Part shown: positions 1-64,000 of the stretch, in pieces
How positions within the stretch are numbered: position 1 is the stretch's first letter
How the letters are laid out: every line of letters begins with the position of its first letter
Assembly: GCA_001029775.1 (NCBI GenBank)
Contig: CP011215.1
Coordinates: forward strand, 554,303 to 618,302
Origin: Candidatus Campbellbacteria bacterium GW2011_OD1_34_28
GTDB taxonomy: Bacteria; Patescibacteriota; Minisyncoccia; Phycocordibacterales; UBA12079
Length of the DNA stretch: 64,000 bases
Reading direction: 5' to 3'
The notes under the pieces: model-generated
What the model saw: the letters and a program-made list of their open reading frames with translations, nothing else
The model's database searches: none
Told to the model about the DNA's origin: nothing
Translations under genes and position numbers: made by a program

Positions 1-32
1 TTCTTTTGAACGAGATGATGTGTTGTAAATGT

Positions 33-947
33 TTATAGCCATTTTTTGTATTTAAAGAAAATAAAGAACGAGGTCGCTAATGCAAGCATTATTCCAATTA
101 CTATCCAAAAATCATTTTCTGTTCCGATTATTGGCATACTAGTAGCATTCATTCCAAAAATTGCCGCTACCAAAGAAAGCGGAAAAGTAACAAACGCCAT
201 AATGGTTAGTGTTTTTATTGTTTCGTTTTCTTTCGTTGAAAGCAAAGAATTATTTGTTTCTCTTAATTCGTTTAGAGATTCTTTGTTTACTTCAATATTG
301 TGTCTGATTCTTTTATATTCGCCCAATATTGTATCAATTTGTTTATAAAAATCTTTTCCAAACATTCCAGATCCAACCTCTTTCAAAGATTCCAGTGTTT
401 CTTTGTGAGGGTTAGTAGCTTGTTTAGCATTCAAAAGGTCTCTTCCTAAAAAAGAAAGTTCTTTGACCATATTTTTTTCGTCACCTTGAAAAATTCTTTC
501 CTCCACATTTTCTAAAGCGTCTTGAATATACTCCAATTCGTGATTGATAGACTTGTAAAGTTTTTTAACAAGCAGAAAGAAAACATGTTCTGCATTGTTG
601 TTTTTTTCTTTTTTTTCTAGTATCGAATTTACTTCAAATTCTTTTGAAAATTTATGAATTGGATCTATTGTGTCGTATCTTGATGTAATCAAAAAATCTT
701 TTCCAATAACAAAATCTACTTCTTGATTTTCTTCGTATGAATGAGTGTGTCTAAAAGCAGGGAAGTGAAGAATGAGATAAACAAAGTTTTTGTGCAACTC
801 CACCATTGGTTTGAATGTTGGTGTAATAAGGTCGTTTGCAACGCTGGGGTGAATATCAAATTCTTCCATTACCGTGCGAATTTCTTCGGGAGTAGGTTGG
901 AATAGATCAATCCATGTTGTTTCGTTAGAAGTATATCTTTTTAACAT
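33..947 (-). CDS. corA: Magnesium/cobalt transporter CorA
   Basis: 304 aa. C-terminal two TM segments with the GMN motif (GMNATSMP), typical of the CorA family. Confidence 0.8.
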   Translation of the reverse strand: MLKRYTSNETTWIDLFQPTPEEIRTVMEEFDIHPSVANDLITPTFKPMVELHKNFVYLILHFPAFRHTHSYEENQEVDFVIGKDFLITSRYDTIDPIHKFSKEFEVNSILEKKEKNNNAEHVFFLLVKKLYKSINHELEYIQDALENVEERIFQGDEKNMVKELSFLGRDLLNAKQATNPHKETLESLKEVGSGMFGKDFYKQIDTILGEYKRIRHNIEVNKESLNELRETNNSLLSTKENETIKTLTIMAFVTFPLSLVAAIFGMNATSMPIIGTENDFWIVIGIMLALATSFFIFFKYKKWL

Positions 948-1023
948 TTTGAGATTCTGCTTTGGGCAGTTTTATTATAAATAATACTTAAATTTTAACC
1001 TATATTTCATTTTTTTAAACCTA

Positions 1024-1053
1024 TTGACAAAGATATCGTTTTGTGAGATATTA
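1024..1053 (+). promoter_or_regulatory. sigma70-like promoter (TTGACA, about 17-18 nt spacer, ATATTA) for GC-rich cassette at 1098; near-identical to promoter at 4212-4240
   Basis: ttgacaaagatatcgttttgtgagatatta is shared with ttgacaaagatttgttttgtggtaatatt upstream of 4287. RBS ggagg precedes the ATG at 1098. Confidence 0.4.
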
Positions 1054-1097
1054 TTAGACAGGATTTTTCACATTAATTCATTTTTACGGAGGTTCCC

Positions 1098-1322
1098 ATG
1101 AATACTTTTGAAAAGATGGTTTCGGTTGCGTGTATTTTTTTGTTCATCTTGACGATTGTCATGGTGAACAATGGTGTTCACAAGAACAACGAGGCCGTGG
1201 CGGACGAGTTGACTGGCTGTGCCTACTACGATTCGTCGGCGAAGGGCACGGGGTTTACCCAGTGCTCCAACAACAACCCCAGCCCGTCGCTGGTGGCGGG
1301 TGTGACAGGAGGTGTACGATGA
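1098..1322 (+). CDS. small secreted Cys-containing protein (GC-rich cargo gene)
   Basis: 74 aa. RBS ggagg plus ATG. N-terminal hydrophobic signal/TM segment. G+C-rich relative to flanks. Its stop overlaps the next start (ATGA). Confidence 0.5.
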   Translation: MNTFEKMVSVACIFLFILTIVMVNNGVHKNNEAVADELTGCAYYDSSAKGTGFTQCSNNNPSPSLVAGVTGGVR

Positions 1323-1483
1323 ACCGGAAACAGCGCAGGGCGATCGCCAAGACTGTCAACGTCTCCAACTCTATTCCCCGCGCCCCGTGGTATGTTCGCG
1401 GACCGGCACGACTGATGGTTGCTGTCGGAGCACTTAGCGGGCTGATCATGTTCTTTTATATTGCAGCAGAATTGCTCCCGTAG
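1319..1483 (+). CDS. small membrane protein (GC-rich cargo, translationally coupled)
   Basis: 54 aa. ATG at 1319 overlaps the TGA of the upstream ORF, with aggagg 7 nt upstream. C-terminal TM helix. Same frame as track ORF 1130..1483. Confidence 0.45.
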   Translation: MNRKQRRAIAKTVNVSNSIPRAPWYVRGPARLMVAVGALSGLIMFFYIAAELLP

Positions 1484-1500
1484 TGGGGCGAGAGCGAAGA

Positions 1501-1542
1501 GGGTGAGAAGTTTCTTTCAGAAACTTCTCACCCTCTTTTTTA
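1501..1542 (+). terminator. rho-independent terminator
   Basis: gggtgagaagtttc/gaaacttctcaccc hairpin followed by a T-run. Confidence 0.6.
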
Positions 1543-1696
1543 TTTTTCACTATTTAATTTCTTATTTAACAATTAAGATATAAAAAAATTTTTGACTACA
1601 AATCATACGACCGGAAGTTTAAGATTGTTTGTTTGTTATTCTTTTGAATATATTGTTTATAAAAATATTATCTCTATGATATAATTCTTTGCATAT

Positions 1697-2914
1697 ATGA
1701 GTAAAAATTTATCATTGAAAAAAATTGTTCCAGTTATTGTTATCGTTTTTTTGATTACCTCAACTTTTGGTATTGGTTTTTATTTTGGGAAAAATCAAAA
1801 AAAAGGTGTCGAAGCCATAGATAATGTTATTAACAAAGAAGATACTTTGAATACAACAAAAGCCGACTTTAGTGATTTTTGGAGAGCGTGGAATATTTTG
1901 AATGAAAAATATGTTTCTCCTGACGAAATAACAGATCAAGACAAAGTATGGAGTGCTATTCAAGGGCTTGCTTCTTCATACAAAGACCCCTATACAGTTT
2001 TTATGCCACCTGCTGAAAGCGAGATGTTTAACGACGATATACAAGGTTCATTTAGTGGTGTTGGTATGGAAATCGGAATAAGAGACGGAATCATTACTGT
2101 TGTCTCTCCCTTAAAAAATACTCCCGCAGAAAAAGCTGGGATAAAACCAGGAGACAAAATTATAAAAATTGACGAAGAAATAACCTCAAATTTTAATACA
2201 GACCAAGCGGTAAAACTTATTAGAGGAGAAAAGGGAACTGCCGTTAAACTGACAATTTCAAGAGAGGGAGTTGCTGATCTGATAGAGATTTCAGTTATTA
2301 GAGACAATATAAATATTCCAACTATTGATACAGAAAAAAGAGGAGATGTTTTTATAATCAGTTTATACAATTTTTCTGCCACATCACCAAATTTGTTTAA
2401 AGATGCTTTGAGAGAATTCGTAGAATCAAAAACAAATAAATTGGTTTTGGATCTGAGAGGAAACCCAGGAGGATATCTAGAGGCTTCGGTAGATATGGCA
2501 AGTTGGTTTTTACCAGCAGGTAAAGTAATCGTGACAGAAGATTACGGTGCCAATGAAGAAGACAAGGTCCATAGAAGCAAAGGATATAATATCTTTAATA
2601 ATAATCTTAAATTTGTTATACTGGTCAACGGCGGTTCGGCCTCTGCATCTGAAATATTAGCGGGTGCATTAAAAGAACATGGAATTGCTAAAATTGTAGG
2701 AACGAAGACTTTTGGGAAAGGTTCTGTTCAAGAATTGATCAATTTGACACCTGATACATCTTTAAAGATAACAGTGGCAAAATGGCTTACTCCAAATGGA
2801 AACTCAATCTCAAATAATGGTTTAGAGCCAGATGTAAATGTCGAGATTACTCAAGAACAGTTTGAAGATGGTTTGGATCCTCAGTTGGATAAGGCAATAG
2901 AATTACTAAGATAA
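1697..2914 (+). CDS. ctpA: C-terminal processing peptidase (S41 family, PDZ domain)
   Basis: 405 aa. N-terminal TM anchor, PDZ region (GMEIGIRDGIITVVSPLKNTPAEKAGIKPGDKI) and S41 core (GGSASASEILAGALKE...GTKTFGKGSVQ). Confidence 0.8.
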   Translation: MSKNLSLKKIVPVIVIVFLITSTFGIGFYFGKNQKKGVEAIDNVINKEDTLNTTKADFSDFWRAWNILNEKYVSPDEITDQDKVWSAIQGLASSYKDPYTVFMPPAESEMFNDDIQGSFSGVGMEIGIRDGIITVVSPLKNTPAEKAGIKPGDKIIKIDEEITSNFNTDQAVKLIRGEKGTAVKLTISREGVADLIEISVIRDNINIPTIDTEKRGDVFIISLYNFSATSPNLFKDALREFVESKTNKLVLDLRGNPGGYLEASVDMASWFLPAGKVIVTEDYGANEEDKVHRSKGYNIFNNNLKFVILVNGGSASASEILAGALKEHGIAKIVGTKTFGKGSVQELINLTPDTSLKITVAKWLTPNGNSISNNGLEPDVNVEITQEQFEDGLDPQLDKAIELLR

Positions 2915-2928
2915 ATTACTAAAACACT

Positions 2929-3375
2929 ATGAAAGTTATATTATTGCAAAATGTTGCAAAGACAGGTAGAAAATATGAAGTAAAAGATGTTTCCGATGGG
3001 TATGCTTTGAATTTTTTAATTCCAAACAAATTGGCAAAAGTCGCAACGGTTAATGCTTTGAGAGAATTGGAATCAGAAAGATTGCAACATGAACAAAATC
3101 AAAAAACCAAAGAGGTAGACTTGATTGAAAGTATTGAAAAATTGAAAGACTCAAGAGTGAGTATTTCAGCAAAGATTAATGATGAGGGAAAATTGTTTGC
3201 TGGAATTGATAAAGGCGATATTATAGATGCAATCAAAGATCAAAAAGCGCTCGAGATAAATCCTGACAATCTTGTTTTGGATAAACCTATAAAAGAAGCA
3301 TCGGAACACAAGATAACCATAAAGGTTGGGAAAAAATCAGCCGAATTTATTTTGGATATTGTGCCCAGAGATTAA
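2929..3375 (+). CDS. rplI: 50S ribosomal protein L9
   Basis: 148 aa. MKVILLQNVAKTGRKYEVKDVSDGYALNFLIP matches the L9 N-terminal domain. Confidence 0.85.
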   Translation: MKVILLQNVAKTGRKYEVKDVSDGYALNFLIPNKLAKVATVNALRELESERLQHEQNQKTKEVDLIESIEKLKDSRVSISAKINDEGKLFAGIDKGDIIDAIKDQKALEINPDNLVLDKPIKEASEHKITIKVGKKSAEFILDIVPRD

Positions 3376-3384
3376 ATATATAAA

Positions 3385-3420
3385 AATAAAAGTCCTCGCA
3401 ATTGCGAGGACTTTTATTTT
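3385..3420. terminator. bidirectional hairpin terminator between rplI and rpmA
   Basis: agtcctcgcaattgcgaggact is a perfect hairpin flanked by A/T runs. Confidence 0.6.
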
Positions 3421-3692
3421 TAGATGATGTTTACAACTTTTCTTTGTTTTTTTGTTCCGTCAAAATTTTCTTTTCTCTTTGATGTAAATTTTACTTTTCC
3501 TTCTTTAAGAGCAAACAGTGTGTGATCTTTTCCTACTCCTACATTTTTTCCTGCCAATATTTTTGTTCCTCTTTGGCGAACCAAAATAGAACCTGTTTTT
3601 GCAGCTTCTCCGTCGTAAAGTTTTGTTCCTAGATATTTAGGATTTGAATCTGTTAGATTTTTTGCCGATCCTCCGGCTTTCTTATGTGCCAT
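3420..3692 (-). CDS. rpmA: 50S ribosomal protein L27
   Basis: 90 aa. [29 protein letters not shown]...[11 protein letters not shown] is the L27 signature. Confidence 0.85.
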
Positions 3693-3748
3693 AGTGTTAG
3701 TTTATAGTTATTAGTTTTTAGTTGTTAGTACTGTATAATAAATACAAT

Positions 3749-4108
3749 ATGAGAGAAAGTATAAGACATTTGGTTAATAAAATCAAGTTAATAAGGGACT
3801 TTATTAACAAGGATGATGTTTTTGTGGTTTTGATAATAATTTTTGCTACATCGGCCTCCTTTGGATTAGGCAGAATATCTTCATTTGAAGAAAATAAAGA
3901 TCCTTTGCAGATTGCATCTGCTAATTTGGTACCTGAAAATTATGAGATAAAAGGGAACTATGTGGCGTCAAAAAATGGTACAAAATATCACCTCCCGTGG
4001 TGTTCTGGAGCTCAAACAATAAATGATGCTAATAAAATTTGGTTTGATACAAAAGATGAGGCAGAAAGTAGGGGATATACACCAGCTAAAAATTGTAAGG
4101 GACTATAG
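3749..4108 (+). CDS. membrane-anchored protein with C-terminal Ada-like metal-binding-type motif
   Basis: Likely start at MRESIRH (ATG 3749), with a TM helix. The C-terminal YHLPWC...FDTKDEAESRGYTPAKNC resembles the FY..EA..AGFRPCKRC pattern of the Ada N-terminal domain. Recalled from memory, not searched. Confidence 0.45.
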   Translation: MRESIRHLVNKIKLIRDFINKDDVFVVLIIIFATSASFGLGRISSFEENKDPLQIASANLVPENYEIKGNYVASKNGTKYHLPWCSGAQTINDANKIWFDTKDEAESRGYTPAKNCKGL

Positions 4109-4204
4109 TCCCTTACAATTTTTAGCTAAAATTATAAATTATAATTTTAGCTGAAATTATAAATTATAAATTTTTAAACAAACAAATTTCTTGAAATAAA
4201 CATC

Positions 4205-4240
4205 TTGACAGTTGACAAAGATTTGTTTTGTGGTAATATT
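4205..4240 (+). promoter_or_regulatory. sigma70-like promoter (tandem TTGACA boxes, TAATAT -10) for GC-rich gene 4287
   Basis: ttgacagttgacaaagatttgttttgtggtaatatt. RBS aggagg precedes the ATG at 4287. Related to the promoter at 1024. Confidence 0.4.
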
Positions 4241-4286
4241 TTATCTAGAAACTTTCTCTTTTTAATCTTTTTGAACAGGAGGTGTT

Positions 4287-4853
4287 ATGGCACAGCGTCT
4301 GGTTGCACTTACTGAACTCGGTCAGATTCTCAATCCGCTTTACGATAGCGTCACCCCGAGGATGATGGCATCGGATGATGGGGAGCTCGGTTTTACCGAG
4401 GAGGATTTCCCTGGGCGTCGGGCGGATATGTACATCGTTTGCCACCCCGACAATTCACCGTCAGGATGTTCCGGAGATTTTTTCTCGGCAGATATCCAGC
4501 ATGATATTTTCCCAGACGGGTTCGAGGACGATGGCGAGCTTATTTTTGCCAACGACGAGCACATCTTTCCCGACGAGCAGGCAATGTGTGATCCGGCTTA
4601 CGCCGAGGCGTGGACGCAGTTTGTTGCCGAAAAAGGTGTCAGCTTCACCAATCGGTGGATGAGGACGGAGGACAATGAGACTACCGCCAAATCCCCGACG
4701 AGCCAGCGTCAGCAGGAAAAGATTCTGATTCCGCCGGATTCCGAAAGGTCCTGTCGGAGTCACGGTCGTCGCGGTCGTCGGCACGTCCCGACGATTCCCG
4801 AAAGGATTCGTCACCACAACAAGACGCTTAGCGTCTTGGCACCAGCGGAGTAG
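4287..4853 (+). CDS. acidic Asp/Glu/Phe-rich hypothetical protein (GC-rich cargo)
   Basis: 188 aa. RBS caggaggtgttATG. Strongly G+C-rich, and several overlapping ORFs in other frames are artefacts of that. Hairpin terminator follows. Confidence 0.5.
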   Translation: MAQRLVALTELGQILNPLYDSVTPRMMASDDGELGFTEEDFPGRRADMYIVCHPDNSPSGCSGDFFSADIQHDIFPDGFEDDGELIFANDEHIFPDEQAMCDPAYAEAWTQFVAEKGVSFTNRWMRTEDNETTAKSPTSQRQQEKILIPPDSERSCRSHGRRGRRHVPTIPERIRHHNKTLSVLAPAE

Positions 4854-4861
4854 CAAACTCC

Positions 4862-4895
4862 GCAAAAGAGGCCCCGTAAGGCCTCTTTTTTATTT
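4862..4895 (+). terminator. rho-independent terminator
   Basis: aaagaggccccgtaaggcctctttttt. Confidence 0.6.
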
Positions 4896-4960
4896 TCTCT
4901 CTTGCTACGAAAGCTATTTTTGTGGTAGAGTAAAAATGTTAGAAAATAACTTTAAATACT

Positions 4961-5158
4961 ATGAACAAGATTAAAAAAATGCATCTGTCAAAAACAGACA
5001 AGAAAATAGGCGGAGTTTGTGGTGGAATAGGGGAGACTTTTGAAATTGATTCAACAATAATAAGATTAATTTTTATTTTCCTCGCTTTGGTAACAGAAAT
5101 TATTCCTGCTATCATCATCTACATATTGGCTTGGCTTATTATTCCTAGCAAAATATAA
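4961..5158 (+). CDS. PspC-domain membrane protein
   Basis: 65 aa. KIGGVCGGIGETFEIDSTIIRLIFIFLAL followed by a TM helix is the phage-shock-protein-C domain pattern. Confidence 0.65.
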   Translation: MNKIKKMHLSKTDKKIGGVCGGIGETFEIDSTIIRLIFIFLALVTEIIPAIIIYILAWLIIPSKI

Positions 5159-5261
5159 ATTAAAAAAATAAGAGCAAAAATTTGCTCTTATTTTTTTTAT
5201 CCTTATAATTGTTTGTAGAGAAGTAATTCACTAAATAAAAATCAGAAAAGGGACATTTATT

Positions 5262-5537
5262 ATGAGCATGGGAAATATTTTCTTTTTGTTTGTTGCAATC
5301 CAAGATAAAAATCTACTTCCCAAAGTAATGGAAGAAGTAAGCGATTGGGGAGGAGTTAGGGTTGTTGAAACTCACAGACTCGCGGATACAATTATCACTG
5401 ATAACATTAAAAATGACTGGTTTGTGACTCAGGGGGTTAAACAAGTTGTTTTAGTAAATATTCCAGAAGAAGAATATAAAAAGACGGTTAATAAGTGGTC
5501 CCAATGGACTAATATTCATTCTTTAAATTTTATTTAA
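5262..5537 (+). CDS. hypothetical protein
   Basis: 91-aa ORF with backbone AT-rich composition. No recognisable motif. Confidence 0.3.
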   Translation: MSMGNIFFLFVAIQDKNLLPKVMEEVSDWGGVRVVETHRLADTIITDNIKNDWFVTQGVKQVVLVNIPEEEYKKTVNKWSQWTNIHSLNFI

Positions 5538-5602
5538 GAAGTGCCTGAAAAGGCACTTCTTTTTATATTTTTTTAAATGGAAATGATATAATAGTTTTTA
5601 AT

Positions 5603-6190
5603 ATGAAAGATTTGCAAAATATTTTAAAATTTACAAAATTACTTAATGAATTTCGTAAAATTGAAAGAATGAACCTTTCAAGCAGGGGAGATAGAAAAGA
5701 AAATGATGCTGAACATAGTTATCAACTAGCTATGCTTGGTTGGTATATTTCAACAACACAAAAAATGGATTTAGATTTTAACTTGGTTATTAAATATTCT
5801 TTGATTCATGATTTGGTCGAAATTTATGCAGGGGATACCTATGTTTACACCAAAAATATTGATCTTAAAAACAGTCAAAAAGAAAGAGAATTTTCATCTT
5901 TAGAAAGATTAAAATCTGAATTTGGAGAAATCTCGGATATTTTTGACCTTATAGAGGAATATGAGAAAAGAGAAAATAAGGAATCGAAATTTGTGTATGC
6001 GTTAGATAAGGTTGAACCAATGATAAGTAATTATCTTCACAGAGGTAAGGTTTGGAAAGAAAATAATATTAAACTGGAAAATATAATAAATCATAAAATA
6101 AATAAAGTAAGTGAGGATAAAGAAGTAGAAAGGATCTTTAAAAAATTGATTGAGCTTATGAGGAAAGAGGAAAAAGATTTGTTTAATTAA
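5603..6190 (+). CDS. HD-domain phosphohydrolase (YfbR/5'-deoxynucleotidase-like)
   Basis: 195 aa. DAEHSYQLAMLGWYI...IHDLVEIYAGD shows the H..HD..D metal ligand pattern. Confidence 0.65.
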   Translation: MKDLQNILKFTKLLNEFRKIERMNLSSRGDRKENDAEHSYQLAMLGWYISTTQKMDLDFNLVIKYSLIHDLVEIYAGDTYVYTKNIDLKNSQKEREFSSLERLKSEFGEISDIFDLIEEYEKRENKESKFVYALDKVEPMISNYLHRGKVWKENNIKLENIINHKINKVSEDKEVERIFKKLIELMRKEEKDLFN

Positions 6191-6352
6191 ATAGAGGTAT
6201 GCTGGTACCTCTATTTGTAGGGAGAAGGCCTAAAAGGCCCTGTTTATTTATTATTGCAGTGTCGCACAATATACCTTTTGCGACATTGAATAATCAAAAT
6301 AAAGCCCCCTCTTTATATATTTATAGTGTTCGAGAGGAGGCTTTTTATTGTA

Positions 6353-6697
6353 TTAGTTAACTAAATCAAAAAATATTTCTGCTTCTTCCTTTTGTGAAAT
6401 ACTTGAGAAAAGATAAGCTTGTTTATTTTTCATTGCTGTATCTATTTTATTGTATTTTTCTGTTCCTTCACAATATTTTAATACTTCAACAAAACTAAAA
6501 TCTTTTTCCAAGTACTGAATATACAAATTGGTCGAGTTTCTACTTTTTGCTTCAAAAACGTCCACAGTTGAGTCAATTTTGACCACAAGGATATAACAGC
6601 CGTTCTTTGAGTAGTTTGCTAACGCTTTTTCCTGATTGATAGTTAGAAATGTAATAAATACTAAACCTAAAAAGATTGCTACATTTTTCATCTGCAT
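6353..6697 (-). CDS. secreted hypothetical protein
   Basis: 114 aa with an N-terminal signal peptide (MKNVAIFLGLVFITFLTINQEKALA). Confidence 0.4.
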   Translation of the reverse strand: MQMKNVAIFLGLVFITFLTINQEKALANYSKNGCYILVVKIDSTVDVFEAKSRNSTNLYIQYLEKDFSFVEVLKYCEGTEKYNKIDTAMKNKQAYLFSSISQKEEAEIFFDLVN

Positions 6698-6869
6698 TTC
6701 CCTCTTTCAAAATTTTAAAATAGATATAAGGCAAATTTCTAAAGTTTACATTAGCATCTTTTGTTTAAAAAAGAAACAGTTTTAATTTTTTAAGAACCAA
6801 CAGTCAAAAACCACAAAATTATGACAAAGATAGATAATATTATAACTAGTAGATGATCCCACATATTAT

Positions 6870-7178
6870 TTATTGAATATTTACACTAGGAGCCATTTCT
6901 TGAATTGTTGTTGGATCCCCTGCTTTTATTCTTTCCATATTTTCAACAAAGCTACTCCAAAGCAAATCTATAAAAATATCATTCCAAAAATATAATACAG
7001 GGCCGGCTAGATATGTATTCCAGAAATTGGTGACCAACCCCCAAGCATAACCCAGGTTTTCTTGTGTCTGCGGTGCCTCTACAATACCTCTCAAATTGAA
7101 TCCAAAGTAACTTAATATAATAATACCGATTATAATAACCAAGACTAATTGCAAAAATCCAGAATTTTTATTTATCAT
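6870..7178 (-). CDS. small membrane hypothetical protein
   Basis: 102 aa. One TM helix after the N-terminus. Confidence 0.4.
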   Translation of the reverse strand: MINKNSGFLQLVLVIIIGIIILSYFGFNLRGIVEAPQTQENLGYAWGLVTNFWNTYLAGPVLYFWNDIFIDLLWSSFVENMERIKAGDPTTIQEMAPSVNIQ

Positions 7179-7240
7179 AAATTAAATTATACTATTAAAA
7201 ATAAACTTTAAAAACAAGATTATTAACAGCAATCTTTGGT

Positions 7241-8536
7241 TTAGTATTTTGGTAGATAAGACATTGGATTTAAGTAAGCATCGCGAGAAGCCAAAGGAAT
7301 ATATTTGTCTTTGCAATTTATACTATTTTCAAATTTTGTAATCTGAACTCCTTTGCTAGCATAAACACCAAAGTGAAGATGCGGTCCTGTTGAATATCCT
7401 GTGTTACCGCTGTAACCGATTATGTCGCCGGCGTTAACACTTTGACCAGGATTTACTTTTATTAAAGAAAGGTGGGCATACAAAGTAGATAATCCATTTG
7501 GGTGCTCTACAAGAACCCATTTTCCATAGGAATAACACTTTGGAGGTACAGAATCTGTATTTCCTGTTCCTTTGACGACACCCTCCATGGCAGAGAGTAC
7601 TTTTGTACCAGAAGATGCTCTAAAATCGATTCCAGGGTGTCCGTTTCCGTTATAAACCTGAGGATTGCTAGTAGAAAAAGGAGTATTCCCAAAAAATTGA
7701 GTTATATAAATACTCTCTAACGGCCAACCCAAAATACCATAATTTGCATCTGGAAGACTGGTCGGGTCAATTTCTATTTTTAGTTGTGATTCCAATCTTT
7801 GGATTTCTTGAAGCACCTCTTCCATCAATTTCTTTTTTTCTTCCAATTGTTTTTTATAAAGAGATTCTTTATTTGCTGTAACCGAAAGAAGCTGGTCTTT
7901 TTCTTTTTTATTATAATCAATGATTTGTTTTTGATCGGCCAGCTGAGATTTATAATTTAATAATTCCCTTTCTTTCATTTCAGATTCTGTTTTAACTGTC
8001 TCCAGACTGCTTTTCAGCGTTACTAATTCATTAGTCTTTCTCCTTATGTCCATTTGTAATCTTTGGAGGCTGTCAAAGTCATCCCAAAATTCAGAAAGGT
8101 CTCTTTGAGAAAGCAAAATCTCAATAAGAGAGTTTGAGTCTTGTTCGTTTATTATTTTTACTATTTCGCCAAGCGCAGTATTGTTTTGATTAATTAATCT
8201 TTCTTTATCTCCAATATCAACTGACAATTTTTGAACAGTTAATCCTGTTGATTGAATTTTGTTGTCTGTTAGATTTATATCGGTAGATAGTTTTTTCCTA
8301 TCCAAGTTTAAGCGGTATATTTCGTTGTTTAGAGATTTTTTTTCTTCACTAACTTTATTTAATTCCTCTTGGTATTTTTTTATTTCTTTTTCCAAGTCTC
8401 CTATGCTAGATGATTTGGATTGAATTTGGTTTTTTATGTCGTCAATTATGGAAGCATTTATAAAGGACGGCTTTAACAAGCCTAACGAAAGTATTATAAA
8501 AAATAATATTAATAGTCTAAATTTGTCTTGAAACAT
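7241..8536 (-). CDS. M23-family peptidoglycan endopeptidase with N-terminal coiled coil (EnvC-like)
   Basis: 431 aa. Signal/TM, long coiled-coil region, and a C-terminal M23 domain (GHPGIDFRA...YAHLS...GYSGNTGYSTGPHLHFGVY). Confidence 0.75.
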   Translation of the reverse strand: MFQDKFRLLILFFIILSLGLLKPSFINASIIDDIKNQIQSKSSSIGDLEKEIKKYQEELNKVSEEKKSLNNEIYRLNLDRKKLSTDINLTDNKIQSTGLTVQKLSVDIGDKERLINQNNTALGEIVKIINEQDSNSLIEILLSQRDLSEFWDDFDSLQRLQMDIRRKTNELVTLKSSLETVKTESEMKERELLNYKSQLADQKQIIDYNKKEKDQLLSVTANKESLYKKQLEEKKKLMEEVLQEIQRLESQLKIEIDPTSLPDANYGILGWPLESIYITQFFGNTPFSTSNPQVYNGNGHPGIDFRASSGTKVLSAMEGVVKGTGNTDSVPPKCYSYGKWVLVEHPNGLSTLYAHLSLIKVNPGQSVNAGDIIGYSGNTGYSTGPHLHFGVYASKGVQITKFENSINCKDKYIPLASRDAYLNPMSYLPKY

Positions 8537-8537
8537 T

Positions 8538-9908
8538 TTATTTTAATTTATCTAAAGCTATTTTTAATCTTTCAATTGTTTTTTGTTTTCCCAAAATCTC
8601 CGACAATGTAAAAGGATCTGGCGACTTATCTTTTCCTGACAATGCAAATCTCATTGGCCAAAGGACATTTCCCCTACCCTTTTCTGTTGCATAATCCCAA
8701 AGAGATGTTTTTATCTCATCAGACTGAAAATTATCAATATTGTCAATAATTGAGATAATCTTGTTTAAATGTCCAATAGTTTCTTGTTTTTGGGCATCTT
8801 TCCAGAGTAAATTTTCTCCGTTATATTCTGGATTTTTAAAATAATATTCCAATTCCCCACCCTCAAACATTTCTTTCAAATCTGAAAATTTATTTATTCT
8901 TTCTTTTATAACGGGTAACATTTTTGTCAGAATTTCATCAGAATATTCTCTCATATCTTTTAATTTTTCAGGTAAAAATTCTAAAACTTTTTCTCTAAAA
9001 GATTGTTCCGACATTTTTTTGATATATTCTTTGTTAAACCAGTCCAATTTAACAAGGTCAAAAATTGCACCTCCTTTTTGTATTTTTGTTAAATCAAATT
9101 CCTCGATTAGTTCTCCAAGAGAAAAAATTTCTTTGTCTGTTCCAGGGTTCCACCCTAAAAGCATCAAATAGTTTATCATTGCTTCTGGCAAGTATCCCAT
9201 CTTTCTGTATTCACGAATAGAAACAGCTCCGTGTCTTTTTGAAAGTTTTGACCGATCTGGTGCCAAGCTAAAAGGCATGTGAGTATAAAATGGTCTTGGC
9301 GCATTGATTGCTTCTTGTATAAGAATTTGTCTTGGGGTATTTGATATTCCGTCTTCTCCTCGGATTATATGCGTCACACCCATTTCATAGTCATCAACAA
9401 CAACCGCTAGATGGTAAAGCGGTTCGGTTAAACTTTTTGCAATTACAAAGTCTCCTAGTTCGGTTGTATCAAATTCTATATCTCCTCTAACTGTATCTTT
9501 GAAGATAACTTTTTTATTTGGATTTTTAAATCTTATAACTTCTGTTCTATCACCTTCTTTTTCGGCAATTTCTTTTGATACATAGGCTGTACCATCGGCA
9601 ATCATTTTTTCCAAATATTTTCTATAAGTTTCTCCCCTCTCGGACTGTCTTACAATTTTTGTTTTGTCTATTTCTATTCCCAACCATTCCAAACTTTCCA
9701 ATATTTCATCTTCAAATTCTTTTTTAGATCTTTCTCTGTCTGTATCTTCTGATCTAAAGAGCATTTCACCTCCATTTTGTTTTGCGTAAATATAATTAAA
9801 CAAAGCTGTTCTGGCGCTTCCTACATGGAGATATCCTGTTGGCGACGGTGGAAAACGGGTTATTATTTTTTTGGTTTGTTCTGTCATGTTTCGTATATAT
9901 AATAACAA
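8538..9908 (-). CDS. gltX: glutamyl-tRNA synthetase
   Basis: 456 aa. Class I HIGH region (RFPPSPTGYLHVGSARTALFNY) and KMSKS-like LSKRHG. Confidence 0.85.
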   Translation of the reverse strand: MLLYIRNMTEQTKKIITRFPPSPTGYLHVGSARTALFNYIYAKQNGGEMLFRSEDTDRERSKKEFEDEILESLEWLGIEIDKTKIVRQSERGETYRKYLEKMIADGTAYVSKEIAEKEGDRTEVIRFKNPNKKVIFKDTVRGDIEFDTTELGDFVIAKSLTEPLYHLAVVVDDYEMGVTHIIRGEDGISNTPRQILIQEAINAPRPFYTHMPFSLAPDRSKLSKRHGAVSIREYRKMGYLPEAMINYLMLLGWNPGTDKEIFSLGELIEEFDLTKIQKGGAIFDLVKLDWFNKEYIKKMSEQSFREKVLEFLPEKLKDMREYSDEILTKMLPVIKERINKFSDLKEMFEGGELEYYFKNPEYNGENLLWKDAQKQETIGHLNKIISIIDNIDNFQSDEIKTSLWDYATEKGRGNVLWPMRFALSGKDKSPDPFTLSEILGKQKTIERLKIALDKLK

Positions 9909-9942
9909 TTTTATAGCTTAATTTAAAGCCTGAGATTTTTTG

Positions 9943-10236
9943 CTATTTATTGAATAATTTTATTGCTTCGTCAAAAGAGTCTCCTTTTATCAGTTTGTTT
10001 CTTCTTTCGTGCCCACACTTTTCACATTTTTGAACAACATAAAATAAGTCGGATTTTTTATCTAATCCTGTTGGTTTCATCATTCCTCCACAGTCGGCCA
10101 ATCTATCTCCTGGATTTATATCAACATGTTTGGACCAAAGGCATTTTGGACAGTGGTTTGTGTATCCATCTCCGATTACTTCTGTTCCGCAATTTTCACA
10201 AACAAAATCTTCTATTGTTCTTGTAAATTTTTTCAT
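9943..10236 (-). CDS. RNHCP-domain zinc-ribbon protein
   Basis: 97 aa. CENCGTE...GYTNHCPKCLWSKHVD...CEKCGH, with the TNHCP motif of the RNHCP family. Confidence 0.55.
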   Translation of the reverse strand: MKKFTRTIEDFVCENCGTEVIGDGYTNHCPKCLWSKHVDINPGDRLADCGGMMKPTGLDKKSDLFYVVQKCEKCGHERRNKLIKGDSFDEAIKLFNK

Positions 10237-10244
10237 CGGTATAT

Positions 10245-11372
10245 TTATTTCTCATGGCCTAAAGCAATTTCTAAAATACCGTTAGCAATTTTTTCTCCTG
10301 CATCTAATTTTGCAAATTTTTTTGTTGCTTCTGCCATTTGATTTCTTTTTTCCTCATTATTCATCAGATTTACTATTTCTGCTTCTAGAAGGTGCGGTGT
10401 TAAATTGTTTTCTTCAACAACTATTGTTGCTCCTGTTCTAGCATAAGAATAGGCATTTTTTCTTTGATGATCTCCTGCCGAACTATTTATAGGGATTACA
10501 ATACTTGGAATTCCCCAAGCAGCGATTTCAGAAATTGAACCACCTGCTCGTGATATGATCAAATCACTTGCTCCAACCGCCATTTTCAAAGCAAGAAAAT
10601 CAAGATATTTGAAAGGTTTGTATCTTTTTTTGTAAGAGCTATCTTGGATTAACATATTTGCTCGCGATACTACTTCTTCAAAATTGTTTTTTCCTGTTTG
10701 ATGTATTATTTGATATTTATCCAAAATGTTTGGCAAAATATCGACAATAATATCATTAATTATTTGTGAACCTTGTGATCCACCTAGAATCAAAATTGTC
10801 GGTGTCTCTTTTTCTAGTTTTAAAAATTCGTGTGCTCCTTGTTCAAGAGGTGTTGTCAATCCTCTTCTGATTGGATTACCTGTATAGGCGGTTTTGCTTT
10901 TATCCAAGTAATCAGCAGTTTCTGGAAAACCAATTGAAACTTTTTTTGCAAATTTTGAAGCCCACAGAGCTACTTTCCCAGGAACAGTATCGGTTACGTG
11001 AACTACTACAGGAATTCTGAAAAATTTTGCAGCAAAAAGCATCGGGAAAGCACCGTATCCCCCGTTGGTAAATACTACATCGGGATAAATTGACCACATC
11101 ATAAAAAGAGCTTTTATTACAGCGTTGATTGTTTTGAAAATATCAAAAAAATTTTGAATAGAAAAATATAATCTCAATTTTCCCGTAGATAATTTTTTGA
11201 AAGTAATGTCGTTTCTGAACAAAAGATCTTCGTCGTATGGTTGGTCTGAAACAAAGAACATTTCTGGTTGTAGTAATTTGTGTTCCTCAGAGATTTTTCT
11301 GATGTGTTGAGCAACAGCAACCATTGGGTAAAAATGTCCGCCTGTTCCTCCTCCTGTTAATAAAATTTTCAT
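10245..11372 (-). CDS. murG: UDP-N-acetylglucosamine--N-acetylmuramyl-(pentapeptide) pyrophosphoryl-undecaprenol GlcNAc transferase
   Basis: 375 aa. MKILLTGGGTGGHFYPMVAVA is the MurG N-terminus. GT28 C-terminal domain. Adjacent to ftsW. Confidence 0.85.
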   Translation of the reverse strand: MKILLTGGGTGGHFYPMVAVAQHIRKISEEHKLLQPEMFFVSDQPYDEDLLFRNDITFKKLSTGKLRLYFSIQNFFDIFKTINAVIKALFMMWSIYPDVVFTNGGYGAFPMLFAAKFFRIPVVVHVTDTVPGKVALWASKFAKKVSIGFPETADYLDKSKTAYTGNPIRRGLTTPLEQGAHEFLKLEKETPTILILGGSQGSQIINDIIVDILPNILDKYQIIHQTGKNNFEEVVSRANMLIQDSSYKKRYKPFKYLDFLALKMAVGASDLIISRAGGSISEIAAWGIPSIVIPINSSAGDHQRKNAYSYARTGATIVVEENNLTPHLLEAEIVNLMNNEEKRNQMAEATKKFAKLDAGEKIANGILEIALGHEK

Positions 11373-11388
11373 AAATAAAAATGATCAA

Positions 11389-12486
11389 TTATCTTTTTTG
11401 ATATCTGGAAATATTTAGAATAATTCCGACTTCTAATAATGTAATAAATAGTGCTGTTCCTCCGTGACTGACAAACAACAAAGGTATTCCTGTTAATGGA
11501 AATATTCCCAACATTGAAGCCATATTAATAAATGATTGGGACACTATCAGTATAACAATTCCAACCGCCAATAGTCTACCAAAAGTACTGTCTGATTTTG
11601 ATGCGATTTGGAATCCTCGAAAGGCAAACGCCAAGAATAGTGATATGAGCAAGACTGATCCAACAAATCCCCACTCTTCTGCTGTAACCGCAAAAATAGA
11701 GTCGCCTATTGGTTCAGGAAGATAGTTAAATTTTTGAATACTTTTTCCAAATCCTCTACCAAACCATTCTCCTGATCCAACAGCAATAAGAGATTGTTTT
11801 ATTTGGTATCCTGCTCCCAGACTATCTGCGGATGGGTTTAAAAAAGTGACTATTCTTTGTAGCACATATGGTTTCATCATTATCCACCCGCCAGCTCCCG
11901 CCAGTGCCACCCCTACCAAACCAAACAAATGACTCCACTTTGCTTCAGCTGCAAAAAATATACAAAATCCTGCAATTGCCAAAACTAAAAATGTTCCAGT
12001 ATCCGGTTGTTTCAATATCACCGCACCACTTATGACTATCATTCCAAGTAATGGGAAAAAACCATATTTTAAATTTTTTATCATTCCTTTAACACTGGCA
12101 AGCCACGCTGATAAATAAATAACAAAAGCTAGTTTCAAAAGTTCTGATGGTTGAAATGTTTGTCCTGCAATTTTAATCCATCTTTTTGCTCCGCCGTGCT
12201 CCATGCCCAAAAAAGGGACAAAGACCATCGCAGTTAGAAAAAGCGCAAAAAGAAAAATATAAAAAGCATATTTTCTATAATGAGTATAATGAACTCTGGA
12301 TGTTATAAACATAGCTGTTAAACCCAAAACAAGACCTAGAGCTATTTGATTAAACATAATAGAAGACATCCTTGCTCCCTCTCGTGTTAATAGCCCTAGA
12401 GACGCAGATGAAAATATAAAAAAACCAGACAAGACTAGTAGTCCTACAATAATCAAAAATATTTTATCCACATTTTTTCTGTGCAT
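11389..12486 (-). CDS. ftsW: SEDS-family cell division protein FtsW/RodA
   Basis: Multi-TM protein of the FtsW/RodA family, immediately upstream of murG (dcw cluster). Likely start at MHRKNV (12486) rather than the track start. Confidence 0.7.
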   Translation of the reverse strand: MHRKNVDKIFLIIVGLLVLSGFFIFSSASLGLLTREGARMSSIMFNQIALGLVLGLTAMFITSRVHYTHYRKYAFYIFLFALFLTAMVFVPFLGMEHGGAKRWIKIAGQTFQPSELLKLAFVIYLSAWLASVKGMIKNLKYGFFPLLGMIVISGAVILKQPDTGTFLVLAIAGFCIFFAAEAKWSHLFGLVGVALAGAGGWIMMKPYVLQRIVTFLNPSADSLGAGYQIKQSLIAVGSGEWFGRGFGKSIQKFNYLPEPIGDSIFAVTAEEWGFVGSVLLISLFLAFAFRGFQIASKSDSTFGRLLAVGIVILIVSQSFINMASMLGIFPLTGIPLLFVSHGGTALFITLLEVGIILNISRYQKR

Positions 12487-12561
12487 TGAGCTTATTATAC
12501 AATGCAAAATTTGAAATATGAAAAAAATATGTGAATACCAGCGCTGACGCGCAAGTATCAA

Positions 12562-13518
12562 GGTGTAAGTAGAAAGGTATAAGTAGAAAGGTGTAAGTAG
12601 AAAGGTGTAAGGGTTAAGTCATAAGAAACAAAAAAGTTTTTGACTATAAATATAAAAAATCAAAAATCCGCGGTTTAGCGCGGATTTTTGATTTAATTGT
12701 TTTTGATATCTATAAGCCGAATTCTGTATCCGTCGATTGACGGACGATAATTATTTATCTGGGATCGTTGTTGTCAACAACCTCTAGCGACTCCCCCAGT
12801 CGCTCCTCGCCAAGCTCGTCGCGAATTTTCAATTTTCAAGGTTCAATTTTCATTTGTTAAATGTAAATTGAAAATTGTTAAATGAAAATTCGTTCCGAAC
12901 GCAGTGAGGAACGGCTGGATACGGTCTTGCACTCAGGTAAGGATTTAGCCGTTTCACTTTCTATGTTTCCATAAAAACTAACCCCGAGGGGTTCTTAAAA
13001 TTTTTCAATTTTAAGCGTCTCTGCTCGCACCTCTAAAATCACTTTTGACGGGTGTTACCCGCTACCCTTGTCGCTCCTCGCTTCGCTCGGAGCAAGTAAT
13101 AAGGAGAAAGGCATAAGGAGTAAGTAAAAAATTTGCTCCGCAAATTTTTTCGTTTCTTATTACTTACACCTTACTACTTAATACTTGCGCGCCAGCGCAA
13201 CGAGGAACGACCGAGTGTTCGGACTTTCCTCTTGGTCATTCCTCACTGTGTTCGGAACGAAGAATTAGAATTTAGTATGAGAATTAGGAATTAAATTTGC
13301 AAGGCAAATTTAATTCTAATACTTTTCCCTAATACTTTGTGACGAATAAAGTGAGGAACAACCAAGCAATTATCCAATATCAAAGAACAAAGATATTATA
13401 TAGTACTGCTATTGACAAATCAAGCATTTTTGTTATTTACTCTTGACTAAACAGGGTTTTATATAGTATAGTTATGGGTAGAAATAGTGTCATTTTTTGA
13501 CAAAACAATATAACTTTT
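12562..13518. repeat. about 950-bp ORF-free, repeat-rich region with nested inverted repeats and multiple perfect hairpins (candidate structured ncRNA or MITE-like element)
   Basis: No ORF of 60 aa or more in any frame. Outer inverted repeat cgcgcaagtatcaaggtgtaagtag (12550) pairs with cttacacc...acttgcgcg (13165). Inner inverted repeat gttccgaacgcagtgaggaa (12886) pairs with ttcctcactgtgttcggaac (13237). GAGGAAC motif occurs 3 times. At least 8 short perfect hairpins. Confidence 0.35.
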
Positions 13519-13545
13519 GTGTCCGTTTGGACAAGGAGGAGTGGT

Positions 13546-14682
13546 ATGAAAAATTTTTTCAAGAATGTGTGGAGAAGAAAACCTTCGTCTACACCACCAA
13601 CAACACCTACACCACCTACACCACCTACACCACCTACACCACCATCACTAACACCTACACAGGAACCGGAAAAGGGAAAAAAGTCAATAAAAAGGTTGTA
13701 TACCTTTTTGATCGGGATGGCTTTCAACGCGGGGTTGATTTTTGTGGCGACTATTATCGTCACCAATTTCACCGGCGGTTTCAGTATCCGTGGCATCATT
13801 GCCTCGGTGCTCGTTGACTTGGCAATTCTACTTGTCTTTGGGTGGAATGGAATTCGTGAAATCAAACCAGTGCACATTGGTGTGCCGATGATCTTCGGAG
13901 ATTTGTCGGACTTATTTTTGCTCCCTGGCGGTTATTTCTGGTTACCTCCCAAACCTTTTATGGATTTTGTGGAGGTGTCTTTGAAAGAGAGGACGATGAA
14001 TCCTGACATTAAAGGGATTTTGTCGTCTGACAACAAAACGGCGAGCATCGACGCTCAAATTCAGTTTTTTGTAAGTAACCCGTACATTTACTTGAAAGTG
14101 GATGAACCCGACAAGGCTCTTGAGGGTCTGGTTGGGAGAAATGTCCGATGGCTGGCAAATATGGTGGAGGTCGTAAAACTTCCTGGGGTGAAGGGTCTAT
14201 TTTCCGATCTCTTGGAAGGAACAACTTTGGACAAGATAGTTGGGCATGATTCAACCGACACTGACAGAGTCGTCGCAGAGGCGTTGGCCTTAGGTCTAAT
14301 AAAAGACTCAGCAGAAGATTTTTCAAAAATAAACGTCGGCGGTATCAAAGAAACCGCGGAAGAATGGGGATTGACTATTAAGAAAGCCATGGTGACTGAG
14401 GTGGGAATTCCACAAGAAATCACCAAGGCCAATGCTGAAAAAGATGTTGAGATGGCCCAGGCCAGATCGGAAACTATTCAGCAGGAATTGTTTTGGACAC
14501 TTCTCGGCGGTGGAAATCTGGAGGAAGGAAAAGAGGTTTGGAAGAAGATGGATGGTCCTGAAAGGGCTAAAATAATTCAAGCCGAGAGAAATAAAAGAAC
14601 CGTCATCACGGTTGATGGCAACGCGGGAGATTTCACAAAGGGTGCTGTCGCGGGTGCTCAAATAACCGGAGGTAACCCATGA
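13546..14682 (+). CDS. SPFH/band-7 (stomatin/HflK-like) membrane protein with Pro/Thr-rich linker
   Basis: RBS aggagg plus ATG at 13546. TPPTPPTPP linker encoded by acaccacctac direct repeats. TM segment, then SPFH-like domain. G+C-rich island. Confidence 0.6.
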   Translation: MKNFFKNVWRRKPSSTPPTTPTPPTPPTPPTPPSLTPTQEPEKGKKSIKRLYTFLIGMAFNAGLIFVATIIVTNFTGGFSIRGIIASVLVDLAILLVFGWNGIREIKPVHIGVPMIFGDLSDLFLLPGGYFWLPPKPFMDFVEVSLKERTMNPDIKGILSSDNKTASIDAQIQFFVSNPYIYLKVDEPDKALEGLVGRNVRWLANMVEVVKLPGVKGLFSDLLEGTTLDKIVGHDSTDTDRVVAEALALGLIKDSAEDFSKINVGGIKETAEEWGLTIKKAMVTEVGIPQEITKANAEKDVEMAQARSETIQQELFWTLLGGGNLEEGKEVWKKMDGPERAKIIQAERNKRTVITVDGNAGDFTKGAVAGAQITGGNP

Positions 14683-15158
14683 AAAGAATCAGCTGGGGAT
14701 GGCCCACGACACTTGTCGTTATAGCGGTCATCGTAATTTTGACGGCATCGCTTCCGATGCCGAGTTGCACTAAAAAAGTAAAAGTGGGAGACTCTCCTTC
14801 TGTGACGTCAGGTTCAGAGATTGAGTGGCCTAGAGCGTACAAGGAAACAGTAAATCCGGATCGCGAGGAGTTCGTGTATCCGGGGAAAGACATGTGGCTG
14901 GAGGAGCCGGTATATGTCTCTGGGCTTCACTGGGCGTGGTTCGATTTCGTTGACAAGAACATTAGTGATGATCGAATGTATGTCCGGTGTGCTAATGTTC
15001 CGGAGAATCTGGATAATGCAAAAGTCCGGATGATAAATGCAAATTCAAACCAGGATCCTTTTCCAGGGATTACTGGGTGCAGGTACTTCGACATGAAGTT
15101 ACCTCCAGACACAAGAGTTGGGAATCCTGTAGTATCATTTCGCATCAGCAAGATGTGA
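14679..15158 (+). CDS. lipoprotein-like secreted protein, translationally coupled to the SPFH gene
   Basis: 159 aa. Its ATG overlaps the upstream TGA (ATGA). Signal peptide with Cys (LPMPSC). G+C-rich. Hairpin terminator at about 15165-15210. Confidence 0.5.
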   Translation: MKRISWGWPTTLVVIAVIVILTASLPMPSCTKKVKVGDSPSVTSGSEIEWPRAYKETVNPDREEFVYPGKDMWLEEPVYVSGLHWAWFDFVDKNISDDRMYVRCANVPENLDNAKVRMINANSNQDPFPGITGCRYFDMKLPPDTRVGNPVVSFRISKM

Positions 15159-15275
15159 TGAAACACAGGAAAAAGCGGTTGCAGGGATTCGTCCCCACAA
15201 CCGCTTTTTTTATTTTGAATGAAATAATGACGTGGATTGCTTCGTCGCAGGCTCCTCGCAAAGACGGGCCACTTT

Positions 15276-15620
15276 TTACAGCACCCCTACTCCCAACTGA
15301 TTAATCGTTCCTGCAATAACTTTTGCTAAAATAGATGAGCCTAACAAAACAGCAATGCCTACAAGCGTCCAAAGAAGTGCTTGATGTGCTTTTGCAACTT
15401 TTCCGGGGTTTCCTCTTGCTTCTACATATAAAAATCCGGCAAAAATAAGGAACAAAACTGCAATCGGCGTACCTATTTGAATCATTACTTTTATTATAAG
15501 ATCAATAAGACCTTGAATTGTGCCAACATTTAATGGATTGTCTACACCTGTACCTATCGCCCCAACAAAACTAAAAGGAATGATCAGAAAAACGCTTATT
15601 AATAAAATATATTTTTTCAT
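15276..15620 (-). CDS. TrbC/VirB2-like pilin-type membrane protein
   Basis: 114 aa. Signal peptide plus two hydrophobic segments (IQIGTPIAVLFLIFAGFLYVEARG), the architecture of type IV secretion pilins. Confidence 0.5.
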   Translation of the reverse strand: MKKYILLISVFLIIPFSFVGAIGTGVDNPLNVGTIQGLIDLIIKVMIQIGTPIAVLFLIFAGFLYVEARGNPGKVAKAHQALLWTLVGIAVLLGSSILAKVIAGTINQLGVGVL

Positions 15621-15645
15621 AATTAAAACAAATTATTTTTTTAAA

Positions 15646-16053
15646 CTAATTTAAAAAGTCTTGATAATATTCTGGCTTTGCTAAAACACTGACGATCAAT
15701 TTTACAATAAGCCAAGAAGCAAGAATCCAAAACATTCCTGTTATCAAAGACACTATTCTTCCTCTTGCTGCTGAAACGGCACTTGATTTGTTTCCTTCTA
15801 CTATCAATGTCCAACCGATCCACGCAAACAAAATTGTCGCAATTGGAATAGATAACCAAATAAAAACGTCTAAAATAGTATCCATCAATATTATTAAATC
15901 AGACCAATGGCATCCATCTGGAGAGGCACTTTGTGTTCTAGCACAATTTGGCACAATTGACGGGTTGAGAGGACTCCACGCTTTTGCTAAAACAGGAATA
16001 GATAATATCCCCCACAAACCCAAAGAATAAATTTTTGAAAGTGATATTCGCAT
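15646..16053 (-). CDS. pilin-like membrane protein (paralogous architecture to 15276..15620)
   Basis: 135 aa. Signal peptide, Cys pair, two TM segments. Confidence 0.4.
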   Translation of the reverse strand: MRISLSKIYSLGLWGILSIPVLAKAWSPLNPSIVPNCARTQSASPDGCHWSDLIILMDTILDVFIWLSIPIATILFAWIGWTLIVEGNKSSAVSAARGRIVSLITGMFWILASWLIVKLIVSVLAKPEYYQDFLN

Positions 16054-16070
16054 TATATTGGTTTATTTTT

Positions 16071-17360
16071 TTATCTTGTAATTAAAGCAATCATTTCGTC
16101 TTCTGCTTGCTGTATTGCCTCGGAAATCTTTTTTCTTCCAGATATAATTGAATTTATCATAGCATTAAAGATTTCACTCGTCTCGTCTTTGTTTAGGTCT
16201 AGCCATCCTTTTGAAATAAGAGCGGATTTATAAAATATGTCTAAATAAGGATCTGCAACTTCCTTGGATGAAAGAGCACGCGACACAGGAGGAAGATTTG
16301 TTAATTCTGATAGGTGTATTAAAACATCGTCATTTGTAAGAGCTTGGATTGTACTATATGAATGACCTATGTTTTTTGATGCTTTGACAACTGCCAATCC
16401 GTACATCTTTCCAAAAGTAACAACATTTCCACTTTCTGTTTGTGGCATCATTGCAACATCAAAATTTAAGTTTGGATTTTTTGTTCGGAGTTGTGATAGT
16501 TCACTTGCAAAACCAAAGTAAAGAGCCAAATCACCCGCTAAAAATGATTTAGTTGAATCTGGCAGGGCTCTGTTCCATGTGTAAACTGGTTTTACAGGAT
16601 TTGAGAATTGAGTATAAAAACTTAGTGCTTCTTCTGTTGGAGAAATTTCGTTTCCAGCAGTTTGTGAAAGTGTTACATCAAAAGAATCATCGGTTCTTTT
16701 TGTAATCGGATTGCCAGTTTGCATAAGCAAGGTAGAAATAATTTCTTTTGCATGAGAAATATTTTGATAATCGCCAAGTGCAACCAAGCTGGTAAAAATA
16801 TTAAAATCTTTGTCTTTGTCGGTTACTTTTTGGCTAAGAGCAAAAAATTCGTCCCAATATTTTGGTGCTATCGCAATACCATTTTTTGAAAAAATATCCC
16901 TATTCCAGTACATTACCATTGGGTCAATTGTAAAAGGAAAAGCTAATATCCCTGAATTTGTTAAATATAATTCACCTTCTTCGATGAATTTATCTTTAAA
17001 ATTTCTTACGGAATAAGTGTCGTATGGTACTGCAAATATTTTATCTTCGTGTTTTACAATACTGTCTTGGGGCAACATAAAGACATCTGGGCCTTTTCCA
17101 GAAGAGATTGCCTCGGCTAATTCTTGATTAAAATTTTCTTCGTCTATTTGGCGATATGTCACTCCATCATAAATATTATCGCTCTCACTTTTTAATTTAT
17201 CCAAAACTTGATTCATCAAATCTTTATCTAGTGTTCCCCAGATAGCGACAGACCCAACCGAATCTGAACTGCCACCTTTTCCAAATGTGGCAAATAAAAC
17301 AACTCCTACCATAATAAAGAAAACGAATATTCCTGTAAGTACGATTTGAAAATTTGTCAT
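16071..17360 (-). CDS. ABC transporter substrate-binding protein (family 1, sugar-type), membrane-anchored
   Basis: 429 aa. N-terminal TM anchor, then a periplasmic-binding-protein-like fold typical of CPR solute-binding proteins. Confidence 0.65.
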   Translation of the reverse strand: MTNFQIVLTGIFVFFIMVGVVLFATFGKGGSSDSVGSVAIWGTLDKDLMNQVLDKLKSESDNIYDGVTYRQIDEENFNQELAEAISSGKGPDVFMLPQDSIVKHEDKIFAVPYDTYSVRNFKDKFIEEGELYLTNSGILAFPFTIDPMVMYWNRDIFSKNGIAIAPKYWDEFFALSQKVTDKDKDFNIFTSLVALGDYQNISHAKEIISTLLMQTGNPITKRTDDSFDVTLSQTAGNEISPTEEALSFYTQFSNPVKPVYTWNRALPDSTKSFLAGDLALYFGFASELSQLRTKNPNLNFDVAMMPQTESGNVVTFGKMYGLAVVKASKNIGHSYSTIQALTNDDVLIHLSELTNLPPVSRALSSKEVADPYLDIFYKSALISKGWLDLNKDETSEIFNAMINSIISGRKKISEAIQQAEDEMIALITR

Positions 17361-17890
17361 TATTTTTTTCTAAAAATTATCCCGTAATGATTTTCTCCTG
17401 CTTCTATTTTTTTAACGATAACAAATCCTTTATTGATAAAAAAATCTTCGGCTTGTTGCTCATTAAATACCATTTCTTTCGCAGGACCTATGTTATTGAA
17501 AGAATCAGACCAATCAACTACCAAAACTCTGCCATTTGGACGTAAAATTCTTTTTGTTTCAGACGCGAGGGCTTCTTTATTTTCTATTTGAAATAAGATG
17601 TTGGATAGTATAATTGCGTCAACAGAAGAATCTGCAAGTCTTGTTCCTCCCAATTTTTCTACATCCCCCCAAATATATTCTATATTAAATATTCTTTCAG
17701 TTTCTGCTTGTTTTTGAAGTTTTTCCAAAAGATTTTTTTGTACATCTATAGCGTAAACTCTACCCTCTTCCCCTACTTTTTTTGAAGCGGAAATAGTATA
17801 AAAACCAGAGCCAACACCCAAATCGGCGATCATCATTCCCTTCTCCAATCCAAATTGTTCGATATTTTTTTGCGGGTCTATAAAAGCCAT
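17360..17890 (-). CDS. class I SAM-dependent methyltransferase
   Basis: 176 aa. Motif I DLGVGSGFYT and a Rossmann-fold pattern. Confidence 0.7.
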   Translation of the reverse strand: MAFIDPQKNIEQFGLEKGMMIADLGVGSGFYTISASKKVGEEGRVYAIDVQKNLLEKLQKQAETERIFNIEYIWGDVEKLGGTRLADSSVDAIILSNILFQIENKEALASETKRILRPNGRVLVVDWSDSFNNIGPAKEMVFNEQQAEDFFINKGFVIVKKIEAGENHYGIIFRKK

Positions 17891-18032
17891 TAGGTATATT
17901 TTACTTGAAATTGCTCTTTTTTAAAACAGATTAAGGGGGATAACGGAACGAAGCATCAAGGGGTAAGGGGTAAGGTGTAAGTATTAAGTAGTGAGTATTA
18001 AGTAGTAAGGGGTAAGTAGACGAGAAATTTGC

Positions 18033-18075
18033 CCTGCCTCTTTTCTGAAAGAAAAGCAACGACACGGCAGGCAGG
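18033..18075. repeat. 43-nt CCTGCC hairpin repeat (other copies 26120-26162, 29280-29318, 56741-56784)
   Basis: cctgcctcttttctgaaagaaaagcaacgacacggcaggcagg. Outer stem cctgcc/ggcagg encloses inner hairpin cttttct/agaaaag. Four near-identical copies in both orientations. Confidence 0.7.
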
Positions 18076-18152
18076 TTTACAAATTTCATTCTTGTCCGTC
18101 TTTGCGAGTGAAACGAAGCAATCCAGGACATTAATATTTTTTAAACAAAAAA

Positions 18153-18177
18153 CTCCCAGCACACAATGTGCCGGGAG
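18153..18177 (-). terminator. conserved cassette terminator T2 (ctcccagcac-N5-gtgctgggag); copies at 25565-25589 and 29397-29421
   Basis: Perfect or near-perfect 10-bp stem followed by a T-run on the minus strand. Three copies, each downstream of a minus-strand cargo gene. Confidence 0.65.
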
Positions 18178-18185
18178 TTTACAAA

Positions 18186-18920
18186 TTATCTTCGCAGGAT
18201 AGCTGTTTTTGCGAGAGAGAAAGATATTCCAGAAAAAACAGGAGCTTTTTGATAAAGAGATACCCCAAAACCCAGCACCGAACTTGTTTCTGCTTTTGTG
18301 AATAAATTCATTCCAATAAGACACACAACATTTCTACGTGCCTCTGAAAAAATGTTAGCCCCTACACAAACACACTGGATATCTTCATATGATTTTAAAA
18401 ACAAGTTAAAACCGCATACAATATAAATATCTTCAAACGCAAACGAAAAAGCATTTAAACCTGTAAAACAAAAAATATCGTTGTTTGAACTTGAAAATAA
18501 ATTAACACCGACAAGGCAAAAAATGTTAGATGCTTTTGAAAACAGATTTAAACCAAAGAAACAAGCAATATTTCCGCCTGCTTCTGAAAAAACATTAAAC
18601 CCCCACAATGTAAAAATATTTTTATGGGCACTCGAAAAAAAATTTAACCCGAAAACGGATTCACAGGAACCATCTTCGGCAACCTGGAAAAAAGATATCA
18701 AAGAATATATGTTTCCCTGTTCGCTCGCTCCCCCAAAAAGAGAAAAGGTTGCTCCAAAAATTTTCCACGGGTATGCCATCAAGAAAAATAACAGTGAAAT
18801 CCACAAACTGACAGTGTGCCCACTCAACCAATAAACAGAATTTGTTAAAATAGCAGAAATGGATCCTGCAAACAACAAATTAATTTCATCTACTTTTAAT
18901 GTAATTTTGGAAGTCCTCAT
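18186..18920 (-). CDS. membrane protein with about nine tandem 16-aa repeats (GxNxFSxAxxNIxCxx; beta-solenoid-like)
   Basis: Likely start MRTSK at 18920. N-terminal TM helices, then repeats encoded by a 48-nt DNA periodicity. Strand chosen by TM segments and the downstream T2 terminator. Reading on the plus strand cannot be fully excluded. Confidence 0.4.
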   Translation of the reverse strand: MRTSKITLKVDEINLLFAGSISAILTNSVYWLSGHTVSLWISLLFFLMAYPWKIFGATFSLFGGASEQGNIYSLISFFQVAEDGSCESVFGLNFFSSAHKNIFTLWGFNVFSEAGGNIACFFGLNLFSKASNIFCLVGVNLFSSSNNDIFCFTGLNAFSFAFEDIYIVCGFNLFLKSYEDIQCVCVGANIFSEARRNVVCLIGMNLFTKAETSSVLGFGVSLYQKAPVFSGISFSLAKTAILRR

Positions 18921-19077
18921 TTGTTTTCCCCTTATTCTGATGTTATTAGTTTCAAAACTACAATTTCTTTGCAAACTATAAACCACAAAAGATATCGAGT
19001 CAATGGCTTGGAAATAAAAGTAAAAAATAAAAAACAGCCTGCTCTAATGCAGGCTGTTTGGGGCGGTTGCTCGCCCG

Positions 19078-19338
19078 TCACCTTCTTCCGCCTCCTCGGT
19101 AACTCTCTCTACCACCGACAAATAATTTTTCGGTGAACTTACAAACAGGGTACATCACCAAACAAAAAATCCAGAGAGGGGTTAAACTTACCATGAAAAT
19201 TAAAAAAAGTACCAATTTTCCGAGAGTGAACATGTCGGCACATATCGCCAACATCACCACAGGTATTGAGTCTCCAGCCCTTACTGAGGCTGATGTGTCT
19301 TCAAAGCACACGTCCTTTATGTATTCTTTTATCTTCAT
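19078..19338 (-). CDS. small membrane protein (GC-rich cargo of family-1 cassette A)
   Basis: 86 aa. RBS ggaga plus ATG at 19338. Two TM helices. Hairpin terminator cagcctgc..gcaggctg at 19030-19062. Confidence 0.5.
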   Translation of the reverse strand: MKIKEYIKDVCFEDTSASVRAGDSIPVVMLAICADMFTLGKLVLFLIFMVSLTPLWIFCLVMYPVCKFTEKLFVGGRESYRGGGRR

Positions 19339-19473
19339 GTTGTCTCCTCATTTGTTTTGCGGACATTTAAGTTTTTCAAAAATTTTTAGGCGTTTTTTTC
19401 AAAACACCCTTATTTCCTATTTGTAATATTAACATAATTAAGCAACATTGTCAATTTATATAATAAAAACAAC
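19339..19473 (-). promoter_or_regulatory. family-1 conserved promoter (TTGACA-17-TAATAT) plus about 85-nt conserved leader; copies at 25949-26078 and 29962-30093
   Basis: Three diverged copies (roughly 85-90 percent identical by eye) of ttgaca..tagtat/taatat..aggaaataagggtgttttgaaa..gcctaaaaa, each ending in RBS plus the ATG of a different ORF. Confidence 0.6.
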
Positions 19474-19502
19474 AAAAAACCGCTTTAAAATAGCGGTTTT
19501 TT
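19474..19502 (-). terminator. conserved cassette terminator T1 (aaaaaaccgc-loop-gcggtttttt); copies at 26079-26107 and 30094-30122
   Basis: Bidirectional hairpin with A/T runs. It lies between the stop of an unrelated housekeeping gene (gyrA, pth, sigma-r4 gene) and the family-1 promoter. Confidence 0.65.
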
Positions 19503-19545
19503 GTATGTTGGGGTCTATTTTCTTACTCCTTAAACCTTACACCTA

Positions 19546-22032
19546 TTATAGGCAGGTAAGCGATGCAATCTTGTCACCTTCTCTCATTTTCATTATTCTT
19601 ACCCCCTGTGTCTGTCTGCCCAATGATGGGATTTCTGAAACATCTACTCTGATCACTTGTGCATTTTTTGAGATAGCAACAATTTCTTGTTGTTTTTCCG
19701 TCAGTACTTTTGATGTAATCAAATTTCCTGTTTTGTCGGTGATTTTCATTGTCTTGATTCCCGATCCTCCCCTCTTTTGAATTTTGTATTCTTTGAGAGA
19801 AGTTTTCTTTCCGTATCCATTTCCGCTCATAACAAAGAAATCTGGATTCACATAATCTTTTTTGATGATATTTCCTCCAACAACAAAATCTCCTTTTCCA
19901 AGTTTCATTCCGGTCACTCCTCCCGCCCCTCTTCCCATTTCTCTAACATCGCTTTCTTTAAAGCGAATAGATTGTCCTTTACTGCTGGTCAAAATAATAG
20001 TATCTCCTTTATCAACAAAACGAGCGGTTATCAATTCGTCTTTGTCTTGCAATTTTATAGCAATCAAACCGTTTCTTCTTACATCATGAAAGTTTTTAGC
20101 GGCTACCTTTTTTGTAACTCCAGCCTTTGTAACCATCAACAGAGAAATATTGTTCTGTTTTTCATCTTTTGGCATTGGTAAAATAGAAGTAACTCTTTCT
20201 TCTGCTTCCAATTGCAAAAAATTCATAATAGATTTTCCTCTTGTTGCTCTTTTTCCTTCTGGAATATCGTACATCTTTATTTGGTAAGCTTTTCCTTTGT
20301 CGCTAAAGAACAACAAATCACTGTGTGTGCTTGTTGTCAAAAATGTAGTAACAAAGTCTTCTTCTTTGGCTTTTAGGTCTACTACGCCCACCCCGCCTCT
20401 TTTTTGTCTCTTGTATTCGTCAGGGTTGGTTCTCTTTATATATCCTCCAGATGTATAAACCAAAACACTCTCTTCTTCGGGGATTAAATCTTCAACAGAA
20501 ATAGATTTAACACCTGTATTAACAACTTTGGTTCTTCTGTCGTCTCCATATTTTTCAGAAATTTCAACAAGTTCTTTTTTGATAACTTCCAATATTTTTT
20601 TAGGACTCTTCAAAAGTTCGCGCAATTCTTTTATCAAAGATTGTACCTCTTTCAATTCGTCTTCAATTTTCTTTCTCTCCAGTCCTGCCAATTTTTGCAA
20701 CTTCATTTCCAAAATAGCATGAGCTTGTCTATCGCTAAATTTGAATTCTTTCATCAAATTTAAATGAGCAGTTGCAGTGTCTTTGGATGCTTTAATCGTT
20801 TTGATTATCTGATCAATATGATCTAGGGCTTTCTTTAATCCTAGCAAAATATGCTCTCTGTCTTCTGCTTTTCTTAGATCAAATTGAGTTCTTCTAACAA
20901 CAACATCTTGTCTGTGTTTGATAAATTCTTCCAAGACGCTTTTCAGCGCCATTGTTTGAGGAACACCATCAACCAATACAACAAGGTTCATATGGAAGGT
21001 ATCTTCCAATTGAGTGTGTTTATAAATATAATTTAATATTTTTTGAGGATGGGTACCCGATTTTAGATCAATAACAACTCGGATATCTCTTGTTGATTCG
21101 TCTCTCAATCCCTTTATGCCCTCTATTTTTTTATCTCTGTGAAGCTCGGCTATTTTAACAATCAAATCTGCCTTGTTTACTCTGAAAGGAAGTGAAGTAA
21201 TGATAATCTGAAAATTGTCGGCTTTGTTTTCTACTATCTCTGCATTTCCACGACAAATAATACCGCCTCTTCCAGTGGCATAAGCGTGAGCAATTGCTTT
21301 TTCATCAAAAATCATTCCACCCAAAGGAAAATCTGGTCCTTTCACGAAACCAAGAAGGTCTTCGGTTGTAGCATCGGTATTGTCTATTAAGTGAACTGTT
21401 GCATCAACTACCTCTCTCAAGTTATGAGGGGGAATATTGGTTGCCATACCAACAGCAATACCAAGTGTTCCATTTAAAAGGATATTTGGAACAGCAGACG
21501 GCAAGACAGTTGGTTCTTTGGTTGTCCCATCATAGTTTGGTCTAAAATCAACGGTGTTTTTTTCAATGTCTCTCAACAACTCGTTTGAAAGTTTTGACAT
21601 CTTTGCTTCGGTGTACCTCATCGCTGCTGGAGAGTCTCCGTCTATTGAACCAAAGTTTCCTTGTCCTAATACCAAAGGATATCTCATTGTAAAGTCTTGA
21701 GTCATCTTTACCATAGAGTCGTAAACAGCCACATCACCGTGAGGGTGGTATTTTCCCAATACGTCTCCGACTACGGCAGCAGATTTTCTAAATTTTGCAG
21801 ATGATGTCAAACCCATGCCACTCATTGTGTAAAGGATTCTCCTGTGAACTGGTTTCAATCCGTCTCTTACATCAGGCAAAGCACGATCGGTAATAACAGA
21901 CATGGCATAATCCAAAAAACTACTCTCCATTTGAGAGCTGATATTTTCTGTGATGATACCTTTTTCTGTCACGATATCTTTTGGAATTTCTTTTTCGTTA
22001 TTTGAATTGTCCTTTTCTTCTTTTTTTGCCAT
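19546..22032 (-). CDS. gyrA: DNA gyrase subunit A
   Basis: 828 aa. [26 protein letters not shown] active-site region. C-terminal beta-pinwheel with a GyrA-box-like QKRGGSG. Confidence 0.85.
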
Positions 22033-22179
22033 GTTTTAAATTAGTTTTTAGTCGTTAGTTATTAGTTTTTAATTATCAAAACCAGTTTATTGTTTATAGA
22101 TTCTAAAGACTATAAACTATCACCTAATAACTACGAAATTATATCACAAAACAAAATTAATTTCCTTATCAAAAAGTCG

Positions 22180-22425
22180 TTATTTTAAGTCTATCTGTTG
22201 ATAAATTCCACCAAAATCATCCCATATTTTTAACACAAAAACCTTCATTTCTTGAATTGAATTGTTACCATATTCTTTCTTTCTTTTATTATCTTCAAAA
22301 AAATAATTTAAAATTATGGCAATCAAAATTATCCCTATCATTGTAAAGACTGTATAGGTAAAAAGAAGAGATCTTTTTTCTTCTTCTGGCTTGTTTCTTA
22401 TTTTTGTTAAGAAATCACCGGACAT
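22180..22425 (-). CDS. small membrane hypothetical protein
   Basis: 81-aa ORF with one TM helix. Confidence 0.35.
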   Translation of the reverse strand: MSGDFLTKIRNKPEEEKRSLLFTYTVFTMIGIILIAIILNYFFEDNKRKKEYGNNSIQEMKVFVLKIWDDFGGIYQQIDLK

Positions 22426-22436
22426 ATTAAAAAATA

Positions 22437-23078
22437 TTATACTTCTGAATTTAAAACAATTATTTCACCGTCTCTGCCTTCCAGATCTTTCTTCTTGATA
22501 GTCAATTTGTCTACAGGCTTAACATTTTCTTCTCCCCCCTCTTTCAAAAACTTTTTCAGAGCATCCTTTTCTCCAACATCACCATAATGCATTGGAATAA
22601 TTATTTTTGCTCCCAATTTGGTTGCTAGTTTGTGGGCATCACTTGCGTTTAATACCCCATCACCTCCGATAGGAGTAAATAATACCTCTACATCGCCTAA
22701 AACAGATTTCGCATTTTCTCCTAATTCTATTGAATCCAAAGCACCAAGAAAACCAATTTTTATTCCGTCCAATGTCAAAGAATAGACAGTATTGATTCTG
22801 CTCTTGCCTTTGTATTGAGTATTATAAAAAACTCCTCTTATAAAAATTCCTTTGATTTCATATTCTCCTGGACCAGAAATAACAAAAGGTTCTTTGTTTT
22901 TTGAAGAAACACTTTCTACCCCGTTCAAGTCAACACTGTTTGCTGTGATAATGGCAATATCAGCACCGAATCGAGGGCCTTTAAATTTTGAATCTTTGGA
23001 AATTGGATTAAAAGCGATGACTATGTCGCCAAATTGAACTTTAAAAAATTCTATATTGTGGTATGTGATTATCATAGG
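22437..23078 (-). CDS. MBL-fold metallo-hydrolase-like protein
   Basis: Start moved to MIITYHN because the track N-terminus runs through the palindromic repeat 23112-23211. Beta-lactamase-fold-like motifs (HYGDV). Confidence 0.5.
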   Translation of the reverse strand, partial: PMIITYHNIEFFKVQFGDIVIAFNPISKDSKFKGPRFGADIAIITANSVDLNGVESVSSKNKEPFVISGPGEYEIKGIFIRGVFYNTQYKGKSRINTVYSLTLDGIKIGFLGALDSIELGENAKSVLGDVEVLFTPIGGDGVLNASDAHKLATKLGAKIIIPMHYGDVGEKDALKKFLKEGGEENVKPVDKLTIKKKDLEGRDGEIIVLNSEV

Positions 23079-23111
23079 TTGGATTATATCATACTTTAGA
23101 ATTACGAAATT

Positions 23112-23211
23112 GTGGATTGCTTCACTTCGTTCGCAAATTTCCCGCCTTTGTCGTCTTTGCGAAATTTCGTCTTCCCCGTCGTCTTTGCGAGCCGAAGGCG
23201 AAGCAATCCAC
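23112..23211. repeat. palindromic dimer of the GGATTGCTTCG...CTCGCAAAGACG element
   Basis: gtggattgcttc...ttcgcaaa...cgtctttgcgaa...cgtctttgcgagccgaaggcgaagcaatccac. Half-copies at 15232-15267, 18091-18129, 52985-53013, 58388-58416. Confidence 0.6.
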
Positions 23212-23447
23212 GTCGTCCGTGCTATCAGCTGTAAGCTATCGGCTATCAGCTTCTTCAATGCTATCAGCTTTTTGAACTTTTGACTTTTGTCTTATTATAT
23301 ATATACTTAACTACAGCCAGAAACGGCTTTATTTTTTATTAATCGAATTATAAGTTAACCCTATTTAAAAAAGCGGTAAGGCGCGAAAAGATTATAGATT
23401 AAGCCTTATTTTGCTGGTAAATAGTACTTTTAATTCAAAAAATCAAA

Positions 23448-24563
23448 ATGACAAAAAAGGATGTTAATCCAGAAGTAGAGGTATCTACTAATGAAGAAGT
23501 GAAAAAAGACGGTATAATGACCGCTTTGATCGAAAAAACCCCTACTCTTCCTGCTATAGGAGAGCTAATCGAGGGAAAAGTTATAGGTATTGAAAAGAAT
23601 GGTGTTTTTATAGATTTGCCACCATTTGGTACAGGTATAATTTATGGAAAAGAACTTATAAGTGTTCGTGATGTAATCAAAAATTTGAACATCGGGGATA
23701 CTGTTGATGCAAAGATTGTTGATGTTGAAAACGAAGACGGTTATGTTGAATTGTCTTTGAAAGAAGCTAGACAAGCTCTTGTTTGGACAGAAGCTGAAAA
23801 AGCAATGAAAGAAAAACAAGTTCTTGAATTGTCTATCAAAGAAGCAAACAAAGGAGGTCTTCTTATCAACTGGCAAGGAATCTCAGGATTTCTTCCTGCT
23901 TCACAACTAAGCAGTGAAAATTATCCAAGAGTAGCAGACGGAGATAAAGACAAGATCTTGGAAGAATTGAAAAAAATGGTTGGTTCAAAAATCGCTGTTC
24001 AAATTATCGGCGTTGAACCAAAAGAAGGAAAATTAATCTTCTCAGAGAAAAATATAAATCAAGGAGAGAGAGAAGAAGTTATTCAAAAATACAATGTTGG
24101 AGATGAAATGGAAGGAGAAGTTACTGGTATTGTTGATTTCGGAATCTTTATCAAATTGGATGGAAACATTGAAGGTTTGGTACACATTTCAGAAATAAGC
24201 TGGTCACTTGTTGAAAATCCAAGAGAATTGTTCAAGATTGGAGAAAAAGTAAAGGTGAAAATTATAGAAATAGTAGATGGAAAGATTTCACTATCTATCA
24301 AAGCTTTGAAAGAAAATCCTTGGAAAAGTGCAGAAAGAAAATTCAAGAAGGGCGATGAGGTTGAAGCTGTGGTTATCAAATTCAACAAACACGGCGCTTT
24401 GGCAAGTATAGAAGAGGGTGTAGCTGGACTTGTTCACATTTCAGAATTTGAAAGTAGTGAAGAAAAATTGAAAGAGGCTTTGCAACTAGGCAAAAACTAT
24501 AAATTCAAAATCAATGTCTTTGAACCAAAAGATCAAAAAATGACATTGTCTTTAGTTAAATAA
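23448..24563 (+). CDS. rpsA: 30S ribosomal protein S1
   Basis: 371 aa with four S1 RNA-binding repeats. Hairpin terminator acagggac..gtccctgt follows. Confidence 0.8.
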   Translation: MTKKDVNPEVEVSTNEEVKKDGIMTALIEKTPTLPAIGELIEGKVIGIEKNGVFIDLPPFGTGIIYGKELISVRDVIKNLNIGDTVDAKIVDVENEDGYVELSLKEARQALVWTEAEKAMKEKQVLELSIKEANKGGLLINWQGISGFLPASQLSSENYPRVADGDKDKILEELKKMVGSKIAVQIIGVEPKEGKLIFSEKNINQGEREEVIQKYNVGDEMEGEVTGIVDFGIFIKLDGNIEGLVHISEISWSLVENPRELFKIGEKVKVKIIEIVDGKISLSIKALKENPWKSAERKFKKGDEVEAVVIKFNKHGALASIEEGVAGLVHISEFESSEEKLKEALQLGKNYKFKINVFEPKDQKMTLSLVK

Positions 24564-24701
24564 ATTTAACTAAAGAAAAAAACAAAAAACAGGGACTCAC
24601 CGTCCCTGTTTTTTGTTTTTAATTGACTTATTTTATTTAAATAAATATACTCAGGACAGATTTTAGGATGTTCTCGCTATACAAAATAGAAGGAGGAAAA
24701 A

Positions 24702-25493
24702 ATGAATAGTGAAGGTCGTTTTATTAGTATTACGGATTTTACTTGCCCTGAGCAGGTAAATTCTATGTTGGAATTAAGAAAAAAACTCAACAGCAAAATC
24801 CTTTTGGGCGTTGGAGTTATGATGAGTTATAAAACACTTCACGGATTCCCAACAAAATGGTCAAAATCTTTTCCAGAAAACAAAGATATTCCGTCTATTT
24901 TTATGGACAAAGAGGGTGTTTTTAATGTTTTACATTATGCGGATCAAAACAATGATTCATGTTGGGAAGATTTTTGGGCAGGGCTTGGTTATGCGGGTCC
25001 AAATGTTCATGCGATCCAGTTTGATATGACATGGCCACACCCTAACGATGTCCATTATGTAATTAGTAGCATGAAAGAAGAGGGGGCTCTTGTCGAAGTA
25101 ATTATACAAGTTGGACGAAAATCTTTTTTACAGGCAGGAAATACACCCAAAGGAATTATAAAAAGATTATCAGAATATTATTACAGAAACTGTTTGGGCT
25201 ATGTTCTTTTGGATAAAAGTATGGGCGAAGGGAAAATACTCAACCCTCACGAACTAATTCCTTTTATAGATGCGATTTACCAAAAGTGGCCAAATATTAA
25301 AATTGTTGTAGCGGGTGGTCTCGGTCCAGAAACAATTTCCACTGTGGAACCAATTTTGGACCTTTATCCCGTAAGTCTTTGTGCTCAATCCAGATTACGC
25401 CCCAGTTTTAATGCTTTAGACCCCATTGATTGGGATATGGCACAGGAATATTGGAAAAAAGCCGATGCTCTTTTTAAAAAATACGAAAAGTAA
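24702..25493 (+). CDS. TIM-barrel-like protein (weak PRAI/TrpF-like pattern)
   Basis: 263 aa. C-terminal IVVAGGLGPETI resembles the phosphate-binding loop of PRAI-type barrels. Weak. Confidence 0.3.
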   Translation: MNSEGRFISITDFTCPEQVNSMLELRKKLNSKILLGVGVMMSYKTLHGFPTKWSKSFPENKDIPSIFMDKEGVFNVLHYADQNNDSCWEDFWAGLGYAGPNVHAIQFDMTWPHPNDVHYVISSMKEEGALVEVIIQVGRKSFLQAGNTPKGIIKRLSEYYYRNCLGYVLLDKSMGEGKILNPHELIPFIDAIYQKWPNIKIVVAGGLGPETISTVEPILDLYPVSLCAQSRLRPSFNALDPIDWDMAQEYWKKADALFKKYEK

Positions 25494-25589
25494 TTTTTTC
25501 ACTTTAAAACCCCAGTAGCAGCAAGGCTATTGGGGTTTTGTTTAAAATTGAAAAAATAAAAAACTCCCAGCACGTGGTGTGCTGGGAGC

Positions 25590-25681
25590 AAAGTGTCAAT
25601 TTTGTCTCGGTTTTTAACTAACCGGAGGAATCTGCTTTCCTTGGGCTCTCCATTTTTTAAAAACGGGGACAAAATTTGTTG
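25590..25681 (-). promoter_or_regulatory. conserved 3' element of family-1 cassettes (copy 2 at 29422-29514)
   Basis: About 85 nt (gagtgtcaattttgtctcggttttt.actaaccggaggaatctgctttcctt.ggctctccatttttt) between the cargo stop codon and T2. Near-identical in two cassettes with unrelated ORFs. Confidence 0.55.
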
Positions 25682-25948
25682 TTACGGCAACTTCACCGTA
25701 ATCAACAGATTGCTAGGTATCGCTTCACACGGCACAGTCGACAGTGAAGCTATCTTCGCAAAACCCACCCACGTCTGATAGATAGCAAAGCACAAGCCTG
25801 TTCGTGGATCTTTCGTATACTGAATTCGTGCGACAGTATTGGTGACTTCTTTTATTATTGTATCTTCTTCCGTCGTCGCCGATGACGTTCCGAAGCCGAG
25901 AACCATAGCTACCAACGTAACGCAAATCATCATGGAAATCTTTTTCAT
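25682..25948 (-). CDS. small secreted protein (GC-rich cargo of family-1 cassette B)
   Basis: 88 aa. RBS aggagaagg plus ATG at 25948. Signal peptide MKKISMMICVTLVAMVLGFGTSSA. G+C-rich. Confidence 0.5.
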   Translation of the reverse strand: MKKISMMICVTLVAMVLGFGTSSATTEEDTIIKEVTNTVARIQYTKDPRTGLCFAIYQTWVGFAKIASLSTVPCEAIPSNLLITVKLP

Positions 25949-26185
25949 ACCTTCTCCTTCAATTGAATGACTTTTTTGTATTTCAATTTTTAGGCGTCTC
26001 TTTCAAAACACCCTTATTTCCTATTCATAATACTAACATAATTAAACAATACTGTCAATCTTTCTAACCAAAACAACCAAAAAACCGCTTAAAAATAGCG
26101 GTTTTTTGTGTTTCTAAAACCTGCCTCTTTTCTGAAAGAAAAGCAACGACACGGCAGGCAGGACTAAAAACTGACAACTAAAAAC

Positions 26186-26770
26186 TCAATTAAACTCGTT
26201 CATTGCTTTGTCTCTTCCCTCTTTTACAATCATTTCCAAAGCAATATTTATTTTTTTGCTTATCTTTTTTAAGACATCCATCTCAGGTTTTTTAAAGTCT
26301 TTCATTATCAAATTTAAAACCTTTTCTTCTCCTTTTGGTTTTTTCAGTTTACCCGTAGGGGTAGTAGGACAAATACCAATTCTAATTCTTGCAAATTCTT
26401 TTGTCTTGATTGTTTTCACGATTGATTCCAATCCATTGTGTCCACCTGTTCCCCTATTAAAAGATATTTTAAAATCACCTAGTCCAAGATCCAAATCGTC
26501 GTACATCACAATCAAATTTTCCGCATTATCTTTGTTAATTAAATCTTTCACACTCAAACCAGATTTATTCATAAATGTTTCCGGTTTTAAAAGAATCACA
26601 TTTTCTTTATCAATCTTTCCTTCTGATATCAAGGATTTATATTTTTTATTTTCATTCCAATCAGAAAAATCGTTACTTTTTGCAAAATAATCCAACATAA
26701 TTCTGCCTGTATTATGTCTCGTCATCTCATATTCTTTTCCCGGATTTCCTAGTCCAACGATTATGTACAT
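26186..26770 (-). CDS. pth: peptidyl-tRNA hydrolase
   Basis: Start at MYIIVGLGNPGKEYEMTRHNTGRIMLDYFAK, the Pth signature. Confidence 0.8.
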   Translation of the reverse strand: MYIIVGLGNPGKEYEMTRHNTGRIMLDYFAKSNDFSDWNENKKYKSLISEGKIDKENVILLKPETFMNKSGLSVKDLINKDNAENLIVMYDDLDLGLGDFKISFNRGTGGHNGLESIVKTIKTKEFARIRIGICPTTPTGKLKKPKGEEKVLNLIMKDFKKPEMDVLKKISKKINIALEMIVKEGRDKAMNEFN

Positions 26771-26872
26771 AAATATTAGTATAAAGTAGTAAGGATTAAG
26801 TAACAAGTAGAACGGGTCGACTTCGTCAACGCTGTTAGCTATCAGCTGTCCACTGTGAGCTTCGTCCGTGAA

Positions 26873-27913
26873 TCAGTCCATATACAATTTCTTATTCAAC
26901 AAATGATCTTTGTAATTTGTTGCATAATAAAGATTTCCTCTTCTGTCTGAAAGATAGTACAAATAATCATTTTCAATTGGTTCAATCGCAGCTAAAATAG
27001 AGTTGAGACCCGGATTAGTTATTGGTCCTGGAGGCAAACCTTTGTATTTATAAGTATTATAAGGAGAATCGTGCTTTAAATCAGTCAAATTTACTTCGTA
27101 TGTGTTTTTACCGATTATATAGGGAAAAACAGCATCAACCTGTAAAGGCATATCTATTTCAATTCTATTCCATAAAATACCAGAGACCATTTTTCTTGTT
27201 TTAACAGTTCTCGCTTCTTCTTCTATGAGAGATGCCATAATTATTATGTCCGAAAGGCTTTTATCTGATTTTGATATTTTTTCTTGAATTTCTGTCATTT
27301 TTGAATAAAAATTTATCTCCATTGCTCTCAAAACATCAATCGCGGTTATGTTTGGTAAAAATTGATATGTATCAGGAAACAAATATCCTTCCAAATTATT
27401 TTCTTCGGCCAGTCTTACAAATTCATCTGGATTAAATTTGCTAAATTTTTTAGCAATGACAACAGACATCTCTTTTACAGTTAGTCCTTCGTAGAGGGTT
27501 ACTTTCATAGGATCCATACCGAAATCGCCGTTTACCAATGCAATTGCCGTCCCGAAAGCGTCTTTTTTTTCTTCAAAAAAATAATCTCCGGCGATTATAC
27601 TTTTTTCACCACCTAGTGCTCTAACAGTTATTTCAAAAAAAGATTTTGATTTTATAACCCTTTTATCTTTTAGTTCTTTTGAAATATCTCTCAAAGTATC
27701 TCCACTTTCAATATGAATAATAGAAGCAAGTGGAAAAGACTGTGGAGCATTGATAAACAAAAAATATACTGAATAAAGAAAAATTAAACACAAAAAAAAC
27801 AACTCCCATATAAGAGAACTATTTTCGCTTAAAAATTCCCGAGTTATTTTAGGCTTGGGAATTTTTTTGTCAGCGAAAAAATTTCTTGGATTGTAATTTT
27901 GAAAATTAAGCAT
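26873..27913 (-). CDS. mltG: endolytic murein transglycosylase MltG (YceG family)
   Basis: 346 aa. N-terminal TM, then a YceG-like domain. Confidence 0.65.
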   Translation of the reverse strand: MLNFQNYNPRNFFADKKIPKPKITREFLSENSSLIWELFFLCLIFLYSVYFLFINAPQSFPLASIIHIESGDTLRDISKELKDKRVIKSKSFFEITVRALGGEKSIIAGDYFFEEKKDAFGTAIALVNGDFGMDPMKVTLYEGLTVKEMSVVIAKKFSKFNPDEFVRLAEENNLEGYLFPDTYQFLPNITAIDVLRAMEINFYSKMTEIQEKISKSDKSLSDIIIMASLIEEEARTVKTRKMVSGILWNRIEIDMPLQVDAVFPYIIGKNTYEVNLTDLKHDSPYNTYKYKGLPPGPITNPGLNSILAAIEPIENDYLYYLSDRRGNLYYATNYKDHLLNKKLYMD

Positions 27914-27940
27914 AAGCTAGATAGCAAATTTAACTTTTTA

Positions 27941-29239
27941 TTAAAAAGGTAAATTTGCAGGTGGTTCTGACTTTTTAGATTCAATTCTTGAGAAAGTTGG
28001 TGTTTCAACAGACTTGCTTGGTAGATGGAATATTGTTGCTAATTCCTCCGAACTTAAAACAAATTGTTTGTCACTGGTGTGAGGATAGTAAAAATAAGCT
28101 CTTTTTTTGTAATCATTGAATATCTCGTTTTTCATTTTGTTTAAGCGAGTATTCTTGTAATCTTGCCAAGGATAATCAAAGCCAGTTACCCTATTTGGTC
28201 TGAAACCGTTCATATTCCCTGAGTTATATTGTTTAAAAGACCCTGTCATCCCTGTAATATTTATTGGGTTAAATTTGTCTTTTTCGGCAATATAAATCCC
28301 CCTGATACCACAGTCAAAACCGGGTTTAGTAATGTTTCTTTCAACGGCTTCAATTATTTGTGACTCTACTTTTGTTGGTGGACGATTTTTTGTTTTATCT
28401 TTTTCATCAGTCACAAGATTTGCCAACAATTTTTTCTTTTCATCTTTTCCTTTTTCTGTCCAATCATAGCTATCAGACCACTGCATCTTTTCAAAGCGAT
28501 CTTTCCACGCCAATTCTTTTCTAAAATTTTTCTTGTGAGCGCGAACCATTATCTGAATCCATATCTGTTCGCCTTTTCCAATTGCGCCAAGAAATTCAAG
28601 AACTGGTGACATTGGATCAATTTTTTCTTCATCCTCTATACCAGGTCTATCCAAGCCGTAGTCAATATAAGTTTTTATTGGGTATGGATCGTCTTTTGTT
28701 AGAATAAATTCGTTTCCCCACAAACTCATATTGCTTAAATCAAGGGCAGTAAATTTTGTATAATCTGGTACTTCAAAGATCTCTACTCCTGGATATTGTG
28801 CATACAACTGAGATTCTAATAATTTTTTAAACTTTGCTTCTGTCCAGATAAAAAATCTTACATTTCCTTCCAAGGAAACCATTTCCAAAGAAAACCATGT
28901 TCTGCTTTTTCCCAGAATACTTCTGTCATACCAAGTTCCTTCTCCTCCGGGTTGATGCAAAGCACCCAAAAACAATTCCATTGCCAACGGACTCTTTTTT
29001 ATCTCTTTAGGAACTCTTATTTCCATTAAGATTCTATTTTGCATAGCTCTAAATAAAAATCTTTTATAATTTCTTCTAAATTTTAATGCGAGAGACAATA
29101 AAATAAAAGGTATGACAAAAGGTGATATTGTATATAAAACAAACAACACATCAATAACGAGTGGTTGAAGGAAGTGAGGAAATTTGGCAACAAAATTTTC
29201 TAACATTTGCTTATATTTTACAACAAAAAAAGTAACCAA
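27941..29239 (-). CDS. membrane-anchored hypothetical protein
   Basis: 432 aa. N-terminal TM helices. No recognisable catalytic motif. Confidence 0.4.
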   Translation of the reverse strand: MVTFFVVKYKQMLENFVAKFPHFLQPLVIDVLFVLYTISPFVIPFILLSLALKFRRNYKRFLFRAMQNRILMEIRVPKEIKKSPLAMELFLGALHQPGGEGTWYDRSILGKSRTWFSLEMVSLEGNVRFFIWTEAKFKKLLESQLYAQYPGVEIFEVPDYTKFTALDLSNMSLWGNEFILTKDDPYPIKTYIDYGLDRPGIEDEEKIDPMSPVLEFLGAIGKGEQIWIQIMVRAHKKNFRKELAWKDRFEKMQWSDSYDWTEKGKDEKKKLLANLVTDEKDKTKNRPPTKVESQIIEAVERNITKPGFDCGIRGIYIAEKDKFNPINITGMTGSFKQYNSGNMNGFRPNRVTGFDYPWQDYKNTRLNKMKNEIFNDYKKRAYFYYPHTSDKQFVLSSEELATIFHLPSKSVETPTFSRIESKKSEPPANLPF

Positions 29240-29514
29240 ACAATAAAATTAGTGGACAAAAAACATACCAATATACGAACCTGCCTGCCGTGTCGTTGCT
29301 TTTCTTTCAGAAAAGAGGTAGATGATGCGAATAATACGAATGCAATACAAATACAAACTTTACAAACACTGATGTTATTTTTTTAGTAATAAAAAACTCC
29401 CAGCACGCAATGTGCTGGGAGCGGAGTGTCAATTTTGTCTCGGTTTTTGACTAACCGGAGGAATCTGCTTTCCTTAGGCTCTCCATTTTTTAAAAATGGG
29501 GAAAAAAATTTTAT

Positions 29515-29961
29515 TTAATATTCTACTCCGAGGAAATAATCATCCTCGTTCCAGCTCCCATAAGCCCACTCGAGAAAAACCCCTTTCCCTTGGCTGTTGC
29601 TTTCAAACAACGTCGGCACATGCTTGGTTTTTTCTATTGAACACATCGAACCGAGTGCTGTTACTGAGAAAGGCTTTTGTAAAATTCTTTGGTTTATCCC
29701 GAAAGATAAAATCTCGTGGATAGTCGCTGGTCGACAACCCTCCCTGCTCATCCCAGAAAGAGTTTCGGTAATCCTCATACTCTTCCCGAAACAAAAAACC
29801 ACCAATTTCCTTTCTTCCACCTTCCCGTTCTTGGGACGAGGAAATTTTTCGAAGTGCCCCCTCCCTTGGGGGTATTTCTTGATGAGGTCATAGATAAGGC
29901 CGGGCACTTCCTGCGTTTCGTCAACAGGAACAACAAGCCGGTACTTTATATTAGTATTCAT
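29515..29961 (-). CDS. hypothetical cytoplasmic protein (GC-rich cargo of family-1 cassette C)
   Basis: 148 aa. RBS aaggagaagg plus ATG at 29961. G+C-rich. Bounded by the conserved leader and the conserved 3' element plus T2. Confidence 0.5.
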   Translation of the reverse strand: MNTNIKYRLVVPVDETQEVPGLIYDLIKKYPQGRGHFEKFPRPKNGKVEERKLVVFCFGKSMRITETLSGMSREGCRPATIHEILSFGINQRILQKPFSVTALGSMCSIEKTKHVPTLFESNSQGKGVFLEWAYGSWNEDDYFLGVEY

Positions 29962-30157
29962 AACCTTCTCCTTGTCCGCTTTGCGAACTTTTGTATTTCA
30001 ATTTTTAGGCGTTTCTTTCAAAACACCCTTATTTCCTACCTATGATATTAACATAATTAAACAGCACTGTCAATCTCTGTAACTAAAACAAGCAAAAAAC
30101 CGCTTATTTTAAGCGGTTTTTTGTTGTACTTTATAACTTTACAAACTTTAAGAACTT

Positions 30158-31189
30158 TTATACTATAGAGTATTTTCCCTTATTATCTCTCTTAAAATAT
30201 TTAGGATTCTGCAAATTTACGACAACTGTATTTTCTTTGATATATCTTTCTCTCAAAACTTTATCAATGATGTCTTCTTTTGTAAGAGGACCTTCTTTTT
30301 TCAAAAGATTAATTATTACATCTCTCACAATACCACTTGCATATCCCCATTCAGAAAGTGCATACAATCCCCTACCTACCAATACAAATCTTGGGTCTTT
30401 GATCAATTCATTGTGACAAGTAGCCACATGAGCTTTTCTGTCAAAATTGTTTTCAATTGATTTTGCAACTTCTCTAAAGTGCATTGGAGATCCGTGTTGT
30501 CTGATTGATAGATAAGCATAATCTCGGATTCCTTTTGCGTTTATATTGCTTGAATTTGCCAATCCCCATTCGTTAAAGTGGTTTTTATCAACTATTTTTG
30601 AAATAGCAAGCCATCTTTTAACCATTTCAGGATTATTTTTGTATTTTGCGTGCAAATTTCCTGCTTTATCAACAAACAAAGATATTATTTCTTCCTCTGG
30701 ATACAAATTGTCATCTGAAATTTCATCGGTTAATTTTTCCAAAACATCATGAACAATATCTGCTACATCTGAATCAACATACCATCTCGATTTGAATTTG
30801 CGATCTTCTTTTTCTTTATTAAATTGGTCTCCCAAAACTAACAAAAAGTGAATGTGATTTTTAATATGATCGTCTTTTCCAATATGATTCAAGATATCTT
30901 CTTCTGTTGCGATTCCTCCCAAATCGTCAATCAAACATTTCAATTCTTCAAAGATAGCTGTTTCGGCGTTGAAAACATTGGATTTTTTGATGTTTTTTAT
31001 AGCGTTATTTTCGATTTGACGAACTCTTTCTCTTGTTATTCCATAGTCTTTTCCGATAGATTCAAGAGTAACCCTAGCAGGTTTTTCTCCAAGTCCGTAT
31101 CTTCTAACTATCACATCATAAGATCTCTCAGGTAAAACTGAGAGAAATTTTTTAGTCACTTTTTCGGGTTTTATTTTTATTTTAGCCAT
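30158..31189 (-). CDS. sigma-70 region-4-like HTH protein with C-terminal HARE-HTH-like domain
   Basis: Start MAKIKIK. N-terminal ESIGKDYGITRERVRQIENNAIKNIK resembles sigma region 4.2. The C-terminus resembles the RpoE/delta HARE-HTH. CPR-typical. Confidence 0.45.
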   Translation of the reverse strand: MAKIKIKPEKVTKKFLSVLPERSYDVIVRRYGLGEKPARVTLESIGKDYGITRERVRQIENNAIKNIKKSNVFNAETAIFEELKCLIDDLGGIATEEDILNHIGKDDHIKNHIHFLLVLGDQFNKEKEDRKFKSRWYVDSDVADIVHDVLEKLTDEISDDNLYPEEEIISLFVDKAGNLHAKYKNNPEMVKRWLAISKIVDKNHFNEWGLANSSNINAKGIRDYAYLSIRQHGSPMHFREVAKSIENNFDRKAHVATCHNELIKDPRFVLVGRGLYALSEWGYASGIVRDVIINLLKKEGPLTKEDIIDKVLRERYIKENTVVVNLQNPKYFKRDNKGKYSIV

Positions 31190-31261
31190 ATTTTTATTAT
31201 ATTGTTGAAAATACTTTATCATTATATAAAAAATAAGTCAAGCTTTTCAAACTGTGGATTT

Positions 31262-33064
31262 CTACTTATTCTTCATCATTTTTAAAAAGACGTCCTGAGA
31301 TATGTTTACCTTGCCTCTTTCCTTCATTTTCTTCTTTCCTTTCTTCTGTTTTTCTCTTAACTTCATTTTTCGGGTTATATCACCTCCATAAAGGTATCCT
31401 GTTACGTCTTTTCTCATTGCAGAAATCGTTTTTGAGGACAAAATTCTACCCATTGCTTTGCCTTGTATTTTCATAACGAACATTTGACGAGGTAAATATG
31501 TAGCCAATTTTTCTACCACTTTGTCTGCTTCTTCCTGAGCTCTCCTTTTAGAGACAACCCGTGAAAAAGCAATTACTACTTCGTCTGCAACCAAAATATC
31601 CAACCTTGTCACATCAGCATCTCTGTATTCATCAATTTTGTAAGACATAGAAGCAAATCCAGATGTCGCGCTTTTTATTTCATCAAAAAATCCACGCATC
31701 AATTCTCTCAATGGTAATTTTGCATCTATCTCTATCCTATCTTCTCCAAAATCTTTTGAATTGCCTATCTCGGCTTCATGATCAAAAAGTATTTTCATCA
31801 AACCACTGAGATAATCAGGAGGAGTAATTATTTTTATTTTTATCCAAGGTTCTAGTACAGAAGTAACCTCGTGATCATCTGGAAACAAAGATGGTGAGTA
31901 AATTGTTTTCTTTGTTCCATTTTTGTAAACAATTTCATAAGTAATACTTGGATGTGTAATAACCAATTCCAAATCAAATTCTCTTTTCAATCTTTCTGTG
32001 ATGATTTCTAGATGCAACATTCCTAAAAATCCACAGCGAAAACCTCTGCCTAGTGAACCAGATGTTTCTTCTTCGTATGAAAAAGAAGAGTCTGACAATT
32101 TTAATCGATCCAATGATTGCTTTAACAAATCAAAATCATCTGCGTCTTCTGGATAAACCGAGGCCCAAACAACCGGTTCGGGTGTCATATATCCACTCAA
32201 AGAATCCATTGGTTTTCTTGCCAGTGTTAAAGTGTCTCCAACCGAAGCTATTCCTGGTTTTTTTATTCCTGTTACTATATATCCGATTTCTCCTGCACCA
32301 ATATATTCGCGTGGTTTTTCATCGGGAGAGAAAATTCCCACTTCCAATGAATTAAATTTTTCACTTACTGCTTTAAAAACAAGGTTTTCATTCTTTCCTA
32401 CTTTTCCATCAAAAACTCGCACATAAACTATTATTCCTCGATGAGTATCGTATTTAAAATCAAAAACTAGTGCACGAAAACTATCGCTGTCTTGGGTTTT
32501 TTCTTTTGGAGCGGGAATTTTTTCAATTATTTCTTTCAAAACTTCTGCTACTCCTTGCCCTGTCTTTCCAGACGCTTCTATTATGTCATCTTTGTCACAA
32601 CCGATTAGATTGATTACTTGTTCTTTTACTTCTGCCGTTCTCGCCAAGGGAGAGTCAACTTTGCTTAAAACAGGAATAATAACAAGGCCAGCTTCTTGTG
32701 CCATATTCAAAGTAGTTAATGTCTGAGCTTGTACTCCCTGTGTTGCGTCTACCAGCAAAATAGAGCCTTCTACAGCCCTTAGAGCTCTGGAAACCTCATA
32801 ATAGAAGTCTATATGCCCTGGTGTGTCGATAAGGTTGAGAATATATTTTTCTCCATTGTATTCATACTCCATTCTAGCGGGTTGCATCTTGATTGTGATG
32901 CCACGCTCTCTTTCAAGCTCCATAACATCCAGAACTTGTGCTTTCATCTTTCTTTTTTCAATAGTATTTGTTATTTCAAGCATTCTGTCCGCAAGAGTAC
33001 TTTTGCCGTGATCAATGTGAGCAATGATTGAAAAATTTCTAATTTTAGATAAATCCATGAGCAT
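31262..33064 (-). CDS. lepA: elongation factor 4
   Basis: 600 aa. IRNFSIIAHIDHGKSTLADRMLE G-domain plus the LepA C-terminal domain. Confidence 0.9.
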   Translation of the reverse strand: MLMDLSKIRNFSIIAHIDHGKSTLADRMLEITNTIEKRKMKAQVLDVMELERERGITIKMQPARMEYEYNGEKYILNLIDTPGHIDFYYEVSRALRAVEGSILLVDATQGVQAQTLTTLNMAQEAGLVIIPVLSKVDSPLARTAEVKEQVINLIGCDKDDIIEASGKTGQGVAEVLKEIIEKIPAPKEKTQDSDSFRALVFDFKYDTHRGIIVYVRVFDGKVGKNENLVFKAVSEKFNSLEVGIFSPDEKPREYIGAGEIGYIVTGIKKPGIASVGDTLTLARKPMDSLSGYMTPEPVVWASVYPEDADDFDLLKQSLDRLKLSDSSFSYEEETSGSLGRGFRCGFLGMLHLEIITERLKREFDLELVITHPSITYEIVYKNGTKKTIYSPSLFPDDHEVTSVLEPWIKIKIITPPDYLSGLMKILFDHEAEIGNSKDFGEDRIEIDAKLPLRELMRGFFDEIKSATSGFASMSYKIDEYRDADVTRLDILVADEVVIAFSRVVSKRRAQEEADKVVEKLATYLPRQMFVMKIQGKAMGRILSSKTISAMRKDVTGYLYGGDITRKMKLREKQKKGKKKMKERGKVNISQDVFLKMMKNK

Positions 33065-33158
33065 TAGTATAGAGTTAAAAGCCCATAAAGTCCATAAAGT
33101 CGGAAGTATGAGTGAATGTATTCATCAACAAATAGATGTGTTCATCTCTACTTTAGTT

Positions 33159-33560
33159 TTAAAAATGCACGAAATAAACAATTAGTGCAATTATAAAATA
33201 GAAAAAGGCATTCTTGAAAGAAAACGCTGAGCTTAATAAGGCTTTTTTAGAAATCTTTTTAACTTTTAATGAGAAATCTGTTCCGGACTTTTTTCTAACA
33301 TAATTATAAAGGTCGATAAATCTTTCTTCTTGATATAAAAAATATGTATCTAAAAAATAGAACGAAATAACTACGGCATAAAAAAGTCGTTTTGAAACTT
33401 CCGGTTCACTTGTAGACAAAGTCATTAAGGCGAACAAAACAGTAAGACACCAACCTTTAAGTAAAAAAGAATTTTTAACAGTTCTTTCTATAACCCCCTG
33501 AATAAATTCCAAATGTTTTATTTTGTGTTCGGTTATTTCAATTTTTTCTCCATTCTTCAT
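33159..33560 (-). CDS. membrane hypothetical protein
   Basis: 133 aa with three TM helices. Preceded by one copy of the 31-bp inverted-repeat operator. Confidence 0.4.
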   Translation of the reverse strand: MKNGEKIEITEHKIKHLEFIQGVIERTVKNSFLLKGWCLTVLFALMTLSTSEPEVSKRLFYAVVISFYFLDTYFLYQEERFIDLYNYVRKKSGTDFSLKVKKISKKALLSSAFSFKNAFFYFIIALIVYFVHF

Positions 33561-33623
33561 AATTTTTTATTTAAATAATTTAATAATTATATTATTTCAA
33601 AATAACACACATCAGTTACATAA

Positions 33624-33929
33624 CTATACCAGTGTTTTGCAAAATACCAGTATAGACTTTCCTTTTTTTGTTAGTGCATGTCTGACAGAATTCTTATCCA
33701 GCCTCTTCATAATAATACCGGATTGAGCGAGTTTTCTTATATGATCAGAGCCTGTGTTAAAATTAATTTTTAATTCCTCACAAATTTCTTCAACGGATAA
33801 TTCCGGTTTTTTATCCAGCAAAAAAATAATTTCTATTCTCCTGTGATTAGAAAATCCTTTAAATAATCGTTCCATTTGAAAAAAAATTGAACGACCAGAA
33901 TCATTGCCTTTACCATTCATATTTTTCAT
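33624..33929 (-). CDS. ArsR/SmtB-family HTH transcriptional regulator
   Basis: 101 aa. HRRIEIIFLLDKKPELSVEEICEELKINFNTGSDHIRKLAQSGI is the winged-HTH pattern of the ArsR family. Confidence 0.55.
   Translation of the reverse strand: MKNMNGKGNDSGRSIFFQMERLFKGFSNHRRIEIIFLLDKKPELSVEEICEELKINFNTGSDHIRKLAQSGIIMKRLDKNSVRHALTKKGKSILVFCKTLV
33632..33662. promoter_or_regulatory. 31-bp element, perfect inverted copy at 33940-33972, flanking the ArsR-like gene (candidate operator pair)
   Basis: accagtgttttgcaaaataccagtataga versus tctatactggtattttgcaaaacactggt. Perfect reverse complements about 280 bp apart. Confidence 0.55.
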
Positions 33930-34028
33930 AATTATAATTATATATCTATACTGGTATTTTGCAAAACACTGGTATAGATATTATTGGGTTAAATAATAAA
34001 AAAATAATTATGTGTAATAATATAAATA

Positions 34029-34282
34029 TGAAAAAATATATTTATTCAACATTATCGGTTATATTAGGGGCTCTAATTTTTGGAGTTATTGGATTATTAA
34101 AATTTATGAATTATGGAGGAAATAGTTGTGATTTTCCTGGTAAAAATTGCGGTTGTTTTTGTTGTAATTTATTTGGCTTGCGTGGTTATGAGGCTTGCGG
34201 TAATTTTGGATTACTAGCCGGTATTATATTGGGAGCGATAATAGGTTTTGTTACCTATAAACTGATAAAAAGTAAATTTTAG
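34029..34282 (+). CDS. small Cys-rich membrane protein
   Basis: MKKYIYSTLSVILGALIFGVIGLL...NSCDFPGKNCGCFCCNLFG...C. Divergent from the ArsR-like gene, with an operator copy between them. Confidence 0.4.
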
Positions 34283-34370
34283 ATCAAAATTATTTACTTT
34301 TTCAAACAAAAGATATATTCTTTGAAAAGATAAGTATCACTATATCAACCATTTCATGAAGGAGAAAATA

Positions 34371-34553
34371 ATGAGATTTCGAAAAGAAATGTTAGAGAAA
34401 CATCCGTGGCTTAAAGGTTCAGCGACTCTTTCAGAGGCAGAAATCGCCCACACAAAAAAAATTGCTCGAACAATTTTTGGGATTGCTTACAAAGAACAAA
34501 GACCGAACCCGATTGATGATCCAGGCAAATGTTTAAAAGGGTCGCTGTCCTAG
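34371..34553 (+). CDS. small hypothetical protein
   Basis: RBS aaggag plus ATG at 34371 (MRFRKEMLEKHPWLKG...). Confidence 0.3.
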   Translation: MRFRKEMLEKHPWLKGSATLSEAEIAHTKKIARTIFGIAYKEQRPNPIDDPGKCLKGSLS

Positions 34554-34729
34554 GAGAAAAAATATGACAGATGAACAAAAAAACGGTCTTCGGATAGGCA
34601 TCCGAATCGGGCTAATCCTTGTAATCGGACTAGGTCCTAAATAGAAAAAATCCCTGAGACATCTCAGGGATTTTATTTTTCTTCTCACGCCTTACCACTT
34701 ACACCTTAATCCTTACCCCTTACTACTAA

Positions 34730-36406
34730 CTAAAGTTCTCTTTTCTCAGGAATAACAATTCCCGATTTCCACACTCGCTTGTTAAACGCCTTTCTTGCTT
34801 CTTTTAATTCTCTATTATCCATTATCCAAAGTATAAAAATACCTGATAAAATTCCTGCTAATCCTGAAAATAATCCTTGCATAAAAATACCTTGCAAAGT
34901 ATTCAAATTTAGGAAATCGCCAAATATTGTCAAAAATCTATACGCAACAAAACCCATAATAATAGAAGTAAACAAGCTGTGCCAAAATGTTTTTGAAATG
35001 TTGTAAATAAATTTATCAAAATCTTTTTCAAACATTACCATCAACAAAATCGCATTTAACATTGTTCCCAATGAATAGCTAAATGCCAACATCAAAACCG
35101 TAGTGCCGAACAAATCCTCCACTCTGAACATATGCTCAACAAAATATCTAAACACATCATATTGTTCAAATAACCAGCTAAACAAAAAAGCAAAAACGAT
35201 TATAGAAAGAGACGATGATATATTTATCAATAATGGTCGTTTGGTGTTTCCCATCGCATAATAACCTCGTATAAAGAGCAGGATGAGGCTTTGAGCAGTC
35301 ACAGAAAAAGCAAACATCGCCAGACAAGCAGCCGTCAAACGAGTATCAGACCAATCAAACTGTCCCGATCCTAAAATAGTTCTAACTATCTGGGCTCGTA
35401 AAACTATAAACAAAGAAAGAGCGGGCAAAGACCAAAAGATGATGTGTCTTGATGCCGAAATCATTTGATTTAAAAATTTTTGTTTTTCACCAGCAGAAAA
35501 CAATCTCGCCAAAGTTGGAAAAGCAGCGACAGAATAACTTACTCCAATAATTCCCATCGGAACAGATTGAATATTAAAAGACAGATTAAACACAGCGATA
35601 GAACCAACTCCGACAGAAGAAGCAAGTGCTACAAGAAAAAAGAAAGCGATTTGATTTGCAGACATTGTCAATGTTCGAGGAAGTGAAAGCAGAGTAACTT
35701 TTTTAATATCTTTGTAATTAATTTTGGAAGTAAATTTTGGAAGAAGTCCGACACTTGAAGCAACAGGTATCTGGATTATTAAATGTAAAAATGCACCTAA
35801 AACAACTCCTGCTCCAAGACCATTTAGACCAAAACTTGGATACAAAAAATAGATTCCAAAAATTATTCCCAGATTATACAAAACAGGACTAATGGCATAA
35901 ATTAAAAACTTTCTGTTTAATTGAATGATGCTTGCAAACAAATTTGAAAGTCCCAACAAAATCGGGCTGAGCAGGAGAATTCTTGTCAAAGATATAGCCT
36001 CTGTCAAAGCAGTTTTTCCAAAACCAGGAAACATTTTTTCCACAATAAAAGGTGCTAAAAAGAAAACTACAAGACTGACCAATGAGATAAATCCAAAAAA
36101 TACAGTAAAAACACCGTCAATAAAATTTTGCATCCCTCCGTTTTCTTCTCGAGATTTGTCCGCAAGGAAAGGAATCAGGACAGATATAGAAACAATAGAA
36201 GCTACTGTTATAAAGATAAAATCTGGAATTCTAAAAGCCGCATAATAGATATCCAATGTCTCCCCTGCTCCAAAAAAAGAAGCGAGGGCTCTATCTCTAA
36301 CAAGTGCTAAAAGTTGAGAAGCAAAAGTAAAAGCACCTAAAAGATAAGCGGCCTCATGGAGTCCGCTTATCTCTCTGTTTAATAATTTAATGATTCTTTT
36401 AACCAT
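34730..36406 (-). CDS. murJ: lipid II flippase MurJ (MviN)
   Basis: 558 aa polytopic membrane protein. The N-terminal pattern LLGAFTFASQLLALVRDRALASFFGAG is the MurJ signature. Confidence 0.8.
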   Translation of the reverse strand: MVKRIIKLLNREISGLHEAAYLLGAFTFASQLLALVRDRALASFFGAGETLDIYYAAFRIPDFIFITVASIVSISVLIPFLADKSREENGGMQNFIDGVFTVFFGFISLVSLVVFFLAPFIVEKMFPGFGKTALTEAISLTRILLLSPILLGLSNLFASIIQLNRKFLIYAISPVLYNLGIIFGIYFLYPSFGLNGLGAGVVLGAFLHLIIQIPVASSVGLLPKFTSKINYKDIKKVTLLSLPRTLTMSANQIAFFFLVALASSVGVGSIAVFNLSFNIQSVPMGIIGVSYSVAAFPTLARLFSAGEKQKFLNQMISASRHIIFWSLPALSLFIVLRAQIVRTILGSGQFDWSDTRLTAACLAMFAFSVTAQSLILLFIRGYYAMGNTKRPLLINISSSLSIIVFAFLFSWLFEQYDVFRYFVEHMFRVEDLFGTTVLMLAFSYSLGTMLNAILLMVMFEKDFDKFIYNISKTFWHSLFTSIIMGFVAYRFLTIFGDFLNLNTLQGIFMQGLFSGLAGILSGIFILWIMDNRELKEARKAFNKRVWKSGIVIPEKREL

Positions 36407-36421
36407 TGTTTTTTAAATAAT

Positions 36422-38662
36422 TTATTCAGAATCTTCTTCAACAACAGGTTCTTCTGTATTTGTATCTGTATTTGTATTTGTATCTTCTTGAAGAGTTGCT
36501 GAATTTTTGAAACCCGCAAAAGGAGTTGCTCCTGACTCAAGATTTTCCAAAACTGCTTTTATTTCTGCACTGTCTGGGTTCAACATTTCCAAATCTTTAA
36601 ATTGAAGTATTGCATCATCTACCCTGTCCAAATTGTAATAAGTTAATCCCAAGAAATATTTTGCATCTGAGTAATATGGTTGCAAGATAACTGCCCTTTC
36701 CAAAGCAATAACCGCATTGCTGTAATTCTTTGTATTGTATTCAAGAACACCCAATGTAAATACCAAAGCTGGATTTTGTGGGTTTAAATTGATCGCTGTT
36801 AGATAAGAATTGACTGCCTGCTCGTATGCTCCCTGAACATCAAACATGATAATTGTTTCATAAACTCTTCCCAAAGAAACCCAGTTTTGATAATTTGTTG
36901 CATCAATCTGAGTAGATTTGACCGCATTTTCTACCGCCTGTCCCAAAATTGTTTGGAATTGAGCTTGCATTTCTTCTTCTGACAGATCTGTTTTCGACAT
37001 CAAATTTTGTAATTTAACCAAAGCCAATTCTGACAGAAATCTGTAATAAGCATCACCATTTGAAAGATTTACAGCTTTAATAATTTTTGCCTCAACATCA
37101 TCCAACACAACATCTTCTTTATTTAATTCAAGCAATCCTTTTTGAGAATAAGCTGACGCAGAGAATTTTTGAATTACAGTATATCCTGTTACTAAAGAAA
37201 CGAGGATTAAGAAAATTAAAACCAAAACTAAAACAAAATTGTGTTTTTGATTTTTAGCAAAAGAAATCTTTTTTGTTTCAAAAATACCGTTTTGAATTAA
37301 TAAAGCAACCAGCACTCCTGTAAACACAAAAGTTAGTGTTAATATTGTGTGAGACGGTATATAAATGATAGAAAACAACCAAAGATAAACAGTTGTTAAA
37401 AATGATAACGGTAACAAATAACCTTCTGCTTTATCTGCCTTTGGCAAAAATACGGCTTTAAATCCTGAGGTAAATAACATTCCTAAGAATATAATCCATA
37501 ATACAAAACCTAACAATCCAACTGTTACAATAGATGACAGAATAAAGCTATACCCGCTGTTAAAATCAACATTCCAAAATTGAGTGTTGTTTAAAGAAGC
37601 TGGTTTGTATTGCAACCATTGATTAACAAATCTGTTTGGACCTGCTCCCAGTAATGCAGATTTTGTCTTTAGTGTTTCTTTTGCGATACTCCATGTTCCC
37701 AAAGGTGTCAATTTTAGTTCGGAACTAGATATTTCAAAATAAGTACCCAATGTTTCGCCTAAGCTAACATTGTCAGTAGTATTCCTGTCGCCATAATTTC
37801 CTAAAACTATTGCGACAGCTATTACCATCACAAGAAATGATATTGCGGGAATTCTTTTCATTTTCAACCCTGCAGGAGCTTCAATTGAGAATTTGTTTGC
37901 CGAAATGATATAAGCCACCAGAACGAACGAAAAGGCCCCCAAAACTATCCAAACGGTATTAAAGTTTACCAATGCTACAAAGAAAAGAGAGATCAAAAGA
38001 ACAATGTAACTTAAAAACTTTACCAATTTACTTTGATTTACAAATTCTATTGTTACTAAAGAAAGAACTGCTGTTAAACCAAAGAAGACAGACAATTCAT
38101 TCCATTTTCCGATTAAATTTGAAGATGAAGATGTAAGAACACCAAAACTCAAAAATTCAGGACCAATTAAAAGTCTCAAACCTTGATAAATAGCTACCAA
38201 GAAAAACGAAATGAAAAACAGGAAGAATAAATAATATGCTCTTTCTTTTGTTTTTACGATTGAAGATGCTAAAAACATTAACAAAAAGAAAGTTACAACA
38301 TAAAAAGAGGTTCCTATTTCAAACCCTTGTCCGATAAATGATGTTGTTGCTGCTCCGGAAAGTAGCGACGAAACCAAATAAACAACAGGTAAAGCAACTG
38401 CTGTAAGTAATACAGGATTTTTTGAATAAATAAATTCCGAATCTTTTAACCTGTCCATCAACCAAATGATTGCCAAGATCATGACTGCCAGAGAAATCAT
38501 TATTCCTTTGCTAAAATAAAAAGAAAAAGATGGAAAAGGAATGAAAAATATTGGAATTAATAAAACTAATCCGGACAAAAGAAAGGCTGAGATTTTTGTA
38601 TGATCAGCTTTCACCGAAACTTCTGAACCTTTATCAGTTTTCGATTTTCTAAAATTAAACAT
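36422..38662 (-). CDS. O-antigen ligase-like polytopic membrane protein with C-terminal TPR repeats
   Basis: 746 aa. Many TM helices (Wzy_C-like), then TPR repeats. C-terminal TNTNTDTNT low-complexity tail. Confidence 0.6.
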   Translation of the reverse strand: MFNFRKSKTDKGSEVSVKADHTKISAFLLSGLVLLIPIFFIPFPSFSFYFSKGIMISLAVMILAIIWLMDRLKDSEFIYSKNPVLLTAVALPVVYLVSSLLSGAATTSFIGQGFEIGTSFYVVTFFLLMFLASSIVKTKERAYYLFFLFFISFFLVAIYQGLRLLIGPEFLSFGVLTSSSSNLIGKWNELSVFFGLTAVLSLVTIEFVNQSKLVKFLSYIVLLISLFFVALVNFNTVWIVLGAFSFVLVAYIISANKFSIEAPAGLKMKRIPAISFLVMVIAVAIVLGNYGDRNTTDNVSLGETLGTYFEISSSELKLTPLGTWSIAKETLKTKSALLGAGPNRFVNQWLQYKPASLNNTQFWNVDFNSGYSFILSSIVTVGLLGFVLWIIFLGMLFTSGFKAVFLPKADKAEGYLLPLSFLTTVYLWLFSIIYIPSHTILTLTFVFTGVLVALLIQNGIFETKKISFAKNQKHNFVLVLVLIFLILVSLVTGYTVIQKFSASAYSQKGLLELNKEDVVLDDVEAKIIKAVNLSNGDAYYRFLSELALVKLQNLMSKTDLSEEEMQAQFQTILGQAVENAVKSTQIDATNYQNWVSLGRVYETIIMFDVQGAYEQAVNSYLTAINLNPQNPALVFTLGVLEYNTKNYSNAVIALERAVILQPYYSDAKYFLGLTYYNLDRVDDAILQFKDLEMLNPDSAEIKAVLENLESGATPFAGFKNSATLQEDTNTNTDTNTEEPVVEEDSE

Positions 38663-38803
38663 GATTTAAATAATTTATTTTATTAATAATAAAAAACACC
38701 ATTTTATGTGCGTATTTTGTTTTATTATAGTAGAAAAAAAGAAACAAGCCAACTGGCAAACACTGGATAATTAACAAGCCCCAATAAACAAAATCAAAAC
38801 AGA

Positions 38804-39991
38804 TTATTTAATTTTTAGTTTCCCTATTTTTCTTCCCAATCTAACGATTCTTTCACCTTTATCCAAAATATAGTTTATATCCGTTACTTTTTCATCGTCC
38901 AGCTTTACAGCACCCTCTTGAATTTTCCTTCGTGCTTCGCTGTTTGAAGAAGCAAAACCTATTTGATGCAAAACAACCAGAATTCCCTCCCCTGCTTTTA
39001 TTTTAAATTCTTGAACATTTTCGGGTACGGCGCCTTTTTGAAATTGGGTTTCAAAATTGTCTTTTGCTTTTTGTGCGTCTTTTTCCGAATGATAAAATCT
39101 GACAATTTCATATGCTAATTTCATTTTATAGTCTTTTGGATTTGCGCCATTATTCATTTCTACTTCATATTTTCTGATTTCTTTCATATCTACCCTAGTA
39201 AGCAAAGTAAAATATCGAATAATAAATTCATCTTTCAAAGACATCAATTTTCCAAACATCTCATCTGGTGAATCAAACAAGTTTACCGTATTTCCCCAAC
39301 TAGAGCTCATTTTTCTACCGTCCAAACCCTCTATCAAAGGGTTGGTAATGATATTTTGAGGTTCTTGTTTGTAGGCTTTTTGCAAAGTCCTACCAGCCAA
39401 CACATTAAATTTTTGATCTGTTCCGCCCAATTCAACATCGGCTTTTACTTTTACAGAGTCATAAGCCTGCATCAAAGGATACAAAAGTTCACGCAAAACT
39501 ATTCTTTTTCCACCATCTAGTCGTTTGCTAATATTTTCTCTGGAAATAAATTCGTTTAAGGAAAATTGGTCTGCCTGAAAACCGATCTCACCATAACCCA
39601 ATTTACCCAACCACTTGCTGTTGTAATAGATTTCTGCTTTTTTCATATCAACTATTTTCCCAGCTTGAGCAATATAATTTTTCAAATTTTTTTTGATTGT
39701 TTCTTGCTCCAACATTGGTCTTTCGCTTTCTTTGTCAGAAGTGTCCCCTATTGTTCCTGTAAAATCACCGATGATAAAGACGGCCTGATGACCTAGTTCT
39801 TGAAAATCTCTCAATTTTAAAAGAGGAATAGAGCGACCCAAGTGAATATTTGGACTGGTCGGATCAATCCCCAATTTAATTCTTAATTTTTTTCCACTCT
39901 CAAGTTTTTTCTTTAAATCATCAAAACTGATTATTTCTTCTGTACCACGACTTAAAAGTTCTTTTATTTTTTCATTGTCTATTTTTTTCAT
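38804..39991 (-). CDS. tyrS: tyrosyl-tRNA synthetase
   Basis: 395 aa. GIDPTSPNIHLG HIGH-type motif, KMSSS KMSKS-type motif, C-terminal S4-like domain. Confidence 0.75.
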   Translation of the reverse strand: MKKIDNEKIKELLSRGTEEIISFDDLKKKLESGKKLRIKLGIDPTSPNIHLGRSIPLLKLRDFQELGHQAVFIIGDFTGTIGDTSDKESERPMLEQETIKKNLKNYIAQAGKIVDMKKAEIYYNSKWLGKLGYGEIGFQADQFSLNEFISRENISKRLDGGKRIVLRELLYPLMQAYDSVKVKADVELGGTDQKFNVLAGRTLQKAYKQEPQNIITNPLIEGLDGRKMSSSWGNTVNLFDSPDEMFGKLMSLKDEFIIRYFTLLTRVDMKEIRKYEVEMNNGANPKDYKMKLAYEIVRFYHSEKDAQKAKDNFETQFQKGAVPENVQEFKIKAGEGILVVLHQIGFASSNSEARRKIQEGAVKLDDEKVTDINYILDKGERIVRLGRKIGKLKIK

Positions 39992-40209
39992 TTTTTTATA
40001 TATTCAGAACTTAGGAAATAGTGTTTAAGAGTATAAAATACAGCTTAAACCCTCCACCCTAAATCCTATGTCCTATTAAGTTTATCTTTATATGCTACCA
40101 CCCTATTAAAGAGTGTCAATTTAAGAAAATAATATCTTTTCAACATCTTTAAATATCAAATTTTAAAATATTGCGATATAATCTTAAAAATTAAGCTAAA
40201 TATTTAATT

Positions 40210-41010
40210 ATGAATTTTGAAGGGCAATTTAATGTAAGAAAAAAAATAGTAACAAAAGGTGGGATTTTTGAAATTATTGACATAACACCAGAAAATGAAA
40301 CTGGCATTCCGGTGTTTCTTTCATCTGGCTGGGCATCAACACCAGAACTTCTTAAACCTCTTTTAAAAACAATCAGTGATAATAATCGCAGAATTATAAC
40401 TGTCGACTTCAAAAAGTTTGATAAAATAAATACAAAAAACCAAAGAGGTATCGCCAGAGAAAAACTAAAGTCTCAGGCAATATTGGAAGTAGCAAAAATA
40501 TTAGAAATAGAAAAACTAGACATAATAGGCCATTCAGAGGGTGCTGTCTATACTACATTTGCCGTAGAAGACAATCCATCAATATTCAAAAACTTTCTTT
40601 TAATAGCTCCCGCAGGAATGACATACGATCAGTCATTTTTAGAAACAGCCTCAAAATTTATCCTTGATACATTATTATGGCCGATCAAAAAAATAAAAAA
40701 GAAAAATAGGCCTTTTTATCATATTCTTCAAAACACCAAATTCTTTATCTTAAATCCCATCCAATCTCTTCAAGAAGGTTATGGATTATCAAAAATTTTT
40801 ATTGCAAAAAAAATTGGTTTTATTATTAAAAATGGAGTCAATGTTAATTTAATATATTTTAACGAAGATTTGATTTTTCCATGTGAAGAAATGCGACAAA
40901 ATGCCGAAATTCATAATATCCCTATTTGTTTAATTGAAGGGTCTCACAATTTTATCTACTCAAAACCAGATATATTTTGGGATAAAATTAAGAGTTATAT
41001 AGAGGAGTAG
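40210..41010 (+). CDS. alpha/beta hydrolase
   Basis: 266 aa. GHSEGA nucleophile elbow (GxSxG). Confidence 0.6.
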   Translation: MNFEGQFNVRKKIVTKGGIFEIIDITPENETGIPVFLSSGWASTPELLKPLLKTISDNNRRIITVDFKKFDKINTKNQRGIAREKLKSQAILEVAKILEIEKLDIIGHSEGAVYTTFAVEDNPSIFKNFLLIAPAGMTYDQSFLETASKFILDTLLWPIKKIKKKNRPFYHILQNTKFFILNPIQSLQEGYGLSKIFIAKKIGFIIKNGVNVNLIYFNEDLIFPCEEMRQNAEIHNIPICLIEGSHNFIYSKPDIFWDKIKSYIEE

Positions 41011-41063
41011 AGTATATTTTTTAAAATATTGGCATGGTTTTTTAAATTGATTTTTTATTACAA

Positions 41064-42293
41064 TTAAAACTTGATTTTATCTGAGCCTTTTCCAAATACA
41101 ACAATATTTGATTTCTTGATATCAAAAATTTGTTTTGAAAAATTTTTAATATAATCAGAATCAATTTCTTTTAGCTCTACTAGATCGTCTTTTAATAAAG
41201 TAACATTATTATGAAAAAGAAGATCGTTTGAAATCCAATTTAACCGTTTCATATTGTCGACAAAAGATTTTTCCAATCTATCTTTTTGCATTTTTCTCAA
41301 TTTCAAAATATCACTTTTTGAAATACCATCTTTTTCAAGATTATTTAAAAAATTTAAAATACCTTTTTTTAAAACAGGGATCTTTTCTCTGTCTATTTCT
41401 GCGGACAAGACAATAATACCGGCGTTTTTCCATATCATTCGGTCCAAAGAAACCGAATATACACCAATTTCTCTCATTTCTTTCGCAAAATAAAATTTTT
41501 GATCCTCTAGATAATCTCTTATCATAGTTAAGGTCTTTAAATCTTTATGAGATCTGCAAATTTTAATTGGCAGATTAAAGCATAAATTAAAAACTAACTC
41601 ATTATTCCAATGATATTTTGAATTTTTTACCAACTTATTTTTTTGAAATTCTGAAATTTTAACTTTTGCCGATCCTTTGCCATGTTTTGAAAGTTTGTGA
41701 CCTTTAACAAGATCAGATATTTTTTTCTCTATATTTTTATCCAATTCGTAACCAGATAATACGAAAAATATATTCTTTTCATTAAATACTTTTTCGTAAT
41801 GATTTTTAAGGTCGAATAGTTTAACATTTTTTGTATTTACAATTTGATTTTTTTTATCTCTTGCATACAAAAAATTATCACCAAAATTTTGTTTTAATAA
41901 AAAATTAAAAGCATCAATTTTTATATCTTTTTTTGAACGAATTTCGTTTTCTATAACACTCTTCTCCCTTTTCAAAAGATTCTCATTATCAAATTTTGGC
42001 AACAAGATACCTTTTAAAAGGATTTCAATATCTCTAACAGCATTTTTGGTATCGGACTTTACATAGTAATTCATAAAATCACTATTTATTGAACCGTTTA
42101 CAAATTCCAGTTTTTCTTTATTTGGAACAGATTCAACCAAATAATGCTCTAATAAATGGCCAATTCCAAACTCTTTTTCAGATTCATTGAAATAACCTAA
42201 TTTTGAATAAATATCAAAATAAACCTCCTTTGTTTTATTCGGAAAATTTACTATATAAAAATTATTTGATATTTTTTTGAATGGTTTTTTCAT
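41064..42293 (-). CDS. M16-family (pitrilysin-like) peptidase
   Basis: 409 aa. HLLEHYL inverted zinc-binding HxxEH motif. Confidence 0.6.
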   Translation of the reverse strand: MKKPFKKISNNFYIVNFPNKTKEVYFDIYSKLGYFNESEKEFGIGHLLEHYLVESVPNKEKLEFVNGSINSDFMNYYVKSDTKNAVRDIEILLKGILLPKFDNENLLKREKSVIENEIRSKKDIKIDAFNFLLKQNFGDNFLYARDKKNQIVNTKNVKLFDLKNHYEKVFNEKNIFFVLSGYELDKNIEKKISDLVKGHKLSKHGKGSAKVKISEFQKNKLVKNSKYHWNNELVFNLCFNLPIKICRSHKDLKTLTMIRDYLEDQKFYFAKEMREIGVYSVSLDRMIWKNAGIIVLSAEIDREKIPVLKKGILNFLNNLEKDGISKSDILKLRKMQKDRLEKSFVDNMKRLNWISNDLLFHNNVTLLKDDLVELKEIDSDYIKNFSKQIFDIKKSNIVVFGKGSDKIKF

Positions 42294-42371
42294 ATTTATT
42301 TATATTCGTTAATTTAAATTAATTATATGACAAATATAAACAAAAACACAGCCAACGGCTGTGTTTGAATA

Positions 42372-42573
42372 TTATTTTCCTTTTCTGCCGGCATTTGGTC
42401 CGATATGAATTTCCTTTACCGAACCAGAAGGTTTGTCGATTTTGACAATGTCGTGAGAATGAGGACGGTCTTCCGAAGAAATTCTTTCGGTTTTATGATT
42501 GTCCCCAGAATCAGTAACCTTCATTTTTGACCCATCATCACTGTTTCCACTGAACCACCCCATCTTTCTATCT
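42372..42573 (-). CDS. small hydrophilic Gly/Ser/Asp-rich protein (GC-rich cargo, family-2 leader)
   Basis: Start MGWFSG at 42573 with RBS ggaga. 66 aa. G+C-rich. Confidence 0.45.
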
Positions 42574-42720
42574 CCAAATAGCCAATGGATTTTCGGGCAA
42601 CATTGCCCAAGAACTAATTTGTTAAAATAGTAACATAAAAACAAAATAAATCAACGATTTTGTGTAGTCTTTTCAACATCCATTTTTGAAGATTTTGGGG
42701 TATTAGTTTTTGTATTTTGA
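42574..42720 (-). promoter_or_regulatory. family-2 conserved promoter plus leader (copy 2 at 45194-45345)
   Basis: About 110 nt near-identical in both copies: cccaagaactaattt.ttaaaatagtaaca.aaa.acaaa.taaatcaacgattttgtgtagtcttttcaacatccatttttgaagattttggggtat. Each ends with RBS plus the ATG of an unrelated G+C-rich ORF. Confidence 0.55.
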
Positions 42721-43050
42721 TTGTAAATATTCCAAAATCCCTTGTTTTATAAACCAAGTAAAATATTCAGAAAAAATAAAAATTTTTCCTTCACCTCTTT
42801 CCATTATCTCAATTTTTTCCATATATTTTTTTATGGCAAAATCTAAATGTATCCACCCACTCTTTAAAACTATTTCCCTATCTTCAATTACAATACCGTT
42901 TTCTATTTCAAACTCATCAATAAATTTATTCCCAACAGAAAAAACCAAAGGTTTAAGATAATCTATAATTTTTATTTCTCCATTCTCAGATTCCGAAGTG
43001 TCTCGAATCAAAGCGAGCTCTTTTTGCAATTTTTTATCATAAAAATCCAT
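42703..43050 (-). CDS. hypothetical protein
   Basis: 115-aa ORF with AT-rich backbone composition. Confidence 0.35.
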   Translation of the reverse strand: MDFYDKKLQKELALIRDTSESENGEIKIIDYLKPLVFSVGNKFIDEFEIENGIVIEDREIVLKSGWIHLDFAIKKYMEKIEIMERGEGKIFIFSEYFTWFIKQGILEYLQSKYKN

Positions 43051-43109
43051 TAATTAAATATTATCATAAAAATAACTGGACTAACACGCTCGTCCAGTTA
43101 TCTAAAAAA

Positions 43110-43280
43110 TCATCCCCCCTCTTTGGGATCGGGCAAATTTTCTGCCCAACTTGGGGGTTCGCTGGGAATGGGATTATTTCCGGTTTCCACAGCATCAGCG
43201 ATATAATCAATCAGTGCTTCTTTTTCTGCCTCATTCTTCGGGGTAGAACATCCACCACCAAAAAAATCAAAAAGTCCCAC
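43110..43280 (-). CDS. small protein (56 aa, below the ORF-track cutoff; GC-rich cargo)
   Basis: RBS aaaggaggtg plus GTG at 43280. Terminator hairpin taactggac..gtccagtta at about 43060-43100. Upstream TTGAAA-17-TATTAT promoter. The leader shares tagttcttgg and ttgaaatacaaaa motifs with family-1/2 leaders. Confidence 0.35.
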   Translation of the reverse strand: MGLFDFFGGGCSTPKNEAEKEALIDYIADAVETGNNPIPSEPPSWAENLPDPKEGG

Positions 43281-43393
43281 AAAATCACCTCCTTTTTGGA
43301 AATATCCAGTTTAGATTTTGTATTTCAACCAAGAACTATTTGAATAAATAATACCAAGAACATATGTCATTTTCAATATTCTTAAATATCAAA

Positions 43394-43894
43394 TTATTGA
43401 AGAATATTACGATGATTTTTATTTTTTAAAACTACAACAGGACAGCCGATTTGTTTTCCCAACATATCAGATGTTTGTTTCATTATCTCCAACTCTTCCG
43501 AACCTATGTAAATAGTGGTTTTACAATATTTTTTAAAATCTTTTATACTCAAATTTTTAATCTCAGCAATTCTTTTCTTTCCTGTTATATTTAATATCGT
43601 CTTTCTATATAATTTTAAAACCTCGTTAAAAAAGGGAGACGGTGAAATTATTTCTAATTTCTTTGGCTTAACATCTTTTGCAACAAGCAAAGCTATTATT
43701 CCACCAACAGAAAATCCGACTAATAAATCAACACTGTCATTTCCTATACATTTTTTAGTTTCAGCAATCCAATCTTTTATTAAATTAAATTTCCACTTTA
43801 AAGAAACATATTTAATATCAAAATCGGGATATTTTTTTACAATATGCTTTTTGTATTCTTTTGCATCTAACGCAACAAAAACTAATTTTTTCAT
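43394..43894 (-). CDS. small alpha/beta-hydrolase-like protein
   Basis: 166 aa. GFSVGG nucleophile-elbow-like motif. Confidence 0.4.
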   Translation of the reverse strand: MKKLVFVALDAKEYKKHIVKKYPDFDIKYVSLKWKFNLIKDWIAETKKCIGNDSVDLLVGFSVGGIIALLVAKDVKPKKLEIISPSPFFNEVLKLYRKTILNITGKKRIAEIKNLSIKDFKKYCKTTIYIGSEELEIMKQTSDMLGKQIGCPVVVLKNKNHRNILQ

Positions 43895-43920
43895 AATTTT
43901 AATTATATAAAAAAATGAAT

Positions 43921-44388
43921 TTATTTATCGAAATTTTTTAAATATTCATCGACTGATTCTAGCCCCATTTCATTTCTTCTTTTATCCAAATTGTTCATGT
44001 CTTCCACCTCAAATAATTCTACTTTTCCGCATTCATTTTTCTTTATTTGGGTACCATACAACTGAGGACTTCCTTCCCCTATCCTTATTTTATCAATGAA
44101 ATAAGCTTTGTATTTTAAATCAATTTCATCAGATGGTGCCTTTTCTATTTCTAAAAAAATCTTTTTCAAATGTTCTAATGGCAGATGAAGACTTAGGGAT
44201 ATTCCGGCTCTGTATTCTTCATCAGAAACAGAATTTTTAAATGGGAAACCGTTTACTAAAATGTAATTAAAAAATTCTTCTGAAATTTTTTTAGAAACAT
44301 TTTTAAAAACATCGAAATTAATTCTCCCCTCTTTAAAATCTTTAATATTTCTTTGATCTTTTTCGGATAATTCTAAAAAGGTCACCAT
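43921..44388 (-). CDS. hypothetical protein
   Basis: 155-aa ORF between two paralogous small hydrolase genes. Confidence 0.4.
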   Translation of the reverse strand: MVTFLELSEKDQRNIKDFKEGRINFDVFKNVSKKISEEFFNYILVNGFPFKNSVSDEEYRAGISLSLHLPLEHLKKIFLEIEKAPSDEIDLKYKAYFIDKIRIGEGSPQLYGTQIKKNECGKVELFEVEDMNNLDKRRNEMGLESVDEYLKNFDK

Positions 44389-44392
44389 ATAA

Positions 44393-44875
44393 TTAAATTA
44401 TTTTTTTAATTTCTTTCAGATAATTAGCAGTGAGTTCATGTTGAGTGTCTTTAACCAAAATATCACCATCTTCTTCTTCAAGATCTCCGTATATTATTGT
44501 TTGTTTTTTTGCTTTATGTTTGGGATCAAGTTTTTTTACAACATCATTCACAAATTTTGCTCCCAATAAATCAACTAATGCTTTCTTAATTTTTTTATCT
44601 TTCCAAGAATAGTGGGGTGTCATAGATGCCAATATTATATGTTCACATTTATATTCTTGAGCAACCAGCCACGCCAAAACCGCACCCAGTGAAAAACCAA
44701 AAATAATATCATTGTCTGAAACAGAAAAGATCTGTTGTGATAATTTTTTATTCCAATCAATATTTTTAAATACAACTTCATACCCCTTATCTTTTGCAAT
44801 CTTTCTCAGCAATTGATATGGTCTTCTTTTGGTTGTTTCTTCAAAACCTGGGATTATATATATTTTTTTCTCCAT
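44393..44875 (-). CDS. small alpha/beta-hydrolase-like protein (paralog of 43394..43894)
   Basis: 160 aa. GFSLGA motif. Confidence 0.4.
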   Translation of the reverse strand: MEKKIYIIPGFEETTKRRPYQLLRKIAKDKGYEVVFKNIDWNKKLSQQIFSVSDNDIIFGFSLGAVLAWLVAQEYKCEHIILASMTPHYSWKDKKIKKALVDLLGAKFVNDVVKKLDPKHKAKKQTIIYGDLEEEDGDILVKDTQHELTANYLKEIKKII

Positions 44876-44983
44876 AAAATTTTAATTCGATAAATCTATT
44901 ATAAATCAACAGAGGGCGAGTAAACTTGCGGTCTACTCGCCCTCAATGTTTGTGTACTACATTCCCAGCAATTCCTCCGACCG

Positions 44984-45193
44984 TCAGAATTCGTTGCCTT
45001 TGACCCCTTGGACAAACGCGTTCCATTCATCATGAGAGAAGAAAAGAGTTTGCTTGCTCTGGTCCTTGCTGTCCCGGACAGCGACACCTTCAGGCTTGAT
45101 GGCCACCATAACGCAGGTCTTCGGGTTGTTTCTTGACCATGACGATTTTTTGAAATCGCTGTCATGAACCACAAAATCTTTTTTACTGTCCAT
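44984..45193 (-). CDS. DUF397-like protein (Actinobacteria-type; GC-rich cargo, family-2 leader)
   Basis: 69 aa. RBS aaggaggtag plus ATG. WSRNNPKTCVMVA...VAVRDSKDQSKQTLFFSHDEWNAFVQGVKGNEF matches the DUF397 pattern as recalled, a family typical of Streptomyces. Strongly G+C-rich. Confidence 0.5.
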   Translation of the reverse strand: MDSKKDFVVHDSDFKKSSWSRNNPKTCVMVAIKPEGVAVRDSKDQSKQTLFFSHDEWNAFVQGVKGNEF

Positions 45194-45345
45194 TTTCTAC
45201 CTCCTTAGGCAATTATGGATTTCGCGGGCAATATCGCCCAAGAACTAATTTATTAAAATAGTAACACAAATACAAATTAAATCAACGATTTTGTGTAGTC
45301 TTTTCAACATCCATTTTTGAAGATTTTGGGGTATAATTTTAGGAT

Positions 45346-46089
45346 ATGAAAGAGACTATCTCTAAAATACCGGTTAACGACAAAAGAAACACCCACATTG
45401 ACTGTAAAAGCGACACCATTCCAATTAAATTCTCGTATTTTTTAATCAGAAAAATATTTGGACCAATTGTTAAATTAATCTGGGTTAAAAAAGTAACAGG
45501 ATTACATAATATTCCTTTGAAAGGACCTGTATTAGTTGCCTTTAATCATCAAAGTTACTTTGACTTTATTTGTTTTATTGCTATATCGCCCAGAAATGTT
45601 CACTATCTCTCGGCGGAAAAATTTTTTACCAATGCTCTTTGGTTGCCACTAATGAGAATAACTGGACAAATTGAGGTAAAAAGGACAAGTAAAGACAAAA
45701 GAGAAGTTCATAATCTGGTTAATGAACATTTACGCAGAGGCTTTATGATTGGAATATTTCCGGAAGGAACGCGAAATCCAGATGAAACACAAATGTTAAA
45801 GGCTTTTACCGGTGTAGCAAAATATGCATCATTAAATTGTATTCCGGTAATACCTGTTGGAATAAAACATGCTGAAAAAGTGATGAATCGTTACGATAAA
45901 AAACCAAAATTCAAAAAAATAATAGAGTTTCATATTGGGGATCCTATTCATTTTCACCCATACACTGACAGGGCAAAACTCAACAAAAAATCAATAAGAA
46001 CATTAACAACAAAAATAATGCTTCGAATAGAAAAATTATCAGGTAAACCTTATCCTCACAGAGAAAAATGGGAAACAATAACGGCATAG
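45346..46089 (+). CDS. plsC: 1-acyl-sn-glycerol-3-phosphate acyltransferase
   Basis: 247 aa. NHQSYFD (HX4D) and FPEGTR motifs. Confidence 0.75.
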   Translation: MKETISKIPVNDKRNTHIDCKSDTIPIKFSYFLIRKIFGPIVKLIWVKKVTGLHNIPLKGPVLVAFNHQSYFDFICFIAISPRNVHYLSAEKFFTNALWLPLMRITGQIEVKRTSKDKREVHNLVNEHLRRGFMIGIFPEGTRNPDETQMLKAFTGVAKYASLNCIPVIPVGIKHAEKVMNRYDKKPKFKKIIEFHIGDPIHFHPYTDRAKLNKKSIRTLTTKIMLRIEKLSGKPYPHREKWETITA

Positions 46090-46742
46090 TAATATTTGAT
46101 GTCGACGACACTTTAATAAAAGGTCAAAGTCAAAAAATTTTCATAGATTATCTATTCAGAAAAAAGATGATCTCTCTTTTCGTTTATTTAAAAATAATTA
46201 TCTGGTTTTTATTATATAAAATTGGCTTGGTAAGCAATCCGAAATCAATTGCAAAGTACTCTTTCAAATTATTCAAAGGTAAAACGGAACAAGAAATAAA
46301 AAATATTTCAAAATCTTTTTTTGAAGAGTCTCTAAAAAATTATTTTTATCAGGATGCTTTAAGAATATTAGATGATCATAAAAAAAATAACAGAAAAATA
46401 ATTTTATTATCAAATGCAATAGAAATCATAATTAAAGAAATCGCTGAATATGTTGAAGTAGAAAATTACATTTGCACAAAATTAGAAATTAAAGACGGTC
46501 TTTACACGGGTAAAATTGACGGAGATACAACCTTTGGAAAAAACAAGGTAAAAAAACTAGAAGATTTTTTGAAGGGAAAAAACCTATCCCTCCAAAATCA
46601 AGAAAACTGGGGATACGGCGACCATCCATCAGATATTTTTGTGTTAAAATTAGTTAAATATCCATTTATTATCAACCCCGATAAAAAAATGCAAAATATA
46701 GCAAACAAAAATAAATGGAGTATATTAATTTTTAATAAATAA
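46068..46742 (+). CDS. HAD-superfamily hydrolase (subfamily IB-like)
   Basis: 224 aa. IVIFDVDDTLIKG motif I. Confidence 0.65.
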   Translation: MGNNNGIVIFDVDDTLIKGQSQKIFIDYLFRKKMISLFVYLKIIIWFLLYKIGLVSNPKSIAKYSFKLFKGKTEQEIKNISKSFFEESLKNYFYQDALRILDDHKKNNRKIILLSNAIEIIIKEIAEYVEVENYICTKLEIKDGLYTGKIDGDTTFGKNKVKKLEDFLKGKNLSLQNQENWGYGDHPSDIFVLKLVKYPFIINPDKKMQNIANKNKWSILIFNK

Positions 46743-46743
46743 A

Positions 46744-48378
46744 ATGACTTTATTCGGTATTACAAGTATCATAACCTTTTTTGCCAGCGTTGGTTTTGGT
46801 CTGGTTGTATATTCTAGCAACAGAGAATCAAAACTAAACAAATCTTGGCTCATTCTATCTATTTTCATCGCTTTTTGGAGCATTTTTCTTTATGGAGTAG
46901 TGTCTTCTCAGTCAGAAAATTCTGCATTATTGTGGCAATATTGTTTAGACTTCATTGCAATTTTTATACCTGTTTTATATTTAAACTTTATTCTTGAATT
47001 TTTAAATATAAAAAATAATGCTCTAAAATTTGGTTCTTTTTTATTTACGATGTTTTTAGCAGTCTTTAGTTTTTCTAGTTATTTTAAGATAGGAGTAATA
47101 AAATCTTTCGATTTTTATTGGGTAAACCCGGGAAAATATTATTTTATATTCCCTGCATTTTTTATTGCCATAATAATAATTTCTTTAATATACTTAATCA
47201 AAGCATACTTAAAAAACAAAAATGATTATACTTTAAGAGGACAAATAAGAAACCAATTAATCGCTGGAATAATTGGTTTTAGCGGAGGAATTACAAATTT
47301 TTTTCCACAACTTTTTGATATCTATCCTTTCGGAAATTATTTCATAATTTTATATGTATTTTTCGTCAGCTATGCAGTTCTTAAATACAAATTCTTGGAT
47401 ACGAAAGTAATCTCTACTCAGTTATTTTCAGGAGCCATTACACTTGTATTTCTTTTCAATCTTCTAAAACACATCGAATCGATCAGTGAGTGGTTAATAA
47501 ATTTTGTTATTTTTATAATGATAGTGACTTTCGTTACTCTCTTAAACAGAAGCATGTATAAAGAATTAGAAGCGAAAAGACAAATTGAAGAACTCGCAGA
47601 AAATCTAAAAGACGCAAACGTACAACTTAAAAAAATGGATAAACAAAAATCGGAGTTTATCAATTTGGCTTCTCATCAATTGCGTGGACCTGTCGCTTCT
47701 CTAAAAGGATATTCTTCTATGATTTTGGAAGGGTCATACGGTCCAATTTCAAAAAAGATAGAAGATGTTGTCACTCGCCTATCCCAATCCAGCAACGCTC
47801 TTGCACTTATCATTGATGACTTTTTAAACCTTTCCAGAATTGAACGAGGAAAAATAGAATTCAACTTTACCGAAGGAAATTTGAAGGAAGTGGTAGACAG
47901 TGCGGTAGAAGAATTGAAACAAAAAGCATTAGATAAAAAATTAAAGATGACTTTCACTGCCAAAAAAGGAAATTATACTTTAAATATGGATTCGGAAAAA
48001 GTAAGACAAATCGTTTCAAATCTAATAGACAACTCTATAAAATATACTCCTAAAGGATCTATCAAAGTAAAACTCTCTCAAGAAAATGAAGAGATGTTAT
48101 TGGAAGTAACCGATACAGGTATTGGTGTTCCCCCTCAAGATATGGACAAATTGTTCAAAAAATTTAGCCGTCTTGCAAATGCTAATGAAGAAAATATTCA
48201 AGGAACAGGTCTTGGCCTATATCTTGCAAAAGAAGTTATGAATGCACACAACGGAAAAATTTGGATAGAATCGGAAGGACAAGACAAAGGATCTTCTTTC
48301 TTTGTTGAGTTTAAAGCAAAAGAGAGAAGAAAAACACCGCGAATCAACTCAGAAAAAGAATTATCTGAGGCAAAATAA
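46744..48378 (+). CDS. membrane sensor histidine kinase
   Basis: 544 aa. Six or more TM helices, H-box ASHQLRGP, HATPase_c with NLIDNSIKYT and GTGLGL. Confidence 0.75.
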   Translation: MTLFGITSIITFFASVGFGLVVYSSNRESKLNKSWLILSIFIAFWSIFLYGVVSSQSENSALLWQYCLDFIAIFIPVLYLNFILEFLNIKNNALKFGSFLFTMFLAVFSFSSYFKIGVIKSFDFYWVNPGKYYFIFPAFFIAIIIISLIYLIKAYLKNKNDYTLRGQIRNQLIAGIIGFSGGITNFFPQLFDIYPFGNYFIILYVFFVSYAVLKYKFLDTKVISTQLFSGAITLVFLFNLLKHIESISEWLINFVIFIMIVTFVTLLNRSMYKELEAKRQIEELAENLKDANVQLKKMDKQKSEFINLASHQLRGPVASLKGYSSMILEGSYGPISKKIEDVVTRLSQSSNALALIIDDFLNLSRIERGKIEFNFTEGNLKEVVDSAVEELKQKALDKKLKMTFTAKKGNYTLNMDSEKVRQIVSNLIDNSIKYTPKGSIKVKLSQENEEMLLEVTDTGIGVPPQDMDKLFKKFSRLANANEENIQGTGLGLYLAKEVMNAHNGKIWIESEGQDKGSSFFVEFKAKERRKTPRINSEKELSEAK

Positions 48379-48418
48379 AAAATGCCCAGTAGCAAGGCTA
48401 CTGGGAATTTTTTTTATT

Positions 48419-49828
48419 TTATTTCTTTAATTGTATTCCCAACTCATCCAATTGTTTTTTGTCTACTTCTGCCGGCGAATCCATCATCGGGTCCCTTGCT
48501 TCTCTTGTTTTTGGGAATGCGATTACTTCTCGGATACTTTCTTCTCCTCGTAAAATCATAATCAATCTGTCCAATCCCCAAGCAATTCCTCCATGAGGAG
48601 GTGTCCCCATATCAAATGCAGAAAACATATGTGCTAAATCTTTTTTCTGAGCTTCTTCGTCATATCCAATTATCTCCAAAGTAGATTTTAAAATCTCTGA
48701 TTTGTGCGCTCTGATACTTCCCCCTCCAATCTCTGATCCATTCAAAGCAATATCGTATTGTCCTGCGATGATACTTCCGATGTCTTGCTTGTTCATCAAC
48801 TTTTCCAAATCTTTTTCTTTTGGTGCAGAAAACGGATTGTGAGTAAATGTCCATTCGCCTTTTGCTTGTGGGTTGTCTGACTTTGCTACTTTTTCAAAAA
48901 ATGGAAAATCTACCACCCAACAAAAAGCAAGTAAATCTTTGTCCTCTTTGTTCTCTCTCATATCTGGTCTATCTGTTCCATATTTTTCCATCGCTTCCGC
49001 ATAAGTGATTCTTGGGAAAGGAACTTGTTGTATCTTTTTCTCTGGATAAAGTTTTTCTACAATTTCTATAAGCAATTTTTCATTCAAAGTGATGATGTCT
49101 TCTTCCTCAACAAAGCTCATCTCTAGGTCTAGCTGAGTAAATTCTGGCTGTCTATCACCTCTCAAGTCTTCGTCTCTCATACAACGAGCAATTTGAAAGT
49201 ATTTTTCAAAACCAGATGTCATCAATAATTGTTTGTATTGTTGTGGTGCTTGTGGCAAAGCAAAAAACTTTCCTTGATATATTCTGGACGGAACCAAATA
49301 GTCTCGCGCTCCTTCGGGAGTAGATTTTGTAAGTAGAGGAGTTTCTATTTCTGTAAAGCCTTCTTTATCCAAATAATCTCTGATAAATTTAATTATTTCG
49401 TATCTCGCTTTTATATTTTTTTGCATTCTATCTGTTCTTAAATCCAAATAACGATATTTAAGACGAGTTTCTTCATTTATTACAGAAGTATCTTGATTAA
49501 TTTCAAAAACAGGCGTTTCTGATTTGTTTAAAACTTTTATATCCAAAACTTCCAATTCAATATCTCCATTGAAAGCATCTTTCTTGATCATTTTTTCTGG
49601 TCTAGCATTTACTTTTCCTTTTACTTCCACCACCCATTCAGGACGAGTTTCTTTGGCCATTTCCAATGCAGGACTATTTGGCAAAACCACACCTTGAATT
49701 TTTCCTGTGGTATCACGAAAATCAAAGAAAGTCATTTTTCCTTGATCTCGGCGTACATCAATCCAGCCAGCAATCGTCACATCCTTTTCTGTGAAATTTT
49801 TTAAATCTTTTATATATGTTTTTTTCAT
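48419..49828 (-). CDS. aspS: aspartyl-tRNA synthetase (archaeal/eukaryotic-type class IIb; AsnRS not excluded)
   Basis: 469 aa. N-terminal OB fold. FALPQAPQQYKQ resembles the AspRS QSPQ motif. Class II motifs 2 and 3. Confidence 0.55.
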   Translation of the reverse strand: MKKTYIKDLKNFTEKDVTIAGWIDVRRDQGKMTFFDFRDTTGKIQGVVLPNSPALEMAKETRPEWVVEVKGKVNARPEKMIKKDAFNGDIELEVLDIKVLNKSETPVFEINQDTSVINEETRLKYRYLDLRTDRMQKNIKARYEIIKFIRDYLDKEGFTEIETPLLTKSTPEGARDYLVPSRIYQGKFFALPQAPQQYKQLLMTSGFEKYFQIARCMRDEDLRGDRQPEFTQLDLEMSFVEEEDIITLNEKLLIEIVEKLYPEKKIQQVPFPRITYAEAMEKYGTDRPDMRENKEDKDLLAFCWVVDFPFFEKVAKSDNPQAKGEWTFTHNPFSAPKEKDLEKLMNKQDIGSIIAGQYDIALNGSEIGGGSIRAHKSEILKSTLEIIGYDEEAQKKDLAHMFSAFDMGTPPHGGIAWGLDRLIMILRGEESIREVIAFPKTREARDPMMDSPAEVDKKQLDELGIQLKK

Positions 49829-49859
49829 AAAACTTATTTTATCATAAAATAAAAATAAT

Positions 49860-50912
49860 CTAGCTCAAAAGGGCAATTATCATTCCGAGAATTGCAAAAA
49901 TGACACTGATAATCCAATATCTCATTACCACTTTATAGCTTGGCCAGCCGATAGCTTCAAAATGATGATGTATCGGTGCAACACGAAATACTTTTTTGCC
50001 TCTGATTTTTTTTGAAGATACTTGAATAATATTTCCCAAAACAGTTGCAAAAAGAGGAAAAGCAATAATAGGTAAAACTAAAACGTGTCCTGTTAAAAAT
50101 GCGACGACAGTCAATGTTGTAGTTAATCCCAATATACCAGTTTCCGACATATAAAATCTTGCAGGGGGAATATTAAACCAAAGGAAAGCCAAAATACCGC
50201 CGACAATCATTGCACAAAAAGCAGCCAAATCTATTTGCCCTTGGAAAAAAGCAATTCCAGCATAGGCGGAGAAAATTGTTGCCATCACTCCTCCCGACAA
50301 TCCATCTATTCCATCAATCACACCTGACGCAAAAAGAGAAAGCATTACCATCATGAAGAAAGGAATAAATAAAATTCCCAATTCTAACACTCCGTCCAAG
50401 GGAATGTTTATAGAAGAAACACCAAGTTTTGAATAAAACCACCAACCACCAATTGCACCAATCAAAAGAACCAAAATAATTCTAAGCTTTAAGGGCAAAC
50501 CACCAGCAATATATTTCCCTTTATTCAAGACGAGGGCAAGATCGTCTACCAAACCAAGCAAAGAAGCAGTAACCAGTGTAAATAAAGGCAACCATGTCTG
50601 GCTCCTACTCATAAAATCTAATTTTGTAGTTAATTCATTTGGAAACAAAAAAGAAGCCAGCCAAAAAAGGAAAATAGTGATCAAAGAGCTTGCCCAAATA
50701 ATTACTCCGCCCATTCTAGGAGTACCAGTGTCTTTTTCTTTGTGTAATTCATTAAAAATAGGAGTCCCACTCTTATCACCCAAACCAGCTTCTTTTCCAG
50801 CTTTTTTCTTCCACATCTTATTTTTATATAAAAAGTGCGTCAAAAAAGGCGTCAAAGCGATGCCTGTAAAAAATGCCACTGTCCAAGGAATTAATATTTT
50901 TAATGCGTCCAT
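49860..50912 (-). CDS. mraY: phospho-N-acetylmuramoyl-pentapeptide transferase
   Basis: 350 aa. GTPRMGG, DGIDGL and HHHFE motifs in a polytopic membrane protein. Confidence 0.75.
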   Translation of the reverse strand: MDALKILIPWTVAFFTGIALTPFLTHFLYKNKMWKKKAGKEAGLGDKSGTPIFNELHKEKDTGTPRMGGVIIWASSLITIFLFWLASFLFPNELTTKLDFMSRSQTWLPLFTLVTASLLGLVDDLALVLNKGKYIAGGLPLKLRIILVLLIGAIGGWWFYSKLGVSSINIPLDGVLELGILFIPFFMMVMLSLFASGVIDGIDGLSGGVMATIFSAYAGIAFFQGQIDLAAFCAMIVGGILAFLWFNIPPARFYMSETGILGLTTTLTVVAFLTGHVLVLPIIAFPLFATVLGNIIQVSSKKIRGKKVFRVAPIHHHFEAIGWPSYKVVMRYWIISVIFAILGMIIALLS

Positions 50913-51084
50913 AAATCAGTCTATAGTTTTTAGCTGTTAGTTTTTAGAAAGTTATTTAATAAATCAATTTAAAGTATAAGATATAAAGCGCTAAGTACAA
51001 AGTGTTGACAAGTAACATTTTTTAATTTAAATTAAAAATAGACAGGTAGAGAAATCAACATCCAATCAATATTGAGGAGAAAAA

Positions 51085-51339
51085 ATGCCTTTCAAAAAGA
51101 AATATTTTTTAATTTTCTTTGTTGCACTTTTTATCTTATTTATCTCAATTTTTTTGGATATCAAGACATCATTAGAATTGGGTTTAATAGAGGTAATCTG
51201 CGTTTGTATATTAATTTCTCAAATTATATTTATACCAGTATTTGAAGATATAAAATGCCCATTATGTAGATCGTGGGATACCCACAGAAGTATATTTGGT
51301 ATCATTTGGTGTCCCCGTTGTCATCATAAATTTTGGTAA
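51085..51339 (+). CDS. small membrane protein with C-terminal CxxC..CxxC zinc ribbon
   Basis: 84 aa. Hairpin terminator aaaggcgggctttcgcaagaaagcccgccctttt follows. Confidence 0.4.
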   Translation: MPFKKKYFLIFFVALFILFISIFLDIKTSLELGLIEVICVCILISQIIFIPVFEDIKCPLCRSWDTHRSIFGIIWCPRCHHKFW

Positions 51340-51417
51340 TATCAAAAGGCGGGCTTTCGCAAGAAAGCCCGCCCTTTTTATTTTCAAAATTTCTTACACC
51401 TTACCCCTTACACCTTA

Positions 51418-52380
51418 CTACTCGACTTGTCCTATCTGATTAATACTTGAATTCACCAATTTTATTACATCATCAAATCTCCCCTCTTTGCTAGATCCCA
51501 AAACAGAAACAATTATCGGATGACCAATTCCGACATCAAACACGACCACCAAATTTCCCCCCGCCAAATCTGTAAATCCTGTTTTTGATCCAATAATCCC
51601 TGGGATATTTTCAACAAATTGATTTGTGTTTTCAAACAAATGATTTTTGTTATCCGAACTTATTCTTAACACAGGATATTTTGTCGCTTCAATCAATTTA
51701 TAATTGTTTTTTATAATATGATTCATTAGAAAAGCTATGTCTTTTGCCGAGCCATAAGCTCCACTCACAAGATCACTCTCATCAAGACCAGACTCGTTCA
51801 AGAAAAAAGTTTGCGCCAAACCGATTTCTTTTGCTTTTTTATTCATCTCATCTATAAACATTTCTCTTTCTGTTTTTTCACCATCTTTCAGTCTGATATA
51901 TCCGATAACAGAAGCGAGAGCATGTGCTCCATCATTTGAAGAAGCAGTTAATGTCATATCTGAAACATTTTTAAATTTTAAATTTTCTCCAACAAGCAAC
52001 CCATTGTCCCCTTCTATATTCAGATCTTCTTGTCTTATTGTAATGACAGTGTCTTTTGAAACCAATTCAGAAGATACAAGCACAGTCATAAGTTTTGTTA
52101 AAGAAGCAAGAGGCAGTTGTGTTTCGGCGTTTTTTTGAAAAAGAATTTCTCCTGTTTTTGCATCAAAAACAAATGCCGATTTTGCTTCCAATTCACCAGA
52201 AATATCTTTGAAATAATTCTTCTCTATCTTTGTTACCACACCCGCGTTTTCTTCCAATTTTTTATTTTCATTGTTCTTCCAAAAAATCCAAAACAAAACA
52301 ATCACCATTATAAAAATAATGACTGAAACAGCGATCAAAATTATTCTTTTTTTGTCATCAAAAAAATTCATATTATTCAT
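51418..52380 (-). CDS. D-alanyl-D-alanine carboxypeptidase (S11, PBP5-like)
   Basis: SxxK (ASLTKLMT) serine active site after an N-terminal TM. Start trimmed to avoid overlap with scpB. Confidence 0.65.
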   Translation of the reverse strand: MNNMNFFDDKKRIILIAVSVIIFIMVIVLFWIFWKNNENKKLEENAGVVTKIEKNYFKDISGELEAKSAFVFDAKTGEILFQKNAETQLPLASLTKLMTVLVSSELVSKDTVITIRQEDLNIEGDNGLLVGENLKFKNVSDMTLTASSNDGAHALASVIGYIRLKDGEKTEREMFIDEMNKKAKEIGLAQTFFLNESGLDESDLVSGAYGSAKDIAFLMNHIIKNNYKLIEATKYPVLRISSDNKNHLFENTNQFVENIPGIIGSKTGFTDLAGGNLVVVFDVGIGHPIIVSVLGSSKEGRFDDVIKLVNSSINQIGQVE

Positions 52381-52945
52381 CGTCCAATAAGGCTTGAGAA
52401 TCTTCCTCAAACATTTCACTCTCTATTTCAACTGCTTTTTTTAACTCGCTTATCACTTTATCATATTCGGGCAATTCTTCTAAACTAGAAACCCCCAAGA
52501 AAGAAAGCAATTCAAATGTCGGAATATATAAATACGAACGCTGGTCATTTTCATCTGACTTTCTTTCCACTAATCCTCTAATCATCAAATTTCTCAAAAT
52601 AGATCCCGAATTTACCCCTCTAATATAATCTATCTCCGATTTTCTGACAGGACCCTTATATAAAACAATTGAAAGAGTTTCTATTCCTGCTTTCCCTATA
52701 TCTCTGGACAATTCTTCTTTTTTCAAATTTTCAATTACTTCGTGCATTTCAGGAGAAGTTCCCAACATCACCTTGTTATCATTTTTAATTAAACAAATTC
52801 CCCTGTCTTTGAAACTTTCTTTTAACAAATTCAATGCATCAGATATTTCGCCCTCTTTCACATTTAAAATTTCAGCAAGTTGTTTTGTTGAAACTGGCTC
52901 GCCTTTGAAAAATAATATTGATTCTATTTTTGAACTTAAATTCAT
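52373..52945 (-). CDS. scpB: segregation and condensation protein B
   Basis: 190 aa. Winged-helix ScpB pattern. Adjacent to scpA. Confidence 0.75.
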   Translation of the reverse strand: MNLSSKIESILFFKGEPVSTKQLAEILNVKEGEISDALNLLKESFKDRGICLIKNDNKVMLGTSPEMHEVIENLKKEELSRDIGKAGIETLSIVLYKGPVRKSEIDYIRGVNSGSILRNLMIRGLVERKSDENDQRSYLYIPTFELLSFLGVSSLEELPEYDKVISELKKAVEIESEMFEEDSQALLDDE

Positions 52946-53056
52946 AAAAATTTTTATATTAATCCAAATTAGGATGTGTTTTTATGGATTGCTTCGCTTC
53001 GCTCGCAAAGACGATGAGAGTGACGAAACAATTCACAATTTAATAATTTAAAGATA

Positions 53057-53782
53057 TTAATAAACCGGAGTACTGATATCGGTATTCTCAATATCAATCT
53101 CTCCAAAAGTAGCAGTTTGTTTTACCGCCACAATACCTTGTTTTACCAATTCCAACACCGCCAAAAAACTGACAACAACATTTATTTTTTCTGTTTTGTT
53201 TCCAGAAAATTCACTAAAACTCATTTTGACTTGTCTCTTAATTCTTTCTGTTAGATTGTCTATCATTTCTTCTAGACTGATTACTTTTCTTACGGCTCCT
53301 TTTGAAATAATTTCTTTTTTAGGCAATTTTGTAATAACCGAAACAATAGAAGAAAATAAATTATCTACACTAGTGTGTTTGTCGGGAGAAAAAATAATTT
53401 CAATATTTTTTGTTTTATTACCTGCAAAAATAATATTTTTTCCAAATCTCTGGTTAACATGAACAGAAAGCTCACGAAATCTTTTATAAAGTTTTAATCT
53501 GTTTTCAAGATCCTCAATACTTTGTTCTTCTTCTGTAGACAAATTTAAATTTGGCAAAAGCGATTTTGATTTTATAAGCATTAAAGCCGAGGCAATTAAA
53601 ACAAACTCGGAGGATTCTCTTATAGACATTGATCCCCTATTCCTTATATATTCAATATAATCATCAGCAATAACAGACAAGGAAATATCGTTTATAAAAA
53701 GTCTTCTCTTTTCTATTAAATCTAGAAGCAACCCCAAAGGGCCTTCAAAAGATTGTGTTTTTATTGTATATTCTGAATCCAT
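53057..53782 (-). CDS. scpA: segregation and condensation protein A
   Basis: 241 aa. FEGPLGLLLDLIEKRRLFINDISL is the ScpA N-terminus. Confidence 0.75.
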   Translation of the reverse strand: MDSEYTIKTQSFEGPLGLLLDLIEKRRLFINDISLSVIADDYIEYIRNRGSMSIRESSEFVLIASALMLIKSKSLLPNLNLSTEEEQSIEDLENRLKLYKRFRELSVHVNQRFGKNIIFAGNKTKNIEIIFSPDKHTSVDNLFSSIVSVITKLPKKEIISKGAVRKVISLEEMIDNLTERIKRQVKMSFSEFSGNKTEKINVVVSFLAVLELVKQGIVAVKQTATFGEIDIENTDISTPVY

Positions 53783-53886
53783 GTTTCTATCATTATAACA
53801 ATAAATTCAAGATAAAAAAGAGAATTTTGATTTAAAAAAGACCAACGCTGAAAGCGCTGGTCTTTTGACAAGTTCACCGGGCGGAG

Positions 53887-54141
53887 TTAGTTTTCCCAGT
53901 GAACCGGTCCGTGGAAGAGGCCGGCTTTGAGGGAATAGTCTTTCCCTCTGAAGTTGAACTGAACAGCTCTCAGATCGTCATTTCGTCCAGTAACCTGGAC
54001 GACGACTTCTCCGGTGCTACCATTCAGTGCCCTGACCAAATCGAGTCCTTCGGGACTTTGATGCCCCAAGAGGATCCTTTTGACATGGTCAACCTCAAAA
54101 GCAGCCTTTCCTTTTGCCGGTACAAAACCTTCTTTGCTCAT
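53887..54141 (-). CDS. small hypothetical protein (GC-rich cargo)
   Basis: 84 aa. RBS gggag plus ATG at 54141. Promoter TTGACA-17-TATATT at about 54215-54245 (minus). Bidirectional terminator at 53838-53868. Confidence 0.4.
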   Translation of the reverse strand: MSKEGFVPAKGKAAFEVDHVKRILLGHQSPEGLDLVRALNGSTGEVVVQVTGRNDDLRAVQFNFRGKDYSLKAGLFHGPVHWEN

Positions 54142-54344
54142 ACCAAACTCCCTATAAAAAAGAAAAAAGAAACCGTGACAGCACCCATACCGTCACAGAC
54201 CTGATTTCAAATATAGCTACTTTAAACCCTTATGTCAAATGTTTTTCCACAACAAGTTGTTCGTTGATTTTAATTGACATACAATTTTGGCAAGCATAGA
54301 ATAAAATCAGAAGTGTTCTCTCAAACCTTTGGAAAGGAGTGGTT

Positions 54345-54767
54345 ATGAACGAGATTGATAAATTGGCATTGATGGCGTCGTTGTCCGAAGAGCACTGCGA
54401 ACTTAACCATGGACCCGAAACATCTCATTTATTTACCCCTGCAATTGATTATCTTATTCAGCCATTTGGATATACCGTGAGCGATGTAGAAGAAGTTTCT
54501 GTGAGGGATATGATTGTCCCCATCTGCGCCGAGTGTGCAAAAGCATTGCAAGGTAACGAATGGACACTCTTTTATTGTTTTGAGTGCAACAGTAGTCATT
54601 GGATTTATCGCAAACATGCCCGTCTGCGTTACCGATACAATGTCCTCTGGCTTCGGGGCTGTCCTGAATGTACCAAAGAATTCGGTGGTCTCTACTTTTC
54701 CGATTTCAAGGGATTGCCCGAAGAAACCTATTTCTTGAGCCAACAGGCTGTAAAAAAAATCGTTTGA
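54345..54767 (+). CDS. Cys-rich hypothetical protein (GC-rich cargo, divergent from 53887..54141)
   Basis: RBS aaaggag plus ATG at 54345. Promoter ttgacat..tagaat at about 54264-54293. Multiple CxxC pairs. Hairpin terminator 54776-54810. Confidence 0.45.
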   Translation: MNEIDKLALMASLSEEHCELNHGPETSHLFTPAIDYLIQPFGYTVSDVEEVSVRDMIVPICAECAKALQGNEWTLFYCFECNSSHWIYRKHARLRYRYNVLWLRGCPECTKEFGGLYFSDFKGLPEETYFLSQQAVKKIV

Positions 54768-55401
54768 TTTTCACAAAAACAAAAACTCATGTCATCTTCA
54801 CGACATGAGCTTTTTTAATTTATTATTTTATTTTTATTATCTCAAAATTGCGTTTAGAAGAGTAATAACAAAACTGAACCCTCCTGAAATGAGTGCTAAA
54901 ACAGTTGGTCTATCTCTATACCACTTATAATATCTTGGGTCAGGGTTGCTGTCCATAAACAAATAAAATAATAACTAGACGGTTAGTATTACAACTGAAA
55001 CAACATAACTAATTGTTCCTGTGAATAATGCCAATGCTAGTAATCCTTCGTATTTTGTATTCATACCTTAAATAATACAACACTAAAACAAAAATTGGAA
55101 AGCCAATTTATCAACAGCTATTTTTAATAGTGTGTTGACATTATAGATTATATATAATATAAAAAGAGTATGGAAACAAATTGGAAAAATATTAATAGAG
55201 GCCCAAAAACAGACGCGCAAGATTCTTGTGTAATGTTTTTGAATTACCAAACAAAGGCTGGGCAGAATATTTTTTCAACTTCTAATAAAATCCCTATCAA
55301 TTAAGGATTATAAACTATTTAGAAATACAGAGGTTCAAAAAATATCCTGCTCAAAAACGAGCAGGATATTTTGTTCTTTAGTGTTCTTCGAAAACAAAAC
55401 A

Positions 55402-55989
55402 ATGGAGAAAAAAATGGAAAAAGAAAAAAACAAGGCGGTATTTTTGGAAGGAAAAAAAGTAAATCTTCGACCTGTAAAAGAAGAGGATGCCGAAAAATTT
55501 ATTCAGTGGGTAAATGATCAGGAAGTGACACAATACCTCATTATGTTTATGCCTATTACTCTTATGCAAGAAAAAGAGTGGGTAAAAAATGTCAGCTGTA
55601 AAGATAATGAGTTGTTTCTTGTCATTGAGACAAAAGATGGAGAGGCTATCGGCACAACCGGATTTCACCAAATAAATTGGAAAGACAGAAATGCTTCACA
55701 CGGCATTATGATCGGAAATAAAAAATATTGGGGAGGCGGATTTGGAACTGAGGCGGGAATGCTTTTGTTCAACTATGCTTTTCAGGAATTGGGTTTAAAC
55801 AAAATAAATTCCAACCTCATCGGCTATAACAAAAGAAGCCTTCGCTACCACCTTGGTTGTGGTTTTAAAATTGTCGGAAGAATGCGCAAGCAGGTCTTTC
55901 GCAAGGGATCTTTTCACGATCAGATCTTTGTAGATCTTTTCCCGAAAGATTTTAAAAAGGTGTGGAAAAAGTATATTTCTTCAAAATAA
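55402..55989 (+). CDS. GNAT-family N-acetyltransferase (RimJ/RimL-like)
   Basis: Start MEKKMEK. Acetyl-CoA-binding core pattern (IGNKKYWGGGFGTEA). Confidence 0.6.
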   Translation: MEKKMEKEKNKAVFLEGKKVNLRPVKEEDAEKFIQWVNDQEVTQYLIMFMPITLMQEKEWVKNVSCKDNELFLVIETKDGEAIGTTGFHQINWKDRNASHGIMIGNKKYWGGGFGTEAGMLLFNYAFQELGLNKINSNLIGYNKRSLRYHLGCGFKIVGRMRKQVFRKGSFHDQIFVDLFPKDFKKVWKKYISSK

Positions 55990-56043
55990 AAACCTTCACA
56001 CAGAGCAACGACACTCCCGTATTGCAATATATGGGAGTGTTTT

Positions 56044-56592
56044 TTATTTCATAAAAACCAACTCTACCCTACTTACTTCATAAGGTTCTTTTGAGTGAGA
56101 AATACTTAGATTAGATTTTTTGAAAGTTTTGTGTAAATGTTTTGCTATTCTTACCGCCAACTGATTTTCTGTTGTAGTCACATTGAAAGACTCTCTGTCT
56201 TTCCTTATTCTGATGATGCGACTTTGAGGATCTTTTTTTAATTCCCTTTCTGCAAAAGCTTTTATCGTATTTAAAACATCGTCTTTATAATTTACAGAAA
56301 CATTTTTTATAGTAATTTCACCTTCATACAAACCTTCTTTTATCATCTTACAAGCAGGACACTGTCTAAAGTGATGCTCTTTTTTATCAAATTCTTTTTT
56401 TGAGAAAAAATCTTTCCCCAATGCTTTGCTGTCTGAATGATGCCACTCTTTTTTAAACAAAACATTTTTACAGTCAGGACAAACAGCAACACCTTCTGCT
56501 GATTTCCAATGTTGATCATTTTTTTGTTCTCCTTTTCTCAAAAGAACTTTTTTAGATCTTGTATTTTTTGATGCCTTATAAAATTTTGACAT
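56044..56592 (-). CDS. zinc-ribbon-containing hypothetical protein
   Basis: 182 aa. CPDC and CPAC pairs in a basic protein. Confidence 0.4.
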   Translation of the reverse strand: MSKFYKASKNTRSKKVLLRKGEQKNDQHWKSAEGVAVCPDCKNVLFKKEWHHSDSKALGKDFFSKKEFDKKEHHFRQCPACKMIKEGLYEGEITIKNVSVNYKDDVLNTIKAFAERELKKDPQSRIIRIRKDRESFNVTTTENQLAVRIAKHLHKTFKKSNLSISHSKEPYEVSRVELVFMK

Positions 56593-56929
56593 AAGTCTGA
56601 TTTAAATTATTCACTAATAAAATCGACCTATATAGAAAATTGTTTGTCAGATGTAGAGTAAGTTTCGCTTTTTCAAGCGGAAGACTATATATAGATATTA
56701 TATCACAGACAAGGCTGATAGCCGATAGCTTATAGCCAATACCTGCCTGCCGTGTCGTTGCTTTTCTTTTAGAAAAGAAGCAGGGATGATAGTAACGATG
56801 AGCGAGTTTTTAATTTGACACACTGTTTCGTAATTCAAAAAAGAGAGAAATTTGTTTCACAAATTTCTCTCTTTTTTTTCTTACTGACTATCAGCTATAA
56901 GCTATCGGCTATTGGCTTTTTATTTGATT

Positions 56930-57799
56930 TTACATTTTCCAAAGTTTTTTGACAGCAATCCATCCATATTTAGCTACGAGCAATGCAATCAAAAGATAAA
57001 TTGCTATTTTAATTAACATCAATAAGTAACTAGCAAGGTTCACCGAAATGTCTTGAAGCATTCTATTGAATTCATTTATAAATTGTCTTACTTCATAAAT
57101 CCATGAATCTTTTAGTGCCTTACCGTCAAAAATAATTATTTCTGAAACATTTAATCTGAAATATGTGTAATCTATTTTGTCCAACTGATCTGCTTTAGCT
57201 CTGTTTAATCTGTCTATTTGTTCTTTAATATTGATTCTCTCCGTTGTAAGTCTTTCAATCAACTGAATTTTTGAATCAATAATTTTCGCCAAACTTGCAA
57301 CATCCTGAGTTCTGGTCGCCAACACAGTTATGTCATCATATGCACTTTGTGCATCTGTTAAAGTTTTTTCTAATGAGGTTAGTTTCTTTTCCAAAATTTC
57401 AACCTCACTTGTGTAATCATCAACAACATTTTTTATAGTAGTAGTATTAGCATTTAGGTTTTCAGGTTTCAAATCTTTTACGGTTGCTAAAACTTCTTCT
57501 GCATTTTCATTTTTCACTTTAAAAGTGTAAGAACAATTTCTATCATCGCGATTACTGTTTTCAAAAATTACATAATCAAAACCTTTCAATTCTTCAATTC
57601 TTCCACAAGTTTTATCCAAATTTCCGGTCTTGATATTTCCATAATACTCTGTGACTTCAAATTCTTCGGCATCAGATCCAATCGTTCCTTGATTGATAAT
57701 CACATTTCTCATGGATAATTCCTTCATCGCTACTCCATCTTCTTCATACATCATGTCATAACCCATATCATAAGAAGGGGCAGAACTAGGAGATATCAT
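56930..57799 (-). CDS. coiled-coil protein with C-terminal TM (DUF4349-like)
   Basis: Start MISPSS with RBS ggagga. Central coiled coil. C-terminal hydrophobic helix. Confidence 0.4.
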   Translation of the reverse strand: MISPSSAPSYDMGYDMMYEEDGVAMKELSMRNVIINQGTIGSDAEEFEVTEYYGNIKTGNLDKTCGRIEELKGFDYVIFENSNRDDRNCSYTFKVKNENAEEVLATVKDLKPENLNANTTTIKNVVDDYTSEVEILEKKLTSLEKTLTDAQSAYDDITVLATRTQDVASLAKIIDSKIQLIERLTTERINIKEQIDRLNRAKADQLDKIDYTYFRLNVSEIIIFDGKALKDSWIYEVRQFINEFNRMLQDISVNLASYLLMLIKIAIYLLIALLVAKYGWIAVKKLWKM

Positions 57800-57966
57800 A
57801 TTATTTCCTCCATAAAAAGCAGTTCTAAAAGCGAAGCTAAAAAACCAAACAGCAACTGACAAAAAAAATCAGTCCCAAGATTCCAATTCCTAAAATCTTC
57901 ACAATGGGAAGATTTTTTATTTTTTCTAATATTTCCATAAATAAGTACTTAAAAAAATTAATAATT

Positions 57967-58155
57967 TTATTCTTCAGTAAAATAATTTTCATCGTCAGAA
58001 TATATCACCCCTTCTTTTCTTGTATTTTTTTCTATTCTTCTTAAAATTTTTTCTATCTCGTCTATTTTCCAATACCATGTCATTACTTTTCTAATCAAAA
58101 AGAAAAAACCAATCAAAACAACAACGCTTGGAATTATTATTATACCGATATCCAT
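57967..58155 (-). CDS. small membrane protein
   Basis: 62 aa. N-terminal TM helix. Confidence 0.35.
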   Translation of the reverse strand: MDIGIIIIPSVVVLIGFFFLIRKVMTWYWKIDEIEKILRRIEKNTRKEGVIYSDDENYFTEE

Positions 58156-58731
58156 TATCTTTAAAATAAGATTGATAATTTATTTAGAAGCCTTTTTGTC
58201 TTTTTTAGGCTTTTTTACATTTTTCTTTTGTTTGTCTCTACCTTTTGCCATATATCAAATTAGTAGTAAGGTGTAAGGATTAAGTAGTAAGTAAAATTTT
58301 GCTTTGCAAAATTTTTTTATACTTCAAACTTTTCTTTTCTACTTTTTAAATTAATTAATAAACTTTTATAAGTAAATTATAGCACCGTTCGTCTTTGCGA
58401 GTAACAAAGTAATCCACAACATTCACATTTCATAATTCAAAACCCTTTACTCAATCCATACGACCGTATAAATTGAGTAAAATGTTCCAAATAGATCATA
58501 GTTTTAATAGTTAATTATTATAAAATATTTCGTAGTCTATTTTCTTTTAAAATCTGCCCACAAAGACAAAATACCGAGAGCAAGAAACAAAGATGCTTCC
58601 AACCAATTTTCTTCTTGAATTGCCGTAATCAAAGCAATCCCAAAGAAAAGAATAAAAACTGTTATGTTTACAAATCCTATGTTTTTCATTTTCATAATTT
58701 GATTATTTTTAATTTAGTATTTTGATGCTTC

Positions 58732-59205
58732 TCACTTTAACTTATTTTCAAATTCATTCAATAATTTTAAATATTCTAACTGTCTTTCTTTTTTTACCCA
58801 ACTCTCAGATAATTTACTCATATCGCCATTTTTCATAACTGAACTACACGGTGCACAATAAAAATTATCTTGAGTCGCAATAAAAATCCAGGGAGACTCC
58901 CAGCGCTTAAGAAGTTTTTCAGAATAATTTTTTATTTCTTCTAGATTGAAATTTTTTTGATATTTAACCTCCACAAGATATATTTTTGTTTTATCTTCAG
59001 ATACTAAAGCAAAATCAGGTGCTTCAGATATATTATCTATAACTTTTGGGACTTCTGAAATATGCCTATATTGAGCAAGTGTTGGCATTGTGTGTTCGTA
59101 ACCGAAAGGAATTACAGTATATTGCTCCTCCTCTCGAATCATTTGTTCAAAAATAACTTCCGCAATACGTCCTTTAATTAAATTTCTCGAAAAATCTATA
59201 TTCAT
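58732..59205 (-). CDS. hypothetical protein with PD-(D/E)xK-nuclease-like motif
   Basis: 157 aa. PDFALVSEDKTKIYLVEVKYQK is a D...EVK arrangement. Located just upstream of tRNA-Gln. Weak. Confidence 0.3.
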   Translation of the reverse strand: MNIDFSRNLIKGRIAEVIFEQMIREEEQYTVIPFGYEHTMPTLAQYRHISEVPKVIDNISEAPDFALVSEDKTKIYLVEVKYQKNFNLEEIKNYSEKLLKRWESPWIFIATQDNFYCAPCSSVMKNGDMSKLSESWVKKERQLEYLKLLNEFENKLK

Positions 59206-59269
59206 GAATTTATAATAACATTTTTTAAAGATTGAAAAAATAAGATTAATCTTGTATTATAGTGTCTAT

Positions 59270-59340
59270 TGCGAGATCGTCTAATGGTAGGACTGCGGTT
59301 TTTGGTACCGCCTATCTAGGTTCGAATCCTAGTCTCGCAG
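59270..59340 (+). tRNA. tRNA-Gln (anticodon TTG)
   Basis: Acceptor tgcgaga/tctcgca. Anticodon stem gcggt/accgc with loop ttttggt (TTG). T-arm ctagg-ttcgaat-cctag. Discriminator g. CCA not encoded. Confidence 0.8.
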
Positions 59341-59543
59341 CAAAATGAACGAAGTGAAATTTTACTGCGGGACTAGAAACAGTACCTAAGTACTGTTTCG
59401 TAGGACTCGAACGGCGGAGCGGTTTACGATTTTTATTTTTTTCTGACACAAACAGAAAAAAATAAAAATTGTCGCGAGCCGCGTCCAGCGGTACTTAGTA
59501 AAATTTGAGCAAAGCGAAAAAGTTTACTTAGTAACCGCGGGAA

Positions 59544-59563
59544 GAATCCTAGTCTCGCAGCAA
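59544..59563 (+). repeat. 20-bp direct repeat of the tRNA-Gln 3' end (att-like)
   Basis: gaatcctagtctcgcagcaa at 59324-59343 and again at 59544-59563. Confidence 0.65.
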
Positions 59564-59780
59564 CGATAAACAAAAATACCGATTGAGGTATTTTAATTAA
59601 ACAAATAAAAACGACCACATTGTGGTCGTTTTCTCTCTGGTTTGCTCAATCCTGAAAAGCGGTTGAGCGAGTTGGATTGTCACCAGAGAAGGACATTCCC
59701 TCTCGCTTGACTATACATATAGTAACATATCAGATAGAAAAGTCAATAGTAACATCAATTATAAAATATCCTATATTTCA

Positions 59781-59855
59781 TTTACTTTTTAACTCAAATA
59801 TTGTAGTGTTTCAAATAGATTAAGAACTTTTAGAAAGCTTTACAAGGAGAAAAAG
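59781..59855 (+). promoter_or_regulatory. family-4 conserved leader (copy 2 at 62380-62454)
   Basis: tttactttttaactcaaatattgtagtgtttcaaatagatt.agaactttt.gaa..ctt...aaggagaaaa.ATG. Near-identical in both copies. Confidence 0.5.
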
Positions 59856-60227
59856 ATGAAAAAAATTGAAATTCCCTACTTTATTCAAATGCGAGGTTGC
59901 ATCAATTGTGAAATCTCAAAGAAACACAAAGAAAAAACTGGGAAAAAATATGGTTTTGACCATGAATTAATGTCTGTGTGTGTCATTAGAGGCTGTACTT
60001 CCAAAGGCTATAGCCTAGGACGACCATTTTTTGATATGGAACAACTTTTGGAAACTGTCCCTAAAAAAATTGAAAATCCAAAAAAAGCATTATCTCTTGT
60101 TGAACAACATCGTAATGATACAAAAAATAATTATGGTGTTTATTACAAAGAACTTGGTGTTGATATAGATGAAGCCTTTGATAATATTCGACGGAAAATT
60201 CAACAGCAATTAGACCTTAAACCGTAG
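59856..60227 (+). CDS. Cys-rich small protein
   Basis: 123 aa. CINCE and CVIRGC motifs. RBS aaggag. Confidence 0.45.
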   Translation: MKKIEIPYFIQMRGCINCEISKKHKEKTGKKYGFDHELMSVCVIRGCTSKGYSLGRPFFDMEQLLETVPKKIENPKKALSLVEQHRNDTKNNYGVYYKELGVDIDEAFDNIRRKIQQQLDLKP

Positions 60228-60238
60228 AGGAGAAATAA

Positions 60239-60616
60239 ATGACAACACACACATTTTCAAAAGAGTGGCCCGAGAGATGGGCAAGGTCAGATAAAGCATG
60301 GTCCAAGTGGAAAAAAGACGCAGAAAAAGGGAAATTTCCCAAACCAAGAGATCTCCAAAAGACTTGTGGTTATTGTGAAGAACATGGGGGAGTTTTTAGA
60401 GAAAAAGATCCTGACTGTGATAAATGTACTTTATATAAAAAATATATTTGTCACAACATCCTTCTTGTCCAAATGTCAGACATCCCCATATTTTGGTTAC
60501 TTGTTAGGGAACTTAAAAGAAACGAGATAGATAAACCTCGTGTGATCAGATTAATAAGCAGAATAGCCGATGCTATCAAAGAAGATGACCCTTCAAAAAC
60601 GACTGTTTCTGCATAA
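60239..60616 (+). CDS. Cys-rich small protein (paralog of 62455..62850)
   Basis: 125 aa. WPERW, CGYCEE, CDKC, and a conserved C-terminus IKEDDPSKTTVSA. Followed by twin hairpin terminators at 60625-60697. Confidence 0.5.
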   Translation: MTTHTFSKEWPERWARSDKAWSKWKKDAEKGKFPKPRDLQKTCGYCEEHGGVFREKDPDCDKCTLYKKYICHNILLVQMSDIPIFWLLVRELKRNEIDKPRVIRLISRIADAIKEDDPSKTTVSA

Positions 60617-60624
60617 AGAAAACA

Positions 60625-60697
60625 AAGGCTGACTTTCGCCAAAAGCGAAAGTCAGCCTTTTAAAATTGTAAGACGTCCGACTTCTTACATTTTTTTA
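60625..60697 (+). terminator. twin hairpin terminators (duplicated at 62856-62921)
   Basis: aaggctgactttcgccaaaagcgaaagtcagcctt, then tgtaagacgtccgacttcttaca plus a T-run. Near-identical second copy after 62455..62850. Confidence 0.65.
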
Positions 60698-60716
60698 TCG
60701 ACTATAGCACCAAAGA

Positions 60717-61754
60717 CTATAGATTTGTCAGCTTCATCAGACAAAGCTCCAAAGGAAGTTGTTTTATAAAAGACTTCCCAACCTTCTCCCCCACTTCCAA
60801 CATTTCTTTTATTGTTTCAGAGGAAATATTAGCTTCTTTGTTGTCCGCCAATTCTTGAACAAATTTAAAATCTTCTTCCGACAATTCTCCCTCTATTTGT
60901 TTTACCATATCCTTTGAAAATCTAATCAACAAAATGGCTCGCAATTTGTTCAAAATCAATCTCACAAAAACTTTCATATCTACATTATTTTCTACCGCTC
61001 TATCAATCGCTTTCAAACCAGTTTCCATATCTTTGTTTGCAATCCCAAAAATAAAATCGTTTACGAGTCTTGCCTTTGGAGCGCCTGTCACTATTTCTAC
61101 TTCTTCAATACTGATTGTTTTGTCCACAGACGAGCTAATTACTTTTTGCAAAATACCATGTGTATCACGAAAAGACCCATCTCCCAATAGAGCAATCAAA
61201 TCTGCAGAAGCCGGTTCAAGCTTGAAACCTTCTTTCTTTGCAACATCCAAAACCAAATCTTTTAAAATCTTTTGTGATGGTTTTTTAAATTGAAAAGTTT
61301 GGCACCTAGAAACTATAGTATCTGGCAATTTTTCTATTTCGGTTGTCGCCAAAATAAATATCACATGCTTTGGTGGTTCTTCCAAAGTTTTTAGAAGAGC
61401 GTTGAAAGCCTCTTTGGTAAGCATATGAACTTCATCTATTATGTAAACTTTGTATTGAGATTCAAAAGGTAAAATATTTACCGATTCACGCAATTCACGA
61501 ATGTCATCAATTCCTCTGTTTGAGGCGGCATCAATTTCGTAAATATCATTTTCAGTTGTTTTTATTTCATTGGCAAAAATCCTTGCGATAGATGTCTTGC
61601 CTGTTCCTCTGGTTCCGGCAAAAAGATAAGCGTGAGATATATTGCCCAAATTTATTGCACCACCCAAAGTCTTTACAATATGATCTTGTCCCAATACTTC
61701 TTTAAAATTGGAAGGGCGATATTTTCTATATAAAACTGTGTGCTCTTTTGTCAT
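60717..61754 (-). CDS. dnaX: DNA polymerase III subunit gamma/tau (short form)
   Basis: 345 aa. AAA+ Walker A GTRGTGKTSIARIFA and the clamp-loader N-terminus YRPSNFKEVLGQDHIV. Confidence 0.7.
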   Translation of the reverse strand: MTKEHTVLYRKYRPSNFKEVLGQDHIVKTLGGAINLGNISHAYLFAGTRGTGKTSIARIFANEIKTTENDIYEIDAASNRGIDDIRELRESVNILPFESQYKVYIIDEVHMLTKEAFNALLKTLEEPPKHVIFILATTEIEKLPDTIVSRCQTFQFKKPSQKILKDLVLDVAKKEGFKLEPASADLIALLGDGSFRDTHGILQKVISSSVDKTISIEEVEIVTGAPKARLVNDFIFGIANKDMETGLKAIDRAVENNVDMKVFVRLILNKLRAILLIRFSKDMVKQIEGELSEEDFKFVQELADNKEANISSETIKEMLEVGEKVGKSFIKQLPLELCLMKLTNL

Positions 61755-62064
61755 ATTGAGAATATTTTACCATAAAAATAATATTTAATTTATACCAAGG
61801 TTTAACTTTGATATAAAAAGGGCGGTGCTTGCGCACCGCCCTCAAACCTCAAAACCCAAGAGGTTTGTCAGCCCTTATTGGTCAGATCTGCTTCTCAAAA
61901 GCCTCCAATAAAATCACCTCCTTTTAGGTTGTCAGGTTATCCCATCAGATCGCCGTAACAATCGGACAGATCTTCAAGGGAAGTTCCCATCTTCTTCGTG
62001 GTCCTGAGAATCTTCAACCCGCGATTAATTTTTTCTCATTTCCGAATCCTCTAAGGGTGTTTCG

Positions 62065-62277
62065 TCATCCACAGGCTATGACACCGGCAACGATCCCATG
62101 AACAGGAACATGCGCAAATGTCTCTACGCCGAGGGTTTGCGCCTTCTGGTCATCATCGTGCAAATCGGGACGATCGTGAACTTCAGGCCGACGGTGATCC
62201 GCCAAATGGAATTCGTCATCGTCTTCCAGCAATAGCGATAGGTCTACTTCATCTTTTCTTCCTTTTGGGTCGGCCAT
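62065..62277 (-). CDS. small acidic hypothetical protein (GC-rich cargo)
   Basis: 70 aa. RBS aggagga plus ATG at 62277. Upstream TTGATT-18-TATTAT promoter. An about 200-nt G+C-rich ORF-free tail precedes the hairpin terminator at 61822-61846. Confidence 0.4.
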   Translation of the reverse strand: MADPKGRKDEVDLSLLLEDDDEFHLADHRRPEVHDRPDLHDDDQKAQTLGVETFAHVPVHGIVAGVIACG

Positions 62278-62454
62278 GTTCTTTCCTCCTGAAACTGGGT
62301 TAGTTAAAAATACATCTGATTAATATAATATTGTTTTTTAAATAAAAATCAACAGCAAGCAAAAGTTTAAACTTTTTTATTTACTTTTTAACTCAAATAT
62401 TGTAGTGTTTCAAATAGATTGAGAACTTTTTGAATCTTTGAAAAAGGAGAAAAT

Positions 62455-62850
62455 ATGCAAGAACAAGAAGAAAAACATGTCTATTCTGACAAATGGCCTA
62501 AGAGATGGAAAGAATCTTTGGACAAGTGGCAAAAAGTTAAAGAACTGCATCAAAACAATATTTCGAATATAAAAATTAAGATAAAAATAGGAGGAAGTTG
62601 CGGTTATTGTAAAGAATTTGGTGCAATTTCTCTTTCGAGTATACCATGCCTGAAATGTAGCCTTTTTCAGAAAAAAATTTGTATATGTTTAAGAGGAGAC
62701 GCTATAACATCTGGGCGTTTTGCATATTGGGAATTATTTAATGAACTCACTAAAAAAGATCACAGCAAAGAAATCATCAGCTCATGTATTGATAAAATAA
62801 TTACCGCCATAGAAGAAGACGATCCTTCAAAAGTGACGGCTTCTGCATAA
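62455..62850 (+). CDS. Cys-rich small protein (paralog of 60239..60616)
   Basis: 131 aa. WPKRW, CGYCKE, CLKC, and C-terminus IEEDDPSKVTASA. Confidence 0.5.
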   Translation: MQEQEEKHVYSDKWPKRWKESLDKWQKVKELHQNNISNIKIKIKIGGSCGYCKEFGAISLSSIPCLKCSLFQKKICICLRGDAITSGRFAYWELFNELTKKDHSKEIISSCIDKIITAIEEDDPSKVTASA

Positions 62851-62923
62851 AAACAAAGGCTGACTTTCGCCAAAAGCGAAAGTCAGCCTTTTAAAATTGT
62901 AAAACGTCCGACATCTTACAATT

Positions 62924-63298
62924 TTAAAACTTGAATAAGTTTTTTAGTTTGTTCAAAAAACCTTTGTCTGTTTCTGTAGGAACATAATTTTGTTTTTCGT
63001 CCACAATCATAATTATATTTTCACCTTCTTTTGCTACCTGAAACTTGCTTCTGATCTCTTCTTCTTTACCTTCTGATGTATTTAAACTGGAAATCTCTGT
63101 TTTAACAAAATCTTTTCTTGTTTTTAATTCTATTAATTCATTCTCTGCAACATTTCTATTATCACCTGTCAGCTTTGCTTCTCTATAAGCATTCCATGTT
63201 CCCTTGGCGATTAAAAGAAAAAGTATAAAAACAATCCCGACACTTATGCGAGAATAAATAATTCTTTTTACATATCGTTTTTCCTCATAATCCAACAT
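62924..63298 (-). CDS. septum formation initiator-like protein (FtsB/DivIC-type)
   Basis: 124 aa. Single TM, then a coiled coil. Confidence 0.4.
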   Translation of the reverse strand: MLDYEEKRYVKRIIYSRISVGIVFILFLLIAKGTWNAYREAKLTGDNRNVAENELIELKTRKDFVKTEISSLNTSEGKEEEIRSKFQVAKEGENIIMIVDEKQNYVPTETDKGFLNKLKNLFKF

Positions 63299-63555
63299 TG
63301 CTTTTATTTTAACAAAATAAAAGCGATTTATAAAATTAACAACTTTCTTGCTACTTAATACTTATTACTTTATACTTATTTTTATGATATTTGATAAGAA
63401 AAATAAAAAAATAATAAAGATTTTTTGGATGGTTTTGGGAGCACTTTTAATCGTTAGTATGATATTGCTCTATACTCCATTATTTTTTTAAGAGATTGTC
63501 TAAGAATTAAAAAAGGCCTCGTGCAAGCACGAGGCCTTTTTGGTTCTCTTCAGGT

Positions 63556-63990
63556 TTACTTAAAAACTTTCCTGAAGAAGAACCAAATGAGAGCAATGAT
63601 CACCCCAAGGGTGATAATGCTCTCAGCGAGCTGGGGCTGTGTCCGGACGAGGACGCTCAATCCTACGACCGTCACAACGATCGGAGCGATCCGACCGATC
63701 TGAGCACCTGCCCAGCGACTGAAGCGGGCCAACGAGTGACCCATGCCGGTCAGGATGTCGCCAGAGATAGCGCCGATCCCCAGATGCATTGCAGGAACGG
63801 TCAACGACGCAATGACATCGTTGGTCACCAGATAACCAACCCAACCGGTGATCCCAAGGGTCGTCGGAACGACCACCAAAGAACCCAGCACACTACCGAT
63901 GCGCCACATCCGGAAAGCCCGGTTGTAACGCCAGAGGCCACCGACGATGGCGGTGATCAGTAGAAAACCCCAGAAAACCAACTGACTCAA
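63556..63990 (-). CDS. polytopic membrane protein (GC-rich cargo)
   Basis: 144 aa. ATG at 63990 near the window edge. Four TM helices. Strongly G+C-rich. Terminator aggcctcgtgc..gcacgaggcct at 63513-63545. Confidence 0.45.
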   Translation of the reverse strand: MSQLVFWGFLLITAIVGGLWRYNRAFRMWRIGSVLGSLVVVPTTLGITGWVGYLVTNDVIASLTVPAMHLGIGAISGDILTGMGHSLARFSRWAGAQIGRIAPIVVTVVGLSVLVRTQPQLAESIITLGVIIALIWFFFRKVFK

Positions 63991-64000
63991 CTCATATCCG

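Follow-up and report, generated by a model that had tools for sequence, protein, structure and literature searches.

How did two small units of GC-rich genes, each standing alone in an AT-rich chromosome, come to lie behind promoters that resemble one another? The stretch of DNA analysed here, 64,000 nucleotides long and hereafter the window, comes from a Candidatus Campbellbacteria chromosome (CPR/Parcubacteria) with a GC content of 33.7%. The answer depends on a number of issues. Are the units transcribed and translated? Do the promoters share an ancestor? Are the genes imported or resident, and, if resident, what keeps their composition so unlike that of their neighbours?

Unit 1 (1024-1546) and unit 2 (4205-4897) have a common layout on the forward strand. 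A near-consensus TTGACA/extended -10 promoter is followed by an AT-rich leader carrying GGAGG or AGGAGG, one or two ORFs of 52-56% GC and a hairpin terminator. The unit 1 promoter (1024-1052) comprises a TTGACA -35 hexamer at 1024-1029, a 17-nt spacer (AAGATATCGTTTTGTGA), the TG dinucleotide at 1044-1045 and the -10 hexamer GATATT at 1047-1052. Its leader (1053-1097), which aligns with the unit 2 leaders, holds the Shine-Dalgarno sequence GGAGG at 1088-1092, 5 nt upstream of the ATG. In unit 2 the promoter (4205-4239) carries tandem TTGACA hexamers at 4205-4210 and 4212-4217, a 16-nt spacer (AAGATTTGTTTTGTGG), TG at 4231-4232 and TAATAT at 4234-4239; the leader (4240-4286) contains the palindrome AGAAACTTTCT at 4247-4257, a T-rich tract and AGGAGG at 4277-4282. 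The extended -10 sequences are TGaGATATT and TGgTAATAT, each hexamer agreeing with the consensus at four of six positions. By sequence both promoters conform to the sigma-70 extended -10 type (a -35 near TTGACA, a spacer of 16-18 nt and TGn), and a promoter scan of positions 1-7000 located a perfect TTGACA with a TG-extended -10 at just two sites, those of units 1 and 2. At the other end a terminator scan assigned to each unit, 3′ of the stop codon, a GC-containing hairpin and T run typical of intrinsic terminators. That of unit 1 (1496-1546) has a 20-bp stem (1496-1538) with eight GC pairs followed by TTTTATTTTT; that of unit 2 (4864-4897) has a 10-bp stem (4864-4889) with five GC pairs, a 6-nt loop and the T run TTATTTT.

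These elements are conserved. The unit 1 promoter is essentially identical (0-1 difference) in the orthologous loci L002 and L008, and the terminator is identical in L002. The unit 2 promoter is kept in L002, L006, L008 and L073 and is recognisable in L007, L120 and L121. Independent assemblies from NCBI, JGI, ENA and Logan carry these units at matching positions, and the units are not an assembly artefact. Both are probably autonomous, strongly expressed transcription units. In each, a sigma-70-type promoter combining a perfect -35 with a TG-extended -10 would give a transcript that has an AU-rich leader of approximately 45 nt and a near-consensus Shine-Dalgarno sequence and ends at the intrinsic terminator. 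We infer promoter strength, start sites, co-regulation and any operator from agreement with sequence consensus.

Unit 1 is predicted to produce two translationally coupled small membrane proteins. The first, p74 (1098-1322, 74 residues, 52% GC, GC3 0.68), has by hydropathy an N-terminal transmembrane or signal-anchor segment at residues 7-25, and a C-terminal part that contains cysteine. The second, p54 (1319-1483, 54 residues, 56% GC), is coupled to p74 by an ATGA overlap, has its own AGGAGG and combines a basic N-terminus with a C-terminal transmembrane helix (hydropathy, residues 32-50). The product of unit 2, p188 (4287-4853, 188 residues, 55% GC, GC3 0.61, A3 0.10), would be an acidic, largely disordered protein with a basic tail. 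Its N-terminal 130 residues include 27 Asp or Glu against seven Lys or Arg, the tail is rich in His and Arg, and disorder is predicted for most of the chain (AF2 mean pLDDT 44.6). The dN/dS values are 0.17-0.26 for p74, 0.07-0.17 for p54 and 0.10-0.23 for p188, and in all three ORFs conservation decreases from the second to the first to the third codon position; these observations, with third positions the least conserved, identify real coding genes. None of the three matches a known family. We found no homolog outside Campbellbacteria-like genomes among 5.8 billion proteins or, by profile search, among 1.84 billion representatives; p54 is likewise an orphan, the matches to p74 are close orthologs only and the p188 family is confined to Campbellbacteria-like genomes.

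A GC island in an AT-rich genome is a classic sign of structured RNA, and long antisense ORFs span both islands, so a non-coding or dual-function RNA with incidental ORFs was considered. That reading is very improbable and was rejected. The coding signature just described is clear, indels among orthologs preserve the reading frame and a consensus Shine-Dalgarno sequence lies 4-5 nt ahead of each ATG. There are no Rfam matches and the folding energies are like those of shuffled sequences (z-scores -1.1 and -0.9).

Are the promoters related? The promoter-leader modules, 1024-1097 and 4212-4286, align with a local score of 37. When the entire window is tiled on either strand, the scores average 14.9 ± 2.7 and the highest from any other, unrelated tile is 28 (z for the pair approximately 8); none of 2000 shuffles attained 37. 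In 128 kb, counting both strands, the modules are each other's closest real match; only a T-rich stretch at about 38.3 kb exceeds this, by one point, in comparison with unit 2. A search with an nhmmer profile of the two modules detected no third copy, either in the 64 kb of the window or among 52 related loci (L001-L052). When JGI metagenomes were scanned for the exact pattern, the Campbellbacteria-type matches were unit 1 or unit 2 orthologs only. The shared part is the 5′ module; no relationship links the genes behind it, nor the terminators and 3′ flanks. The initial annotation thus holds in its claims that 1024-1097 and 4205-4286 align, that they precede unrelated G+C-rich genes and that strong hairpins end each unit. 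In the approximately 73 kb of this genome that were scanned, the module is not the generic promoter of the organism; the consensus does not recur before many AT-rich housekeeping genes, although the module may have further copies outside that part.

A locus from a sister lineage, L076, is of particular value. Its unit 1 leader shares 75% identity with the unit 2 leader of the window against 50% with the unit 1 leader, and it contains the palindrome that is invariant among clade-A unit 2 leaders. Overall, unit 1 and unit 2 modules are 61-69% identical, on a par with the 64% between unit 1 orthologs. The modules look homologous because this unit 1 leader is nearer to unit 2 leaders than to its own ortholog. 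The likeness extends past the core promoter elements and is kept in orthologs, as expected of a paralogous promoter pair. On this sequence comparison the modules of units 1 and 2 are most likely paralogous, unit 1 having perhaps taken a copy of the unit 2 promoter-leader or been homogenised with it later. If paralogous, the units are therefore most likely co-expressed, and the conserved spacer together with the palindrome AGAAAnTTTCT just 3′ of the -10 would be candidate sites for a common regulator.

Convergence could contribute to the similarity, through optimal promoter and leader features. The -35, TG and -10 elements are generic and common to strong promoters at 19454, 26058, 30073 and 40119 and in L119, and a strict 22-nt pattern allowing three mismatches is only weakly significant. 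As the full explanation, however, two independent near-consensus promoters with AU-rich leaders and no common origin or regulation are improbable. The likeness runs through the leader and a non-consensus spacer (AAGAT..GTTTTGTG), the profile does not pick up the other strong promoters, and neither the mutual best match nor the near identity of the L076 unit 1 leader to unit 2 leaders fits such a history.

Multigene families are known in which the 5′ expression region is conserved while the coding parts diverge, for example the vlp/vsp variable lipoprotein genes of Mycoplasma. The resemblance is that, in a host-dependent bacterium with a reduced, AT-rich genome, a kept promoter and leader precede small proteins, partly membrane-associated, that are unrelated or highly divergent. 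Unlike that system, only two members were found here, conservation stops 5′ of the start codon and so leaves the proteins without a common signal peptide, phase-variable repeats and site-specific inversion are absent, and the loci are dispersed and syntenic.

The units lie among the housekeeping genes corA, ctp, rplI, rpmA and pspC. Every relative found (L001-L008, L073 and L120-L122) has its p188 ortholog flanked by an Ada-like gene and pspC, and unit 2 occurs wherever its locus exists, including distant relatives in which it is only moderately GC-enriched. Judged by gene order, unit 2 is a vertically inherited, older gene at a conserved position. The four clade-A lineages with coverage of the site all carry unit 1, while in L007 and in more than 12 further species of Parcubacteria corA directly adjoins the S41 peptidase gene, with some 100-310 nt between them. 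By the same reasoning unit 1 is a single insertion, specific to the clade, that separates corA from the S41 gene and was then inherited in place; it would have arisen in the ancestor of one subclade.

The composition of the genes is striking in its confinement. GC islands at 1139-1522 (55.7%) and 4269-4915 (53.9%) compare with a window mean of 33.7%, and GC3 is 0.61-0.68 in the three ORFs against 0.22-0.30 in neighbouring genes. The boundaries fall exactly at start and stop codons, and the effect reaches every codon position as well as the amino-acid composition. A 150-residue membrane protein (p150) of this genome has a similar design, behind a perfect TTGACA-N17-TATAAT promoter. A 70-residue ORF (62277-62065) is a further stand-alone small gene with GC-richness, which is common to at least two other genes of this kind in the genome. 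The ratio R/(K+R) is 0.67-0.82 in p188 (window, L002 and L005), p54 and p150 against 0.12-0.31 in neighbours, the exceptions being p74 (0.25) and the L008 ortholog of p188 (0.50).

This composition is long-lived. GC3 is 0.57-0.65 across lineages separated by dS of 0.9-3.7, where a drop to approximately 0.34-0.48 is expected under the substitution regime of the neighbours. Parsimony-polarised third-position changes give an equilibrium GC3 of about 0.60 for the GC-rich genes and 0.32 for neighbours, with a second estimate of 0.50 and 0.37, although polarisation with 3-5 taxa, at sites that are saturated, pulls the values of both classes of gene toward 0.5. At third positions the AT>GC rate is raised in the GC-rich genes (odds ratio 3.1, p=4e-8; 1.7, p=0.02 in a second taxon set), a rough parsimony estimate the size of which varies with the taxon set; the GC>AT rate is no different from that in neighbouring genes. 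The comparison between the window and L002 is a recombination mosaic with the GC-rich genes in its more divergent patches, and we caution that some apparent substitutions there may be imported alleles. The GC-richness appears to be kept up by a raised AT>GC fixation rate. Candidate causes would be selection acting on the base composition of the mRNA or the DNA, or a GC bias in conversion or repair. Distant p188 orthologs have 38-45% GC, 8-13 points above their own genomes, and the unit 2 promoter is already there; the p188 family predates its extreme GC-richness.

Could the genes nevertheless be recent cargo, foreign sequences of about 55% GC from a host, phage or plasmid, placed behind a reusable native promoter? 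Phage morons, described by Hendrix and colleagues, are self-contained units of promoter, gene and terminator, deviant in base composition, that lie inserted between conserved genes. Both units resemble them in having their own promoter and terminator and a composition unlike the flanks, and unit 1, though not unit 2, sits as a clean insertion between genes adjacent in relatives. Codon-position values (GC1/GC2/GC3 approximately 0.60/0.44/0.61) and a low A3 are those of an ordinary gene in a genome of about 55% GC, and all three proteins are orphans. Transferred islets of atypical GC that undergo amelioration likewise combine orphan content with local composition and codon usage far from those of the genome. 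Against this stand the restriction of homologs to Campbellbacteria-like genomes, with no donor, mobile-element or viral relative of the three ORFs and no match in a viral contig scan or the PHROGs. Unit 2 is old, syntenic and present in every relative with the locus, its promoter occurring where the gene is only modestly enriched. The GC-richness ends at ORF boundaries, a further difference from transferred islets. A recent, decaying transfer is also argued against by GC3 that persists over dS of about 1 or more, beyond synonymous saturation, with AT>GC raised and GC>AT unchanged; the signature of amelioration is not seen, and deviant composition seems maintained here, not a relic of transfer as in morons. 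Acquisition of the genes as cargo is accordingly unlikely, and a recently transferred islet was rejected on the confinement and synteny of homologs and on the substitution rates. Residence in a phage or prophage was rejected on the housekeeping flanks and the negative viral searches. For an integron-like mobile gene cassette or a MITE-borne promoter one would expect an attC site or terminal inverted repeats, a target-site duplication, an integrase and several copies; observed were two copies of the module in the window and the loci scanned, unrelated 3′ ends and units dispersed between housekeeping genes. Of the scaffold-and-cargo idea in the initial annotation, the shared, specific promoter and leader stand; exchangeable cargo does not, given unrelated 3′ ends, fixed syntenic positions and the lack of donor, mobile or viral homologs.

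We therefore consider it probable that these are two autonomous units with paralogous modules and fixed inheritance, in which GC-richness is not a mark of recent cargo. More tentatively, it is possible that in one subclade strongly promoted, stand-alone orphan genes are subject to an ORF-confined, long-lasting GC-enriching force without horizontal transfer. The set would include at least p74/p54, p188 and the 150-residue membrane protein, with GC3 of about 0.6 against about 0.2-0.3 in neighbours, A-ending codons nearly purged and arginine in place of lysine. The force might be selection favouring mRNAs that are poor in A, resistant to nucleases or long-lived, or GC-biased repair or conversion linked to transcription or recombination. 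GC-biased gene conversion in bacteria has reportedly been linked to recombination by Lassalle and colleagues (PMC4450053). The position of the GC-rich genes in divergent mosaic patches and AT>GC fixation raised at all codon positions are in keeping with that process; an AT-rich recombinant patch (HD gene, 5700-6200) without a GC rise is not. We know of no description of bacterial gene conversion with a GC3 gap so large and confined to single ORFs.

Promoter sharing alone, whether through duplication or co-regulation, is nothing unusual, though the module is a useful handle on regulation in an uncultured CPR lineage without mapped promoters. Lineage-specific roles in the envelope or in interaction with a host are candidate functions for the orphans, namely the two tiny, coupled membrane proteins and the disordered acidic protein with its basic tail. 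An ORF-confined GC force, if true, would define a compositionally distinct gene class within an AT-rich minimal genome. Atypical GC is routinely taken as a sign of horizontal transfer. Here the islands are restricted to ORFs, keep their syntenic positions, are old and evolve under purifying selection, and they seem to be held at a compositional equilibrium of their own. If the pattern is genome-wide, it would urge caution in detecting horizontal transfer in CPR genomes and would point to a gene-class-specific force on nucleotide content, whether mRNA selection or biased repair or conversion.

Unit 1 lies between corA (33-947, minus strand) and the S41 C-terminal peptidase gene (1697-2914). The latter is followed by rplI (2929-3375), rpmA (3420-3692, minus strand) and a gene for a membrane-anchored protein with an Ada-Zn-like domain (3722-4108). 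Unit 2 separates this Ada-like gene from pspC (4961-5158), with an HD-domain gene further on at 5603-6190. The genes around both units are ordinary ones. Unit 1 begins with a promoter consisting of TTGACA (1024-1029), a 17-nt spacer, TG (1044-1045) and GATATT (1047-1052). The Shine-Dalgarno sequence GGAGG (1088-1092) precedes two ORFs (1098-1322 and 1319-1483; products p74 and p54, of 74 and 54 amino acids), which are joined by an ATGA overlap, and a 20-bp hairpin then a T run (1496-1546) closes the unit. Unit 2 has a tandem TTGACA (4205-4210 and 4212-4217), a 16-nt spacer, TG (4231-4232), TAATAT (4234-4239), AGGAGG (4277-4282), one ORF (4287-4853; p188, 188 amino acids) and a 10-bp hairpin with T run (4864-4897). 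The leader of unit 2 carries an AGAAAnTTTCT palindrome (4247-4257), invariant in the GC-rich Campbellbacteria subclade that includes the window and also present in the unit-1 leader of L076, a contig from a sister lineage. Every element in the initial annotation of the two units, down to the hairpin terminator closing each, was recovered where it had been placed.

The two promoter regions do align along their length, as had been proposed. Local alignment of the upstream regions gives a score of 37, against a background mean of 14.9 (sd 2.7) for 4,255 window tiles on both strands, where unrelated tiles reach at most 28; none of 2,000 shuffles scored 37 or more. The similarity covers the non-consensus spacer (AAGAT..GTTTTGTG) and continues into the leader. 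Overall identity between unit 1 and unit 2 is 61-69%, and between unit-1 orthologues 64%. The unit-1 leader of the sister lineage represented by L076 and L062, GCAGAAACTTTCTACTTTTAATCTTTTTTTGAGGAG, is 75% identical to the unit-2 leader of the window and 50% identical to its unit-1 leader. Such leader identities point to common descent or concerted evolution, and on sequence grounds the two modules look homologous rather than merely convergent.

Might the module simply be a generic promoter? The window and 52 related loci were searched with a profile of the orthologous modules, which matched the two window sites and their orthologues alone. When JGI metagenomes were scanned for the exact pattern, 66 matches emerged, of which the four of Campbellbacteria type are all unit-1 or unit-2 orthologues; the remainder are chance or unrelated, for example those inside one coding sequence, presumably a transposase, that is repeated on many contigs. 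Neither search found a third copy, and the generic promoter reading is rejected since the sequences scanned held no additional copies. The sharing does not extend beyond the 5′ module. The coding parts show no similarity by blastn, tblastx or nhmmer, which also leads us to reject duplication or overprinting of the unit-2 coding sequence as the origin of unit 1, and the terminators are dissimilar. The observation stands, including the claim that the ORFs behind the two promoters are unrelated, and its interpretation as a scaffold with different cargo is supported in part: the 5′ module is common to both units, the terminators and 3′ parts are unrelated.

Judged by how they vary between orthologues, all three ORFs are real genes. 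Position 3 is the least conserved in each, dN/dS values are 0.17-0.26 for p74, 0.07-0.17 for p54 and 0.10-0.23 for p188, and indels between orthologues are in-frame. A structured RNA can be rejected as there is no Rfam match at gathering thresholds in the whole window and, compared with shuffles, the two transcripts do not stand out in folding energy (z = -1.1 and -0.9). One annotation pipeline gives unit 1 a single ORF of 117-120 amino acids. The two-ORF model fits better: a separate AGGAGG-type site precedes each ATG, and conservation follows the coding pattern in both frames. The p74 protein has a hydrophobic anchor at the N-terminus, and p54 a basic N-terminus with a transmembrane helix at the C-terminus. 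The first 130 residues of p188 are acidic and its tail is basic, rich in His and Arg; the AF2 model has a mean pLDDT of 44.6 and the protein is predicted to be mostly disordered. Searches of Pfam, PHROGs, PADLOC, NCBIfam and PDB sequences produced nothing meaningful for these three proteins or for p150 and p70, the products of further GC-rich ORFs in the same genome.

The G+C-rich character of the genes behind both promoters is confirmed, with islands at 1139-1522 (55.7%) and 4269-4915 (53.9%) compared to a window mean of 33.7%. The limits of the GC-richness are the start and stop codons. GC3 is 0.61-0.68 in the unit ORFs against 0.22-0.30 in neighbours, every codon position is shifted (GC1/2/3 of 0.60/0.44/0.61) and codons ending in A are nearly missing (A3 0.06-0.16, in neighbours 0.30-0.59). 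Arginine replaces lysine in most proteins from GC-rich genes, where R/(K+R) is 0.67-0.82 as opposed to 0.12-0.31 in neighbours, the exceptions being p74 and the p188 orthologue of subclade member L008. Since the adjoining ribosomal protein genes are AT-rich, the codon bias commonly seen with high expression does not account for this. Throughout the subclade the p188 gene has 54-55% GC in genomes of 32-35%; distant orthologues, at 38-45%, exceed their own genomes by 8-13 points.

Is this composition the fading trace of a transfer, or is it maintained? The GC-rich lineages display dS values of 0.9-3.7, above most neighbours, yet GC3 is constant at 0.57-0.65. When third-position changes were polarised by parsimony, a crude method, the AT>GC rate was 0.186 in GC-rich genes and 0.068 in neighbours (OR 3.1, p=4e-8), whilst GC>AT rates were equal, implying equilibrium GC3 values of about 0.60 and 0.32, respectively. 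A second taxon set gave a weaker contrast, 0.50 against 0.37 (OR 1.7, p=0.02). By a two-state decay estimate the neighbours' regime would take GC3 from 0.62 to roughly 0.34-0.48. A recent horizontally acquired islet is also at odds with the lack of a donor, the syntenic distribution and the lack of an amelioration signature. We conclude with moderate confidence that the ORF composition is maintained, subject to two caveats, the crudeness of the method and the complicating effect of recombination. Comparison of window positions 1-8600 with the sister genome L002 reveals an identity mosaic, in which blocks of 100% (approximately 2200-3500 and 6200-7700) adjoin blocks of 63-85% (1300-1500, 3800-4900 and 5700-6200), indicative of frequent homologous recombination between diverged lineages. 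The low-identity blocks include an AT-rich gene, so hypermutation limited to the GC-rich genes is rejected as stated, the divergence being that of a recombination mosaic. Mutagenesis driven by a diversity-generating retroelement or other reverse transcriptase is likewise rejected, on the crude test that a Y[AVIM]DD pattern occurs in no stop-free stretch of at least 150 amino acids in the window. A literature search yielded no description of the phenomenon in CPR or Campbellbacteria. In L012, from Zambryskiibacteria (36.7% GC), an ORF-shaped island of 54% GC (1477-1990) has a terminator and AT-rich sequence immediately upstream, and ORF-confined GC islands may be more widespread in Parcubacteria.

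The p188 family is small: 5.8 billion proteins contain six clusters of it, and a profile search returned six representatives out of 1.84 billion. All members that could be placed (L001-L008, L073 and L120-L122) lie between the Ada-like gene and pspC, and this constant position marks p188 as a vertically inherited, lineage-restricted gene. Searches with p74 and p54 returned close orthologues only. Of the subclade, four lineages cover the site, and each of them carries unit 1 (the window, L002/L107, L008 and L076/L062). In L007 and more than 12 other Parcubacteria species corA directly adjoins the S41 gene, which makes unit 1 an insertion specific to the clade and passed on at that site thereafter. 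The unit-2 promoter can be recognised in the distant lineages L007, L120 and L121; the unit-2 module appears to be the older, and most likely unit 1 received a copy of it. On contig L076 (7127-9463) the unit-2 promoter and leader run, from about 7193, into 2.3 kb of unrelated sequence of approximately 55% GC, with a 490-residue ORF that we take, by eye, to be ABC1/UbiB-kinase-like. We do not accept this as the same promoter with different cargo, as the promoter is followed by p188 in L062, which belongs to the lineage of L076. A chimeric contig or assembly is the probable reading of L076, though the stretch may be a real variant. Downstream of the unit-1 terminator, L002 carries some 110 additional nt (3270-3345; window position about 1612) that the window lacks. 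Inverted repeats abound in this segment, which may represent an indel of a small hairpin repeat.

Similar designs occur elsewhere in the genome. The gene for p150, a polytopic membrane protein of 150 amino acids (63990-63556, minus strand, completed in contig L119 at 9194-9790; 55% GC, GC3 0.68, A3 0.06), has a perfect TTGACA-N17-TATAAT promoter, a leader hairpin, a strong Shine-Dalgarno sequence and a bidirectional terminator; the design matches units 1 and 2 but the promoter spacer differs. The ORF for p70, a very acidic, His-rich protein of 70 amino acids (62277-62065, minus strand, 52% GC), belongs to a unit (62330-61815) in which the ORF gives way to some 250 nt of moderate GC-richness, with a terminator near 61815-61845. 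A separate three-copy family (19500-19030, 26105-25540 and 30125-29375, all on the minus strand) has mutually unrelated ORFs of 41-45% GC with modules on the flanks: a 5′ module of about 165 nt with 86% column identity, comprising a terminator hairpin, TTGACA..TGTTAATAT and leader hairpin GGGTGTTTTGAAAGAAACGCC, and, in two of three copies, a 3′ module of about 130 nt with 92% identity. The conserved 5′ module is much longer than that of units 1 and 2, and the family has no Rfam match. Expression modules are thus used more than once in this genome to serve small lineage-specific genes, a reuse that lends the scaffold idea some general support, although the family considered here shares its 5′ module only. 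Near-consensus extended -10 promoters at 59746-59600 (TTGACT..TGTTACTAT) and 40119-39900 (TTGACA..TGGTAGCAT), both on the minus strand, precede GC-richer sequence. No obvious Shine-Dalgarno sequence or ORF was noticed by eye in 70 nt, Rfam gave no match at E<0.1 except a weak, chance-level one, and these could be small RNA genes.

In anatomy the units resemble phage morons, with their own promoter, own terminator and deviant composition. Unit 1 is likewise inserted between conserved neighbours, unit 2 is not, and the defining phage context is absent from both; scanning viral contigs with the p188 alignment gave no hit, and a phage origin is rejected. A conserved 5′ expression region recalls the Mycoplasma vlp/vsp genes, but the units have no signal peptide in common and do not show phase variation.

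Sequence features suggest that both promoters are strong and active and that, unit 1 having presumably borrowed its module from unit 2, the two units would be co-expressed, with the spacer and the palindrome at 4247-4257 as candidate sites for a common factor. The ORFs might be kept GC-rich by selection on mRNA or DNA composition, by a transcription-linked repair bias, or by recombination-linked GC-biased gene conversion, a concept reportedly advanced for bacteria by Lassalle et al. (PMC4450053). The sharing of promoters is secondary; the main interest lies in a GC-richness that is confined to the ORFs and apparently maintained.

Follow-up and report, generated by a model that had tools for sequence, protein, structure and literature searches.

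A Probable RNase P RNA Gene with Three Hairpin Insertions of an Element Family Shared with Ribosomal RNA Genes

An ORF-Free Region with Strong RNA Structure

What is encoded between positions 12562 and 13518 of the window, the whole 64,000-nucleotide stretch of DNA that was analysed? The host is a Paceibacterota (CPR/Patescibacteria) bacterium with a tiny genome. The initial annotation had described this segment as free of ORFs and rich in inverted repeats, and had proposed a large structured ncRNA, a decayed MITE or IS, or a leader of the SPFH operon. No ORF of at least 60 aa was found within 12562-13518, in agreement with that description, the longest internal one having 53 aa. The intergenic gap proper covered about 1060 bp (12487-13545), between an FtsW-like gene most likely starting with the ATG at 12486 and a Band_7/SPFH gene most likely starting at 13546. 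All 1059 intergenic bases were 100% identical in two independent assemblies (NCBI GCA_003489565.1 and ENA ERZ27254726), so that the sequence is no assembly artefact. The 698-nt minus-strand fold had an energy of -254.8 kcal/mol, compared to -166.2 ± 5.1 for shuffled sequences (z = -17.5). The structure of the ORF-free stretch far exceeds chance.

The repeats reported earlier were all present. An outer inverted repeat paired 12541-12583 with 13156-13198 (43 nt, 79%) and an inner one paired 12889-12911 with 13239-13261 (23 nt, 96%). Three GAGGAAC motifs were located at 12906, 13202, and 13353, and GTAAG heptamer arrays at 12560-12611 and 13089-13186. Two exact copies of GTCGCTCCTCGC were present at 12799 and 13070; with up to two mismatches this sequence occurred 6 times in the window against 0.58 expected, a count reached in 0 of 100 shuffles. 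The sequence GTGAGGAAC, with up to one mismatch, was not enriched window-wide (9 found, 7.9 expected).

A Minus-Strand Gene for RNase P RNA

RNase P RNA is the ribozyme that trims tRNA precursors. The ORF-free region very probably corresponds to its gene, rnpB, on the minus strand (13388 to 12699), with an A-type core and three hairpin insertions of one family that is shared with rRNA genes. The gene measures about 690 nt from the P1 5' strand to the P1 3' strand. At Rfam gathering thresholds a tRNA was the sole match, and RNase P surfaced in a permissive scan. The RF00010 covariance model then matched over model positions 1-367 with 67.9 bits (E=3.4e-20 locally, E=1.7e-18 when the whole window was scanned), below the gathering threshold of 100 bits. 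The shortfall is due to about 400 nt of insertions and to a mis-aligned CR-I. Only one of eight related genes passed the cut-off. The relative L012, devoid of the hairpins, scored 101.6 bits, above the cut-off, and locus L045 reached 196.5 bits. No large-ncRNA family of Rfam was matched. The idea of a large structured ncRNA was thus correct in kind, whereas novelty of the GOLLD/ROOL/OLE class is set aside since the RNA is a minus-strand RNase P RNA.

The cmscan program placed CR-I at GAGCGAAGCGAGG, inside one of the hairpins (hairpin B, below). This placement was rejected: P4 and P5 were flagged as non-canonical, and the true GAGGAAAGUCCGAAC lies 130 nt upstream. For the 5' third of the model, manual reassignment and covariation replaced the cmscan alignment. 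All core segments described here are on the minus strand. The P1 5' strand GUUCUUUGAUAU (13377-13388) pairs with 12699-12709; P1 was 90.6% paired, with G:C to U:A covariation. The P2 5' strand GAUAAUU (13368-13374) has AAUUAUC at 12746-12752 as its partner; in three of the seven pairs both sides have changed. The segment 13213-13232 holds CR-I AGAGGAAAGUCCGAAC, including the P4 5' strand AAG(U)CCGAA, followed by the P5 5' strand CACUC. In the canonical CR-I GAGGAAAGUCCGAAC (13229-13215), AAG(U)CCGAA pairs perfectly with UUCGGCUU of CR-V ACAGAAUUCGGCUUA, the P4 3' strand; CR-I GAGGAAAGUCC at 13229-13215 and CR-V ACAGAAnnCGGCUUA at 12727-12713 form a P4 with a bulged U. Eight of eight P4 pairs were formed in all eight sequences compared, and P5 was 100% paired; both helices showed A:U to G:C covariation.

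The specificity domain (12930-13070) contains P7, P8 (GCGGGUAACACCCGU), P9, the J11/12 strand AGCAGAGA, P12, P13, and P14, and is closed by the P7/P5 3' strands UACCUGAGUG. Its anchor segment from P7 to J5/15 measured 122-128 nt in all eight relatives. It departs from the A-type consensus by an almost missing J12/13 and by the GUGAAAC after P14. The 3' region (12713-12796) holds the L15/P15 3' strand (GGGGAGUCGC), P18 (12763-12782, with a constant length of 17 nt among relatives), CR-IV CCCAGAUAAAU, the P2 3' strand, a short P19 (12730-12746), and CR-V. The short perfect hairpins noticed earlier are real and find their place in this structure: aaccccgaggggtt corresponds to P13 and gttgttgtcaacaac to P18, aaatttgcaaggcaaattt forms the tip of the hairpin at P3, and gcgactcccccagtcgc is where hairpin A joins L15/P15.

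CR-I, CR-IV, and CR-V were intact, and P1, P2, P4, P5, P7-P9, P12-P14, and P18 all pair. Over the eight sequences, 94.3% of the core-helix cells were paired and 33 of 77 pairs showed changes on both sides; none of 500 shuffles reached these values, and slid controls paired at 40-47%. As read from the sequence, a complete A-type RNase P RNA core is encoded here, and catalysis is predicted. P6, P16, and P17 are absent. The P6 pseudoknot with P16/P17 is the marker separating type A from type B (PMC7191817). That marker is lacking in this otherwise A-like core, in which P13, P14, and P18 are present. Every relative has a hairpin at J5/7 and a single one at P15-17, short or long.

The putative promoter (13395-13423, minus strand) consists of TTGATT, a 17 nt spacer, and TATAAT, the -10 box ending 6 nt upstream of the initial G of P1. 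A TATAAT-like box was found at an equal distance before GTTCTTT in eight of eight relatives. A predicted intrinsic terminator (12654-12694, minus strand) is formed by a perfect 16-bp stem and a U run. From the sequence we infer transcription of the gene, the ends of the RNA, and its processing. The gene also lies upstream of ftsW in the related loci L003-L008. The remainder of 13389-13545 corresponds to the upstream region of the divergent Band_7/SPFH gene, with a promoter-like site on the plus strand (13443-13472; TTGACT, 18 nt spacer, TATAGT) and an AAGGAGG ribosome-binding site. A leader of the SPFH operon does not fit, as the RNA is on the opposite strand and has a promoter and a terminator to itself. 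A further RNase P-like gene on the plus strand, considered on the basis of the three GAGGAAC motifs, was also discarded: these motifs belong to the 3' arm or inverted arm of the inserted element, and a plus-strand CR-V is absent.

Three Long Hairpins in the Periphery of the RNA

Three long-stem hairpins of 115-140 nt occupy P3, J5/7, and P15-17 on the minus strand. They account for the size of about 690 nt, roughly double, and the catalytic core is untouched. Hairpin C (13231-13366, 136 nt) replaces P3. It is an element copy in inverted orientation, containing GAAUUAG-type 7-mers and ending in the tip AAAUUUGCCUUGCAAAUUU; it folds better on the plus strand (-56.0 versus -50.0), and 22 of 23 nt in its 3' arm are complementary to the canonical 5' arm. 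Hairpin B (13071-13210, 140 nt) is located at J5/7, where B-type RNAs have P5.1 and A-type RNAs the P6 5' strand. It contains GUAAG-type 7-mers and the tip AAAUUUGCGGAGCAAAUUU, folds at -63.7 kcal/mol in sense versus -52.0 in antisense, and is 93.6% identical to its orthologue in the sister species L003. Hairpin A (12796-12918, 123 nt) replaces P16/P17 and contains AAUUUUC-type 7-mers. The element proper (12800-12914) covers 115 nt compared to 211 nt in the L003 orthologue. A small AAAUUUGC-N3-GCAAAUUU tip is present on two of the three hairpins, B and C.

With these hairpins the inverted repeats receive another reading than the long-range helices first suggested. The inner repeat (near 12886 and 13237) corresponds to the bases of two separate element copies, hairpins A and C. 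The outer one (near 12550 and 13165) matches the 5' arm of hairpin B to a leftover half-copy past the terminator. This orphan half-element (12541-12639, minus strand), the complement of that arm, contains an array of 3 x 14 nt GTAAG/CUUAC (12560-12611) and GCGCGUCAGCGC. It is also present in L003, there without the 42-nt array. Within the outer repeat, 12541-12558 and 13181-13198 form a GC-rich match of 18 nt whose single mismatch is a G·U on the minus strand. The mismatched position turns into G·A in L003, uncompensated. The same match considered as an extended P1 was rejected, being beyond the terminator, and the true P1 and P2 pair locally and covary. A MITE with its ends at 12550 and 13190 is excluded because these would enclose the specificity domain, continuous and conserved in repeat-free relatives, although "MITE-like" is a fair term for the three inserted hairpins.

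The inverted repeats on which these first readings were founded do exist. They are accounted for as copies of one element family found at many other sites, the outer repeat spans the rnpB terminator, and the same RNase P core is found in relatives that lack them. With the lack of an Rfam large-ncRNA match and a structured RNA opposite to the strand of the SPFH gene, it is hardly conceivable that the region is a large ncRNA held by long-range helices, a decayed MITE or IS, or a plus-strand SPFH leader.

The low Rfam score and the three large insertions might also evoke an rnpB pseudogene, tRNA 5' processing being ensured by another rnpB or by a protein-only RNase P. This is very improbable: all conserved regions are intact with a perfect P4, the core is 96.4% identical between the window and L003 and covaries across the clade, the promoter and terminator are preserved, the insertions spare every core element and are confined to four peripheral sites, and the sequence is the same in independent assemblies.

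One Element Family in RNase P RNA and rRNA Genes

The three rnpB hairpins are one element family. The base of the element is a conserved helix of approximately 20 bp, 5' UCGUUCCUCACUGCGUUCGGAAC ... GAGCGUAGCGAGGAGCGA 3', in which U·G/G·U wobbles are fixed and a single A·C mismatch occurs, whereas the interior is hypervariable, fast-evolving, and largely made of 7-nt tandem repeats. Across 26 copies the base helix was 88.9% paired, compensatory changes included. The wobbles were conserved in 23 (U·G), 22 (G·U), and 19 (U·G) of the 26 copies, and the A·C mismatch was kept in 20. Terminal inverted repeats (UCGUUCCUC.../...GAGGAGCGA) were observed in 30 copies. For almost all copies listed on both strands, the host-sense strand gave the better fold.

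The sites are rapidly renewed. Among relatives, P3, J5/7, P15-17, and P19 were either short (11-51 nt) or long (103-228 nt), the two states forming a patchwork, and sister species carry the element at other rnpB sites. In comparison with the nearly identical core, the P3 hairpins of the window and L003 were only 58.7% identical, because L003 carries at P3 a copy (92.9%) of the hairpin B in the same gene. Such intragenic copying could explain much of the pattern. Outside rnpB the base motif was not found in 369 kb (the window and related loci), and genome-wide mobility within the organism is thus unsupported there.

When metagenomes were scanned for the 5'-arm motif, 21 loci were obtained; the Rfam check covered 8 loci. 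Thirteen copies were inside Rfam-verified 16S or 23S genes and one in the P19 of an rnpB, all in sense orientation. In L043 the insertions were at LSU model positions ~283 and 583, the latter being helix 25, a classical intervening-sequence (IVS) site. The 23S sequence flanking the helix-25 insertion recurs in L036, L039, L042, L048, L049, and L052. The matches in L034, L037, L038, L040, and L044, in a GC-rich context and without a 3' arm, were taken as chance or unrelated.

No target-site duplication was seen around the 26 copies. The element flanks are mutually complementary, forming a host stem, and are not direct repeats; columns 4-8 pair with 61-65 and covary. No transposase was associated with the element in the loci read, and the viral-contig scan gave 0 matches. 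Self-cleaving ribozymes, group I or II introns, and BHB motifs had no Rfam match at the element ends (E<=10). At this threshold the ends matched generic miRNA-like hairpins only.

Fate of the Hairpins

We propose that the element would be a selfish insertion of the IVS type, spreading among hairpin loops of highly transcribed structural-RNA genes and rendered harmless by folding on itself as RNA. Its conserved base may be a processing or mobility signal. By analogy with classical rRNA IVSs, the long duplexes may be trimmed by RNase III after transcription, which would leave the RNase P RNA nicked yet base-paired. We consider such trimming to have a little less than an even chance, and simple retention is given a similar weight. 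Given the imperfect (73-78% Watson-Crick) and AU-rich stems, cleavage by RNase III cannot be taken for granted. The complete scenario, in which one family of hairpins, marked by a conserved base helix with strand specificity, colonises every large structural RNA of CPR bacteria (16S, 23S, and RNase P RNA) and is excised by RNase III, producing here a fragmented RNase P RNA in four pieces, is possible but rather unlikely. The four-piece ribozyme would be joined by P1/P2/P4/P5 and the element-base stubs. To our knowledge there is no natural example of an RNase P RNA fragmented in this manner.

The hairpins may instead be retained as genuine expansion segments of a single RNA of about 690 nt, the base helix serving as a protein docking site or as a folding or stability module. 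We regard this as a serious possibility, somewhat below even. Across hosts and metagenomes, the base helix has kept its sequence, its wobbles, and its A·C mismatch, as would fit a recognition site, and the stems hold many mismatches. The insertions are at surface positions tolerant of extension, P3, P19, and P15-17 in RNase P RNA; in rRNA, 16S helix 6 and 23S helix 25 are such positions. CPR RNase P RNAs have been drawn with extended helices as part of the molecule (PMC8172020). On the other side, the interiors vary in length (41-211 nt) and in sequence even between sister species, one copy is inverted, and for every site there are relatives without the hairpin (from P1 to CR-V, 356 nt in L004 and 332 nt in L012). 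Moreover, long duplexes of this kind (40-60 bp) are what RNase III typically cleaves, and CPR genomes have preserved its gene, rnc (PMC12641178).

Comparison with Known Systems

The known kinds involved are the diverged CPR RNase P RNAs and the rRNA intervening sequences. With type A RNAs (RF00010) the present gene shares CR-I, CR-IV, CR-V, the pseudoknotted P1/P2/P4 core, P5, P7-P9, an ACAGARA-like J11/12 strand, P12-P14, the L15 G-run, P18, and its own promoter and terminator. It differs by the lack of P6/P16/P17, the diverged S-domain junctions, a score below gathering, and its size of ~690 nt versus ~330-400 nt (367 positions in the Rfam model; "~400 nt" in PMC5066622), and its J5/7 hairpin recalls P5.1 of type B. 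In CPR bacteria these RNAs are diverged: normal thresholds missed 10 of 35. Some show "large extensions of helices", for example an extended P15, with loss of P16/P17 (Lui et al. 2021, PMC8172020). The host group, the failure at standard thresholds, and the manual refolding required are common to that study and ours. The extensions were not presented there as a repeated element, whereas here the three extensions are copies of one family shared with rRNA, at sites turning over between sister species.

Short ORF-less insertions at IVS sites of CPR rRNA were considered "probably" RNase III-processed IVSs (Tsurumaki et al. 2024, PMC11270868). The resemblance to bacterial 23S and CPR rRNA IVSs lies in ORF-less long-stem hairpins at helix tips of an essential structural RNA, sporadic among relatives. 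The hairpins described here are likewise extra, long-stemmed, at helix tips, and absent from close relatives, and homologous copies occupy classical 23S IVS sites, including that of helix 25. The host differs, RNase P RNA instead of rRNA, with three copies in one 690-nt gene. We know of no description, for rRNA IVSs, of a ~20-bp base motif with fixed wobbles and heptamer interiors.

Heptanucleotide repeats (STRR) were reportedly described by Vioque in 1997 (NAR 25:3471, a title cited in PMC2858038) in the RNase P RNA gene of heterocyst-forming cyanobacteria. These tandem 7-nt repeats, said to be present also between genes of the same genome, reportedly lengthen a peripheral helix, P12. The phylum, the repeat sequences, and the sites (P3, J5/7, and P15-17) are different here, and the repeats are inside a larger element whose conserved base is shared with rRNA genes. 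The parallel between the heptamer interiors and STRR suggests that one process generating repeats may act on hairpins in both cases. Like MITE or REP-like elements, the family is short, non-coding, and multi-copy, with terminal inverted repeats and both orientations seen at least once. Unlike a MITE, it shows no target-site duplication and no identified partner transposase, is oriented almost without exception in one direction relative to the host RNA, and has so far been found almost exclusively inside structural-RNA genes.

Significance

The essential rnpB gene has been left unannotated in these genomes, missed by standard annotation; masking a recognised insertion element makes it findable and modellable. 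The abundant short unclassified insertions of CPR rRNA and the "large helix extensions" of CPR RNase P RNA appear to be, at least partly, one element family. With a defined motif, a strand preference, and a rapid turnover of sites, this family is a countable and testable category. If the hairpins are excised, the product would be a natural RNase P RNA in several pieces; with the hairpins retained, it would rank among the largest bacterial RNase P RNAs. In either case the finding bears on the extent of peripheral change tolerated by the RNase P ribozyme.

An unannotated RNase P RNA gene

The spacer between the FtsW/RodA-like gene (minus strand, start most likely ATG 12486) and the Band_7/SPFH gene (plus strand, start 13546) covers about 1060 bp. 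Its longest ORF is 53 aa, in agreement with the ORF-free region of the initial annotation, whose inverted repeats, direct motifs, short hairpins and heptamer arrays were all found in the sequence. Folded as a single strand, the region was far more structured than its shuffled controls (z = -17.5). The whole spacer was identical in two independent public assemblies of this organism, including DNLU01000003.1 of GCA_003489565.1, indicating that the palindromes are not assembly artefacts.

At curated Rfam thresholds, a tRNA was the only match in the window. In a permissive scan of the region, the minus strand gave a full-length match to class A bacterial RNase P RNA (67.9 bits, E=3.4e-20; E=1.7e-18 over the whole-window search). 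The structured non-coding RNA initially suspected here exists, as a known RNA. The automatic alignment placed the conserved region CR-I at GAGCGAAGCGAGG and marked P4 and P5 as non-canonical; this placement was rejected. Reading the minus strand by eye located the real CR-I, AGAGGAAAGUCCGAAC, at 13232-13217, approximately 130 nt upstream. CR-V was at 12727-12713 (minus strand, ACAGAAUUCGGCUUA). In P4, AAG(U)CCGAA of CR-I is perfectly paired to UUCGGCUU in CR-V; P5 pairs CACUC with GAGUG, P2 GAUAAUU with AAUUAUC, and P1 GUUCUUUGAUAU with AUAUCAAA-AAC. A promoter, TTGATT-17-TATAAT, ends 6 nt upstream of the first P1 base, and a terminator with a perfect 16-bp stem follows P1. The positions of the promoter, P1 ends and terminator define an rnpB gene of about 690 nt, 13388..12699. 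The initial observation holds, and most of it is accounted for by an RNA that is already known but overlooked by annotation pipelines.

Between 13389 and 13545 lie the divergent promoters, along with the ribosome-binding site of the SPFH gene. An extended -10 box of the FtsW-like gene (TGTATAAT, 12484-12501) ends 7 nt before the ATG and a Shine-Dalgarno sequence is absent, which suggests a leaderless mRNA; the listed FtsW ORF start, TTG 12561, which would overlap an orphan repeat, is probably wrong. In the Band_7/SPFH coding sequence, six tandem copies of the 9-nt CTACACCAC (13589-13643) encode a TPP/PTP-rich low-complexity N-terminus. In the ENA strain the protein lacks 3 residues (375 aa against 378), a difference that copy-number variation of this repeat may explain.

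Conservation of the core and variation of the periphery

The relatives found via FtsW were Paceibacterota/Campbellbacteria-type Patescibacteria. Six of them (loci L003-L008) have rnpB upstream of ftsW, as in the window; in L012 it lies near ftsW on the opposite strand. The constant core of the eight genes was aligned after cutting out four variable segments. With manual helix assignment, 94.3% of the cells were paired and 33 of 77 pairs showed changes on both sides, values matched by none of 500 shuffles. Sliding the partners by 1-3 columns reduced pairing to 40-47%. P4 and P5 were 100% paired in the eight genes, with A:U<->G:C and C:G<->U:A exchanges. Purifying selection acts on the gene to keep the RNase P fold. 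It is very unlikely to be a pseudogene, as the core helices are intact and covary across all eight genes. Only L012 reached the Rfam cut-off (101.6 bits); the seven genes below the gathering score included L004, with a mere 41-nt insertion. Across this clade, annotation probably misses RNase P RNA systematically.

The S-domain (122-128 nt) and P18 (17 nt) were constant in length in all eight genes. Four peripheral positions had either short (11-51 nt) or long (103-228 nt) segments, forming a patchwork. In the order P3, J5/7, P15-17, P19 and P1 to CR-V, the lengths were 140, 150, 132, 25 and 676 nt in the window; 154, 150, 228, 25 and 786 nt in L003; 20, 22, 174, 189 and 634 nt in L006; 31, 148, 27, 26 and 460 nt in L008; 26, 51, 23, 27 and 356 nt in L004; and 30, 31, 26, 11 and 332 nt in L012. 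Long P3 hairpins also occur in L005 (about 1085-1258, 174 nt) and L007 (103 nt). Their bases are unlike the canonical element (e.g., GCACUACAUUGC...GCGUAGCGUAGUGU), and they would be either diverged copies or a second family.

A shared hairpin element

In the window gene, the RNase P RNA core is complete, and three copies of one element are placed around its periphery: hairpins A (P15-17), B (J5/7) and C (P3). The long hairpins share a common base, 5' (U/C)CGUUCCUCACUGCGUUCGGAAC... / ...CGAGCGUAGCGAGGAGCGA 3'. In an alignment of 26 copies, with a linker substituted for each interior, this base and 5 flanking host pairs were 88.9% paired. Covariation was free in the host flanks, and compensatory changes also occurred within the element. 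Four positions of the base were both conserved and asymmetric (U·G in 23/26, A·C in 20/26, G·U in 22/26 and U·G in 19/26). Because of these conserved wobbles, almost all copies listed on both strands folded better on the host-sense strand; hairpins A and B obeyed this rule or were neutral. The element thus combines an RNA-level pairing constraint with strand asymmetry.

Of the 30 copies examined, hairpin C alone is inverted. Its 3' arm matches the canonical 5' arm in complement (22/23 nt), and its 5' arm is similar to the canonical 3' arm read in complement, except for C-to-U changes by which pairing is restored; the plus strand folds better (-56.0 vs -50.0 kcal/mol). The 12886/13237 inverted repeat, initially read as a nested long-range helix, corresponds to the hairpin C 3' arm and a canonical 5' arm. 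The interiors are hypervariable and in many cases consist of tandemly repeated 7-nt units (A, AAUUUUC; B, GUAAGnn; C, GAAUUAG); B and C share the tip AAAUUUGC-N3-GCAAAUUU.

L003 represents a sister species with 94% identity in FtsW. Its rnpB core was 96.4% and its hairpin B 93.6% identical to the window, the P3 hairpins only 58.7%, and hairpin A measured 211 nt in L003 vs 115 nt in the window. The P3 hairpin of L003 duplicates hairpin B of the same gene at 92.9% identity. These contrasts indicate that copies shift or convert between rnpB sites on a short timescale. The segment 12541-12639 is the complement of the hairpin B 5' arm. It is also present in L003, where it lacks a 42-nt (3 x 14) array, and the L003 change at the single mismatch is not compensated. 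This segment, one side of the proposed 12550/13165 helix, is an orphan half-copy in decay and does not act as a helix partner.

The base motif was absent outside rnpB in 369 kb (window and related loci). When metagenome contigs were scanned for the exact 5' arm pattern, 21 loci were recovered, most of them within 23S rRNA genes according to flanking sequence and Rfam; helix 6 of a 16S rRNA and P19 of a further RNase P RNA each held one. Several 23S genes had two or three copies, and all 13 copies in Rfam-verified rRNA genes were in sense orientation. The L043 insertions align with positions ~283 and 583 of the LSU model; position 583 corresponds to the helix-25 hairpin, the classical intervening sequence (IVS) site. 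A scan of viral contigs gave no match. In L032, an RF01998 match (group II intron domain, 52.3 bits, 8877-8967) lies ~300 nt downstream of the 16S rRNA gene bearing the helix 6 hairpin.

Heptamer arrays in the window

Tandem arrays of 7-nt units are spread genome-wide and were seen throughout the window: TRF gave 38 rows of period 7/14/21, against an average of 4.2 and at most 7 over 20 dinucleotide shuffles. Examples are 3697-3729, 17958-18019, 22040-22076, 23221-23251, 34690-34723, 51393-51418, 56714-56745, 56888-56917, 58262-58293 and 63352-63380. The families GTAAGnn, TTAGTTT, GATAGCn and AATTTTC occupy intergenic spacers, beside terminators and start codons, and are reminiscent of cyanobacterial STRR repeats; Vioque reportedly found heptamer STRR repeats inside cyanobacterial rnpB in 1997. 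GTAAG-type arrays outside rnpB (12560-12611 and those at 17958, 58262 and 63352; also 34690 and 51393) mostly read CUUAC (CACCUUAC, CUCCUUAC) on whichever strand is transcribed locally. Their complement, AAGGUG/AAGGAG, is Shine-Dalgarno-like, and the arrays at 58262 and 63352 abut start codons. A link to translation or ribosome binding is possible. Two small intergenic dispersed repeats adjoin GTAAG arrays: cctgcctgccgtgtcgttgcttttc...gcaggg (18032-18076 vs 56744-56790, opposite orientations) and cgtctttgcgagt(g/a)a(a/c)a(c/a)agcaatcc (18098-18130 vs 58390-58420). At 56695-56935, a 47-nt inverted repeat of GATAGCn heptamers surrounds a 147-nt spacer containing one such repeat and a terminator-like hairpin; the arrangement resembles a further composite hairpin element, whose base is unlike that of the rnpB/rRNA family.

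Proposed mechanism and relation to previous work

We propose that the element is a selfish IVS-type insertion, whose wobble asymmetry would keep the RNA helix and avoid a perfect DNA palindrome. RNase III might then cut back the long duplexes, so that the RNase P RNA ends up nicked; we hold this step tentatively, at slightly under even chances, and give similar weight to the hairpins being simply retained as expansion segments. The rnc gene is kept in CPR genomes (PMC12641178). According to Lui et al. 2021 (PMC8172020), CPR RNase P RNAs are diverged, normal thresholds missed 10 of 35, and "large extensions of helices" are present in some. In CPR rRNA genes, known IVS sites hold many short (<200 bp) insertions that have no ORF and are not introns; they are described as "probably" IVSs processed by RNase III, in a work that does not mention RNase P (Tsurumaki et al. 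2024, PMC11270868). Our literature search returned no paper pairing "RNase P RNA" with Patescibacteria, and matches to "RNase P" with Parcubacteria were unrelated by title. The present case joins the CPR RNase P, rRNA IVS and heptamer threads, and is itself undescribed in the literature searched. What is new is the insertion element: one ribozyme gene holds three copies, the family also occupies rRNA IVS sites, the base is conserved and asymmetric, the interiors consist of heptamers, and turnover is rapid. The case is of moderate interest, and would gain considerably should its RNase P RNA turn out to be fragmented in nature.

Follow-up and report, generated by a model that had tools for sequence, protein, structure and literature searches.

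The window, by which we mean the whole 64-kb stretch of DNA analyzed, holds four matches to a 43-nt repeat unit, here called E, when up to three mismatches are allowed (Table 1). No match arose in 100 dinucleotide-preserving shuffles, so none is expected by chance, and an nhmmer search of the window revealed no additional, diverged copy. In alignments, similarity ends at the 43-nt borders; the flanks are unrelated and not conserved. Copy 2 resides in a 3′ untranslated region ahead of a terminator; three of the four copies follow a terminator and precede the next promoter. In a Pfam search of 50 window ORFs, all were housekeeping or unknown, with no integrase, recombinase or transposase among them. 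A preliminary description of this DNA had reported a four-copy 43-nt repeat (we find 0, 0, 2 and 2 mismatches) with two copies per orientation, and both statements are confirmed; its coordinates are right for copies 1 and 2, but the end of copy 3 (29318) was 4 nt off and the start of copy 4 (56741) 1 nt off.

Table 1. E copies and neighboring repeats in the window
Feature	Position	Strand	Remarks
F copy	15233..15265	-	Empty insertion point
Degenerate heptamer array GTAAGGG/GTAAGTA	17958..18019	+	13 nt upstream of copy 1
Host hairpin arms around copy 1	18024..18087		GAAATTTG (18024-18031) and CAAATTTC (18080-18087); E at the apex
E copy 1	18033..18075	+	0 mismatches to the consensus 43-mer; between the arms of the host hairpin
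F repeat copy (GTCTTTGCGAG...CGAAGC^AATCCA)	18094..18129	+	Empty E/P insertion point between 18119 and 18120
F copy, then CTATCAG array	23181..23210	+	Empty insertion point; E-less counterpart of L006 3441
E copy 2	26120..26162	+	0 mismatches to the consensus 43-mer; follows the pth stop codon and precedes the next terminator
ACTAAAA heptamer array	26163..26186	+	Directly abuts copy 2
E copy 3	29280..29322	-	2 mismatches; mutated 5′ arm TCTACC
F copy	52985..53012	-	Empty insertion point
Heptamer-type array GCTGATAGCCAATA	56714..56745	+	Abuts copy 4; inverted partner of 56888-56917
E copy 4	56742..56784	-	2 mismatches; arm CCTGCT, loop G>A; abuts heptamer array
CTATCAG heptamer array	56888..56917	+	Inverted partner of 56714-56745

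E is predicted to form a hairpin within a hairpin

The ends of E are CCTGCCT...GGCAGGCAGG. In the predicted fold, a 7-bp outer stem (CCTGCCT/AGGCAGG) stacks on a 7-bp inner hairpin (CTTTTCT/AGAAAAG) that is closed by a GAA loop, with a 12-nt bulge (CAACGACACGGC). The outer stem around an inner hairpin that had been proposed is thus borne out as a predicted structure. Folding yields -14.1 kcal/mol (z=-2.5) when E is treated as RNA and -9.5 kcal/mol (z=-3.3) when it is treated as DNA. Copy 1 is itself enclosed by a host hairpin, whose version in L027 folds with -24.4 kcal/mol (z=-7.7); the composite around copy 1 is also present in L022 and L019. An identity as intrinsic terminator was rejected: a terminator scan calls no E copy, separate true terminators adjoin, and E has no T-run.

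E is dispersed in related genomes and nearly invariant

A search of other genomes, recommended in the preliminary description, was carried out by database scans and revealed about 59 near-identical copies in related CPR contigs, a count that covers 442 kb comprising the window and related loci. The consensus is matched by 28 of the 59; the remainder carry one to three changes, except for two more diverged copies of one locus, and the ortholog of copy 2 in L010/L011 has one mismatch. Near-invariance extends to contigs whose coding DNA shares only ~79% identity with that of the window. Most copies (47 of 59) lie outside any ORF of at least 90 aa, and the other 12 fall within short repeat-derived ORFs. 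E shows no orientation bias relative to genes (25 copies in the same direction as the flanking genes, 20 opposite) or to GC skew and keeps no fixed distance to promoters, terminators or start codons; comparison of the related loci revealed no recurrent gene or gene class adjoining it. The four window copies are singlets, as are nearly all of the others, and the few pairs within ~600 nt share orientation (L019, L029). The 5′ flank has a preference for R-G-(A/C)^T: of 45 contexts, 28 have G at -2 and 42 have A or C at -1. Two orthologous intergenic regions (window/L034 and L002/L008) hold E in both diverged genomes with different flanks and orientation; these regions could be hot spots, or there could be some selection for a copy. 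A DNA uptake sequence, at about one copy per kb with genes included, was rejected as an identity, given four copies in 64 kb and none in real genes.

E inserts exactly into a mosaic of other repeats

Comparison of filled and empty sites shows that E is a discrete unit, inserted exactly, in either orientation and without target-site duplication. The filled site GAAGC-E-AATCCA of L048 corresponds to the empty site GAAGCAATCCA of L030, with no gap elsewhere and no duplicated target. For about half of the E copies, the joined flanks have an E-less paralogue. Close relatives differ by gain, loss or exchange of E, while its sequence is almost invariant across species: it is present or absent at orthologous loci in L031 versus L015 (95% identical) and L001 versus L046 (90%), and in two pairs of otherwise identical flanks (L048 versus L039, L035 versus L043) a shorter palindrome, P, takes its place at the same site.

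The targets are intergenic DNA that is often already repetitive, namely the F repeat, hairpin apexes and heptamer arrays. E is modestly enriched beside heptamer arrays (22% versus 11%, p=0.03), and the figures for hairpin apexes (29% versus 20%) do not differ significantly. E is nested exactly inside other short repeats, of which E-less versions exist. The F copy next to copy 1 is empty, and its filled counterparts carry E in L048 and P in L039. CTATCAG-type arrays carry E in phase in L002, L006 and L007; the E-less F copy and array at 23 kb align with the E-bearing site in L006 at 91% identity over 58 nt without a gap. The degenerate array upstream of copy 1 belongs to a ~155-nt composite that is 90% identical in L027, where the gene context is non-homologous.

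A 20-nt form of E occurs in viral contigs

P (CCTGCCTGCCGGCAGGCAGG) is a 20-nt perfect palindrome that has its ends in common with E. Relative to P, E is the long form, with a 23-nt payload inside the 20-nt form, and P differs from a simple deletion of E by one base. A third form, E′, is a 31-nt perfect palindrome (L016, 9007-9037); all three share inverted ends and differ only internally. Exact P is found in 35 stretches of unrelated viral contigs, as compared with 0 and 0 for two composition-matched control palindromes. One of these copies, in phage contig L074, is a clean insertion into the variable loop of a tRNA-Met gene without duplication; with P removed, the sequence is a canonical 72-nt tRNA-Met. 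Identity of the 20-nt core in unrelated viruses points to an unusually small, widely travelled mobile DNA. Neither the E nor the P sequence was found in the literature searched.

Discussion

E is probably a non-autonomous miniature mobile palindrome, similar to REPs and to the small dispersed repeats (SDRs) of cyanobacteria, that is moved in trans by an enzyme. Copies would be made or moved by an enzyme that recognizes the folded hairpin ends on single-stranded DNA, most likely of the HUH/Y1 type (IS200/IS605- or RAYT-like) or a similar structure-specific recombinase, whose gene would reside elsewhere in the genome or on a phage. The constancy of the E sequence would then mirror the requirements of the enzyme, not a host function, and the window copies would be passengers in untranscribed or 3′-untranslated spacers of housekeeping operons. 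Searches of six-frame ORFs of the 442 kb with phmmer, using IS608 TnpA and YafM as queries, identified no transposase, and E lacks the strand or orientation bias of the IS608 type.

It is unlikely that E is instead a selected cis-acting DNA or RNA structure, such as a site for a dimeric or nucleoid protein, a cruciform or a REP-like stabilizer of mRNA ends, that dispersed long ago and is kept invariant by host need. Near-invariance across genomes ~20% apart in coding DNA would fit such a role, as would palindromic ends suited to a dimeric binder, the two orthologous regions with E in both diverged genomes, and stem substitutions that mostly keep a G-T/G-U pair on the E(+) strand (six types versus two; not significant). 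However, presence and absence between genomes that are 90-95% identical, use of either orientation, lack of a fixed distance to expression signals or of an associated gene class, interchange with the much shorter P at one site and the location of P within a phage tRNA gene all argue against it. An identity of E as a small structured RNA, be it sRNA, riboswitch-like leader or attenuator, is hardly credible. Although the predicted hairpin is stable and copy 2 precedes a terminator in a 3′ UTR, E has no Rfam match at the gathering score (the only match in the window is a tRNA-Gln), and a lenient scan of the copy 1 region returned only weak matches far below family thresholds. E is randomly oriented relative to flanking genes, has no T-tail or promoter of its own, is located between a terminator and the next promoter in three of the four window copies, and shows no compensatory changes except in one degenerate copy.

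Descent from a larger transposon, with E and P as internally deleted remnants (MITE or 'solo-end') or excision footprints bounded by 7-10-bp terminal inverted repeats (CCTGCCTGCC/GGCAGGCAGG), appears improbable. The inverted ends common to E, E′ and P, with differences only inside, are compatible with this origin, and their conservation across phyla resembles that possible for IS family ends. Yet no target-site duplication, a feature that nearly every transposon with terminal inverted repeats produces, is seen where testable (the F site and tRNA-Met); in the two cases checked, paired elements 1.6-2.9 kb apart enclose housekeeping DNA (L11/NusG, LeuRS) and no transposase; and P is one base off a simple E deletion. 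No full-length element with CCTGCCT/AGGCAGG ends was found in the sampled DNA. A role for E as a border mark of inserted gene cassettes, or as a recombination site for their exchange, is in our view very improbable. Locally, the earlier remark that three of the four copies sit beside family-1 cassettes is correct: a shared terminator module lies at 75 nt from copy 1, the 136-nt D2 module at 11 nt from copy 2 and the 130-nt D3 module at 66 nt from copy 3, and these modules frame small genes. Copy 3 also lies in a segment (~29240-30090) that is replaced, with a highly divergent allele, in comparison with L011, a 98%-identical strain, and the 100% homology between L035 and L043 begins at the E/P element. 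The association is not general, however, as D2 and D3 are restricted to the lineage of the window (the window, L010/L011 and, weakly, L034) and the ~40 other distinct E contexts have none nearby; moreover, the replaced segment has its left breakpoint ~45 nt away from E rather than at E, no integrase or recombinase is encoded by the 50 window ORFs scanned, and E lacks the integron attC core GTTRRRY. An attC identity was rejected on these last grounds together with the limited cassette link. Nor is the suggested connection to GC-rich islands seen at 1-kb resolution; the GC peaks (4-5, 14-15 and 63-64 kb) are far from all copies.

If E is a palindrome mobilized in trans, E and P may, more tentatively, represent a cross-phylum class of 20-43 nt mobile palindromes with exact, duplication-free insertion, in which the same process operates in CPR bacteria and in phages of high-GC hosts, and possibly in the SDR/heptamer mosaics of cyanobacteria. 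In that case, an enzyme that travels horizontally would use the identical 20-nt core as its recognition unit, and E, with its 23-nt payload, would demonstrate that cargo can be added to such a unit. CPR bacteria, whose genomes are streamlined and very small, are not known for spacers rich in repeats; in this lineage, nonetheless, mini-palindromes and heptamer arrays form a dense, nested mosaic in the spacers that separate core genes. The question of how elements of 20-43 nt move dates back to the description of the cyanobacterial SDRs, for which we know of no mobilizing enzyme, and the E/P system bears on it: its filled and empty sites are clean, its two size forms end alike and its core is found exactly in unrelated phages, which together should allow the mobilizing enzyme to be found by co-occurrence analysis. 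Practical interest would also attach to a minimal unit of 20 nt that inserts precisely, even into a tRNA loop, and can hold a payload.

Relation to known small repeats

E resembles MITEs (Correia/NEMIS, RUP, Nezha) in being non-autonomous, intergenic and dispersed and in having terminal inverted repeats, but MITEs are usually 100-400 nt long, duplicate the target site and have an identifiable parent IS, whereas E is 43 nt long, produces no duplication at the sites tested and has no parent in our data. The ends of IS200/IS605, PATEs and IS91/Helitron-type HUH elements likewise leave the target unduplicated and insert 3′ of a short sequence for which they have a preference; they depend on a DNA hairpin rather than on inverted terminal repeats, and act on single-stranded DNA, as E may do. 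These elements, however, have two different ends and a strand bias, in contrast to the single, near-symmetric hairpin of E, which shows no strand bias; the search revealed no HUH gene. The GC clusters of yeast mitochondrial DNA are, like E, G+C-rich palindromic mini-elements in A+T-rich spacers that are polymorphic between strains and occasionally lie inside structural RNA genes; their genetic system and sequences are unrelated, and their AG-flank and target-duplication features are not seen in E.

REP/BIME sequences and REPINs, with their RAYT transposases, are known from Enterobacteria and Pseudomonas (Bertels & Rainey 2011, PMC3116915). REPs and E are both short (20-40 nt), strictly extragenic, imperfect palindromes. 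Both are found in either orientation, interspersed with other short motifs in mosaics; within one genome the copies are very uniform, and neither kind is autonomous or duplicates the target. The REP/BIME-like character noted in the preliminary description holds for behavior, but E departs from REP/RAYT systems in its organization: REPINs and BIMEs are inverted doublets or clusters, whereas E forms single units, and no RAYT-like gene was found in the 442 kb. A RAYT gene is typically flanked by its own REPs, and none adjoins any of the ~45 distinct E copies. REPs have a fixed 5′ tetranucleotide, e.g., GTAG, E only the flank preference R-G-(A/C)^; REP families are species-specific, while the 20-nt core of E is identical in unrelated phage contigs.

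The SDRs of Nostoc and its relatives are reportedly ~20-27 nt long and occur in cyanobacteria, whereas E, at 43 nt with its payload inside the 20-nt form, is longer and the E/P hosts are CPR bacteria and phages. By definition, SDRs are shorter than ~50 nt, form hairpins, are present or absent at orthologous sites and are nested, all of which we find in E. Both are very small, come and go between related genomes, nest in one another and in other repeats, and inhabit genomes rich in intergenic heptamer arrays.

The 43-nt repeat in the window

The hairpin repeat E (CCTGCCTCTTTTCTGAAAGAAAAGCAACGACACGGCAGGCAGG) is real and non-random: the window holds four copies at two mismatches or fewer, and 100 shuffles of the window gave no match. 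No further diverged copy was found in the window with nhmmer. When the copies are aligned with 200 nt on each side, their likeness ends exactly at the 43-nt borders. The predicted fold of E, whether RNA or single-stranded DNA, stacks an outer stem of 7 bp on an inner hairpin, also of 7 bp, and leaves a 12-nt bulge (CAACGACACGGC) on the 3' side; RNA folding gives -14.1 kcal/mol (z=-2.5) and DNA folding -9.5 kcal/mol (z=-3.3). The preliminary description of four near-perfectly conserved copies, two per orientation, with an outer stem around an inner hairpin, is borne out. Its coordinates stand for copies 1 and 2, and two end coordinates, in copies 3 and 4, are corrected here.

One copy falls in a 3' UTR, and the other three occupy spacers that run from a terminator to the next promoter. 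The window has ~33% G+C, and its ORFs are of the housekeeping kind (gyrA, pth, GluRS, TyrRS, a class II aaRS, MurG, FtsW, ScpA/B, DnaX, L9, S1 and others); a Pfam search of 50 window ORFs found no transposase, integrase or other mobile-element gene. The proposed association of E with GC-rich islands did not hold at 1-kb resolution in the window.

Window positions of E, the repeat family F, heptamer arrays and the duplicated modules D2 (136 nt) and D3 (130 nt)
Feature	Position	Strand	Mismatches
E copy 1	18033-18075	+	0
E copy 2	26120-26162	+	0
E copy 3	29280-29322	-	2
E copy 4	56742-56784	-	2
F, uninterrupted at E point	15233-15265	-	
F, uninterrupted at E point	18094-18129		
F, uninterrupted at E point	23181-23210		
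F, uninterrupted at E point	52985-53012	-	
F copy	58391-58420		
Heptamer array	3697-3729		
Heptamer array	12553-12611		
Heptamer array	13089-13186		
Heptamer array	17958-18019		
Heptamer array	22040-22076		
Heptamer array	23221-23293		
Heptamer array	26163-26186		
Heptamer array	34690-34723		
Heptamer array	50924-50947		
Heptamer array	51393-51418		
Heptamer array	56714-56745		
Heptamer array	56888-56917		
Heptamer array	58262-58293		
Heptamer array	63352-63378		
D2 module	19370-19505		
D2 module	25974-26109		
D2 module	29989-30124		
D3 module	25555-25684		
D3 module	29388-29517		

Copies beyond the window

A single genome of 185,579 species representatives contains the E core: 'Candidatus Paceibacterota bacterium STC_102', a MAG that has only short repeats in common with the window. 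The host is accordingly placed in this clade, as a CPR bacterium. A metagenome scan for E yielded 42 loci, five of which (L012, L013, L014, L023 and L045) were set aside as chance 20-mer matches in GC-rich DNA. The window and 44 related loci (442 kb, the five chance loci counted in) contain 59 copies in ~45 distinct contexts. E is near-invariant across species: 28 of the 59 copies match the consensus fully and the others carry 1-3 base changes, except that the two copies of one locus (L010/L011) are more diverged. This near-constancy spans lineages with 75-90% identity between orthologous genes (78-80% for L034 and the window).

Most copies (47/59) lie outside any ORF of at least 90 aa; the 12 others are in ORFs of at most 175 aa, all made of repeat DNA. 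Relative to neighbouring genes (25 same, 20 opposite) and to GC skew (24 vs 21), orientation is random. No gene is linked to E among the 214 ORFs within 2.5 kb, which form 146 clusters and recur only among orthologues. Window positions 17546-24032 (6.5 kb) match contig DNLU01000003.1 of GCA_003489565.1 at 100% identity, this DNA also occurs in the ENA groundwater-metagenome assembly SRR1658465 / PRJNA268031, and the window GyrA is identical in ~25 recorded assemblies, contigs >1 Mb among them.

E is inserted exactly at its fixed ends

E has fixed ends and has entered intergenic DNA as an exact insertion many times over, in either orientation. In eleven contexts it lies precisely between GAAGC and AATCCA of a separate repeat family, F, whose consensus is GTCTT[TC]GCGAG, a variable and often hairpin-forming segment, and CGAAGCAATCCA. 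F is very abundant and far commoner than E, with dozens more copies in the related CPR metagenome loci (L001-L049), and usually follows a GACGAA...TTCGTC hairpin. Many F copies, the four so marked in the table among them, are unbroken at the point where E inserts. Its copies often form inverted pairs, with other hairpins nested between GCGAG and CGAAGC, and F may provide the mosaic of repeats with its REPIN-like backbone. A three-way alignment of L048, which carries E, L039, which carries the 20-nt perfect palindrome P (CCTGCCTGCCGGCAGGCAGG; ends as in E), and the empty L030 shows that 43 nt or 20 nt were inserted cleanly and that not one base was duplicated. For about half of the E copies, the joined flanks match E-less sequence elsewhere, across the junction.

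Window copy 1 sits at the apex of a hairpin with arms GAAATTTG and CAAATTTC; the whole composite of heptamer array, E-bearing hairpin and F (~155 nt) recurs at 90% identity in L027 with unrelated genes around it. Several other copies lie in phase in degenerate heptamer arrays, as in CTATCAG CTATCAG C|E|TATTGG CTATCAG. Arrays of period 7, 14 or 21 detected by TRF occur within 15 nt of E in 10/45 contexts, compared with 11% of random intergenic positions (p=0.03). This enrichment is modest and that at hairpin apexes is not significant, so a strong preference for either is not supported. The 5' flank has G at -2 in 28/45 contexts and A or C at -1 in 42/45, and the 3' flank is rich in T; because the contexts are not fully independent, we regard the flank bias as a preference and not a motif.

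Gain, loss and exchange of E

The presence of E differs among close relatives. Of two orthologous loci that are 95% identical, one (L031) holds P and E in a CTTTATG-type array and the other (L015) has the array alone; where L001 has heptamers and E in a spacer of 171 nt, the 90% identical L046 has 43 unrelated bases. E is also interchangeable with the shorter form of the same ends: L035 and L043 are 100% identical over the 575 nt right of the element, which is E in one and P in the other, with a second E in L043 20 nt upstream. Since P is one base off a simple deletion of E, it is not such a deletion product, and the switch implies re-insertion or conversion. Window copy 2 is kept, with one change, in the 98% identical strain L010/L011. 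Copy 3 lies inside a segment (~29240-30090) for which this strain carries a highly divergent allele, with a breakpoint ~45 nt off E.

In that segment, a 148-aa gene and its 3' spacer, which holds copy 3, are swapped for the divergent allele (L011 6644-7545) in a strain that is otherwise 97-98% identical. The allele looks like one of the same protein, and the swap is a localised recombination import.

Shorter forms and viral copies

P occurs in ~22 copies in the CPR loci and in none in the window; a third form, E' (CCTGCCTCTTTTCTGAGAGAAAAGAGGCAGG), found in L016, is E minus the bulge. Exact P is also present in 35 stretches of ~30 unrelated IMG/VR viral contigs (L050-L084) from many samples and with 38-68% G+C, some of them clearly phage (lambda-type portal, capsid protein, Prim-Pol). 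Two control palindromes of equal composition gave 0 matches each; E was not found in these contigs, and no gene recurs among the P-bearing viral loci. Cultured phage and plasmid collections returned only partial chance matches to P, and the literature searched contained neither the E nor the P sequence.

Viral P likewise sits in phase in heptamer arrays (GGTGAGA, GGTGAAA, TCTCGTC, GTATTTC), which often have an inverted partner array. In the phage contig L074, P (2284-2303) makes up the long variable arm of a tRNA-Met of 92 nt; with P taken out, the tRNA is a canonical one of 72 nt whose variable loop is AGGTC. Here too the insertion is exact and duplicates nothing. L051 shows this insertion as well, with 11 nt deleted next to it, and in L081 a tRNA fragment carries P in its D-loop. 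Since neither the F nor the tRNA insertions duplicate anything, 7-bp target duplication is rejected, for E and P, as the source of the heptamer arrays. An artefact of sequencing or adaptors is ruled out because the elements are in phase in arrays, lie inside a tRNA and recur in independent NCBI, ENA and JGI assemblies. One viral contig, L083, carries at least 10 tandem 21-nt P-like units (CCATGCCTACCGGCAGGCAGG) at 3928-4142, running to the contig end.

Other repeats and modules in the window

The window contains ~20 intergenic degenerate heptamer arrays with differing units (GTAAGGG, CTATCAG, TTAGTTT, ACTAAAA, CTTACAC and others), some of them inverted pairs around a spacer (56714-56745 and 56888-56917, for example). 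Unexpected for a CPR genome, they are similar to heptamer repeats of the STRR/TAACTGA type in cyanobacteria and Beggiatoaceae; such intergenic arrays, whose origin is not known, are documented in cyanobacteria, Beggiatoaceae and Bacteroidetes (PMC4679880).

D2 comprises a terminator, a TTGACA-type promoter and a leader upstream of small function-unassigned genes (86, 88 and 148 aa), and D3 is a downstream terminator module common to two of these three genes; the genes so framed are probably the 'family-1 cassettes' of the preliminary description. A second pair of duplicated modules, upstream (59776-59864 / 62375-62463; 89 nt, 83%) and downstream (60619-60694 / 62850-62925; 76 nt, 96%, hairpin), frames small ORFs at 59856-60616 and 62455-62850. 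A 116-nt direct repeat (42594-42709 / 45225-45340) has 93% identity over a 2.6-kb separation. Six tandem 9-nt units (CTACACCAC) at 13589-13643 lie in an SPFH/Band-7 ORF (13519-14682), a region that is the G+C maximum of the window (47% at 14-15 kb).

Interpretation and relation to known systems

Taken as a whole, these observations make it probable that E is a non-autonomous mobile palindrome, which would be moved in trans by an enzyme recognising its folded ends. By analogy, a single-strand mechanism of the HUH/Y1 type (IS200/IS605, RAYT, IS91/Helitron) is conceivable but doubtful. E resembles these systems in the lack of target duplication, hairpin dependence, a short preferred 5' flank and insertion in loops of structured DNA (hairpin apex, tRNA variable loop, D-loop); on the other side, it has no strand bias, and no such gene was found in the sampled DNA, where approximate IS608 TnpA and YafM queries gave no Y1 transposase match, a weak negative.

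Other readings fit less well. We consider it unlikely that E is a selected binding or structural site, and rather improbable that a larger inverted-repeat transposon left it as a remnant or footprint; in the two pairs of elements checked, which enclose L11/NusG and LeuRS, a composite transposon is ruled out. A role as cassette border or recombination site is very improbable: D2 and D3 were found only in the lineage of the window, leaving the earlier cassette-boundary idea unsupported as a general rule, and integron attC, for which the attC test failed, is likewise rejected as a general rule. That E is a structured RNA is hardly credible, with no Rfam match at gathering score in the whole window and none credible at lenient E-values in the copy 1 region. 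Because E lacks a T-tail and true terminators adjoin it, we also reject a terminator; a terminator scan never calls E. Nor did E show REPIN organisation, a fixed 5' tetranucleotide or MITE target duplication. Together, these failed tests lead us to class E as a very small non-autonomous palindromic repeat.

One of the two systems behaviourally closest to E is the small dispersed repeats of Nostoc, which, as Elhai et al. reportedly described in 2008, also sit among intergenic heptamer arrays. The other is the REP/BIME elements (PMC3116915), and the REP-like behaviour originally ascribed to E is a fair description. E is unusual in its CPR host, its two size forms with common ends and a core identical in unrelated phages; this cross-phylum 20-nt core with clean insertions adds to the moderate interest of the element as first reported.
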